Below, piece after piece: positions 1-25,217 of a DNA stretch of 25,217 nucleotides. This stretch comes from a virus. Positions within the stretch are counted from its first letter, which is position 1. Each line of letters begins with the position of its first letter. The position numbers were made by a program, and so were the translations under genes. Under the pieces are notes generated by a model. It did no database searches, had not been told where the DNA came from, and saw only the letters and a program-made list of their open reading frames with translations. The stretch lies in IMG/VR virus record IMGVR_UViG_3300027904_000001; one strand, given 5' to 3'.

Positions 1-364
1 AAATATTGCAATATTTAATAACACAGGTCAAGTAATAGGCTCAGATACTGCTATTAATGATTTAGCTGAAGAATTTTCGTTAGCAAATACTAATTCAATT
101 GAATTAGAAATGGATGAAAACAGAGAAATAATTGCAAATGCAAGAATTTCACAACAATCAAATAATCAATTGTCAGAGTTATCAGATGGTCTATTTGTAT
201 CTGTTTCACCTAAGCCTATTCCAGCGGGTGAAATCGTTGTAGGTACCGGTTTAGACATAACTACAAGCGGAAAAACAATAGTTAATACATTAGATACTAC
301 ATTAGCACTTAATGTTCCTACTGTGGGAGCTGTAATCGATGCTTTGGTAATCGGTACATTTTGA
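1..364 (+). CDS. 5'-truncated CDS of unknown structural function (possibly the portal or capsid C-terminus), ending at 364
   Basis: Frame 2 is open from position 2 to the stop at 362-364. This continues the 110..364 ORF upstream, with no stop before the window edge. It sits 16 nt upstream of the next gene on the same strand. No recognisable motif. Confidence 0.5.
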   Translation, partial: NIAIFNNTGQVIGSDTAINDLAEEFSLANTNSIELEMDENREIIANARISQQSNNQLSELSDGLFVSVSPKPIPAGEIVVGTGLDITTSGKTIVNTLDTTLALNVPTVGAVIDALVIGTF

Positions 365-380
365 TTAAGGGGTTGGTATT

Positions 381-2603
381 TTGGACGTGAAATTGCCAAT
401 TGAACGAGGTACACAAGAAAGATATGACAGTTTAACTCCTGACCCGAGCAAATTGTACATTACAGAGGAACATATTTATGACGGAAATAAATTATTATAT
501 GAACAAGAAGTTGAACATTTAGACGACGACATAAGACATATAACTAATGATGAAAGAGAATATTGGAATAGTTTGGCATTCTCAGGTGGCGGAGGAGGGA
601 CGTCAGTCATTGAATGGAAACCGAGAGCAGAAAGAGTTGATTGGTGGTATCCAAATCCAATAGCTGAATTTCTTGGGAATAGAGCTTATTTTGCGAATGG
701 ATGTTACCATGAAGGCTATTTTTATATGGGTGGTGGGCATAGTGGTGATAGACATGCTCGTTTGAATTTGTTTAGCCGATATAATATATTTGAGAAACGA
801 TGGGAGATGTTACCTGATTCACTTTGGAATACTTATGCATATACCTCTTTTTATGGAAATAAAGAATATATATATGTAGTAAGTGGGCATTACACACCTG
901 ACCCTAGAAATGGGCTAAAAAGATATCATATTCCTACAAAACAATGGGAAAGACTTGCTAATGGCCCAGTGGCTAATATGAATAATAATAGAGGTGGATT
1001 TATCAATGATACTTTATATGTATTAACAGGAACATCTTTATATTCATATGACCCGGTATTAAATCAATGGTCAGGACCTTTGGCATCACCGGGATTTTCT
1101 ACGGATTATGCCTCTGTTGCTATATATCAAAATGAACTTTATGTATTTGGTGCTGTAACAGCGGGTCATGCAGCAAAATACAACCCAATAATGAATACCT
1201 GGACAACGTTAGTAAATGCTAGCACAACAAGCGTTCAAGGCTGGGGGTGTTTAATTGGTAGCAAAATTTATGTTATGGGGAATGCTACTAACTATAAAGT
1301 TTATGATATCCCTACTAATTCATGGACTAACTTAACTGCATTGCCTATAACTATATATCAGCGAGTGGGATTGACAGATGGGAATATTCTTTATTTTATA
1401 GGTGCGGATGCAAATTATACGGCAACGCTTATTCAAGACCCTTTAGTAAGTACAAGCGTATGGAATAGATTTGCATTGGCAGATGCATTATCTTCAATGG
1501 ACAGATGTTCGTTTGCAAGATATAAAGATAAAGTATTTATAGGCGGTGGTGAGTATACCCCTGGCCAATTAATTTCATTTAACCTAAAAACATACGAATT
1601 TGTGCATGAAGGAAATACTTATACAGAATTAACCGGTGGATGGGCTGAATTAAGACATGCCGCAGCATTTGAATATAATGAAGAATTATATTTTGTTGGC
1701 AACCTATCATCTTCAAATGTTTTTAGGAAGTATAATATAAATAACAGAAAATGGGAACAATTGCCTAATTTGCCGTTTAATGTGAGTGGTGCTACATATA
1801 AACTAGGATCTATTGTTTTAAATGATGAGGCTTATATATGTCAAGGACAAGTACCGCCATATAATAATTTTGCAAAGTATAATTTTTCGTTAAATCAATG
1901 GATATTGTTATCTCTAATTCCATGGCAAGCGAGTGGAGGGCATACTACACTTTTTATTTATAAAAATAAAATGTATAGTCAAGAAGGATTGAATATATGG
2001 CAATATAACGAACAAGAAGATACTTGGATATATGATAACGGTACAGTAACTGGAACGCGAAATACTCAGACTGTATCGGGAACTATAGCCGCCGCAGGCT
2101 TAGCTACTAGTCTTACGGGCATATTCAATGATGATAATCCCTTAGCTATCAATTCATTTGCACCGGGAGTAAATGCATCATCTATAGAAGATAATGGTAA
2201 GCTATATATTGTGTCTATGAATGCATCATTTTATCCTATCGAATATGATATTAATAAAAGAATTGGCCGGAGATTGCCCGTTTTTACATTAGCTTTGCAG
2301 GATAGCGGGGTATTTATTGACAATGATTGGTTATATGTGATTTCTCCTGTAGGATATGCAAGCAAAGGATACATTTATATATTTAAATATCATTTGCGTA
2401 GAATGTTGGAACCCGAGATGCCGATCGCAATAATGAACACCGAACAAACATTGTATTATGCATCAAGTCACGATGATTTGTTTTTGACTTTTAAAGGTGA
2501 AAAAATACCAACTGAAACATTTTGGAAGCCGCCAATTAATGGCATAATAATGACGGGCTGGTCAGAATCAGTAGAAGGTGTAGTTAGATTATTTTTATCA
2601 TAA
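381..2603 (+). CDS. Kelch-like tandem beta-propeller repeat protein, possibly a virion fibre or receptor-binding protein; paralog of 17353..19638
   Basis: TTG start at 381 with AAGGGG 5-10 nt upstream. There are about 10 repeats of the Kelch-like pattern (hydrophobic-Y-hydrophobic-G-G ... Y/F-N/D-P-x-T/N-x-W-x-x-L), for example YFYMGGG, LYVFGA, IYVMGN, YNPIMNTW, YDIPTNSW. The central and C-terminal parts align colinearly with the 17353..19638 protein at roughly 50-60% identity, while the N-terminal ~130 aa are unrelated. Confidence 0.8.
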   Translation: MDVKLPIERGTQERYDSLTPDPSKLYITEEHIYDGNKLLYEQEVEHLDDDIRHITNDEREYWNSLAFSGGGGGTSVIEWKPRAERVDWWYPNPIAEFLGNRAYFANGCYHEGYFYMGGGHSGDRHARLNLFSRYNIFEKRWEMLPDSLWNTYAYTSFYGNKEYIYVVSGHYTPDPRNGLKRYHIPTKQWERLANGPVANMNNNRGGFINDTLYVLTGTSLYSYDPVLNQWSGPLASPGFSTDYASVAIYQNELYVFGAVTAGHAAKYNPIMNTWTTLVNASTTSVQGWGCLIGSKIYVMGNATNYKVYDIPTNSWTNLTALPITIYQRVGLTDGNILYFIGADANYTATLIQDPLVSTSVWNRFALADALSSMDRCSFARYKDKVFIGGGEYTPGQLISFNLKTYEFVHEGNTYTELTGGWAELRHAAAFEYNEELYFVGNLSSSNVFRKYNINNRKWEQLPNLPFNVSGATYKLGSIVLNDEAYICQGQVPPYNNFAKYNFSLNQWILLSLIPWQASGGHTTLFIYKNKMYSQEGLNIWQYNEQEDTWIYDNGTVTGTRNTQTVSGTIAAAGLATSLTGIFNDDNPLAINSFAPGVNASSIEDNGKLYIVSMNASFYPIEYDINKRIGRRLPVFTLALQDSGVFIDNDWLYVISPVGYASKGYIYIFKYHLRRMLEPEMPIAIMNTEQTLYYASSHDDLFLTFKGEKIPTETFWKPPINGIIMTGWSESVEGVVRLFLS

Positions 2604-2618
2604 GAAAGGGGAGTATGA

Positions 2619-2972
2619 ATGTATACTTATGAAATATGGGACAAAAAGACATCTATCAATGGTGTGCCAGCGGATAAAGTACTTCAGCAATTTAATGATG
2701 TTGGTAGGGGTTACGTGTATCTTATTCTATTCAACGATCAAGTGATATCAATCCAGCCGCATGACCCTTATAAATCCGGATTTATTGCTATGACAAAAAC
2801 AACAGCTATAAAGCATGCCCAAAAACAAGTGGATGATCTTAATGAAGTATTAACAAAGGCTGATACTAAAGAAGAGTATGAATATGAAGATAGCTATAAA
2901 GATGATTTTACAGATGATTATGCATATACAAAAGATTATGATTATGAAATGAGCGATTATTATGAAATTTAA
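2619..2972 (+). CDS. small hypothetical protein with a strongly acidic Asp/Tyr/Glu-rich C-terminal tail
   Basis: GGGGAG RBS before the ATG at 2619. The C-terminal 40 aa read EEYEYEDSYKDDFTDDYAYTKDYDYEMSDYYEI. Its stop overlaps the next start, indicating translational coupling. Confidence 0.6.
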   Translation: MYTYEIWDKKTSINGVPADKVLQQFNDVGRGYVYLILFNDQVISIQPHDPYKSGFIAMTKTTAIKHAQKQVDDLNEVLTKADTKEEYEYEDSYKDDFTDDYAYTKDYDYEMSDYYEI

Positions 2973-3225
2973 GGATAAGAAGACAGGATATATAAAAGAT
3001 GCAAAAAATAATGAGTTTCTAATAATGTTATATTCAAAATATCCTGATAGATACGAATCATTAAAAGATGATTTAGATCCACCATCTAGACGAATTAACT
3101 ATCCTCCAAAAGGATCGCCAAAACATGAGTTATCAAGGATTGAACAAAAAAAAAATCTACCAAAATCAAGAACACGGAAGAAAAAATCATCAAGAGATGA
3201 CGGACATGACCCTTTAATAAATTAG
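2962..3225 (+). CDS. small, highly basic Lys/Arg-rich hypothetical protein
   Basis: The ATG at 2962 overlaps the upstream stop. The 87-aa product is rich in K and R (for example KSRTRKKKSSRDD). It lies directly upstream of the minor head protein gene. Confidence 0.55.
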   Translation: MKFKDKKTGYIKDAKNNEFLIMLYSKYPDRYESLKDDLDPPSRRINYPPKGSPKHELSRIEQKKNLPKSRTRKKKSSRDDGHDPLIN

Positions 3226-3233
3226 GTGATTAA

Positions 3234-4574
3234 ATGTTGACTGAAAGACAAATGATAACTTTACCCGCTCCAATTGTAAATAAATTTATAAGCTTAGAAA
3301 CGGATGTTATCAAAATGATAGCAAGCCGGATAAAAGCGATAGCTGAGTTAGATACTGAGGATTCTTACAAATTAGCCATAATCAAAAATATAGACAATGA
3401 TTTAGAATATATAAACAATCAATTAAATGATATATTAGCCGGGATAAAAGATGAAATTCATGAGATATATAGTAAAGCTATTGAATCTGAATACAATGAT
3501 TTTTTATCAGATATAGCGGAAAAGATTGTTTTATTATTGCCATTAATATCTGTTTTACCTTTTGCAAATATAATAGCTATTGTATCATCGATTATATCAA
3601 CATCTGCATTGCCATTCAGACGGAAAAGCAGTGAAATGCCTCTGGATACACGATCTATGCTTCAAAGGATAAAAGATCGTGTATTTCCACCCGGAATTGA
3701 GGAAGAGCCTACAGTAGAAAAGCGGTCTATATTCCAAAGATTAAGAGATTTTATTTTTCCATTTAGAAGAAATGATGAAATTCAAACTGCTATAAACATT
3801 GTAACGGATGAGACAACAAATCATATTAAAAATATAACTGAAACTATAGGGTTTCTTAATGTGAATAATGAGTTTAAATCATTACATGAGTTCTATGTAG
3901 ATATCTTAAACAAGGCTGTTACTAATATATATGAGGGGAAGGAAACGTTTTACAATGAGATGCGAAAGACTATTCGAATTATCGCAGATCGCGGATTAAC
4001 TCATGTAGAATATGAATCCGGTCGAAGATTAAGGCTTGATACTGCTGTAAGAACTGCTTTGAACGGCGGGAGATCAAGATTAGCACTTGAAGCAGCTAGA
4101 ATAAATGGTGAAAAATTCGGAGCAGATGGCATGGAAATTTCGTGGCATTCGGCACCAAGGCCATCACATGAATTTATGGGTGGACAACAATATAATATGG
4201 GTACGTTTAATCGAGATATAGTGCCTTTTTTGATGGAAGCAAATTGTTATCATCATGCGTTCCCGATAATTTTGGGTATTTCTATGCCTATTTTTACTCA
4301 AGAAGAAATTAAAGAAATGAATGCAAAAGACAGGGAATTAATGAGATATGGAGACAAAACATATACTAAATATGAAGCTGTACAAGTTCAACGAAAAATA
4401 GAAGCAGCAATCCGGAGAGAAAAAGACAGAGTAACAGCTTTTAAAGCAGCAGGTGATGATGAAGCTGCTAAAATTGCAAGAGCAAAAGCACGAGTATTAA
4501 ATAACCAATATAAAACATTTAGTCAAGCATTAGGGTTAGACATGTATCCTCAACGTACAGCAGGCGTGCTTTAA
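3234..4574 (+). CDS. phage minor head (head morphogenesis) protein, Mu F / SPP1 gp7-like domain
   Basis: AGGTGATTAA-ATG start context. Central motif DTAVRTALNGGRSRLALEAARINGEKFGADGMEISWHSAPRPSHEFMGGQQY ... ANCYHHAFP matches the Phage_Mu_F signature (RTxxxxG ... RxxH ... G ... NCxC/H). The C-terminus is predicted coiled coil. Confidence 0.8.
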   Translation: MLTERQMITLPAPIVNKFISLETDVIKMIASRIKAIAELDTEDSYKLAIIKNIDNDLEYINNQLNDILAGIKDEIHEIYSKAIESEYNDFLSDIAEKIVLLLPLISVLPFANIIAIVSSIISTSALPFRRKSSEMPLDTRSMLQRIKDRVFPPGIEEEPTVEKRSIFQRLRDFIFPFRRNDEIQTAINIVTDETTNHIKNITETIGFLNVNNEFKSLHEFYVDILNKAVTNIYEGKETFYNEMRKTIRIIADRGLTHVEYESGRRLRLDTAVRTALNGGRSRLALEAARINGEKFGADGMEISWHSAPRPSHEFMGGQQYNMGTFNRDIVPFLMEANCYHHAFPIILGISMPIFTQEEIKEMNAKDRELMRYGDKTYTKYEAVQVQRKIEAAIRREKDRVTAFKAAGDDEAAKIARAKARVLNNQYKTFSQALGLDMYPQRTAGVL

Positions 4575-4610
4575 TGAGAATCATTTTTTTTAATTAAGCA
4601 GGTGATTAAA

Positions 4611-5000
4611 ATGCATTTAACATATGATAATTATGTAGAACTTGGATTTGACATTATCCCGGAAGAAAATTTTGACAGATTCTCTGTAATGGCAAGTCTT
4701 TATGTGGATCGTATAACCATGAATCGGTTGTATTCTGAAAAGCCAAGTTATAATAATCTTTTAGGCATAGCTGAAATAGCTGATTTTTTTTACAGAGAAT
4801 ATCAAGCAGATTTGTTATTACAAGAACAGTTAGCTAGCAATAACGGAAGATTAATCAGCGGATTTAAAAATGATACCTATTCTGAAAGTTATGCAGTTGA
4901 TACGCGTAGTGAATCAGATAAAATAGCAGATAGAAATGCTAAATTGCGTGAATATCATAAATATTTTCAGTTATCACAACTTTATAGGGGATTCAGATAA
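4611..5000 (+). CDS. putative head-tail connector/adaptor protein (gp6/gp15-like)
   Basis: The ORF track starts at a GTG at 4602, but that GTG lies inside the AGGTGA Shine-Dalgarno (4600-4605). The ATG at 4611 is the likely start. Size (~130 aa) and position after the MuF-like gene fit a connector. Assignment is by position and loose motif similarity only. Confidence 0.45.
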   Translation: MHLTYDNYVELGFDIIPEENFDRFSVMASLYVDRITMNRLYSEKPSYNNLLGIAEIADFFYREYQADLLLQEQLASNNGRLISGFKNDTYSESYAVDTRSESDKIADRNAKLREYHKYFQLSQLYRGFR

Positions 5001-5431
5001 TGTCCAAATTATTAGGTGCACATCAAACTATGACTATTTGGAACAAATATCGCAATGATGGGCTAGATGCTTGGCAAAGACATATTGTGCCTGATTGCAC
5101 ATGGAGAAAAACTTCAATTAAAACTATAAGTGCCTCTGGAATAGCTAATATTGCCGATTATATTGTTGTGTTAATAAGTGACAATAAAAGCTATATGACT
5201 TTTGATGATTGGAAATTGTTAAGCGATGACGGGAAAAAATACTTTTTTACCATTCAAACTGGAGATTTAGTGGCATTGGGCAAATATAGTATTGAAATAT
5301 TGCTTGATTCTCCCTATAGAGAAATCGAAGTCAAGGAATTGCTTAAACCAGATGTCATAAATATTAAAAGTTTTAGGGTCAATAACTTTGATCATATGTT
5401 AGGTAAACATATAAAATTAGAGGGGGTTTAA
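5000..5431 (+). CDS. putative head-tail joining / neck protein
   Basis: ATAATG overlap with the upstream stop indicates coupling. AGGGGA RBS. The 143-aa product sits in the neck-gene position of the module. Confidence 0.45.
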   Translation: MSKLLGAHQTMTIWNKYRNDGLDAWQRHIVPDCTWRKTSIKTISASGIANIADYIVVLISDNKSYMTFDDWKLLSDDGKKYFFTIQTGDLVALGKYSIEILLDSPYREIEVKELLKPDVINIKSFRVNNFDHMLGKHIKLEGV

Positions 5432-5440
5432 AGTGATTGA

Positions 5441-5821
5441 ATGACGACTCAGAATATTGATGTCAAGTTTAAATGGAATATAGCTCCAATACAATGGATA
5501 AAAAATAATATAACTAAAAATGAGTCTTCAGTTACCCATATGGCTGTTACATGGCATAAACTTTATTTTGATTTTGTCCCCTTTGACAATGGAGATTTAG
5601 CGAAAAATATAGCAATTACGGTTAAAAATGGTAATAATGCATCTATAGCGCATACTATGCCATATGCTCATTGGGTATATGATGGAACGAAGCGAAATAA
5701 AGGAATTTATAAGAAACGATTTCACCCTTTAGCTTCGAAAGAATGGGATAAGGCAGCTAAAGCTGCGGGACGAGATAAAAAATTACTAGAAGAGATGAAA
5801 AAGTACATCAAAGGTAAATAA
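5441..5821 (+). CDS. putative neck / tail-completion protein (minor-capsid-2-like)
   Basis: 126-aa product. The C-terminus (HPLASKEWDKAAKAAG) resembles small 'minor capsid' neck proteins of Gram-positive siphophages. Recognised from memory only. Confidence 0.45.
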   Translation: MTTQNIDVKFKWNIAPIQWIKNNITKNESSVTHMAVTWHKLYFDFVPFDNGDLAKNIAITVKNGNNASIAHTMPYAHWVYDGTKRNKGIYKKRFHPLASKEWDKAAKAAGRDKKLLEEMKKYIKGK

Positions 5822-5836
5822 AGTTTTGTAAATGGG

Positions 5837-6295
5837 ATGATTTATATAACAATTAATAAGGATTTAAATTTATTCAATTGGCTAAAGACTAATCCTTTGC
5901 TAACTGATACTTTAAAATTTGATTTTCTTGGAGCTGATAATAATAGTTGTAGTATATCACCTATTCCTGAAGATACTACAATAAAAACTTATATAGACGG
6001 TACTAAAGTGAAACAATATTCGTTCGCTTTACAATCGTCTTTTTCAGTTTCTGAGAATACAGATATGATAAATATAGAAAATATGAAAGTTTTAAGGTCT
6101 TGGCAAGATTGGCTAAGCGAACAAAATGGAATAAAAAACTTTCCAGATTTTGGAGAAAATTGTGAGATTTATAAACTAGAAGTATTGTCCAATCCACAAA
6201 TGTCGCAATTCTTTGAAAACGGGATTGCCACATATCAGTTCTTTTTAAGATTAGAATATATCGAATACAAGAATAATAGAAAAGGAGAAAAATAA
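5837..6295 (+). CDS. putative tail terminator / neck protein
   Basis: 152-aa ORF immediately upstream of the major-tail-like gene. Assigned by position only. Confidence 0.4.
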   Translation: MIYITINKDLNLFNWLKTNPLLTDTLKFDFLGADNNSCSISPIPEDTTIKTYIDGTKVKQYSFALQSSFSVSENTDMINIENMKVLRSWQDWLSEQNGIKNFPDFGENCEIYKLEVLSNPQMSQFFENGIATYQFFLRLEYIEYKNNRKGEK

Positions 6296-6297
6296 AA

Positions 6298-6843
6298 ATG
6301 GCAGTATTAGACACAACAATAAGATGGCAAATAGCTGATTTTATAAATGATGCACCTGGTGATGCAATTCCTGAATGGAAGTTTTGCGGCCCGGGATTTA
6401 CTCAATTAGATGAATCGCCAAACGCTCAAACAGATACTACGGCTTATATCTCAGATAGATCGGCAACTACAATAACAACATCTTATCAAGGCGAATTTGC
6501 ATTTTCAATTGACCTAATAACATCTGAACCGTCAATTATATCAATCTACAAGATAGGCAGGAATCAATTGACTGGTTCAGCGGCACAAGTAGAATATGTA
6601 AGAGTGGAATCTTTTTGGCCAAGCGACGAGATATCTGTTTTCCCCGCTAGAAAATTTTTAGTAACGGTAGTTGTTTCTGATATTTCTGGCCCCGGTGCGG
6701 AAAAAATTACCATGAGCGGAACACTAAATCAAATGGGTGATTTTACAGACGGAACATTTAATATCGATACAAAAGAATTCATACCAGGCGAGAGTGATTT
6801 GTCGGTATCTGGTTTATTAGGCGGGAAACCTAACGGTTATTAA
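6298..6843 (+). CDS. putative major tail protein
   Basis: Strong AAGGAGA RBS. 181-aa protein rich in T/S/G. It sits immediately before the chaperone-like genes and the tape measure gene, which is the canonical position of the major tail protein. Confidence 0.55.
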   Translation: MAVLDTTIRWQIADFINDAPGDAIPEWKFCGPGFTQLDESPNAQTDTTAYISDRSATTITTSYQGEFAFSIDLITSEPSIISIYKIGRNQLTGSAAQVEYVRVESFWPSDEISVFPARKFLVTVVVSDISGPGAEKITMSGTLNQMGDFTDGTFNIDTKEFIPGESDLSVSGLLGGKPNGY

Positions 6844-6860
6844 GAAAGGAATGCTAATCA

Positions 6861-7349
6861 ATGCGTGTATTACATTTTGAAGTACCTGATTTCAAACAAT
6901 TTGTGATAAATAATTATCAGTTTAAATTGTTAAAATCAGATATGGATATAATTACAAGATCAACAGAACTGCAAAATAAATATGCATATTTTACCGATAA
7001 AGAAAAATTTGATAAGGATGACCCTAAATCAATCCCTTTAATCCGGGACGCAGTCTTAGAAATTGCTAATTATATTAACGAAACATTAGAAACAGTTGCA
7101 AAAGTAATAACAAATGATAATGGAGATATTATTCAGGTTGTAAAAACATATGAATCGGGAGAATTAACAGCTATTAATGCAATTTTTGGTAATGTTCCCA
7201 TTGGTATGATAGATACTATCTCGTTATTAGGGTTTATCAATACTGAAGTTATTAAAGAGTATAACGCAAGTACTGTTAAAAAATACGGTGAGCAGGAAGA
7301 AAATGTAGATTTAATTGAAACTGATTCAGATGAAGAATATGTACAATAA
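6861..7349 (+). CDS. putative tail assembly chaperone (gpG-like)
   Basis: AAAGGA RBS. 162-aa product with an acidic C-terminus, between the major-tail-like gene and the tape measure gene. Its 3' end overlaps the next ORF by 35 nt. Confidence 0.5.
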   Translation: MRVLHFEVPDFKQFVINNYQFKLLKSDMDIITRSTELQNKYAYFTDKEKFDKDDPKSIPLIRDAVLEIANYINETLETVAKVITNDNGDIIQVVKTYESGELTAINAIFGNVPIGMIDTISLLGFINTEVIKEYNASTVKKYGEQEENVDLIETDSDEEYVQ

Positions 7350-7923
7350 CTTTACATTGTCAATAAATAACAAAGGAAATCTATTCCCTACAAAAATAAT
7401 TTGTGACGGCGAAGATTATAATATTAATTCGGACTTCCGAACAATTCTAAAAGTATTACGATTAAATGAAGATCAAGAAATATTCCCTCAACAAAAATGC
7501 TTAATGATGTTGAAATGGTTTTATACTAACAAATATCCAAATGATTTGCAAAAAGGCATTGAATCATTGTTTGGATTTATTTGTAATAATCCAATTGATG
7601 ATGATGAATCTAAAAAACCACCTCAATATGATTTTGAATATGATGCGGAAGAAATATATATAAGCTTTTTAAAAGATTATGATATTGGTTTAGTTGAAAT
7701 CGATTTTTTACATTGGTACAAGTTTCGCACAATGTTAAGGAATTTATCTGAAGAAAGCCCATTAATGCAACGTATTAGGCTTCGTTTCCTTGATCTAAAG
7801 GATTACAAAGGTAAAAGAAGAGCTGAATTGAGCGAAGCAAAGAAAAAAGTGCAAATACCTGAAAAGATTAATAAAAAAGATAAAGAAGCTAAAGATAATT
7901 TGTTCAAAAGATTGCAAAATTGA
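7315..7923 (+). CDS. Gp15-like tail assembly protein (Listeria A118 gp15 family-like)
   Basis: The motif LHWYKFRTMLRNLSEESPLMQRIRLRF resembles the 'Bacteriophage Gp15' family found between major tail and tape measure genes. Recognised from memory. The start is uncertain: TTG at 7315 or ATG at 7330/7339, none with a good Shine-Dalgarno. Confidence 0.5.
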   Translation: MKLIQMKNMYNNFTLSINNKGNLFPTKIICDGEDYNINSDFRTILKVLRLNEDQEIFPQQKCLMMLKWFYTNKYPNDLQKGIESLFGFICNNPIDDDESKKPPQYDFEYDAEEIYISFLKDYDIGLVEIDFLHWYKFRTMLRNLSEESPLMQRIRLRFLDLKDYKGKRRAELSEAKKKVQIPEKINKKDKEAKDNLFKRLQN

Positions 7924-8006
7924 TAATGTAAAGCAGGTGATTTAATATAGCAGCGGGGACAATTGAAATTTCGACTGTTCTTGACACAGCCGAATTAAAA
8001 TCGGCA

Positions 8007-11000
8007 ATGGATGGGTTGGGTAACTTAATAACAAAAGGTGCAGCAGCAGTAGCAGGGGCTTTAGTTGCCATTGGTACTGCAAGTTTAAAAACAGGCATGG
8101 ATTTTGAACGAGAAATGAAAAATCTTCAGGCTATAATGGGAATCACTGGCGAAGCGGCAGAAATTGAAATGGCACAAATATCTGAAGGGATTCGTAAAGT
8201 TGCTGTAGATTCAGGAAGTAGTGTTATTGAAATAGCTGCTAATGCAAAAATGTTAGCGGAAGCAGGCGGCGATGTTAATTTAATGATGGCTCAATTAACT
8301 CATGGCGTTAATTTAGCGAATGCAACTCAAACAGATATGGCTACAACATTAGATTTTCTTGGTTCAACAATGAAGACATTTGGCATAGAAGCAGATGATA
8401 CACAATCTGTAGTTGACAGTTTTGCTCTTGTAACATCACTCGCCAATGTCGAATTATCACAATTAGGCGAATCTTATGTAAACGCGGGTGGATCTGCCGC
8501 TCAAGCTGGACTGAGTATAGATGATGTTAATGCAGTTTTAATTACGTTTGCGAATGCTGGTTTAAAAGGTGGTGCAGCTGGAACTGCTTTAAACTCTGTA
8601 TTAAAAAATCTTAGAACCCCAACTAATACAGCTGCAAAAGAATTAGATAGATTGGGTATTGCACTATATGAAGCTAATGGCGAGAGCCGAGACATGTTTG
8701 ATATTATGAGTGATTTAGAAGGTGCATTGTCAAACATGACAGATGAACAAAGAAGTCGTTCAGAGGCCATTATATTTGATTCAGTGGCTCAAAAAGGCTG
8801 GAATATGCTTATGGACGAAGGTATTGACGCAATAGTAGAGCTCAGCAGTGAATTAGCTGACTCTGTTAATGCTTTTGATGGCATGGGGCAAGCGGCCGGA
8901 ATGGCGGCTATCCAATCACAAAGTTTAAGCGGGATGCTTAATAGTTTAAAGGCTCAGTTTACTGAAATGGGATTATTAATCTATGATCAAATGGAAAAGC
9001 CATTAAAAACAGCTTTATCTGGAGTACTTGCATCCATGAATGAATTAAGAGAGAGCATGGTGTCTGGCGGATTAAGTGATGCTATTGCGAAAATTGGTGA
9101 AGGATTTGCATTATTAGTTGAAGTGCTTGTAAAATTGGCAGTCATGGCATTACCTACGATTCTTGGTTTATTAGGCGGATTCGCAGATATTCTTGGACGA
9201 GTTGCGCTTGCAATCGTAGGCGTAATAGAAGCAATTGGTGATAAATTTATGTCACCTGAAATGGCTGATAATATCCAGAAGATTAATGAAGCTTTTGATC
9301 GGTTAAAAGCAGCATTGCCTGAAGGCGATTTAATTCAATTAATAGCGGATGCATTCACGATATTATTGTCTGCTTTAATAGATATAATCGTTACTGTTAT
9401 TCCACCAATATTAGATTTTTTCACATGGATAGTAGATAATTTTAATACTATTGCTGGACTTGTAATCGCTGTAGCAACAGGTTTTGCGGCTTTTCAGATC
9501 GTGACAACTATAATCCCGCTAATAGCTGGATTAAGCGGGGCATTTGCAGGATTTCAGTTAATTCTAGCGGGCTGGTCATCAACGATTGCAATGGCGGGTG
9601 GCATATTGCCTGCTTTGGGTGGAGCAATAGCGGCCTTGGTTTCACCAATAGCACTTGTTATAGGAGCAATTGCAGCATTAGTTGCTGGGTTTATTTATTT
9701 TTATAATACAAATGAAGATTTTAGAAATAAAGTAAACGAGATTTGGGATAATATAAAAGAATTTATTGTAAATGCTGTTATTGTTATCAAAGATACTATA
9801 ATTAATATAGCTGATTCTATTAAAGATGCTTGGGTAAATATGATGTCATTTTTAGCAGATATTGGTGTTATTGATCTGATAATTGATACTTGGAATAATC
9901 TGAAAGAAAGTATAGCATCAATTATTAATTCGATAAAAGATATATTTACTGGGTTAATTTCACACATGTCTGATTCGGGGGCTTTTGAAGGATTATTAAA
10001 CGCATTTACGAGTATTTGGAATGCAATAAAAGATTTTTTTGCAACAGTCATTCCAGCGATATCAGAATTGTTTACAGAGCATTTTTCAGCGATTGCAGAA
10101 TTTATAACTTTAGTGTTTACTGGTATTAAAAATTTCTTAGGCAGTATATTCTCGGTCATATTAACGATTATAGGGGTTTCATTATTTGGAATATTTGCAT
10201 TCGTAACAGACATTTTTTCAGGCATTGCGGCTTTTCTTGAAACACATGGAGAAACTATTAAGACTATATTGATTGTTGCATGGGAATTAGCATGGGCTAC
10301 AATTCAACCTATTTTAAATTTTATCAGCGAAGGTATAAAATTAGTCGGTGATATGGTAAAAAATACTGTTGATATGATATCAGGCATACTTTCAGGCGAC
10401 TGGGCTAAGGCTTGGGAAGGTGCAAAGGGAATATTAGAAGCTACATTTAATGCAATTGATTTAATATTTCAAACGTTCAAACAAATTGCAATAAATACAT
10501 TTAATGTTTTCAAAGATGATTTAATTCAATTATGGGAGACTTTAAAACAAACCGTAACCAATAAAGCTACAGAATTAGTAACCGGAGTTGTAGAAAAGTT
10601 TAATTCTATAAAATCAGATGCGATACAAGCGTGGGAAAATTTAAAAACATCTGTAATAAATATAGTGAATGAATTAGTTTCTTCAATTACTGAGTTTTTT
10701 AACGATTTGCCTTATTTGATAGGATATGCTATTGGGGTTGCAGCAGGGTTAGTAGTGGCAGGAATTGTAATAATGGCCGAAGCATTTATCGATTTTATAA
10801 CTAATGATGTACCGCAATTTATTGATGGAATTGTAGAATGGTTTTCACAATTACCAGATAGAATAAATGAATGGTTAATTAATACTATTAATAATATAAC
10901 TGAATTTTTCGTCAATATTGTAACAATGGCAGAATCTGAAACTCAAAGAATTATAGAAAGTATAATTACTTGGTTTTCTCAATTGCCTGATAGAATATCA

Positions 11001-12446
11001 GAATGGCTGACAAATGCTGCAAATATAATAAATGAGTTTTTTTCTAATCTTAGTACTGTTGCGGCCTCAGAATCACAAAGAATTATTGATAGTATAATAG
11101 AATGGTTTTCACAGCTTCCAACTAGAATATCGGAATGTTTACAAAATACAGTACAGCGATTTATTGAATTTTTTGCTAATATGGGAGCGACAGCTTCGTC
11201 AGAATCTCAAAATATTATTACAAATATAATAAATGCTTTTACTAATTTACCTAGTTTGTTAGCCGATATGGGAAGAAATGCAATACAAGGATTGGTTAAT
11301 GGGATTCAAGAACGAGCGGGAGCCGCTATTGCTGCTGTAAGAGATATTGCGTCCGGAATAGCAGATGGCTTTAGAAGCGTTATGAATATGCGGTCTCCAT
11401 CAAGAGTAATGCAAGAAATCGGAGAGTTTGTAGGTGAAGGTCTTGAAATTGGTATTGAAAATAGCGCAAAAAATATAATCGATTCCACTGAAGATATTGG
11501 TAATAATATAATAAAAAATTTGCAAGACACATCGGAAGAAACAGAAATTATAGGAAAATCATTTTTAAGTAATTTCGGGGATGGATTAACAAATACATCT
11601 GATTCTATAAAATCTATAGTTAATGATATCAGCTCTGCATTAGGTAAAGAATTTATGGAAAATCTTATTGATAATATGTCTGATGCATTTGAAAATGTCA
11701 AAAATATAATAAATCAACAATGGGATAATGTTAAGAGTATATCTAAAAGTGCTATTGATGAATTAAATACAAATTTAAAAGACACATTGAAAAGCATACA
11801 AGACAATTGGCGTTCAATATGGGAATCAATTAATAAATCATTTACGGAAACTTCAAACAGTATTAAAAATATAGCTAATAATATTGTTAATACTGTTAAG
11901 GACGCATTTAATAATAAATTGCAATATTTACAAAGTATAGACCTATATTCAATTGGGGCAAATATGATGCAAGGGCTTATGAATGGTATCATGAGCATGG
12001 CAAACAATATAATGAATTCAGTCCAAAACATAGCAAATAATATTATAAATACAATGCAAAGCATTTTACAAATAAGATCTCCTTCAAGAGTTGCTATGAC
12101 AATAGGTAAAGATTTTTCGTTAGGAATAGCAATAGGATTAGAAAAAGAAGCAGGACAAATAGAAGATAGTATTAATAATATAACAGATAGAATGTCTGAC
12201 ATTGATTTTACAGATATGTTTGCTAAAGGTAAAATTAATATGCCAAACATGACATTGCCACCCGATAAATTTGCACAAATTATGGCAAGCGGAACACAAG
12301 CATCAACTAGTACATCTATAGATAGAGGAATAACAATTAATTTTAATAATTATGCTCCAATTAATTCAGAATTAGATATAGAAATGATAATGCAACGGAT
12401 AGGAAATAGAGTCCGTGATGAAGAACGATCAAGGGGGTTAAACTAA
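8007..12446 (+). CDS. tail tape measure protein
   Basis: 1479 aa. The N-terminus (GNLITKGAAAVAGALVAIGTASLKTGMDFEREMKNLQAIMG ...) matches the TP901-family tape-measure core. It has long Ala/Gly/Ile-rich hydrophobic segments, three ~44-aa tandem repeats, and two copies of an RSPSRV-x3-IG motif. The true start may lie upstream near the strong Shine-Dalgarno at 7935-7940 (see finding). Confidence 0.9.
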   Translation: MDGLGNLITKGAAAVAGALVAIGTASLKTGMDFEREMKNLQAIMGITGEAAEIEMAQISEGIRKVAVDSGSSVIEIAANAKMLAEAGGDVNLMMAQLTHGVNLANATQTDMATTLDFLGSTMKTFGIEADDTQSVVDSFALVTSLANVELSQLGESYVNAGGSAAQAGLSIDDVNAVLITFANAGLKGGAAGTALNSVLKNLRTPTNTAAKELDRLGIALYEANGESRDMFDIMSDLEGALSNMTDEQRSRSEAIIFDSVAQKGWNMLMDEGIDAIVELSSELADSVNAFDGMGQAAGMAAIQSQSLSGMLNSLKAQFTEMGLLIYDQMEKPLKTALSGVLASMNELRESMVSGGLSDAIAKIGEGFALLVEVLVKLAVMALPTILGLLGGFADILGRVALAIVGVIEAIGDKFMSPEMADNIQKINEAFDRLKAALPEGDLIQLIADAFTILLSALIDIIVTVIPPILDFFTWIVDNFNTIAGLVIAVATGFAAFQIVTTIIPLIAGLSGAFAGFQLILAGWSSTIAMAGGILPALGGAIAALVSPIALVIGAIAALVAGFIYFYNTNEDFRNKVNEIWDNIKEFIVNAVIVIKDTIINIADSIKDAWVNMMSFLADIGVIDLIIDTWNNLKESIASIINSIKDIFTGLISHMSDSGAFEGLLNAFTSIWNAIKDFFATVIPAISELFTEHFSAIAEFITLVFTGIKNFLGSIFSVILTIIGVSLFGIFAFVTDIFSGIAAFLETHGETIKTILIVAWELAWATIQPILNFISEGIKLVGDMVKNTVDMISGILSGDWAKAWEGAKGILEATFNAIDLIFQTFKQIAINTFNVFKDDLIQLWETLKQTVTNKATELVTGVVEKFNSIKSDAIQAWENLKTSVINIVNELVSSITEFFNDLPYLIGYAIGVAAGLVVAGIVIMAEAFIDFITNDVPQFIDGIVEWFSQLPDRINEWLINTINNITEFFVNIVTMAESETQRIIESIITWFSQLPDRISEWLTNAANIINEFFSNLSTVAASESQRIIDSIIEWFSQLPTRISECLQNTVQRFIEFFANMGATASSESQNIITNIINAFTNLPSLLADMGRNAIQGLVNGIQERAGAAIAAVRDIASGIADGFRSVMNMRSPSRVMQEIGEFVGEGLEIGIENSAKNIIDSTEDIGNNIIKNLQDTSEETEIIGKSFLSNFGDGLTNTSDSIKSIVNDISSALGKEFMENLIDNMSDAFENVKNIINQQWDNVKSISKSAIDELNTNLKDTLKSIQDNWRSIWESINKSFTETSNSIKNIANNIVNTVKDAFNNKLQYLQSIDLYSIGANMMQGLMNGIMSMANNIMNSVQNIANNIINTMQSILQIRSPSRVAMTIGKDFSLGIAIGLEKEAGQIEDSINNITDRMSDIDFTDMFAKGKINMPNMTLPPDKFAQIMASGTQASTSTSIDRGITINFNNYAPINSELDIEMIMQRIGNRVRDEERSRGLN
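10836..11231 (+). repeat. three degenerate 132-bp (44-aa) tandem repeats inside the tape measure gene
   Basis: The units begin gaatggttttcacaattaccagatagaata (10836), acttggttttctcaattgcctgatagaata (10968) and gaatggttttcacagcttccaactagaata (11100). They encode EWFSQLPDRI(N/S)EWL ... ESQRII(E/D)SII. Confidence 0.8.
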
Positions 12447-12995
12447 TTGACACCTAATAGTTTTAATATTAATACACCAAATTTAAATAGTTTTGATACA
12501 TGGGGTATAAAAGTTATTATATACGATGTATTTAGTCCTAATAAGCGTAGTAGGCGGAAACAAATTCCGTTTAGACATGGTTCATATGACATGGGGTATG
12601 AAAAATATTATGATGACAGGAATTTAAGAATAGAATGTCATTTAACAAAAAAATTATCAAAGGCTGACTTTAGAGAAATAATATATGTTTTGTCTCAAAA
12701 AAGCAGCCTTTATTTTTGGGATGAGCCAGATAAATTTTATAGATGTGAATTATTTGATTCAGTGGATATTAATGTTTTCCCTCAAGAAATTGGACGTGTT
12801 TTTATATTGCCTTTTGTTTGTGAACCTTTTGCATATGGAAGAATGGAGACAATAAAATTTAATGCTGGCAAAAATCCTATTGAATATATAGGAACCGTGC
12901 AAACACCTACTATATTGATAATCAAAAATAATAATGATTTCCCAATTAGTAATATATTAATTACCGCTATAGAACAAATACGGGCTATAGGTTAG
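12447..12995 (+). CDS. distal tail protein (Dit), Sipho_tail family-like, short form
   Basis: TTG start directly after the tape measure stop, with AAGGGGG RBS. The pattern FRHGSYDMGYEKYYDDRNLRIECHL ... LYFWDEPDKFYRCELFD ... FILPFVCEPFAYG matches the Sipho_tail Dit signature (ipgrdG ... c.l ... fsdepdk.Y.a ... f.c.Pf.y). It is only 182 aa, so the usual C-terminal domain is missing. Confidence 0.65.
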   Translation: MTPNSFNINTPNLNSFDTWGIKVIIYDVFSPNKRSRRKQIPFRHGSYDMGYEKYYDDRNLRIECHLTKKLSKADFREIIYVLSQKSSLYFWDEPDKFYRCELFDSVDINVFPQEIGRVFILPFVCEPFAYGRMETIKFNAGKNPIEYIGTVQTPTILIIKNNNDFPISNILITAIEQIRAIG

Positions 12996-13005
12996 GAGGT
13001 AAGGA

Positions 13006-13794
13006 ATGCAAGCAACACACCATTTTGAAGAAATAATTCTTAATACATTTAATAATGTAACAGCTATGGGATTAAGCCAAGGATTTGTAGCATTATTTGC
13101 TAGTAATCCTACTGATACAGGGATAGCAGGAATTGAAATAAATTATCCAGGGTATGCAAGAATTCCGGTAACTTGGACACCACCATATGAAGCGCAAAAT
13201 AATAGTATAGAGATTGTTAATGTCAATGATTTATTATGGGAAGCATCACAATTTGATGTCGGTGAAGCGCGATTTATTGGTATATCTAATTCACAACCTG
13301 TTGGCTCTGGAAATTTATTCTTATGGGCTCCTTTATCAATTCCATTAGTAATTAGAGCAGGCAACCAACCAAGTATACATGCCGGAGATATAATGTTTAA
13401 TCTTGTTGGTGATACAAGTCGTGATTTTAGAGTTAGGATTATGAATATTCTACGAGGTCAAAATCTGAATGGGTTTATCCCTCATTTATGTTTGTTTGAC
13501 GGAGATCCTGAAGCAGGTGGCAATGAACTATCAGGCCAAAATTATAGTAGACCATTAATAAACTTTTCACAACCAGCAGTTCAAGTTAGCGGGCAAACAC
13601 AAATTCAGAATACTAATTTAATCAGATTTCCTGCACCACAAGCTGTTTGGGGCAATTGGGCATGGGATGGAATTAGGGATGCCGCAATTGGAGGTAATTT
13701 AGTAACAAAAGCTATCAATGCTATTCCCGAATTGATACAACGGAATTATATTCCACAAGTGCCCCCTGGTGATTATAGAATTGGTGTTAACTAA
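13006..13794 (+). CDS. hypothetical tail/baseplate structural protein
   Basis: AGGAGG RBS. 262 aa, sitting between Dit and Tal. No confident family assignment. Confidence 0.6.
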   Translation: MQATHHFEEIILNTFNNVTAMGLSQGFVALFASNPTDTGIAGIEINYPGYARIPVTWTPPYEAQNNSIEIVNVNDLLWEASQFDVGEARFIGISNSQPVGSGNLFLWAPLSIPLVIRAGNQPSIHAGDIMFNLVGDTSRDFRVRIMNILRGQNLNGFIPHLCLFDGDPEAGGNELSGQNYSRPLINFSQPAVQVSGQTQIQNTNLIRFPAPQAVWGNWAWDGIRDAAIGGNLVTKAINAIPELIQRNYIPQVPPGDYRIGVN

Positions 13795-14504
13795 TGGATG
13801 GTAATTTAACATTAAATCGATTTAATTTAACTCGATATAGTATGCCTGAAACGCCAATTATTGAAAGGAACTTCAGCCGGACAATAAATATGAATTTTAT
13901 GGCTGTAGCTGGCGGGCGATTATATTTAGATTTTAGTCGCAATATGAATACAAACTTTACTGGCAGAACAGATATGCATGCAGTAATAATATTTAAGCGA
14001 AATTTAAATATTAGTTTCAATTCACAAGTTGAAATGAATATGTATATGAACGCTTTGCGCAATATTAATAATAAATTTTTTGGCAATGCATATGCAGGCA
14101 AAAAAATAAATTTTAGTAGAAATATAGAGTCTGAGTTAAAGTCTAATATACATGTTGGCAAAATTATTCCATTAATGCGCAACTCTCAAACTAGATTTGA
14201 AGCATGTGCGCATGCTGGGAAATATATCAATTTTGATAAAAATATACAAAGTATCTTTACTAGTTTTGTCGCAATGGGATTATCTCGTCATGCAGTTGCT
14301 ATTATTAATGTTGATTTAAATCCAGGTGAAGAAATACGGATAGATTCTGATATATTCACTGCTATGAAAGGCGATAAGAATATATTACATTTATATAATG
14401 GTGATTGGGTATATATCAATAGAAATACTGTTATATTACAAACAGAAGCTGGCTCAGGTGGAGATTTAGATATAGAATTAGTATATGTAACTAGATATTT
14501 ATGA
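13794..14504 (+). CDS. hypothetical structural protein with about five tandem ~22-aa repeats (FSRNxNxNF ... consensus)
   Basis: TAATG overlap with the upstream stop. Repeats read RNFSRTINMNFMAVAGG / FSRNMNTNFTGRTDMHA / FKRNLNISFNSQVEMN / KKINFSRNIESELKSN / KYINFDKNIQSIFTSF, followed by a non-repetitive C-terminal ~70 aa. Confidence 0.6.
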   Translation: MDGNLTLNRFNLTRYSMPETPIIERNFSRTINMNFMAVAGGRLYLDFSRNMNTNFTGRTDMHAVIIFKRNLNISFNSQVEMNMYMNALRNINNKFFGNAYAGKKINFSRNIESELKSNIHVGKIIPLMRNSQTRFEACAHAGKYINFDKNIQSIFTSFVAMGLSRHAVAIINVDLNPGEEIRIDSDIFTAMKGDKNILHLYNGDWVYINRNTVILQTEAGSGGDLDIELVYVTRYL

Positions 14505-14505
14505 G

Positions 14506-16671
14506 GTGATGCGATTGCAGGAGCCAAGATTAAGAGTTTACAATTTGCAACGGCAATTGACTGGGATTTTGCAAAATGCTTATAATATGAAAGAAGATTT
14601 AGTTATAAATGCAATAAGTCATTTTGAATTCTCATTGCCTTTAGATGATCACAAAAATAATTTGTGTAAACCATTCCATTATATTAGATATGATAACGGT
14701 CAATTATATCGAATAATGCCATCTGAACAAGAAATAGATGAGACAGGCGGCATACAATACAAATGTGAACATGTATTAGCTTTGCTTATTGGTAGAGCTT
14801 TAGCGGGAGAACATGTCGTTGGTAATATTGGGATGCCTACTGATGTAGTTATAAATTGGGTACTTGATAAGCAAAATAAAACATATGATTTATTTAGTAA
14901 ATCATGGAATATTGATCCAAGGAAATCAGTTGATTGGGTTCTGGGCGAATGTGATTTTTCAAGGCAATTTGAATATGGCTGGCAAAAAGAAAATTGTTTA
15001 AGAGCATTATTTAGTATAGCAAATCGATTTGTTGAAAATTACATTTGGACATTTGATACAAATGTATATCCTTATATAATAAATCTAAAAAAAATAGACC
15101 AAACTATAAACCCTGAAATGTATATTCGTGGTGGCAAAAATCAAATTAAATTAGTAAAGTCTCAAGACCCTACATCTATTGTTACAAGAATAATCCCTTA
15201 TGGTGTCGGAGAAGGTGATAATCAACTTACTGTTAATGAAGTTAATAATAATATTTCATATATTGAAAGTCCATCTCATATTATTGATGAATACGGGTTG
15301 ATTGAAACACAATGGATTGATAGGCGTTATGAAGACCCTCAATCATTATTGGAATCTGCCCAAGTAATGTTAGAAGCAATGCAAGAACCTTATGAAGAAT
15401 ATAAAGTAGATTTTACCATACTTGGCAAAAGTAATTTCGATATCCCTGAACTTGGCAAAATAGTAGAATTGATCGATTTAAATAAAAGAACATTTATTAC
15501 AGGCATAAAATATGATTACGAAGAAATATTAAATTCGCAATTAACGATTGCTAACAAATCACGTAATATAGCGGGCACTGTAGCTGAGTTAATGGATAGG
15601 CAACGTATAGAGATGGCATATGCACAGGGTAGTACTACAATATTTCAAGTAGATGCACGGGATAATGCGCAAGATAATTTCCCTTGTATTCTTAGAATAA
15701 TGTTTTTTAGCGATTTAATTATAATTAATAAAGTTGTTTTGGATATAGAAATAACTGCAGCCATAATACCGTTTACTTCAACCGGTGGTGGCGGTGGTCA
15801 AACTGTAACCCAATCAAATACAACATCCAGCGGAGCAAGTAGTACTACAACTACAAATAGTGGCGGTTCTTCCAGCCCTACTACAGCAAGTGGCGGTTCT
15901 TCCAGCCCTACTACAGCAAGTGGCGGGGGAACATCAACCAGTACAGAAAGTGGAGGCGGGCAGACCAGCGGGTCAAGTTCAATATCCACGACAGGGAGCA
16001 ACCCTACTCAAACTAGTAGTACAACTACCCAACAATCATTAACTAGCCATGATGCTGGACAAGTGCAACGCGGTAATGCAACAACTCGCAACTTGAATCC
16101 TGATAGTACTGGCGGTGCCAGTACCGGAGTTGCACATACGCATAGCTTGATGCAACATACTCATACAGTGGAAGTCACTACGTATCATACGCATAATGTA
16201 ACAATCCCTGGTCATAGTCACACAGTACCGAGTCATGAGCATGGGATGGCACATACTCATAATGTAGCCGCCCATAGCCATAGTTTTAGTGTACCAAGCC
16301 ATACGCATAGTGTAACAATAGCGGCTCATACACATACTGTAACTATACCTAGCCATACTCATGAAATGGCACATACTCATTCAATCGCACATACACATTC
16401 AATACCTGACCATACGCATTTATTAAGTCCGATTATATCGTATTCAGGTAATCCAACCTTTTTTAGATTGTTTGTAAATGGGATACACCGACAAACAGTT
16501 GATGGTCGAACATTACAAAGAGATATTGTCCCATTTTTAGTAGATGATAAAGGTTATTTGACTCGTGATATGTATCATAGAATAGAAGTGTATCCAAATA
16601 CAGCTGGCAATGTACGAATGTCTGTAAGCGTAAAAGCATTTAATCAAAGTCGCGGACCACATTCAGTTTAA
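14506..16671 (+). CDS. tail-associated lysin / tail tip protein (Tal) with a C-terminal Ser/Thr/Gly linker and His-x-His repeat region
   Basis: GTG at 14506 or ATG at 14509, directly after the upstream stop. The first ~400 aa sit in the Tal position after Dit and are the expected size of a prophage-tail/Tal N-domain. Residues ~425-510 are an S/T/G/P low-complexity linker. Residues ~545-640 contain about 13 H-x-H motifs (AHTHSL, HTHTV, HSHTV, HEHGM, HTHNV, HSHSF, HTHSV, HTHTV, HTHEM, HTHSI, HTHSI, HTHLL). Confidence 0.8.
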   Translation: MMRLQEPRLRVYNLQRQLTGILQNAYNMKEDLVINAISHFEFSLPLDDHKNNLCKPFHYIRYDNGQLYRIMPSEQEIDETGGIQYKCEHVLALLIGRALAGEHVVGNIGMPTDVVINWVLDKQNKTYDLFSKSWNIDPRKSVDWVLGECDFSRQFEYGWQKENCLRALFSIANRFVENYIWTFDTNVYPYIINLKKIDQTINPEMYIRGGKNQIKLVKSQDPTSIVTRIIPYGVGEGDNQLTVNEVNNNISYIESPSHIIDEYGLIETQWIDRRYEDPQSLLESAQVMLEAMQEPYEEYKVDFTILGKSNFDIPELGKIVELIDLNKRTFITGIKYDYEEILNSQLTIANKSRNIAGTVAELMDRQRIEMAYAQGSTTIFQVDARDNAQDNFPCILRIMFFSDLIIINKVVLDIEITAAIIPFTSTGGGGGQTVTQSNTTSSGASSTTTTNSGGSSSPTTASGGSSSPTTASGGGTSTSTESGGGQTSGSSSISTTGSNPTQTSSTTTQQSLTSHDAGQVQRGNATTRNLNPDSTGGASTGVAHTHSLMQHTHTVEVTTYHTHNVTIPGHSHTVPSHEHGMAHTHNVAAHSHSFSVPSHTHSVTIAAHTHTVTIPSHTHEMAHTHSIAHTHSIPDHTHLLSPIISYSGNPTFFRLFVNGIHRQTVDGRTLQRDIVPFLVDDKGYLTRDMYHRIEVYPNTAGNVRMSVSVKAFNQSRGPHSV
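15861..15926 (+). repeat. perfect 30-bp tandem duplication (2.2 copies) in the Tal linker
   Basis: tggcggttcttccagccctactacagcaag occurs at 15861-15890 and 15891-15920, followed by tggcgg. It encodes GGSSSPTTAS twice. Confidence 0.9.
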
Positions 16672-16683
16672 AGGAGTGCCAGA

Positions 16684-16902
16684 ATGGAGGTTTTTAAAAT
16701 AGATAATTTTAATTTTCGAGATGGATTCAATGTATATTTGGACGGACAATTATTGTCAGATGTTTATGCATTGCAAATTTCTGTGAATAGAGAACAAGAC
16801 AGTGAATTTGATAAAAACAAAATAACTGTTGCATATAGAATTAATGGGCATGAAGCCTTAATTTCAGCTAAGTTAGGAGCGATAAGTTTTGGCAGAACTT
16901 AA
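16684..16902 (+). CDS. small hypothetical protein (72 aa)
   Basis: AAGGAG RBS 8 nt before the ATG. It sits between Tal and the fibre genes. Confidence 0.5.
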   Translation: MEVFKIDNFNFRDGFNVYLDGQLLSDVYALQISVNREQDSEFDKNKITVAYRINGHEALISAKLGAISFGRT

Positions 16903-17356
16903 ACCAATGTATAGAGGCAGAGCCTATAGTAAAAAAACATTTCTTGCACAGCCTTTGAATGAAACAGCTACCACAATCTACGTCATAGATAGCTCTGTTT
17001 TGCCTCCAGCCCCGAACATGGCAACAATAGGTGATGAACGAACCGCAGAAACTATTCGTTATGGATTAATTATTGGTAATGAATTAAGGAATGTTACAAG
17101 AGCAGCCGAAGAAGAAAGCGTTGCACAAGCTTGGCAACCTGACACTCCTATTGCAAACTATATTACCGCTAAACTATTAAATAATATGGCCGATAACATT
17201 GATACTATAAATGAAGAAATAACCGAAGAAATAGGTTTAAAAAATCATATTATAGATCCTATGCCGCATAGATTCGTTGCTAATAATATTAATTATCAAT
17301 ATGGATTTTCAGTTGATAATACTGGTGGATTAATTTTAAAATATGAGGTGGTTTGA
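16889..17356 (+). CDS. hypothetical tail/baseplate protein
   Basis: TTG at 16889 or ATG at 16907. Its stop TGA overlaps the ATG of the next gene (ATGA). About 150-155 aa. No family recognised. Confidence 0.5.
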   Translation: MAELKPMYRGRAYSKKTFLAQPLNETATTIYVIDSSVLPPAPNMATIGDERTAETIRYGLIIGNELRNVTRAAEEESVAQAWQPDTPIANYITAKLLNNMADNIDTINEEITEEIGLKNHIIDPMPHRFVANNINYQYGFSVDNTGGLILKYEVV

Positions 17357-19638
17357 TGCCCGAAATTAGAGTAGCAAGACAAGATACGTCAGAAACAATC
17401 AAAACTATAGTTGAAACAATAGATGAAAAACAAGGCAATTACGCAGAAACGCCTCATGAAAATGGCAGAACCCAATTTTCATTGTTAAAATATGTCACAA
17501 CTACTTTATCATCTGTTAAAGATTTTTTTGATGCAAAAATATCTTCAAGGGCGTCAAGTATTGAGGCTCAGGCTATTAAAGATAAAATAGGCTCTCCGAA
17601 TCCTACACAAGGGAACATGACAAATGTTATGAATGGATTGAAATTAATTCATGATGACATGCCGGAAGCAAAAACTACTGTCTTAGAATGGGAATCGAGT
17701 CCAGTTGAAGTAGGATTATGGGATCCAATTCCAATCCAAACATTTGAACTTTATAGGAACAGACATATGACGGGGGCTATTGGTTGTTATTATAAAGGAT
17801 ATTTTTATATAGGCGGGAATAGCACAAAACAGAATTCATTTATGAGATATAAAGCAGAAACATTAAACGATAGATGGGAAATATTGCCTGATGCACCCGT
17901 CACATTGAATTTATATAATTTCTGTTTTTCTTATAATGATCATATTTATTGGTTAGGTTCATATCCAGCAACATTGAATCAATTTTGGCGGTATAATATA
18001 AACTTAAGAATATGGGAGCGAATGGCTGATACCCCTGTAGCATCTGCATATTATGGCCGTGGAGCATTCATAAATGGGATATTATATGTAGTAGGTATGA
18101 CTACAGTACCTAACTCTTTATATTCTTATAACCCAATTACTAATACATGGTCATCTCCGTTAGCTGCTCCTGGATTTAATGCGAGTAATGCAGCCGTCGC
18201 AGTATACAATAATGAACTATATGTATTTGGTACAACCGTGAATCAATCAGTAAAATATAATCCATCAACAAACATTTGGATACCATTAGCCAATCCTGTA
18301 ACAACAAGTATTGGCGGTTGGGGTTGCCTTATAGATAGTAAAATTTATATAATGGGGCCAACTACAACATTTAAATCTTATGATATACCTAATAATACAT
18401 GGGAAGCATTACCCGCTCTACCTATTACAATTGCTAGTCGCTTGGGACTTACTGACGGAACACTATTATATTATTTTGGGTTAGATGCTAATTATTTAGC
18501 TGTCGCATCCCAAAATCCAAAATTGACTACAACATGGTCATATTTATGGACAGGATACATGCCTACATTACCAAGTAATCCTTCGTTTGTACGTAAAGAC
18601 AATATCGTTTATATAGGCGGTAGTGCTACTAACCTAGGGCAATTGGCGACATTCGATTTAATTTCGCATGATATTGGATGGGAGATACCTGCAACAAGCC
18701 AATTAATTGCACCACCAGCTGATTTAAGAAATGCATGTGCTTTTGAATATAAAAATGAATTATATTTTATTGGAGCTACTGTTGCAACAGCCGGCACAGG
18801 CAATATATTCAGAAAATATAATTTGGTTACTAAGATATGGGCTAATTTGCCTAATGTACCCGGAAATACATTAAGAAGTCAAGCAATAGTAAATAATGAC
18901 GAAGTATATGTTTTACAAGGGAATACGGGCGGTACGGGATTTTGGAAATATAATTTTGCTAATAATGTATGGATTACGCTTCCGGCTACCGTTGCAATGC
19001 TTCATGTTGTTGCTGAATTGTATGATGACAAAATATATACAATTCAAGTTAACAATGTTAGAACATATGACTTTAGTGATGGGAATTGGCGATTAATAAC
19101 TGATCGTGCAATAGCCGCCCGGTTACAAACAACAGGCGTTGCAGGTACGGCCATAGTAGGTCTATTTGAAGGAGTAATTCCTATTGTTATTTTAACTCCT
19201 GGAAATATTCCTAGTAGTACTCTTGATGAAGATGATATTTATATAATTACGGATACTGCAAGTCAACCTTTGTTAAAATATTCTATTCCTGACAGGATAG
19301 GCAAACCAATATCTGTTCCACCGGTAGCACCTCAAAACGGAGGTCTTTTTGTTATGAACGATTGGTTGTATTTAGTATCACCTATCGGAGTAGCGGGAGC
19401 AGGATACCCAAATATTTATAGATGTAAATTGCGTGAAATGGCTTGGGAGCCAGACATTTTGACTCCAATAAAGCAAGGACAAGAAATATTTTATACAACT
19501 ACTAATAATAATTTATTTTTAACTTTTGACAATGTTAGAATAGCGTCAAATACAAAGTGGCAAGCGTATAATGATGGATTTATTGTGACTGATTGGTCTA
19601 AATCCGTTAAAGGCAAAATAAGAGCATTTTTAACCTAA
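17353..19638 (+). CDS. Kelch-like tandem beta-propeller tail fibre / receptor-binding protein candidate; paralog of 381..2603
   Basis: The likely start is the ATG at 17356 with GAGGTGG RBS. Kelch-like repeats include YFYIGGN, LYVVGMT, LYVFGTT, IYIMGP, YNPITNTW, YNPSTNIW, YDIPNNTW. It sits in the canonical position of receptor-binding proteins, after Tal and before lysis. It shares blocks with 381..2603, for example LYSY(D/N)P..N.WS.PLA.PGF ... NELYVFG ... GWGCLI.SKIY.MG ... YDIP.N.W ... LPITI ... GLTDG ... NDWLY..SP.G. Confidence 0.8.
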   Translation: MMPEIRVARQDTSETIKTIVETIDEKQGNYAETPHENGRTQFSLLKYVTTTLSSVKDFFDAKISSRASSIEAQAIKDKIGSPNPTQGNMTNVMNGLKLIHDDMPEAKTTVLEWESSPVEVGLWDPIPIQTFELYRNRHMTGAIGCYYKGYFYIGGNSTKQNSFMRYKAETLNDRWEILPDAPVTLNLYNFCFSYNDHIYWLGSYPATLNQFWRYNINLRIWERMADTPVASAYYGRGAFINGILYVVGMTTVPNSLYSYNPITNTWSSPLAAPGFNASNAAVAVYNNELYVFGTTVNQSVKYNPSTNIWIPLANPVTTSIGGWGCLIDSKIYIMGPTTTFKSYDIPNNTWEALPALPITIASRLGLTDGTLLYYFGLDANYLAVASQNPKLTTTWSYLWTGYMPTLPSNPSFVRKDNIVYIGGSATNLGQLATFDLISHDIGWEIPATSQLIAPPADLRNACAFEYKNELYFIGATVATAGTGNIFRKYNLVTKIWANLPNVPGNTLRSQAIVNNDEVYVLQGNTGGTGFWKYNFANNVWITLPATVAMLHVVAELYDDKIYTIQVNNVRTYDFSDGNWRLITDRAIAARLQTTGVAGTAIVGLFEGVIPIVILTPGNIPSSTLDEDDIYIITDTASQPLLKYSIPDRIGKPISVPPVAPQNGGLFVMNDWLYLVSPIGVAGAGYPNIYRCKLREMAWEPDILTPIKQGQEIFYTTTNNNLFLTFDNVRIASNTKWQAYNDGFIVTDWSKSVKGKIRAFLT

Positions 19639-19654
19639 AAGGAGGATAAAAAAA

Positions 19655-19834
19655 TTGGATAAAGATTTACAAATAGCTCCGGAGATTGCAGAAGCAATTG
19701 AGGAACTAAATGCAAAAGAGACTGTGGATTTTGTAGACGAAAATACGATTATGAATTTAAGTAATAATAAAGATGAGGATGATTGTATCTACAAGGGATG
19801 TGATTGCAAAGATGACAAAAATGAACCTGATTAA
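19655..19834 (+). CDS. 59-aa acidic peptide with a C-terminal CxxxxGCDC motif (below the ORF-track size cutoff)
   Basis: Perfect AAAGGAGGA at 19638-19646, 9 nt before the TTG at 19655. The open frame runs to the TAA at 19832-19834. Translation: MDKDLQIAPEIAEAIEELNAKETVDFVDENTIMNLSNNKDEDDCIYKGCDCKDDKNEPD. Confidence 0.45.
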   Translation: MDKDLQIAPEIAEAIEELNAKETVDFVDENTIMNLSNNKDEDDCIYKGCDCKDDKNEPD

Positions 19835-20023
19835 AAAAATAAAAAAAATATTTGGAATACAGTCACCTAGTGAAAAGACTTTTGAGGCATATTTAAAAAT
19901 AGGACAATATTTTAAAAGGCTTGAATGCAGGTGTAAACGGTACTAGAATATTAACGCCTGAAGAAGATGCCGGCGTATCCTCAGCAAAAAGAGATAAAGA
20001 TGAGGAATAAATATTGTTTTAGA

Positions 20024-20052
20024 TTGAATAAATAAGCTTTCTGTGATATAAT
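20024..20052 (+). promoter_or_regulatory. sigma-A-type promoter: TTGAAT, 17-bp spacer, extended -10 TGaTATAAT
   Basis: -35 ttgaat at 20024-20029, 17-nt spacer, and tgaTATAAT at 20044-20052. It lies in a 330-bp non-coding gap upstream of the Cys-repeat gene and would produce a ~100-nt leader. Confidence 0.45.
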
Positions 20053-20164
20053 TAAGATATCGATGCAGGGATAGGGATGTACACCCGACAAGATAGAGTC
20101 CTGGCTATTTTCCCTGTATGTTATTTCCGGGAATAATTTTAAACTCACAGGAGGTTTTATTTTT

Positions 20165-20719
20165 ATGTCCAAATTAATAGATATTACTGGAGAAAAGTTT
20201 CATAAGCTTACAGTAATAAAAAGGGTTGAAAACAAAAATAACAAAGCTTATTGGTTATGTAAATGTGATTGCGACAAAGACAAAGAAGTAATTGTATCTG
20301 GTAACAATTTGAAAACAGGTTCAGTTAAATCTTGTGGATGTCTTATTTCAGAAATGAAGTTAATTAAAAAAGAAAAAATAAATTGTACAAAAATAGTAGG
20401 TAATAAATATAATAAATTGTTAATATTGCAAATATTGGAATCAGGAAAAAATAAAGACAGATATTGTAAGTGTTTATGTGAATGCGGTAATATAAAAAAT
20501 ATATTATTATCAAGCATACTTAATAATCATACAAAAAGTTGTGGGTGTTTGCCTAAAGGTGGCAATATTATACATGGTAAATCTTATACTCGATTATATA
20601 GTATATGGCGTGATATGAAAGGCAGATGTTATAATAAAAATAATGTTAATTATATAAATTATGGATACCGAAATATATCTATTTCAAATGAATGGTTAAA
20701 TTCATTTGAATTGTTTTAG
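20165..20719 (+). CDS. Cys-repeat (zinc-ribbon-like) protein of a phage-associated family, apparently C-terminally truncated
   Basis: AGGAGG RBS. There are two copies of the CxCxC ... SCGCL motif (YWLCKCDCDKDKEV ... KSCGCL and RYCKCLCECGNIK ... KSCGCLPKG). These are followed by HGKSYTRLYSIWRDMKGRCYNKNNVNYINYGYRNISISNEW, which resembles the widespread phage motif HGxSxTRLYxIWxxMxxRCxN ... YGGRGIxVCxEW. That family normally continues about 60 aa further, but this ORF stops. Confidence 0.65.
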   Translation: MSKLIDITGEKFHKLTVIKRVENKNNKAYWLCKCDCDKDKEVIVSGNNLKTGSVKSCGCLISEMKLIKKEKINCTKIVGNKYNKLLILQILESGKNKDRYCKCLCECGNIKNILLSSILNNHTKSCGCLPKGGNIIHGKSYTRLYSIWRDMKGRCYNKNNVNYINYGYRNISISNEWLNSFELF

Positions 20720-20731
20720 ATAATATTTATA

Positions 20732-20759
20732 AATCGCTAAAAAAATAGCGATTTTTTTA
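20732..20759 (+). terminator. rho-independent terminator
   Basis: Left arm aatcgcta (20732-20739), loop aaaaaa, right arm tagcgatt (20746-20753), giving a perfect 8-bp stem, followed by a run of 7 T's. It lies immediately after the Cys-repeat gene. Confidence 0.7.
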
Positions 20760-20786
20760 TTATAAAATATAAAAGGAAGTGAAGAA

Positions 20787-21659
20787 ATGAGCAATAGTTC
20801 TTTGGTGGAATATACAAAAATTTCACCAAACAAAAATAGTCCAAGAAATGCAAAAATTGATACTATTAGTATCCATTGCGCCGCAGGAGTACTATCAATC
20901 GAAAGCTTTGCAGGATGGTTTGCACAAACAGTTGCCCAAAGTTCGTGTCAGTATATAGTAGGAGGAGACGGACGTGTAGCTTTAGTAGTGGATGAGCGGG
21001 ATAGGTCATGGTGTACGTCGTCACCGATAAACGATCATAAAGCCGTGACGATTGAGATAGTTAATAGCAAGGCTGCCTATCCATGGCCAATAACAGATAT
21101 TGCACTTGAAAAGACTATACAACTTTGTACCGATATTGCAAAACGGAATAATATTCCAAAAATAAATTATACGGGCGACAAAACAGGTAATTTAACGATG
21201 CACCGTTGGTTTTCAAACAAGGAATGTCCAGGCGATTACTTAGCAGAAAGATTTCCAATGATTGCCAATGAGGTAAACAGACGACTGACTCAGCAAATAA
21301 TAGCAAAGCCACTAATTCCAGAATCAGTCCCTGTTAAGCCCTCTTTTCCATTACTAGAACAGAATATCCAAGCGATGGTTAGTTTAGATATTTGTAAATC
21401 GCCCGAATATTGGCTCGCTAAAGACAATTTGCAGTGGCTTAACGAGCTTCTTTATAATATAGCTAATTCTGAAAAATTTTGCAAGTCCCAATATAATGAT
21501 ATAAAAACCGTAGATACGGCTTTAGACGTATTAAATTCTGTAGGAGTAATGGCAAGTCCGCTTTATTGGAGAACTTTAATTGACAATGGCATCGAGCAAT
21601 ATTTAGGCAATCTCATAATCAATATGGCTAATAAAGCTATTATTAAGGCGGTTGACTAA
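20787..21659 (+). CDS. endolysin: N-acetylmuramoyl-L-alanine amidase (Amidase_2 / T7-lysozyme-PGRP fold) with a C-terminal cell-wall-binding domain
   Basis: AAGGAAG RBS. Residues ISIHCAAG ... QYIVGGDGRV ... IEIVNS ... MHRWFSNKECPGDYL parallel T7 lysozyme (FVHCSAT ... GYHFIIKRDGTV ... HHEVAPKACP). The C-terminal ~120 aa are a separate non-catalytic domain. Confidence 0.85.
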   Translation: MSNSSLVEYTKISPNKNSPRNAKIDTISIHCAAGVLSIESFAGWFAQTVAQSSCQYIVGGDGRVALVVDERDRSWCTSSPINDHKAVTIEIVNSKAAYPWPITDIALEKTIQLCTDIAKRNNIPKINYTGDKTGNLTMHRWFSNKECPGDYLAERFPMIANEVNRRLTQQIIAKPLIPESVPVKPSFPLLEQNIQAMVSLDICKSPEYWLAKDNLQWLNELLYNIANSEKFCKSQYNDIKTVDTALDVLNSVGVMASPLYWRTLIDNGIEQYLGNLIINMANKAIIKAVD

Positions 21660-21661
21660 AA

Positions 21662-22396
21662 ATGAGTACAGTAAAAGCACTGAAACGCAATGAAATTGCT
21701 GATATCATCGGCTGGAATGGTGATGCCGAAATACTAGACCTGCTATCGGGAATAACTTATAAAATTAGAGGTTCCGTTGCTAAGACATATGATCATAGTG
21801 ATTATCAAACTATAAATTCAACAGAAACAGCCAAAAAGAAACAAGCGGGCGGCGGTACCTGGAATTGGAACGCACGCCCTGTTTTATTGCTGTTAAAAGG
21901 ACATAGAATCGCGGCATCTACGCATACATTCCCGCACTCAATTCCGGTAGCATGGCAAAGCGATAATATAGTTAATCCCCCGCTTACTAGAGCAAATGAA
22001 CGTGATGCTAACGGTAAATGGAGAATCGGTTCACATTTTTGTCTGCATTATATTGATACAATAAATATGCGAACAGCAGATACTTGGTCAATGCAAATGA
22101 ATGCGGCAGTTAAAAAAGCTTTAGAATTAGGTAATGCACCTGCAAAACAAACTGTTTCTGAACCTAAACCAGAACCCGTCAAAAAGGTTGAAATAAATCC
22201 TAACCCAGAACCAACTTTAACTGTAATACCCAGCATAATGAAATTCACCATCAATGCCAGTAAGATTAACGAAACTAAAAGCTATAATATAAACGGTTCG
22301 AATTATCCCAATCTGCGCGAATTGATGGATATTTTAAGTATAAAAGTAGATTATGACCCAACGACAAATATAATATCATTAAGAAAGGGTGATTAA
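21662..22396 (+). CDS. second cell-wall hydrolase candidate (possible YkuD-like SHxC active site) with a PEP-rich linker and a C-terminal copper-amine-oxidase-N1-type wall-binding domain
   Basis: The N-domain contains GSHFCLHY, which resembles the L,D-transpeptidase SHGC motif, and an upstream His-rich stretch. This catalytic assignment is weak. The linker reads EPKPEPVKKVEINPNPEP. The C-terminus (INGSNYPNLRELMDILSIKVDYDPTTNIISL) matches the Cu_amine_oxidN1 wall-binding repeat typical of Clostridia and Paenibacillus proteins. Confidence 0.6.
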   Translation: MSTVKALKRNEIADIIGWNGDAEILDLLSGITYKIRGSVAKTYDHSDYQTINSTETAKKKQAGGGTWNWNARPVLLLLKGHRIAASTHTFPHSIPVAWQSDNIVNPPLTRANERDANGKWRIGSHFCLHYIDTINMRTADTWSMQMNAAVKKALELGNAPAKQTVSEPKPEPVKKVEINPNPEPTLTVIPSIMKFTINASKINETKSYNINGSNYPNLRELMDILSIKVDYDPTTNIISLRKGD

Positions 22397-22705
22397 ATGA
22401 TAGATATAACTAATATAATTGCGGCCTTAGCAGGACTTTGCATTATACTGATTTCAATTTATTGTGTTCCTTATATCAAAAGATTAAAGGAATCGCAAAA
22501 TTGGGAAACTATGCAAGAAATAATCAATATTGCAACATTTGCGGCTGAGCAATTAAAATTAACTGGAAAAATTAAAGACAAGTTTGTTCATGCAAATAAT
22601 CTAGTAATGGATGAACTCAACAAAAGAAATATACATTACGATCCGGAAATTATAAGAGATTCTATCGAATCAGCGGTATATAAGAATTTCAATGACAAGA
22701 ATTAA
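22397..22705 (+). CDS. holin-like protein (single N-terminal transmembrane helix)
   Basis: AAGGGTGATTAAATG start context. The predicted TM helix is IIAALAGLCIILISIYCVPYI, followed by a charged tail. It lies directly after the lysin genes. Confidence 0.5.
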   Translation: MIDITNIIAALAGLCIILISIYCVPYIKRLKESQNWETMQEIINIATFAAEQLKLTGKIKDKFVHANNLVMDELNKRNIHYDPEIIRDSIESAVYKNFNDKN

Positions 22706-22722
22706 ACATCGAAGGTGATGAC

Positions 22723-23082
22723 ATGCAAATATTGACTAGATTAACAGAAATTCAATTATTAATGGTAACATTAGCAACATTAACAGAGATTCAAACTACT
22801 GCGATAGCTATTGAATCGGTGATCGCAATTCTAACAATCCTGGGAGGGATGATATCATTTTATTTAAACAGTAAAAAGATGCGTGACACTATAAATCAAG
22901 ATGCGAAACGGCGTATGCAAGTAGAAATCAATGTTGAAAGTATAATGAACGAGATAAAGGAAATTAAGAAAGATAATAAAGAATATCACAAAACAATGAG
23001 CAGCTTAGAAAGCGACGTAGGCCAAATAAAAAAGGAGCTTTCATTAATTTGGAACCGGTTAGACAAACTTAATAGCAAATAA
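22723..23082 (+). CDS. holin-like / XhlA-BhlA-like protein (TM helix plus coiled coil)
   Basis: GAAGGTGA RBS. The TM helix is AIAIESVIAILTILGGMISFYL, followed by the coiled coil EIKEIKKDNKEYHKTMSSLESDVGQIKKELSLIWNRLDKL. This resembles Bacillus BhlA/XhlA-type lysis proteins. Confidence 0.5.
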   Translation: MQILTRLTEIQLLMVTLATLTEIQTTAIAIESVIAILTILGGMISFYLNSKKMRDTINQDAKRRMQVEINVESIMNEIKEIKKDNKEYHKTMSSLESDVGQIKKELSLIWNRLDKLNSK

Positions 23083-23117
23083 TATACATATGGATAAAAA
23101 TAATAAGGACGTGCAAT

Positions 23118-23570
23118 GTGAAAATACCGAAGATTCCAAGAAAAATATTGGGAATGATTTTACTTTTTGCAGGGATTGTATTTATCTCATCTTATTATCA
23201 TCATTCAATCCCCGTAATTTTAGCATCAATAGCAATTTATGTTATACATTTGACACTTATGCTTACGGATATTACTACTGTTTTGAAAAATAAGATATCA
23301 CTACTTCGTGATAAAATAGACAGTTTAGCAACTGAAAAACAACTCGATAAACCTATAGAAATCAAACTTGAGAAGATCGATAATAACGAATGGATTGCAT
23401 TGTTAGAAAAATGCAATTTTACTGATGAGGAACTTAAAATTATAAAAATGCGCCGGCGCGGTTGGACACATCTTAATATCGCTGTTGAATTAAAATATCA
23501 TGAGCGCAGTATAAGTCGCAAGATTAAAAAAATAGAACAGAAAATAGAATCACACTATCATAATGCATAG
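23118..23570 (+). CDS. membrane-anchored sigma-70 region-4 / ArpU-like HTH regulator
   Basis: GTG start with AAGGA RBS. There are two N-terminal TM helices (ILGMILLFAGIVFISSYY and IPVILASIAIYVIHLTLML). The C-terminus (FTDEELKIIKMRRRGWTHLNIAVELKYHERSISRKIKKIEQKI) fits the sigma region-4 HTH pattern (LTxrExxV ... GxTxxEIAxxLgxSxxtVxxrixxaxxKL). Confidence 0.5.
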   Translation: MKIPKIPRKILGMILLFAGIVFISSYYHHSIPVILASIAIYVIHLTLMLTDITTVLKNKISLLRDKIDSLATEKQLDKPIEIKLEKIDNNEWIALLEKCNFTDEELKIIKMRRRGWTHLNIAVELKYHERSISRKIKKIEQKIESHYHNA

Positions 23571-23724
23571 TATGCGTAATGTATTATGATAGTGTTTTTA
23601 CCCCATAAATCGCTTACTGGTGAGCCGAAAATTAATTCAGCGTATAAAACATTGCCTTGAAAATCAAATGCGTTAGAATCGATTTTAGAGCGTTAATACT
23701 AATATGCTTTTTATTCCTTTCTTT

Positions 23725-24150
23725 TTAATCCGAAATCTGATTTTTAGTCTTTACCATTTTGACGGTTCCTTCCATTACATCTTTATAAACTTTGTTTGAC
23801 AATTTTTTATATAAATTATAATCGCTTATTTTACGATAATTAGAAATATCATCTATAGTTTTAATGTTTTGCGAAGAAATGCCATAAAGCAATATAGCAT
23901 TTAAGTTTTCAAATACTTTATTTATTTCATTTTTATCAGATTTATATTCGGAATCATTAACGATATTTATTAATCTTTCATATTCCACTATATCATTTAT
24001 GATATATTTTAATTTTGACATCTCCATGTCTATTGATATGTCTATATCTGTTACTGATTTTTCTGCAAGTTTCTGCCATATCAAATTCATTATTACTATT
24101 TTAGGATTATTTTCTAAATCTCTTTCATACAATGATGGTATTTTTTTCAT
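23725..24150 (-). CDS. hypothetical protein (141 aa)
   Basis: Minus-strand ORF. Its start overlaps the upstream gene's stop (coupled), with GGAATTG/GAAAGGAA-like RBS. No family recognised. Confidence 0.5.
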   Translation of the reverse strand: MKKIPSLYERDLENNPKIVIMNLIWQKLAEKSVTDIDISIDMEMSKLKYIINDIVEYERLINIVNDSEYKSDKNEINKVFENLNAILLYGISSQNIKTIDDISNYRKISDYNLYKKLSNKVYKDVMEGTVKMVKTKNQISD

Positions 24151-24398
24151 AACAATTCCTTTCTTTTAATATTGCAATGTTCAACATTATTTTTAATTAT
24201 ACTATTTTTCTCATTCCACATTTCTTGCCATTTCATTTCAACTTTCTTGGATTCGTTAAATATATTACATTCTTCTTTTATAAAATTCCGCATAGATTCT
24301 ATTATTTCAATGCACATAATGGCTGTATCCATACCCCAACATCCATCAACAGTACGTTCATTGCACCATCTTTCAAATTGTTTATAGGTCATCTCCAA
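24147..24398 (-). CDS. conserved-looking small phage protein (FERWCNERTVDGCWGMDTAIMC motif)
   Basis: The probable start is the ATG at 24392, with GGAG 7 nt upstream. The Cys/Trp-containing N-terminal motif is reminiscent of a family of small Firmicutes phage proteins. Recognised from memory only. Confidence 0.5.
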   Translation of the reverse strand: MEMTYKQFERWCNERTVDGCWGMDTAIMCIEIIESMRNFIKEECNIFNESKKVEMKWQEMWNEKNSIIKNNVEHCNIKRKELL

Positions 24399-24403
24399 AC
24401 TCC

Positions 24404-24493
24404 ATTTCTTCTATTATATTCTTATAAACTTCCGTTTGGCAAGTTGGACAACTACAACGGTGATAATGTCCATCACTCCCAAAATAATTATTA
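24404..24493 (-). CDS. possible 29-aa hydrophobic peptide MKIIIIILGVMDIITVVVVQLAKRKFIRI (not in the ORF track)
   Basis: The ATG at 24493 (minus strand) has AGAGGA 9 nt upstream. The product would be a single TM helix. It ends 6 nt before the next gene's start region. Confidence 0.3.
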
Positions 24494-24508
24494 TAATTTT
24501 CATTTGAT

Positions 24509-24847
24509 TCAATCCTCTATTCTCAAATTATTATGCATATCCTTTCTTTTAATAGCATTTTCAAAATCCAATCTGCTTTCATAAAACCAATCTTCAAATA
24601 TTATTTTTAAAGTGTCGTCATTTTTATGATAACGCATTCTGACAGAATTATAACGCATTCTTGATTCATGTTCACTCTTTATGTCATTCCCGGTTATCAT
24701 GATTTTTTCACCGAAGAAGTCGAATTCGACATTATTGATTGTATCATCATCCCCTATGTATTGCCCCGCTTTAAAAATTAACCATGCCCAACGCATCATG
24801 TCTTTTTCTTCAAATATTGTTTCCGTTTTCAGATATATTATAATCAC
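24509..24847 (-). CDS. hypothetical protein (112 aa)
   Basis: Minus-strand ORF in the same cluster. No recognisable motif. Confidence 0.5.
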   Translation of the reverse strand: MIIIYLKTETIFEEKDMMRWAWLIFKAGQYIGDDDTINNVEFDFFGEKIMITGNDIKSEHESRMRYNSVRMRYHKNDDTLKIIFEDWFYESRLDFENAIKRKDMHNNLRIED

Positions 24848-24900
24848 CTCGTTTCTTTTGATTATATCATTATTTAGCAGTTCTGTTAAGAAAAACTAAT

Positions 24901-25217
24901 CTAATTCTGCCACCTATCGAGTCCTTTTTTCTCTTTTTTTGGCATTATGGATTCTATGCCAATTGCCTTCTTCTCGGCTTCTACTTTTGACAAATCAAAT
25001 TTCGGATTTCTTATTGAACTAATTAACATACCTACAATATTTCCAATTTTACCATTTTGCAATTGTAATACTTTCAGTATGCTTTCTAACCGCTCCATAC
25101 TGAAGTTCTGTGTATTGGCAATGCTTTGTAAGTTCGCACGGGTTAATTCTGTTTTTGGCTCAAAATATTTTAATATCATTTGATTAATGGCATCTAAGTC
25201 AATAGCAGAATTATCAA
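24901..25217 (-). CDS. hypothetical protein, N-terminally truncated by the window edge
   Basis: The minus-strand frame stays open through 25217 beyond the annotated Met at 25179, so the gene likely starts outside the window. It contains an HTH-like segment (TELTRANLQSIANTQNFSMERLESIL) at low confidence. Confidence 0.45.
   Translation of the reverse strand, partial: DNSAIDLDAINQMILKYFEPKTELTRANLQSIANTQNFSMERLESILKVLQLQNGKIGNIVGMLISSIRNPKFDLSKVEAEKKAIGIESIMPKKEKKGLDRWQN

Follow-up and report, generated by a model that had tools for sequence, protein, structure and literature searches.

The 25,217-nt viral sequence analysed here (hereafter the window; IMG/VR record IMGVR_UViG_3300027904_000001) very probably derives from a complete siphophage with a full set of head genes, in which the MuF gene has been displaced to a position behind the capsid gene and a cassette of fibre-like genes. 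The original prediction had remarked on the lack of a capsid gene between the MuF-like gene and the tail genes. This gap is a real observation, but the capsid is not absent from the phage; it was missed because the window is truncated, i.e., through an edge effect. The late region of this phage comprises morphogenesis and lysis genes, and the window covers its right-hand two-thirds. The phage is uncultivated, is attributed to a Bacillota host and is, at ~89 kb, divergent but complete.

Head genes upstream of the window

Window positions 1..14574 corresponded to L001 6768..21341 with 100% identity, L001 being part of an 89-kb metagenomic contig. A second assembly (L002) showed the same junctions and was 100% identical over 14,102 nt, while the window itself stems from a third near-identical assembly; all three are metagenomic and probably originate from one project. 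Approximately 45 kb of the 89-kb contig was read, and the gene counts given below cover that part. Scans with exact 40-mers for the remaining contig gave no match in IMG/VR, JGI metagenome contigs or GTDB genomes. A blastn search of window positions 1-8000 against 50,697 phage records did not return any match either, indicating that there is no close cultured relative. Upstream extension, a check proposed along with the original prediction, combined with Pfam and PHROG profile searches revealed genes for the terminase, the portal, a scaffold and an HK97-type capsid:

L005 283-1581: large terminase (TerL), 432 aa; phrog_2 E 1.2e-33, PF03237 E 1e-6
L001 2552-4105: portal protein, SPP1 gp6-type, 517 aa; PF05133 E 2.6e-12, phrog_533 E 3.9e-79
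L001 4216-4863: scaffold protein; PF06810 E 1e-19
L001 4886-5842: major capsid protein, HK97-type, 318 aa, intact; PF05065 E 3.8e-19, phrog_10 E 4e-41

The capsid protein matched a solved capsid structure (PDB 8eci_C) at E 9.2e-60, the alignment covering almost the whole protein (residues 6-296). Counted leftwards from the window start, the capsid gene ends at 926 nt, the scaffold gene starts at 2.55 kb and the portal gene at 4.2 kb, while the TerL gene ends 12.6 kb before the window. The gap of 8.4 kb between TerL and portal is occupied by ~22 small genes, replication-type genes among them. The complete order reads TerL, ~22 small genes, portal, scaffold, capsid, five cassette genes (encoding 90, 299, 740 (Kelch), 117 and 87 aa), MuF, neck, tail and lysis genes. 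From scaffold to tail tube the intergenic gaps range from -11 to 98 nt with all genes on one strand, and the head-to-tail genes would thereby form one tightly packed same-strand operon. Beyond the tail genes, endolysin and holin genes are followed by phage replication genes up to the contig end. Neither tRNAs nor Rfam families were found in the window.

Taken alone, the window lacks genes for capsid, scaffold, portal and terminase, as would be expected of a capsid-less derivative, either a defective prophage remnant or a tailocin-like, tail-only particle that retained MuF and neck genes after loss of the capsid. This suggestion, one of two put forward in the original prediction, is refuted by the upstream part of the same contig, where intact genes for terminase, portal, scaffold and an HK97-type capsid lie on the same strand in an operon-like array, as well as by the intact MuF, neck, tail and lysis genes; we assign it next to no probability. 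The other suggestion, a non-canonical head-gene order with the capsid genes to the left of position 1, agrees with the extended contig. A canonical order upstream, named as a finding that would speak against the original prediction, was encountered in part: scaffold and capsid genes are indeed located just upstream, but their order relative to MuF is non-canonical.

Neck and tail genes

The succession described originally holds, with correct coordinates: the MuF-like gene (3234..4574) is followed by four small open reading frames that matched neck families in Pfam and PHROG, and then by 6298..6843, which encodes the tail tube protein. Neither a capsid nor a scaffold gene separates MuF from the tail genes. 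The following genes were assigned:

4602..5000, + strand: head-tail adaptor, 132 aa; phrog_541 E 4.6e-10
5000..5431, + strand: neck protein (DUF6751), 143 aa; PF20536 E 1.2e-6, phrog_3366 E 2e-19
5441..5821, + strand: neck/head-closure protein, Minor_capsid_2, 126 aa; PF11114 E 1e-10, phrog_556 and phrog_5 (Neck1/tail completion)
5837..6295, + strand: tail completion protein, 152 aa; phrog_3266 E 3e-25
6298..6843, + strand: tail tube (major tail) protein, 181 aa; PDB 11ok_A ('Phage tail tube protein') E 2.4e-20, phrog_3099
6861..7923, + strand: tail assembly chaperone pair between tube and tape measure genes, a 162-aa protein and a Gp15-family protein; PF06854 (Phage_Gp15) E 3e-34
8007..12446, + strand: tape measure protein, 1479 aa; assigned by PF10145 (PhageMin_Tail), size and position
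12447..12995: Dit; PF05709
14506..16671: Tal-like protein; PF06605
17353..19638, + strand: Kelch protein at the end of the tail module, 761 aa; follows Dit and Tal-like genes, probable receptor-binding protein

Neck proteins have counterparts in one relative, L008. The adaptor shared 29% identity with the protein encoded right after the L008 capsid gene, the DUF6751 protein is syntenic with a 139-aa L008 protein (34% identity), and the tail completion protein was 46% identical to its L008 counterpart. Sequence searches against the PDB gave no matches for the adaptor and the tail completion protein and only two chance-level matches (E 0.02-0.04) for the neck protein encoded at 5441..5821.

A fibre-like cassette preceding MuF

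The 4.3 kb between capsid gene and MuF harbour five genes, the first of which encodes a 90-aa protein. The remaining four are:

L001 6232-7131, + strand: 299-aa fibre-like protein; its C-terminal 120 codons correspond to window 1..364 by translation match
381..2603, + strand: Kelch beta-propeller protein, 740 aa; Pfam Kelch_6 E 2.7e-21, PDB Kelch-domain matches, phrog_16120 (virion structural protein)
2619..2972, + strand: 117-aa protein with no assigned function; phrog_11837 (function unknown) E 2e-6
2962..3225, + strand: 87-aa basic protein, last cassette gene; no Pfam or PHROG family match

The truncated gene at 1..364 had been regarded as the only other capsid candidate in the window and as unclassifiable. 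The first view overlooked the 740-aa Kelch reading frame at 381..2603, and the second no longer holds, as 1..364 is the 3' end (120 codons) of the gene for the 299-aa fibre-like protein. Nor does 1..364 encode the C-terminus of a capsid protein: both the 120-aa fragment and the full 299-aa protein lacked a Pfam or PHROG capsid match. For the 299-aa protein, the only matches were a PHROG tail protein (weak) and the tail-tip motif PF24243 (below threshold). Homology links its first ~85 aa to the N-terminal end of the 740-aa Kelch protein (37% identity, E 2e-8), and P0180, whose gene belongs to a baseplate cluster, has the same central domain. An AF2 model displayed a beta domain, a long helix and a second beta domain at low confidence (pLDDT 49); Foldseek retrieved nothing below E 0.7 from the PDB with this model, which was not used as evidence.

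Residues 74-740 of the Kelch protein aligned with the tail-module protein encoded at 17353..19638 (39% identity, E 2e-147), a similarity that marks the two as paralogues at the sequence level. The 740-aa protein is probably a fibre or receptor-binding protein. In the existing record this gene is given as 738 aa, probably owing to a different start codon. A distant Kelch relative turned up once in IMG/VR, in a 212-kb contig, and was uninformative. The 117-aa protein had no counterpart in the relatives' loci; its gene is overlapped by the last cassette gene by 11 nt, and the latter stops 8 nt before MuF.

The N-terminal anchor shared by the 299-aa protein and the 740-aa Kelch protein differs from the one in the tail-tip paralogue, and both proteins therefore probably form extra fibres at another virion site, which might be the head, the neck or the periphery of the baseplate. 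A more specific and rather doubtful proposal is that the cassette is a second fibre set arising from a duplicated Kelch receptor-binding module, mounted on the head or neck instead of the tail tip, and that its insertion displaced MuF. If true, this would be a siphophage with head- or collar-mounted adhesins.

The displaced MuF gene

3234..4574, + strand: MuF2-type minor head protein (SPP1 gp7-like), 446 aa; PF06152 (Phage_min_cap2) E 2.1e-51, phrog_581 E 4e-48

Relative to portal, MuF occupies position +8; 5.9 kb separate its start from the portal stop codon, and it is flanked by intergenic gaps of 8-36 nt. The order TerL-portal-MuF-scaffold-capsid-adaptor was found in all eight relatives examined (L003, L004, L006, L008, L009 and L017-L019), and the closest MuF homologues, P0122 and P0124, are encoded directly after their respective portal genes. 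In contrast to the canonical portal-MuF-scaffold-capsid-adaptor arrangement, the genes are arranged here as portal-scaffold-capsid-five-gene cassette-MuF-adaptor. Because every relative examined keeps the canonical order, the MuF position in this phage is, judged by sequence comparison, a derived rearrangement. None of the eight relatives displays the same displaced order, and the arrangement rests on one lineage. For an observation of gene order chance is irrelevant, and relatives are the relevant comparison. A further MuF protein, P0121 (280 aa, labelled 'partial' at NCBI), could not be traced to a genomic locus.

An alignment revealed a lineage-specific hydrophobic insertion of ~70 aa (aa ~91-163) that is absent from seven homologues and contains a TM-like segment (Kyte-Doolittle peak of 2.57 at aa 98-116). 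This insertion, together with the proximity of the gene to the neck genes instead of the portal gene, would fit a protein co-opted as a neck-associated or ejection/membrane protein, with a head devoid of portal-bound MuF; according to literature cited in PMC5576092, SPP1 MuF/gp7 proteins are ejected with the DNA. We consider such a co-option improbable, as the N-terminal part (aa 1-90) and the C-terminal MuF core are conserved relative to canonical homologues, invariant residues included, and the site of assembly is not set by gene position. A toxin domain was not detected: the Pfam match extends to aa 429 of 446 and no second Pfam domain was found, whereas several homologues carry PF03496 or PF15542. 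A PDB sequence search with MuF gave no matches.

Direct repeats of 22 nt (86% identical) flank the MuF gene. They were considered as a recombination scar and rejected, since their core represents the usual ribosome-binding-site and start context of this phage and also precedes other genes with one mismatch.

We also weighed whether two elements might be juxtaposed, naturally or as an assembly chimera, one contributing portal, scaffold, capsid and fibre genes and the other MuF, neck, tail and lysis genes. The similarities are mosaic, with MuF and the neck and tube proteins being most similar to L008 (29-46% identity), the capsid protein to Fontainebleau (47%) and the portal protein to L006 (43%) without an L008 match; moreover, a second Kelch fibre gene lies to the left of MuF and replication-type genes separate TerL from portal. 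Such mosaicism is, however, usual among temperate Bacillota phages. Within the 45 kb read, each essential morphogenesis gene was present exactly once, the junction showed no integrase, att-like repeat or strand switch and only 8-36 nt around MuF, and identical junctions occurred in the separate assemblies, albeit all metagenomic and probably of one project. Two elements are thus a very improbable source of this arrangement. The preferred reading remains a single complete siphophage with a displaced MuF gene, whose order would have arisen from the module shuffling typical of mosaic phages. Its particles would assemble normally, with MuF reaching the procapsid via the portal irrespective of where it is encoded.

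Implications

These findings call for caution where the absence of a capsid is deduced from a truncated window, given that ~1 kb more of the contig resolved the matter. They indicate that the MuF gene is separable from the portal gene, against the strong +1 rule in the literature (PMC5576092), that fibre genes can be inserted inside the head module, and that the siphophage late operon tolerates large insertions such as the 8.4 kb between terminase and portal genes. Annotation pipelines based on gene order would mislabel genomes like this one. The residual points are minor and chiefly of interest to specialists in phage genomics.

Comparison with known systems

Accessory head or neck fibres include the head fibre gp8.5 of phi29 and the fibritin whiskers of T4, whose genes are located next to capsid or neck genes. 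The fibre-like genes of the cassette likewise lie by capsid or neck genes and not in the tail-tip module, a likeness in gene position; sequence or fold similarity was not detected.

Beta-propeller receptor-binding proteins have been described for Staphylococcus aureus phages and Brochothrix phage NF5 (PMC12917162). As in those phages, the gene at the far end of the tail module codes for a fibre-like protein bearing a propeller domain (the 761-aa Kelch protein). Compared by sequence and description, the present phage differs in that its propellers are of the Kelch type and occur in two paralogues, one of them encoded in the head module with another N-terminal anchor.

In MuF polymorphic toxins of temperate phages, the gene is situated at +1, i.e., immediately downstream of the portal gene (Jamet et al. 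2017, PMC5576092). The protein encoded at 3234..4574 resembles these toxins in its N-terminal MuF2 domain, which belongs to their Pfam family, its location in the packaging/head region and its distance of no more than 10 genes from portal, but it has an internal hydrophobic insertion instead of a C-terminal toxin domain and is not encoded at +1.

The closest parallels are pac siphophages of the SPP1/A118/Sfi11 type, namely Fontainebleau (Acutalibacter), RG-TP1 (Ruminococcus), Lugh (Faecalibacterium), Deep-Purple (Bacillus) and phiCD38-2 (C. difficile). The families in common comprise TerL, gp6-type portal, MuF2, PF06810 scaffold, HK97-type capsid, phrog_541 adaptor, Minor_capsid_2, tail completion, tube, Gp15 chaperone, tape measure, Dit and Tal, at identities of 27-47%. 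While MuF directly follows the portal gene in those phages, it is placed after the capsid gene here (+8 from portal); the present phage further differs by the 4.3-kb fibre-like cassette between capsid gene and MuF, by the 8.4 kb of small genes between TerL and portal, and by a contig of ~89 kb compared with 31-41 kb.

Contig extension and the upstream head genes

Two metagenomic contigs encode a protein identical at every residue to the minor head (MuF) protein. Window positions 1..14574 were 100% identical to positions 6768..21341 of L001, a stretch within ENA contig ERZ27257344 k141_5718961 (89,136 bp), of which a version of 89,217 bp also exists. L002, from a second assembly, was 100% identical to the window and also matched L001 over all 14,102 nt. 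Further right, one 30-nt repeat unit and three substitutions separated the window from the ENA contig, and we thus regard the window as a third, near-identical assembly. The left flank carried the following genes, of which the large terminase (TerL) was reached by walking further left, onto the contig piece L005, through the portal protein record.

Genes left of the window
L005 283-1581, large terminase (TerL), phrog_2 (E 1e-33)
L001 2552-4105, SPP1-type portal, PF05133; phrog_533 (E 4e-79)
L001 4216-4863, scaffold, PF06810 (E 1e-19)
L001 4886-5842, capsid protein, 318 aa, PF05065 (E 4e-19); phrog_10 (E 4e-41)
L001 5941-6213, 90-aa protein, no match in family scans
L001 6232-7131, 299-aa protein, with window 1..364 as its final 120 codons

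Residues 6-296 of the capsid protein aligned with solved HK97-fold capsids, namely 8eci_C (E 9e-60) and that of S. aureus 80alpha (6b0x). The original prediction had allowed for either a capsid-less, defective or tail-only element or capsid genes upstream in a non-canonical order. The presence of TerL, portal, scaffold and capsid genes upstream on the contig refutes the former reading. The latter is correct, as scaffold and capsid genes lie left of the window and the MuF gene follows the capsid gene. The source is a complete siphophage with a shuffled head module, and a divergent one, since no DNA match was found among 50,697 phage records and protein identities to relatives were 27-47%.

Between TerL and the portal gene to its right lay 8.4 kb with about 22 small same-strand genes (L005 1582-10000; about -12,600 to -4,200 relative to the window). 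Among them were a Tad2-like (Thoeris anti-defence) gene and three paralogues of the DnaD-like/RepA_N/HTH_36 replication-initiator type, of 124, 86 and 286 aa. Such an interruption of the packaging module is unusual. Past the right edge of the window, the contig carried genes for phage replication and regulation (Phage_rep_O, HTH_3, YopX) as far as its end, and no bacterial housekeeping genes were seen within the 45 kb of contig read. The portal C-terminus (L001 3900-4105) was about 50 aa longer than in the portals of relatives and ended in a duplicated motif of about 26 aa, GIITPIQYRMKWYGETEEEAEYNLRN / GIISPVEFRIKWFTETEQEAQNAIEK.

Gene content of the window

Genes of the window were called by ORF listing and family scans, which revealed the morphogenesis genes as a single array on one strand; beyond the lysis genes, early-type genes run leftward.

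Genes of the window
1..364, truncated ORF, last 120 codons of the 299-aa protein (L001 6232-7131)
381..2603, Kelch beta-propeller protein, 740 aa, Kelch_6 (E 2.7e-21)
2619..2972, small protein, 117 aa, phrog_11837
2962..3225, small protein, 87 aa, no match in family scans
3234..4574, MuF2-type minor head protein, PF06152 (E 2.1e-51)
4602..5000, head-tail adaptor, phrog_541
5000..5431, neck protein, DUF6751
5441..5821, neck protein, Minor_capsid_2
5837..6295, tail completion protein, phrog_3266
6298..6843, tail tube protein, PDB 11ok_A (E 2.4e-20)
6861..7349 and 7315..7923, chaperone pair, Gp15 family
8007..12446, tape measure protein, PF10145
12447..12995, Dit, PF05709
13006..13794, Gp80-domain protein, PF23140 (E 2.4e-28)
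14506..16671, Tal-like protein, PF06605
17353..19638, second Kelch protein, 761 aa, Kelch families
20165..20719, HNH endonuclease, phrog_374 (E 2e-54)
20787..21659, endolysin, phrog_7698
22397..22705, holin, phrog_6918

The claim that no capsid or scaffold candidate lies between the MuF and tail genes was borne out by the ORF listing and family scans. The accompanying claim that 1..364 was the sole other candidate in the window did not hold, as the 740-aa ORF at 381..2603 had been missed.

Several features of the tail and lysis region were recorded as well. The tape measure protein (window 10900-11500) contained three tandem repeats of about 45 aa, each with 'EWFSQLP(D/T)RI(N/S)EWL'. The Gp80 domain (PF23140, 'podophage GP4 fiber I protein') of the 13006-13794 protein sits inside a siphophage baseplate module, and PHROGs labels the family of this protein 'head protein'. 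In the Tal-like protein, a low-complexity S/T/G-rich linker preceded a C-terminal part crowded with HxH / 'HTHS' repeats, which recall the metal-binding motifs of fibres. In its gene, a 30-nt unit repeated perfectly in tandem (15859-15926, 2.3 copies) encoded a Ser/Gly/Thr/Pro linker; the ENA contig was one unit shorter there, and copy number therefore varies between near-identical assemblies. Between the tail fibre and endolysin genes (19639-20719), about 500 nt without a called long ORF were followed by the free-standing HNH endonuclease gene.

A fibre-like cassette between capsid and MuF genes

Five genes (90, 299, 740, 117 and 87 aa) separate the capsid and MuF genes. The 740-aa Kelch protein shared 39% identity with the 761-aa tail-tip Kelch protein over aa 74-740 (E 2e-147), while their N-termini were unrelated. 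Over its first 65-85 or so residues, the 740-aa protein was instead homologous to the start of the 299-aa protein (37% identity, E 2e-8). We infer that the 740-aa and 299-aa products are accessory fibre or adhesin proteins with one common attachment site, other than the one used by the tail-tip Kelch protein.

The 299-aa protein had few homologues. Its central domain recurred in P0180, encoded in a myophage-type baseplate cluster (Phage_base_V - P0180 - Collar - Gp10_C - gp25-like - P2_I), and in P0181, which has a collagen-like N-terminus and whose chromosomal gene stands alone. The AF2 model, of low confidence (pLDDT 49), placed a 50-residue helix between a small beta domain and a second one, and no fold match was found for it; this predicted architecture might, at low confidence, be called fibre-like. 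Head- or neck-mounted fibres are one less likely possibility for what the cassette encodes. The 90-aa and 299-aa proteins (L001 5941-6213 and 6232-7131) both carried the C-terminal motif L-x-I-G-T-F, and the 90-aa protein contained a 'GEEDQVLTKLSDDDFDIGW' motif, presumably of the kind found in phage minor tail and fibre proteins.

The MuF protein and its displacement

The MuF2 core was retained in the N-terminal (aa 1-90) and C-terminal parts, with invariant residues common to seven homologues. A lineage-specific insertion of about 70 aa (aa ~91-163; window 3504-3722), absent from the seven closest homologues, comprised a strongly hydrophobic, TM-like 19-mer at aa 98-116 (Kyte-Doolittle 2.57) and an internal repeat, RSMLQRIKDRVFPP / RSIFQRLRDFIFPF. 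A family scan of the protein detected no toxin domain.

The gene order starts with TerL and the 8.4-kb run of small genes and continues with portal, scaffold, capsid, cassette, MuF, adaptor, neck, tube, tail and lysis. We compared it with eight relatives: the loci of the two closest MuF homologues (L008, with P0122, 44% identity; L009, with P0124, 41%), the locus of P0007 (L006, 43% identity), one of the nearest portal homologues and, of those on long contigs, the nearest, and the cultured phages Fontainebleau, RG-TP1, PMBT5, FP_Lugh and Deep-Purple. Protein similarity was mosaic: MuF, neck and tube were closest to L008, whereas Fontainebleau had the closest capsid and L006 the closest portal. 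This is the usual pattern of module exchange.

Three features mark the rearranged order. The portal-scaffold gap, the usual MuF site in relatives, measured only 110 nt and carried a terminator-like GC-rich hairpin with a T7 run (L001 4113-4136) right after the portal stop codon. Gaps of 8 and 36 nt flanked MuF, and no convincing recombination scar was found. The 11-mer AGGTGATTAAA, a ribosome-binding site with spacer, occurred in only two copies in the window, one at each MuF edge (3224-3234 and 4600-4610), within a 22-nt direct repeat (86% identical) that may reflect shared translation-start context alone.

All eight relatives showed the order portal, 0-3 small genes, MuF, scaffold, capsid, adaptor. 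Compared with them, MuF has thus shifted from between portal and scaffold to a place past the capsid gene, +8 from the portal; this displacement reflects a derived rearrangement, not a missing capsid. At +8, MuF still falls inside the portal 'vicinity' of Jamet et al. (PMC5576092), yet lies beyond the capsid gene.

Follow-up and report, generated by a model that had tools for sequence, protein, structure and literature searches.

Two diverged double-Kelch-propeller proteins in a phage of an uncultured Firmicutes bacterium: a tail fibre and a putative auxiliary adhesin encoded among head genes

Why should a phage encode two versions of one large Kelch protein, one beside its lysis genes and the other among its head genes? 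The question is raised by a window of 25,217 nucleotides, the whole stretch of DNA analysed here, from a phage whose host is an uncultured Firmicutes bacterium. Kelch A (381..2603, 740 aa from a TTG start) and Kelch B (17353..19638, 761 aa from TTG) are both encoded on the plus strand, as are all other features described below. The two reading frames are present where the first-pass annotation had placed them, and public gene calls start both slightly later, at GTG 387 (738 aa) and ATG 17356 (760 aa).

The proposed paralogy of the two proteins is borne out by formal pairwise alignment. BLASTP aligned residues 74-740 of Kelch A with 108-761 of Kelch B at 39% identity and 56% positives over 682 aligned residues (E 2e-147), which is far beyond chance. 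The N-termini had been described as unrelated over about 130 aa; they are indeed without similarity (BLASTP, best HSP E 42), but they measure 73 aa in Kelch A and 107 aa in Kelch B. Identity peaks in the first blade run of Kelch A, at 21-25 of 40 residues per 40-residue segment of Kelch B, and a second HSP pairs the second half of Kelch A with the first propeller of Kelch B (E 6e-5). Strand positions are 54% conserved compared with 30-44% for loops, and one loop class takes most of the indels. The C-terminal beta-sandwich has 25 of 75 identical positions over Kelch B 687-761, free of indels. With loops diverged at 56-70% of their positions, a ligand common to both proteins is not established by the alignment. 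Among 73 family-invariant positions derived from four orthologues, Kelch A retains 44 and Kelch B 50.

The suggestion of a Kelch beta-propeller fold holds as well, by Pfam scores above the cutoff and by structure prediction of Kelch B. Kelch_6 exceeds the gathering score in both proteins (75.2 and 61.0 bits, cutoff 25.3), and sequence matches to solved Kelch domains range from E 3e-18 to about 1e-9. The predicted model of Kelch B has a mean pLDDT of 65.8 and a pTM of 0.50, with blade regions mostly at 63-91, and the model of Kelch A on its own is poor (mean pLDDT 49.5). In Foldseek the Kelch B model reached a TM of 0.77-0.79 against designed six-bladed Kelch proteins, and 600-766 columns were aligned to the two-propeller glycan-sensor domains BT4663 and BT4673, with low TM. 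Both bodies are thus predicted to comprise two six-bladed Kelch beta-propellers and a small C-terminal beta-sandwich.

In Kelch A, an N-terminal module (aa 1-73, 381..599) ends in the Gly-rich linker SGGGGG. It is followed by a first run of six predicted blades (aa ~106-352, 696..1436), placed from the low-confidence model and the blade pattern with Kelch_6 at 149-193, by a second run (aa ~377-684, 1509..2432) with a low-confidence interruption at aa 552-598, and by about 56 C-terminal residues (2433..2600) homologous to the beta-sandwich of Kelch B. Kelch B begins with a region predicted at low confidence to be helical (aa 1-107, 17353..17673; helices 11-26, 45-66, 73-79 and 89-101), which resembles the N-terminus of an uncultured relative, P0004 (27% identity, E 4e-7). 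Two predicted six-blade runs (aa 143-398 and 411-676, 17779..19380) precede the C-terminal beta-sandwich (aa 687-761, 19411..19635), which is modelled at pLDDT 78-91 and conserved across the family. The C-terminal ~170 aa, earlier set apart from the propeller repeats, do not form one separate domain; in the Kelch B model they are made up of 35 low-confidence residues (584-618), the last two blades (621-676) and the ~75-aa beta-sandwich.

Kelch B lies at the distal end of the tail module. The tape measure gene (8007..12446) is followed by tail-tip genes (12447..16671) for a Dit N-domain protein (182 aa), a Gp80-like protein (262 aa), a 236-aa protein and Tal (721 aa, Prophage_tail), and the virion module ends at the lysis genes (20787..22705; Amidase_2 endolysin, a 244-aa protein and holin). 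This is a very rare family: a search of 1.84 billion representatives yielded the full architecture in just four further clusters at 50% identity. Their full-length uncultured members, P0004, P0006, P0008 and P0010, are encoded in the prophage-like loci L094, L089, L009 and L092, and each of the four genes follows Tal, with the lysis genes or the end of the prophage beyond it. The family order, TMP-Dit-Gp80-like-Tal-(anchor)-Kelch-lysis, is the position of Kelch B, and all four relatives score higher against Kelch B than against Kelch A (217/182, 196/143, 160/125 and 189/156 bits). Related loci also keep the tail-tip gene order around their Kelch genes, mostly unchanged across the three relatives compared gene by gene. 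Homologous Dit, Gp80-like and Tal genes lie upstream in all three of these; L092 alone also has homologues of the 236-aa and 72-aa genes there. Because all four relatives share its position, Kelch B is, on gene order, the orthologous (ancestral) distal tail fibre and probably the receptor-binding protein, which agrees with its initial placement at a tail-fibre site.

In all four relatives the Kelch body is double and the C-terminal beta-sandwich is present, with identity of 23-30% over the whole length of the body. P0004 has extra Kelch blades (1051 aa), and P0008 has a different N-terminal motif in common with its two upstream neighbours. Unlike the phage described here, none has a second copy with an A-type N-terminus in the loci examined, which end short of the head regions, and none of the four Kelch genes itself lies in a head region.

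Kelch B appears to be mounted through a protein of its own. A 155-aa anchor or adaptor (16889..17356) is encoded just upstream, its stop codon overlapping the Kelch B ATG by one base (TGATG), and its first ~105 aa match the N-terminal domain fused to the Kelch body in P0006 and P0010 (35-36% identity, E 7e-12 and 1e-13). Anchor and body are fused in these two relatives and are separate genes here and in L094, where a 155-aa anchor gene (34% identity, E 1e-16) occurs with P0004. The helical N-terminus of Kelch B may dock onto the anchor, which would in turn plug into the Dit/Tal tip complex.

At the other end of the window, the supposed truncated structural gene upstream of Kelch A (2..364) is the last part (C-terminal 120 aa) of a gene for a 299-aa fibre-like protein, complete in L003 (6847..7746). 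Over its N-terminal ~90 aa this protein is a homologue of the Kelch A N-terminus. The two N-termini share 37% identity (E 2e-7; 44% in the alignment) and the motif LPIxxG..YDxL..LYIT ... HITxxERxxWNS. This common module, together with an anchor of Kelch B that is separate here and fused in two relatives, strengthens the earlier proposal that attachment ends were swapped on a common body. A check of what the Kelch A module might bind gave no known capsid-, portal- or neck-binding domain. It had no match in Pfam, PDB or NCBIfam and is unrelated to the profile of the 155-aa anchor (hhalign probability 4%), and its weak resemblances are to two tail-type families, phrog_27373 'tail protein' (E 0.0018) and Pfam Phage_tail_C, the latter at 20.9 bits against a cutoff of 23.7. 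Other fibre-like proteins contain the central domain of the 299-aa protein too, and so does a myophage baseplate-module protein encoded between the hub and Collar/Gp10_C genes.

Kelch A is 40% identical to Kelch B and 23-29% identical to other family members, and a search of 1.84 billion cluster representatives found no A-type protein outside this phage. These comparisons show a lineage-specific duplicate, so far seen only in this phage. The duplication, within the phage lineage, probably involved a cassette of a Kelch gene plus a small downstream gene, with the N-terminus of Kelch A then exchanged for the ~70-aa module also present in its 299-aa neighbour. The small gene after Kelch A encodes a 117-aa protein (2619..2972; phrog_11837), a candidate assembly factor. 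In L094 the gene behind P0004 encodes an 83-aa homologue of it (47% identity over 36 aa, E 2e-7), and a further homologue is gp20 of phage phiCD6356, whose gene directly follows that of the Kelch protein gp19 (36% identity over 69 aa). The small gene after tail Kelch genes stands at the position that XkdW holds in PBSX.

The surroundings of Kelch A are broadly those of the first-pass annotation, except that two small genes, the 117-aa one and one for an 87-aa basic protein (2962..3225), separate it from the MuF-like minor capsid gene (3234..4574; Phage_min_cap2, 175 bits). All of these belong to a block of about 7 kb that separates the major capsid gene from the head-tail adaptor; in the nearest cultured relative the adaptor directly follows the capsid gene. 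Neither a promoter nor a terminator signal exceeding shuffled controls sets the block apart from the head genes. As Kelch A is co-oriented and tightly packed with late head genes, we infer a second virion site for it and the 299-aa protein, most probably on the capsid or neck. Both of their genes follow the major capsid gene, as the head-fibre gene of phi29 does. Both Kelch proteins would then be fibre-type adhesins with one body and different ends, Kelch B as the distal tail fibre and Kelch A as an auxiliary adhesin at a head or neck site, a reading to which we give about an even chance. By analogy with collar and head fibres elsewhere, Kelch A and the 299-aa protein might make reversible first contact with cell-surface glycans. 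The glycan is an assumption, because enzymes and protein-binding domains may also be built as Kelch propellers. Virion incorporation, docking partners, the attachment site of Kelch A and the ligand are all what we infer from such comparisons, and Kelch A is tied to the head by gene position only. The same block holds the MuF-like gene, which is displaced from its usual spot just after the portal gene (compare the order in Acutalibacter phage Fontainebleau), and therefore the position of Kelch A may reflect rearrangement and not assembly logic. The tail-tip ancestry of Kelch A and the baseplate occurrence of the 299-aa central domain fit a tail location equally well, and this counts against a head site.

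Several known phages bear on this reading. In phiCD6356, a Clostridioides difficile siphophage, gp19 is a 'kelch repeat-containing protein' that, like Kelch B, comes from the far end of the tail module, ahead of holin and endolysin (order TMP, tail family protein, minor tail protein, gp18, gp19, with gp20 and XkdX associated), and its gp20 corresponds to the 117-aa gene here. At 381 aa, gp19 holds one propeller at most, with repeat-level similarity only (E 3e-5), and phiCD6356 is without a second Kelch copy in its head region; no paper discussing gp19 function was found in the literature searched. A beta-propeller receptor-binding platform at the tail tip of a Gram-positive siphophage, as proposed for Kelch B, is present in staphylococcal phi11 Gp45 and Brochothrix NF5 gp18 (PMC12917162). 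Lactococcal phages carry related carbohydrate-binding modules on collar, tail tube, Dit and baseplate via different N-terminal attachment domains, and their collar fibre (NPS) is an ancillary, low-affinity adhesin (PMC6669499). The NPS/BppA-type proteins of TP901-1, Tuc2009 and the 936 group therefore resemble the present case in placing a related binding module at several virion sites, although there location and binding were experimentally shown and here they are predictions from sequence and models. The fold also differs, with a BppU N-terminal beta-sandwich, coiled coil and BppA module in place of Kelch propellers, and no BppU-like N-domain was detected in the Kelch proteins by domain and profile search. 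Head fibres of phi29 (gp8.5) and P68 are trimeric, stand on the capsid and aid adsorption or positioning (PMC9863714); these are podophages, unlike the phage here, the distal domains are not propellers, and no sequence similarity was detected. Such head-mounted fibres, and a TP901-1 collar expressed with the capsid, make the earlier statement that Kelch A is 'not a fibre position' too strong (PMC9863714, PMC6669499). By this analogy a Kelch version of related modules at several virion sites is backed by precedent, and the initial interpretation is partly supported, its underlying observation being confirmed.

A tail location is the most serious alternative, though we consider it rather unlikely: Kelch A and the 299-aa protein would form a second tail or baseplate fibre set (side fibres or an alternative receptor-binding protein) whose genes reached the head region by rearrangement. 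The particle would then bear two different Kelch fibres at its tail end, with a widened or switched host range. Kelch A coming from a tail-tip cassette and retaining the tail-type small downstream gene, the baseplate-module homologue, the tail-type weak matches of the N-terminal module and a rearranged head region (terminase, besides the displaced MuF, is apart from portal) all suit this idea, as do consecutive fibres with a common N-terminal plug in tail modules such as that of L009. It leaves unexplained why the N-terminus of Kelch A is unrelated to those of both Kelch B and the anchor; moreover, the other family members are all tail-tip encoded, so the duplicate could have stayed there, and the block is packed tightly in the head operon. 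We find it improbable that Kelch A is instead a soluble late protein outside the virion that, for example, serves as a decoy, masks receptors, prevents superinfection or acts as an enzyme on a cell-surface sugar. Its structural annotation does consist of weak PHROG matches and nothing further, but phrog_16120 'virion structural protein' matches both copies, the gene sits inside the structural operon, the fibre-type N-terminal module and Gly linker are common to another fibre-like protein, and mutarotase matches all fall far under their cutoffs. Kelch-like proteins of jumbo myophages are virion components, CBB_552 of Pectobacterium phage CBB having been found in particles by mass spectrometry (PMC5259590). 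With those of PhiPA3 and PS119XW, CBB_552 gives the best BFVD fold matches and the sole matches in the cultured-phage collection, although these giant myophages infect Gram-negative hosts and the similarity is at repeat level (27-30% over about 20% of the query).

Still less probable is a functionless passenger, a duplicated tail-fibre gene in a rearranged block drifting toward loss. Kelch A is known from one phage lineage only and is somewhat more diverged than Kelch B at the family-invariant positions, but it keeps an intact 740-codon frame behind the ribosome-binding site AAGGGG and Kelch motifs above the Pfam cutoff. Long divergence from Kelch B has left no stop codon or frameshift, and the excess conservation of strands over loops is what structural constraint predicts. 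Very unlikely, finally, is a chimeric contig that joined two related phages inside the tail genes and so brought together A and B from different genomes. The physical link is seen only in the window and in an 89-kb metagenomic contig, and in a second sample head and tail-tip halves lie on separate contigs with breaks in the tape-measure gene and Tal; the NCBI locus tags FWC41_00255 (299-aa gene) and FWC41_00495 (Kelch B) are also 48 steps apart, against 19 genes here. Nevertheless, one assembly covers the entire region (89,136 bp), Kelch B is also present on a public contig of 89,217 bp, and composition is uniform across the window. The second sample matches each half base for base, its overlapping contigs being 100% identical to the region, and even on a chimeric contig Kelch A would remain in the head module.

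The window is a co-directional late operon of a siphophage-like element and sits within an 89,136-bp metagenomic contig (ERZ27257344). In public records, its proteins appear as hypothetical proteins of a 'Firmicutes bacterium' MAG, and the phage is uncultured. The upstream flank of the window was retrieved to read the gene order. The head part runs from portal, scaffold, and major capsid protein through genes for a 90-aa and a 299-aa protein to Kelch A (381..2603, 740 aa), a 117-aa and an 87-aa protein, and a MuF-like minor capsid protein. Adaptor and connector genes, the tail tube region, the TMP, and the Dit N-domain follow, and the tail tip continues with a Gp80-like protein, a 236-aa protein, Tal, a 72-aa and a 155-aa protein, Kelch B (17353..19638, 761 aa), and a 59-aa protein. 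The order ends with an HNH endonuclease, endolysin, a 244-aa protein, and holin. Contigs from a second sample match each half without mismatch. Since they stop short of bridging the tape-measure region, the linkage of Kelch A and Kelch B in one genome depends on the long contig. In NCBI, the 299-aa gene carries locus tag FWC41_00255 and Kelch B FWC41_00495, a distance of 48 tag steps compared with 19 genes on the contig; the MAG assembly may order or split this region differently. No Rfam family or tRNA was detected by scans of the window.

The paralogy of the two Kelch proteins, proposed in the first-pass annotation, was confirmed by pairwise alignment, which gave 39% identity over 682 residues (E 2e-147) and begins at A74/B108. 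Before this point the N-termini are unrelated, as had been suggested, but they comprise 73 and 107 aa rather than about 130 aa. Both ORFs are present, although public gene calls begin at GTG 387 and ATG 17356. The C-terminal 170 aa or so, previously described as a shared block, are mostly further propeller in the predicted model of Kelch B.

The proposed beta-propeller fold is likewise supported by Pfam Kelch motifs above the gathering thresholds, by sequence matches to solved Kelch domains, and by the predicted model of Kelch B. Kelch_6 scored 75.2 bits in Kelch A and 61.0 bits in Kelch B (Pfam cutoff, 25.3), and Kelch_4, Kelch_2, and Kelch_1 likewise exceed the Pfam cutoff in Kelch A. Solved Kelch domains were matched by phmmer with E values from 3e-18 to about 1e-9. 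The structure of Kelch A predicted from a two-sequence alignment was too poor for use (mean pLDDT 49.5), and Kelch B was modeled from a six-sequence family alignment with a mean pLDDT of 65.8 and a pTM of 0.50, its blades mostly reaching 63-91. The model comprises a helical low-confidence N-terminus (aa 1-105), a conserved hairpin (aa 109-125), six four-stranded blades (aa 143-398), four further blades (aa 411-581), a low-confidence stretch (aa 584-618), two last blades (aa 621-676), and a confident C-terminal beta-sandwich (aa 687-761). Six four-stranded antiparallel blades are predicted that would close into a propeller as in the Kelch superfamily, and the model supports a 'double Kelch propeller' architecture. 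No phage receptor-binding protein appeared among the listed best PDB matches of this model. The best matches in a viral structure library were jumbo-phage Kelch proteins, some of which are annotated as virion proteins. Kelch domains have been described as unusual for phages, with reports mainly from giant phages, in one case on a virion protein (PMC5259590). In phi11 Gp45, a five-bladed platform lies between a coiled-coil stem and tower domains, an arrangement different from that found here, and the five-bladed platform of phi11 and NF5 is an analogy only (PMC12917162).

Identity with the sialic-acid mutarotase NanM/YjhT was considered and rejected, since all scores are below the cutoff and the fold alone is in common. 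Neither Kelch copy reached the NCBIfam or Pfam cutoffs, with 27.5 and 55.9 bits for TIGR03548 (cutoff 243), 16.9 and 19.8 bits for PRK14131 (cutoff 416), 20.1 bits for TIGR03547 (cutoff 256), and 21.9 and 28 bits for Pfam NANM (cutoff 45).

The ligands of Kelch propellers are proteins or sugars, and a glycan is assumed here by analogy. Between Kelch A and Kelch B, strands are 54% identical and loops 30-44%; of 27 indel positions in the strands and the loops between them, 17 belong to a single loop class. Face-specific loop divergence gave no clear signal for the same or different ligands, and the two copies need not have identical specificity.

A full HMMER scan of 1.84 billion representatives was needed to detect relatives. 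It returned thousands of generic Kelch proteins and found the whole architecture in four other clusters only, represented by the full-length uncultured proteins P0004, P0006, P0008, and P0010. The family, defined by a double Kelch propeller plus beta-sandwich, consists of five 50%-identity clusters (six proteins) among these representatives. Word-indexed protein searches with Kelch B and with the six-sequence family alignment returned Kelch B itself only. Among 50,697 cultured phage records there was no relative past Kelch-repeat similarity: the window DNA and the Kelch A, 299-aa, and 155-aa proteins were unmatched, and Kelch B matched jumbo-phage Kelch repeats only. In viral-contig scans, the alignment of both copies yielded one distant jumbo-phage Kelch match, and P0010 and the A-type N-terminal module yielded none. 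A species-genome scan gave generic Kelch proteins only, and a metagenome scan gave one true relative (locus L009) amid 80 generic Kelch matches.

In the loci of all four relatives (L094, L089, L009, and L092, carrying P0004, P0006, P0008, and P0010, respectively), the Kelch gene stands at the distal end of the tail module, directly followed by an endolysin gene, a gene for a small membrane-type protein, or the end of the prophage. TMP, Dit, Gp80-like, and Tal proteins homologous to those of the window occur in the three loci compared (L089, L092, and L094); L092 additionally has homologues of the 236-aa and 72-aa genes. The position in L009 was read only as past unidentified tail-side genes and ahead of an amidase. 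Kelch B and the four relatives are thus encoded beyond the TMP, Dit, and Tal genes (in L009, beyond tail-side genes) and ahead of lysis or the prophage end, and the earlier placement of the second copy in a receptor-binding or tail-fibre position is borne out by gene order here and in the relatives. Kelch A, whose gene is flanked by the regions encoding the major capsid protein and the head-tail adaptor, does not occupy such a position. Because all four relatives score higher against Kelch B than against Kelch A, Kelch B is taken as the orthologue. It is probably a distal tail fibre and receptor-binding protein, and this is the best-supported part of our interpretation. Receptor-binding proteins decide which bacteria a phage infects and, to our knowledge, are almost unknown for phages of uncultured gut Firmicutes.

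Some relatives' loci show further peculiarities. Besides an S24-type repressor and a few small genes, L092 (1..13127) contains a short TMP-like gene encoding 773 aa, the tail-tip genes, the Kelch fibre, and an amidase; head genes are absent from the 10 kb shown, and the locus could be a defective prophage or else a tail-only element resembling F-type tailocins. In L094, TMP-like, Sipho_tail, and Prophage_tail genes (850, 245, and 765 aa, respectively) occur a second time at 13486..19342, directly past P0004 and its small gene, representing either a duplicated tail-tip module or tandem elements. In L009 (5631..10492), the motif PPTE.NH.VRL.D recurs at the N-terminus of three consecutive genes (245 aa, 631 aa, and P0008), and the 631-aa and Kelch ORF translations are near-identical over roughly their first 38 residues. 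It seems that several distal proteins use one plug here, a parallel to the pair of Kelch A and the 299-aa protein.

The anchor of Kelch B appears to be encoded separately. The 155-aa ORF (16889..17356, + strand) has a stop codon overlapping the Kelch B ATG by one base (TGATG). Its product shares 35-36% identity with the N-terminal ~105 residues of P0006 and P0010, which carry this domain fused to the Kelch body, and 34% with the product of a separate 155-aa gene upstream of P0004. The helical N-terminus of Kelch B resembles that of P0004, the other split member. Judged from these alignments, the family occurs in fused (P0006 and P0010) and split (here and L094) forms, from which we infer that the 155-aa protein would be the piece attaching the fibre to the tail tip and that Kelch B docks on it. 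A conserved N-terminal anchor is combined with a variable distal part, and N-termini are exchangeable among family members, which upholds the earlier idea of a shared body with swapped attachment ends. When the 155-aa protein was compared with Pfam, PHROGs, NCBIfam, and PDB profiles in search of an attachment domain, only coiled-coil noise or sub-threshold matches emerged. These features define a very rare tail-fibre family with conserved gene context and a separable (fused or split) anchor module. Kelch B is followed by an unrelated 59-aa ORF (19655..19834) and lacks a small downstream gene of the Kelch A type.

Kelch A and Kelch B are mutual closest relatives, with 40% identity to each other and 23-29% to other members. 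No A-type protein was found elsewhere in the 1.84 billion representatives or the viral-contig scans, and together these results point to a duplication within this phage lineage. The 117-aa ORF after Kelch A is 47% identical over 36 aa to the 83-aa gene that follows P0004. A further homologue is gp20 of the C. difficile siphophage phiCD6356, which lies directly 3' of the tail-located 'kelch repeat-containing protein' gp19 and 5' of XkdX. The duplicated unit therefore appears to have taken in the small downstream gene along with the Kelch gene. The gp19/gp20 pair, a tail-located Kelch protein followed by a small gene, is the closest cultured precedent, and no paper discussing its function was found in the literature searched. 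Small proteins starting MY..IWDK.T.INGV follow Kelch genes in three unrelated contexts (window 2619..2972; L094 13172..13423; L101 9001..9372, which is phiCD6356 gp20) and may be fibre assembly factors. Kelch A itself looks functional: of 73 positions that do not vary among the four orthologues it has kept 44 (Kelch B, 50), and its strands are better conserved than its loops.

The first ~70 residues of Kelch A appear to have been swapped for a module common to the 299-aa protein, composed of LPIxxG..YDxL..LYIT, a short helical stretch, and HITxxERxxWNS. The gene upstream of Kelch A had been regarded as a truncated structural gene; it is indeed truncated by the window edge (2..364), but the full gene (L003 6847..7746) encodes the 299-aa fibre-like protein, whose N-terminal ~90 aa are in common with Kelch A. 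The central domain of this protein recurs in P0152 (L098, a myophage baseplate-module protein), P0153, and P0154, among which P0153 (L095) is a lone chromosomal gene with a collagen-like N-terminus. Homology between the A-type module and the 155-aa anchor was rejected (hhalign probability 4%). Nothing related to the module was found in Pfam, PHROGs, NCBIfam, or PDB, and searches for an attachment domain in the Kelch A N-terminus and the 299-aa and 90-aa proteins gave only coiled-coil noise or sub-threshold profile matches. Both the 90-aa and the 299-aa protein end in IGTF, and the similarity of their C-termini is weak (score 45 compared with 31 +/- 5 for shuffles, reached by 10 of 500 shuffles). 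Together, these data document a duplication by which a binding body moved in among the head genes and acquired a new anchor.

The head region is rearranged compared to Acutalibacter phage Fontainebleau, the nearest cultured relative by capsid and MuF proteins. The Fontainebleau order is terS, terL, portal, MuF, scaffold, capsid, and adaptor, with the adaptor directly after the capsid gene, whereas here a block of ~7 kb (90-aa, 299-aa, Kelch A, 117-aa, 87-aa, and MuF genes) separates capsid from adaptor. The MuF-like gene (3234..4574) is placed after the capsid gene, not after the portal. No large terminase was found in the 6 kb upstream of the portal (L100 1..6320), where RepA_N and HTH_36 genes are located. 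Promoter and terminator scans around Kelch A gave no signal over shuffled controls between the block and the head genes.

Encoded with the head genes and carrying a non-tail anchor, Kelch A would sit on the head or neck. The tail ancestry of its cassette and the evident rearrangement of the head region would also suit a second tail fibre, an ordinary dual-fibre arrangement in an unusual genomic place. We regard this as the less likely reading. The head or neck is favored by co-expression with head genes, by a type of anchor that differs from the one at the tail, and by two precedents, the head fibres of phi29 and P68 (PMC9863714) and the TP901-1 collar, which is expressed with the capsid (PMC6669499). 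The best explanation is a composite, with Kelch B as tail fibre and Kelch A as auxiliary adhesin on the head or neck, although we would put it at an even chance. Only tentatively can the same kind of double-Kelch adhesin be placed at both particle ends, held by the 155-aa adaptor at the tail and by a ~70-aa plug at the capsid or neck, and it is similarly doubtful that this plug would also mount a different second fibre, the 299-aa protein. If Kelch A is mounted on the head or neck, it would be the first Kelch-propeller head or neck fibre and a clear case of a receptor-binding body copied from tail to head by anchor exchange alone. Such a natural example of re-mounting a binding module would bear on host-range engineering and two-step adsorption.

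The position of Kelch A (capsid gene, 90-aa, 299-aa, Kelch A) is compatible with a phi29-type head fibre, but no capsid-binding domain was recognised in it and its N-terminus has no homologue elsewhere. The closest concept is the lactococcal system, where different N-terminal domains mount related modules; BppA-type carbohydrate-binding modules occur on the baseplate, Dit, tail tube, and collar (PMC6669499). The lactococcal NPS/BppU fibre combines an N-terminal BppU-like beta-sandwich, a trimeric coiled coil, and a C-terminal carbohydrate-binding module. In contrast, neither a BppU-type nor any other known domain was detected at the N-terminus of Kelch A or the 299-aa protein, which have a short helical stretch and Gly linker only, and the likeness of Kelch A to this fibre would be functional. 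What is new is a rare, uncharacterised fibre family with a modular anchor, one copy of which has been relocated to the head region.

Other features of the operon were also observed. Dit-like function is apparently spread across several genes at 12447..14504. They encode a 182-aa protein with the Sipho_tail N-domain, a 262-aa protein in which the Gp80-type repeat (Pfam 'Podophage GP4 fiber I protein gp80') occurs twice, and the 236-aa protein, which has no assigned family. Counterparts of the 182-aa and 262-aa proteins are present in L089, L092, and L094, and one of the 236-aa protein in L092. A free-standing HNH endonuclease gene (20165..20719) lies between the tail-fibre and lysis genes. The ~330 nt before it lack a forward ORF of at least 60 aa and overlap a reverse-strand 63-aa ORF (19981..20172); a terminator-like hairpin (20731..20754) follows the gene, and the region 19835..20754 has no Rfam match. 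The lysis genes (20787..22705) encode an endolysin (Amidase_2), the 244-aa protein, and a holin, opposite to the common holin-then-endolysin order. Past these genes, a 150-aa ORF (23118..23570) weakly matches phrog_5767, a phage sigma-factor family (E 2e-5), and reverse-strand genes start just beyond it, at 23725.

Follow-up and report, generated by a model that had tools for sequence, protein, structure and literature searches.

Tandem HxH motifs in a Tal-type tail-tip protein family: a candidate metal-binding central tail fibre

For tailocins and Gram-negative phages it is established that fibres and spikes can hold iron at HxH motifs. The stretch of viral DNA analysed here (25,217 nucleotides, IMG/VR record IMGVR_UViG_3300027904_000001; hereafter the window) is prophage-like and encodes a tail-tip protein with a dense run of such motifs in its C-terminal part. 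We wondered if this run is peculiar to a single sequence or belongs to a whole protein family, and if it might form a metal-binding shaft.

Array of HxH motifs in a 721-aa protein

The gene and its parts are as follows:

14506..16671, + strand: gene for a Tal-type tail-tip protein of 721 aa with GTG start, comprising hub, S/T/G linker, HxH shaft (proposed) and C-terminal knob
14506..15780, + strand: N-terminal hub domain, aa 1-425, predicted gp27/Tal fold (AF2 and Foldseek)
15781..16134, + strand: S/T/G-rich low-complexity linker, aa 426-543 (composition, pLDDT)
16135..16419, + strand: array of 13 HxH motifs, proposed metal-binding shaft, aa 544-638 (motif positions, shuffle control)
16292..16403, + strand: DNA-level periodicity inside the array, with 27-bp units at 16292-16362 and 18-bp units at 16354-16403 (Tandem Repeats Finder)
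16420..16668, + strand: conserved C-terminal globular domain of 83 aa, aa 639-721, predicted small beta-rich knob

Counted by regular expression, the HxH motifs number exactly 13, and their first residues are aa 544, 551, 561, 570, 577, 583, 590, 599, 608, 617, 623, 629 and 636. The original prediction of about 13 tandem motifs thus holds, and its coordinates (16131-16424) were right within a few bases. Since the spacings vary between 6 and 10 residues (7, 10, 9, 7, 6, 7, 9, 9, 9, 6, 6, 7), the pitch, originally described as regular, is semi-regular and not strict. The 95-aa array contains 26 of the 36 histidines of the protein and is itself 27% His. When the whole protein was shuffled 20,000 times, 1.7 HxH motifs were obtained on average and 9 at maximum. 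No other ORF of at least 150 aa, in all six frames of the window, contains even two HxH motifs. An antisense ORF at 16039-16380 (113 aa, Met/Cys/Arg-rich) was dismissed as a mirror image of the CAT/CAC repeats. Tandem Repeats Finder detected two periods in the array DNA, 27 bp (2.6 copies, 73% match) and 18 bp (2.8 copies, 87% match), pointing to growth of the array through unit duplication.

Both flanks of the array were delimited. The preceding linker (119 aa when counted from about aa 425) contains 30 Ser, 29 Thr and 23 Gly, displays pLDDT of 30-40 in the AF2 monomer and carries a perfect 30-bp tandem duplication at the DNA level (15859-15926). An earlier estimate of about 90 aa fits its most repetitive part and falls short of its full extent. 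The 83-aa C-terminal domain is devoid of HxH motifs and predicted to be globular (AF2 pLDDT about 78-94 over aa 641-710), in agreement with the globular tail of about 80 aa expected before. AF2 monomer prediction, performed for the last 125 aa and for the full protein, yielded no usable model of the HxH region; pLDDT over aa 427-640 is below 50 (30-45).

Tail-tip hub and its genomic neighbourhood

The N-terminal part matches PF06605 Prophage_tail (Pfam; aa 142-361, 74 bits against a cut-off of 31.3, 2e-20) and TIGR01665 (NCBIfam; 94.6 bits against 26.75, 6e-27). Its AF2 monomer model has pLDDT mostly 80-96 over aa 5-425. Foldseek comparison of this model with PDB retrieved phage NF5 Tal as the best match (9m7n_A, 5.2e-19), along with monocin tip (9j1k, 6.5e-17), Listeria gp18 (3gs9, 3.7e-16, TMt 0.64), 80alpha baseplate (6v8i, 7.7e-15, TMt 0.65) and Mu gp44 (1wru, 5e-11). 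A full-protein sequence profile found no solved relative of the hub or the C-terminal domain in PDB, where the hub was identified by fold search alone.

By these family matches and the predicted fold, aa 1-425 are a genuine Tal/baseplate-hub domain. The original designation of the 721-aa protein as siphophage Tal is further backed by TMP and Dit genes upstream and by the lack of any sheath-sized ORF in the window. NF5 gp17, 80alpha Tal and Listeria gp18 (3GS9) share with it the hub fold, the PF06605 family and the TMP-Dit module. Unlike these hubs of Gram-positive siphophages, our protein has the HxH shaft as its C-terminal extension, and two extra ORFs follow Dit. Scans of the 721-aa protein against Pfam, NCBIfam and PHROGs detected no peptidase, lysozyme or other enzymatic family, nor was any carbohydrate-binding module detected in it. 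Tal proteins often have no lysin domain, so that its absence limits only the literal use of the name.

Neighbouring genes of the tail module are listed here:

8007..12446, + strand: tape measure protein, TMP (phrog_1272, 6.8e-147)
12447..12995, + strand: Dit, short distal tail protein, ring domain only (PF05709 Sipho_tail, 1.3e-6; phrog_33, 1.7e-16)
13006..14504, + strand: two conserved tail-tip ORFs of 262 aa (p262) and 236 aa (p236) between Dit and HxH-Tal (synteny)
16889..17356, + strand: 155-aa ORF, homologue of the conserved N-terminal anchor that the variable fibre gene next downstream of HxH-Tal carries in related prophages (phmmer)
17353..19638, + strand: 761-aa Kelch-repeat beta-propeller protein (Pfam Kelch_6, 8e-17, and other Kelch families)

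The window order, TMP, Dit, p262, p236 and HxH-Tal, corresponds to the conserved synteny of related loci, TMP-Dit-p262-p236-Tal-variable fibre, in which both intervening ORFs are retained; p262 contains two PF23140 Gp80 matches. The 155-aa ORF matches N-termini of downstream proteins of 600-850 aa in 25 of 27 loci. The Kelch protein sits where relatives have the variable fibre body and is likely to be the variable receptor-binding protein of this element.

HxH array as a family trait

We next asked how widely the array is distributed. The protein matches phrog_4311 over its full length (1.7e-129, aa 9-718 against profile positions 2-648 of 651). PHROGs labels this family 'minor head protein', which is at odds with the Tal fold and is a mislabel. 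Homologues were collected with the full-length query and an exhaustive HMM search; a word-indexed search limited to the C-terminal 212 aa yielded just 29 short fragments. The family comprises at least 525 clusters at 50% identity, including proteins of Enterococcus phage phiEf11 and Bacillus phage vB_BhaS-171; its members belong to Enterococcus and Bacillus phages and to Clostridia-class prophages, the latter encountered mostly in MAGs.

All 119 full-length homologues carry between 4 and 19 HxH motifs, and wider relatives retrieved by the exhaustive search carry up to 41. Throughout the family, as in the window protein, all motifs form one run before the C-terminal domain, and in homologues the last motif is always 81-84 aa ahead of this conserved domain. 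The array is thus not peculiar to the window; it is a hallmark of the large catalogued family phrog_4311, of which the 721-aa copy is an ordinary member, somewhat longer than average. A search for similar arrays in other Tal proteins, advised in the original prediction, accordingly found them common in this family, isolated phages included.

A 448-aa fragment from a 'Firmicutes bacterium' MAG is 100% identical to the window protein; exact-sequence look-up of the 721-aa protein gave no record, and megablast of the window against a phage collection gave no match. For some homologues, precomputed annotation adds PF26674; judging by its rank among the listed families, it is probably one more family of the N-terminal part rather than of the HxH region. 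Literature search found no description of an HxH array in this Tal family. An apparent match in phage Abitsa was rejected, its motif being HxHxDH of a hydrolase.

The family consensus of the repeat is H-[TS]-H-x-[VF]-x-[IV]-P-x, and in the family alignment the repeat columns that are invariant, or nearly so, are occupied by histidines. Throughout about 1,400 family units, both histidines and the hydrophobic residues are in one beta-strand phase and the intervening positions are polar: the His face alternates with V/F/I/M, and the opposite face consists of S/T/N/D. Position +4 is hydrophobic in 98-100% of units with 6, 8 or 9 residues, and in the window protein in every one of the 13 units; position +6 is hydrophobic in 95% of 9-mers; positions 1, 3 and 5 are hydrophobic in at most 12% of 6- to 9-residue units. 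Proline occurs in 70% of 9-mers and 36% of 7-mers, and in only 9% of 6- and 8-mers. Such an in-phase arrangement is what a buried axial His/metal core would require. The variable spacing of 6-10 residues, in contrast, would need local irregularities in the shaft.

Candidate metal-binding shaft and its alternatives

Are there solved structures with comparable repeats? When 177,635 PDB sequences were searched with the family profile, the only matches were T4 gp37 (2xgf_A, 2e-4) and A-1(L) gp34 (8kec_A, 4e-5), both on the HxH repeats only, with E-values that are modest and stem from a compositionally biased repeat. The likeness to the T4 gp37 iron needle, proposed originally, is thereby strengthened. 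The gp37 tip (2XGF) and gp34 of Anabaena phage A-1(L) (8KEC) have a like array of 9-spaced motifs with the unit H-x-H-x-V-x-I-[G/P]-x and S/T/G-rich sequence ahead of it. Each HxH triplet of gp37 binds one Fe on the trimer axis (PMC6116203; PMC11705849). Our protein and gp37 differ in several respects: gp37 belongs to a side fibre of a Gram-negative myophage and has 7 Fe sites, whereas here 13 motifs form one run on a siphophage hub and are followed by an unrelated 83-aa C-terminal domain. In the gp37 needle, HxH motifs occur both on the strands that run up to an inserted head domain and on those that run back from it, in six-stranded antiparallel arrangement (PMC7291167). This topology is absent here; because all 13 motifs precede the globular domain, gp37 geometry is not simply transferable.

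Solved phage fibres and spikes are reported to contain metal in octahedral His6 coordination at their HxH sites, namely Fe in gp37, P2 gpV, phi92 spike, PA0616 and R1/R2 pyocin fibres, and Zn in T4 gp12 (PMC6116203). R1/R2 pyocin fibres resemble the organization proposed here in that their thin shaft is trimeric, buries an HxH-Fe site and leads directly into a C-terminal beta-sandwich of about 90 aa, and their metal was proposed to serve folding registration and tuned stiffness (PMC6116203). They differ in having one HxH site and in being side fibres of a contractile system, and no sequence or fold match of pyocin fibres to our C-terminal domain was found. The apex of P2 gpV and phi92 gp138 is likewise an axial trimeric tail-tip element with a His6-Fe cage made from HxH. 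It has one motif, though, at the extreme C-terminus of an OB-fold and beta-helix spike of contractile tails; a spike of this type was rejected for our protein, which lacks any spike or OB-fold match and has 13 motifs followed by a globular domain. The cage of P2 gpV is dispensable for folding and laboratory infection (bioRxiv 10.1101/2023.02.25.529910), which makes the functional weight of HxH-metal sites uncertain. A metal-loaded needle on a Gram-positive siphophage Tal was originally called notable; for iron on a Gram-positive siphophage protein there is a precedent in the receptor-binding protein Gp45 of Staphylococcus phage phi11, where EXAFS revealed octahedral His6-Fe on the threefold axis (PMC4901313). 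This adhesion protein is similar to ours in its type of phage and its axial His6-Fe, and different in that it has one site, which His42-X7-His50 provides within the helical bundle of an RBP at the periphery, and no HxH array on Tal.

Our data show the array, its conservation throughout the family, the Tal fold, the specific likeness to gp37 repeats and the in-phase pattern; a trimer, axial His cages, identity and occupancy of the metal, and function are what we infer from them. We consider it fairly probable that the protein trimerizes into a central tail fibre in which as many as 13 His6 sites along the axis, with a metal that is probably Fe(II), cross-link the shaft. The protein would be a trimeric tail-tip hub (Tal-type, without lysin domain) from a Bacillota-infecting temperate siphophage or prophage, and its C-terminal third would be the central fibre, made of a flexible S/T/G-rich stalk, a 13-unit HxH shaft of about 95 residues and the 83-aa knob. 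Each shaft chain would form an amphipathic strand that turns His(i), His(i+2) and its hydrophobic positions i+4 and i+6 toward the threefold axis. Symmetry-related HxH motifs, one from each of three chains, would together enclose a metal ion in octahedral His6 coordination, and precedent points to Fe(II). In the core, metal layers would alternate with hydrophobic layers, and one trimer could hold as many as 13 ions. Where a unit has an odd length, its Pro or Gly would reset the strand phase. The metal sites would keep the folding trimer in register and, as cross-links, stiffen a very thin shaft. Since shaft and knob are conserved across hosts and the next gene varies, they are more likely to be a generic central needle or docking element than a host-specific receptor binder.

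The same shaft might be trimeric and structured without stoichiometric metal, its histidines forming hydrogen-bonded ladders or a pH/redox switch by which the fibre loosens close to an acidified or energised cell surface, triggering tail opening. His pKa suits such sensing, the in-phase pattern indicates only a shared His face and not metal, and the P2 gpV apex tolerates replacement of its His cage by a hydrophobic core (bioRxiv 10.1101/2023.02.25.529910). We nevertheless regard the metal-free shaft as unlikely: solved phage HxH triplet sites are reported with bound metal (PMC6116203), six buried imidazoles per layer would be energetically awkward without a cation, and strict HxH spacing fits an octahedral cage and not a generic His-rich sensor. 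Solvent-exposed histidines are conceivable too, in an adhesin or metal-scavenging surface with no buried core that binds anionic wall polymers (teichoic acids, capsule) or free metal ions. The high His content of the segment, its monomer prediction without structure and a distal tail-tip location suited to first wall contact would agree with that. Histidines are nevertheless in phase with V/F/I/M and opposed by the S/T/N/D face, which places them among core residues; the repeats are conserved over very different hosts (Enterococcus, Bacillus, Clostridia MAGs), unlike those of a host-specific adhesin, and they are akin in sequence to buried gp37 sites. Exposure is accordingly very unlikely.

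A further reading keeps the metal-binding shaft and changes its place: the protein could be an accessory tail-tip fibre, or an alternative one, whose N-terminal domain is Tal-like, the tube being closed by p262 and p236 or by another protein. Two conserved ORFs indeed separate Dit from the HxH-Tal gene, the vB_BhaS-171 homologue lies several genes past Dit, three loci (L020, L022, L023) have two tandem HxH-Tal paralogues, and NCBIfam names the N-terminal domain 'phage tail spike/anti-receptor'. These ORFs, as well as the tandem paralogues of some genomes, complicate the picture of a single central trimer. Against this stands the match of aa 1-425 to whole hub proteins (3gs9, 6v8i, 3cdd; TMt 0.64-0.71 in Foldseek); moreover, the phiEf11 homologue directly follows Dit, and scans of the window revealed no second hub-like ORF. 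An accessory role hence seems improbable to us, and the central fibre remains our preferred interpretation.

Gram-positive siphophage literature that we found describes only one iron site, the non-HxH site of phi11 (PMC4901313). Shared by a whole, apparently unstudied family of Firmicute phage proteins, the array is a good structural lead and not a one-off oddity. The most far-reaching version of our interpretation, to which we give little credence, is that a major Firmicute siphophage/prophage lineage (at least 525 clusters) has a central needle along which 4-41 metal ions per trimer are lined up in one colinear chain (13 here, compared with 7 in T4 gp37). If the metal were lost, reduced or chelated at the cell surface, the needle could collapse and the tail open. 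If true, this would represent an uncounted pool of protein-bound iron in the gut virome.

The family occurs in Enterococcus phages of therapeutic interest (phiEf11 group) and in many Clostridia-class prophages, which are mostly represented by MAGs. If the proposed central fibre is real, this is a large, so far undescribed family of tail-tip proteins with a metal-stacked central fibre, and hundreds of genes would obtain a correct annotation. Number of HxH motifs and unit length (6 or 9 residues) would then predict shaft length and metal load, and phiEf11 and vB_BhaS-171 would be cultivable systems in which the role of metal arrays in fibre folding, stiffness and wall penetration could be tested.

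Organization of the 721-aa tail-tip protein

The tail-tip hub protein (HxH-Tal, from its His-x-His motifs) is encoded among tail genes, organized as follows.

Features of the tail region
Upstream of HxH-Tal: tape measure protein (TMP), 1,479 aa
Upstream of HxH-Tal: distal tail protein (Dit), short, with Sipho_tail RIFT domain
13006-14504, after Dit: two conserved small ORFs, p262 and p236 (262 and 236 aa)
14506-16671, plus strand: HxH-Tal gene, 721 aa, GTG start
Directly upstream of the HxH array, plus strand: S/T/G linker, 119 aa, 69% Ser+Thr+Gly
16135-16419 (aa 544-638), plus strand: array of 13 HxH motifs, by motif count
16889-17356: anchor ORF, 155 aa, a separate ORF in the window
17353-19638: Kelch beta-propeller protein, 761 aa; its start overlaps the anchor ORF
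Downstream of HxH-Tal: endolysin and holin

The N-terminal part matches Pfam Prophage_tail (74 bits versus a cut-off of 31.3) and NCBIfam TIGR01665. Residues 1-425 give a confident AF2 model, whose best Foldseek match is Brochothrix phage NF5 Tal (E 5e-19); other solved hubs matched are the monocin tip, Listeria prophage gp18 (3GS9), the Staphylococcus 80alpha baseplate, Mu gp44 and T4 gp27. By family and fold, the protein is regarded as Tal of a siphophage-type element, as originally proposed, albeit one with no lysin domain. From the connector genes to the tape measure, ORFs are at most 202 aa long, and hence there is no sheath. The nearest database sequence is a 100% identical 448-aa fragment from a "Firmicutes bacterium" MAG.

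About 13 HxH motifs had been noted at 16131-16424. Exactly 13 were counted, and the sequence of aa 544-638 is as first quoted. They start at aa 544, 551, 561, 570, 577, 583, 590, 599, 608, 617, 623, 629 and 636 and hold 26 of the 36 histidines. Shuffling the protein 20,000 times gave a mean of 1.7 motifs and a maximum of 9; in all frames of the window, no other long ORF contains two or more. The low-complexity S/T/G/P linker noted upstream is present, at 119 aa instead of about 90, and the globular tail of about 80 aa corresponds to 83 residues modelled by AlphaFold2 as a compact beta-rich domain (core pLDDT 88-97), here called the knob.

Within the linker, a perfect 30-bp tandem duplication (15859-15926, 2.3 copies) encodes SGGSSSPTTA twice, an indication that slippage or expansion took place there recently. 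An antisense ORF (16039-16380, minus strand, 113 aa, rich in Met, Cys, Arg and Tyr) was rejected as a gene, being a reverse-complement reading of the His-codon repeats.

HxH arrays across the family

HxH-Tal matches phrog_4311 of PHROGs over its full length (E 1.7e-129); the label of this family, "minor head protein", is a mislabel. Homologues with the full architecture (31-35% identity) occur in isolated phages of Enterococcus (phiEf11, EFC-1, IME197, FC1), Bacillus (vB_BhaS-171), Caldibacillus (CBP1) and Halomonas (YPHTV-1), with eight HxH in phiEf11 and six in vB_BhaS-171. Similar arrays are present in other phage proteins: among the best 120 database homologues, all 119 full-length sequences carry 4-19 HxH (mode 8), the sole exception being the truncated fragment. 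The last HxH lies 81-84 residues from the C-terminus in 117 of these 119. Exhaustive HMM searching with the C-terminal profile retrieved 1,125 cluster representatives (50% identity) at E <=1e-3 and 525 at E <=1e-10, with HxH counts reaching 26 and 41. The array is thus the family hallmark, and the window copy, with motifs above average in number yet unexceptional, is an ordinary member.

Scanning species-representative genomes yielded 27 prophage loci, by record title mostly Clostridia or other Bacillota (Oscillospiraceae, Lawsonibacter, Christensenella, Tissierellia, Peptococcaceae); the rest are a few untyped "uncultured bacterium" MAGs and one Porphyromonadaceae bin. The full architecture is also assigned to Gram-negatives in Halomonas phage YPHTV-1 (ON854455.1), the Porphyromonadaceae bin (L010) and a Prevotellaceae MAG (P0144), which may reflect true spread beyond Firmicutes or mis-binning or mis-assignment. 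Two relatives with 22-26 HxH (P0169, P0243) end in a different domain of about 100 aa (…YGIFR…SVRNIIQA[IV]AY[LV]); the HxH shaft is therefore joined to more than one kind of knob.

Unit statistics were derived from about 1,400 units in 195 family proteins. The commonest unit has nine residues, H-[TS]-H-[STN]-[VF]-[ST]-[IV]-P-[SA]; a second unit has six, H-x-H-[GN]-[MI]-x. A hydrophobic residue occupies position +4 in 98-100% of 6-, 8- and 9-residue units (13/13 in the window protein) and position +6 in 95% of 9-mers; positions 1, 3 and 5 are hydrophobic in at most 12% of 6- to 9-residue units. Judged from sequence, this pattern is the one expected of an amphipathic beta-strand with both His and the aliphatics on one face. 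Odd-length units would then need a bulge at Pro or Gly to bring the strand back into phase; Pro occurs in 70% of 9-mers, 36% of 7-mers and 40% of 11-mers, and in 9% of 6-mers and 8-mers. In both family alignments, the repeat-region columns with no or almost no variation are His. Periodicities of 27 and 18 bp within the array DNA (16292-16403) suggest that the array grew as units were duplicated.

Metal-binding fibres and the proposed shaft

Searching all PDB sequences with the C-terminal profile gave two hits, long tail fibre gp34 of Anabaena myophage A-1(L) (8KEC, E 4e-5) and the T4 gp37 tip (2XGF, E 2e-4), both aligned over HxH repeats only. The full-length profile returned the same two, and 2XGF was among the two best matches of the single sequence (E 0.14). 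The A-1(L) gp34 arm has been described as gp37-like (PMC10966104). The HxH segment alone resembles Gram-negative phage fibre proteins, namely Aeromonas phiA050 (52% identity over 78 aa) and E. coli PTXU04 gp17. The suggested kinship with the gp37 needle thus holds for the HxH repeats. However, that needle is built of six antiparallel strands, HxH flanking the head domain on both sides (PMC7291167), whereas in HxH-Tal a single run precedes the globular domain, so gp37 topology is not directly transferable.

In gp37, P2 gpV, the phi92 spike, PA0616 and R1/R2 pyocin fibres, three HxH together enclose Fe in an octahedral His6 cage, and T4 gp12 has Zn at its HxH site (PMC6116203). His6-Fe was found by EXAFS in the RBP of phi11, a Gram-positive siphophage, but there it arises from H-X7-H in a helical bundle (PMC4901313). 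For HxH-Tal we infer a trimer, axial His convergence and metal. The hub trimer would close the tail tube, and its three C-terminal arms would unite as a central fibre of S/T/G stalk, shaft and terminal 83-aa knob. His6-metal layers would alternate with hydrophobic layers in the shaft core, giving each trimer up to 13 metal ions, probably Fe(II) to judge by precedent. These sites would keep the chains in register as they fold and lend stiffness to a very thin rod, a role suggested for pyocin fibres (PMC6116203). The AF2 monomer has pLDDT 30-45 over aa 427-640.

The array might instead be a metal-free His ladder or pH switch, a reading disfavoured by the metal consistently reported at solved HxH triplets in the literature consulted on these fibres. 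Were it an exposed His-rich adhesin, neither the phasing of His with hydrophobic residues nor conservation across hosts would be readily expected, and we consider a non-central accessory fibre improbable given a fold match covering the whole hub and the phiEf11 gene order. As to the function of a metal-bearing central shaft, the P2 HxH-Fe apex is dispensable in the laboratory (bioRxiv 10.1101/2023.02.25.529910), hence caution over an essential role.

Tail-tip context and significance

Of the 27 loci, 22 share the gene order TMP - Dit - p262 - p236 - HxH-Tal, and in 25 the next gene begins with the anchor domain, running into a variable fibre body of 600-850 aa (Ala/Gln/Thr-rich in several of six examined). 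This synteny argues that shaft and knob would be a conserved structural element rather than a host-range determinant; docking of the anchor on the knob is speculation. Three Clostridia MAG prophages carry tandem HxH-Tal paralogues, two per locus (L020 2631-6258, L022 2646-6258, L023 1477-5076), each with 5-6 HxH and the conserved C-terminal domain; a model with a central trimer has to allow for such pairs.

In the window, the anchor, fused to the variable fibre protein in those 25 prophages, is separate from the Kelch ORF, lying in another frame with a 4-nt overlap at the Kelch start. Two genuine genes, a frameshift or an error in sequencing could each account for this. The 761-aa Kelch protein, which occupies the place of the tail fibre, is the likely receptor binder of the element. 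A second large Kelch-repeat beta-propeller protein (740 aa, 381-2603) lies upstream of the head-morphogenesis genes; both match phrog_12615, phrog_16120 and several Pfam Kelch families. PF23140 (podophage GP4 fibre I protein gp80) matches p262 (13006-13794) twice, and p236, directly after it, has no family assigned; both are syntenic across related prophages. An HNH endonuclease ORF (20165-20719; phrog_374, 2e-54) forms an insertion downstream of the tail-fibre genes and ahead of the endolysin.

HxH motif class and chemistry are already known, the family is catalogued, if mis-annotated, and a specialist's surprise would not be great. The literature searched yielded no account of a Gram-positive siphophage Tal bearing an HxH array. 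The novelty thus sits at the level of the family, not in the window copy; the prediction is clear and open to test, and some relatives can be cultivated.
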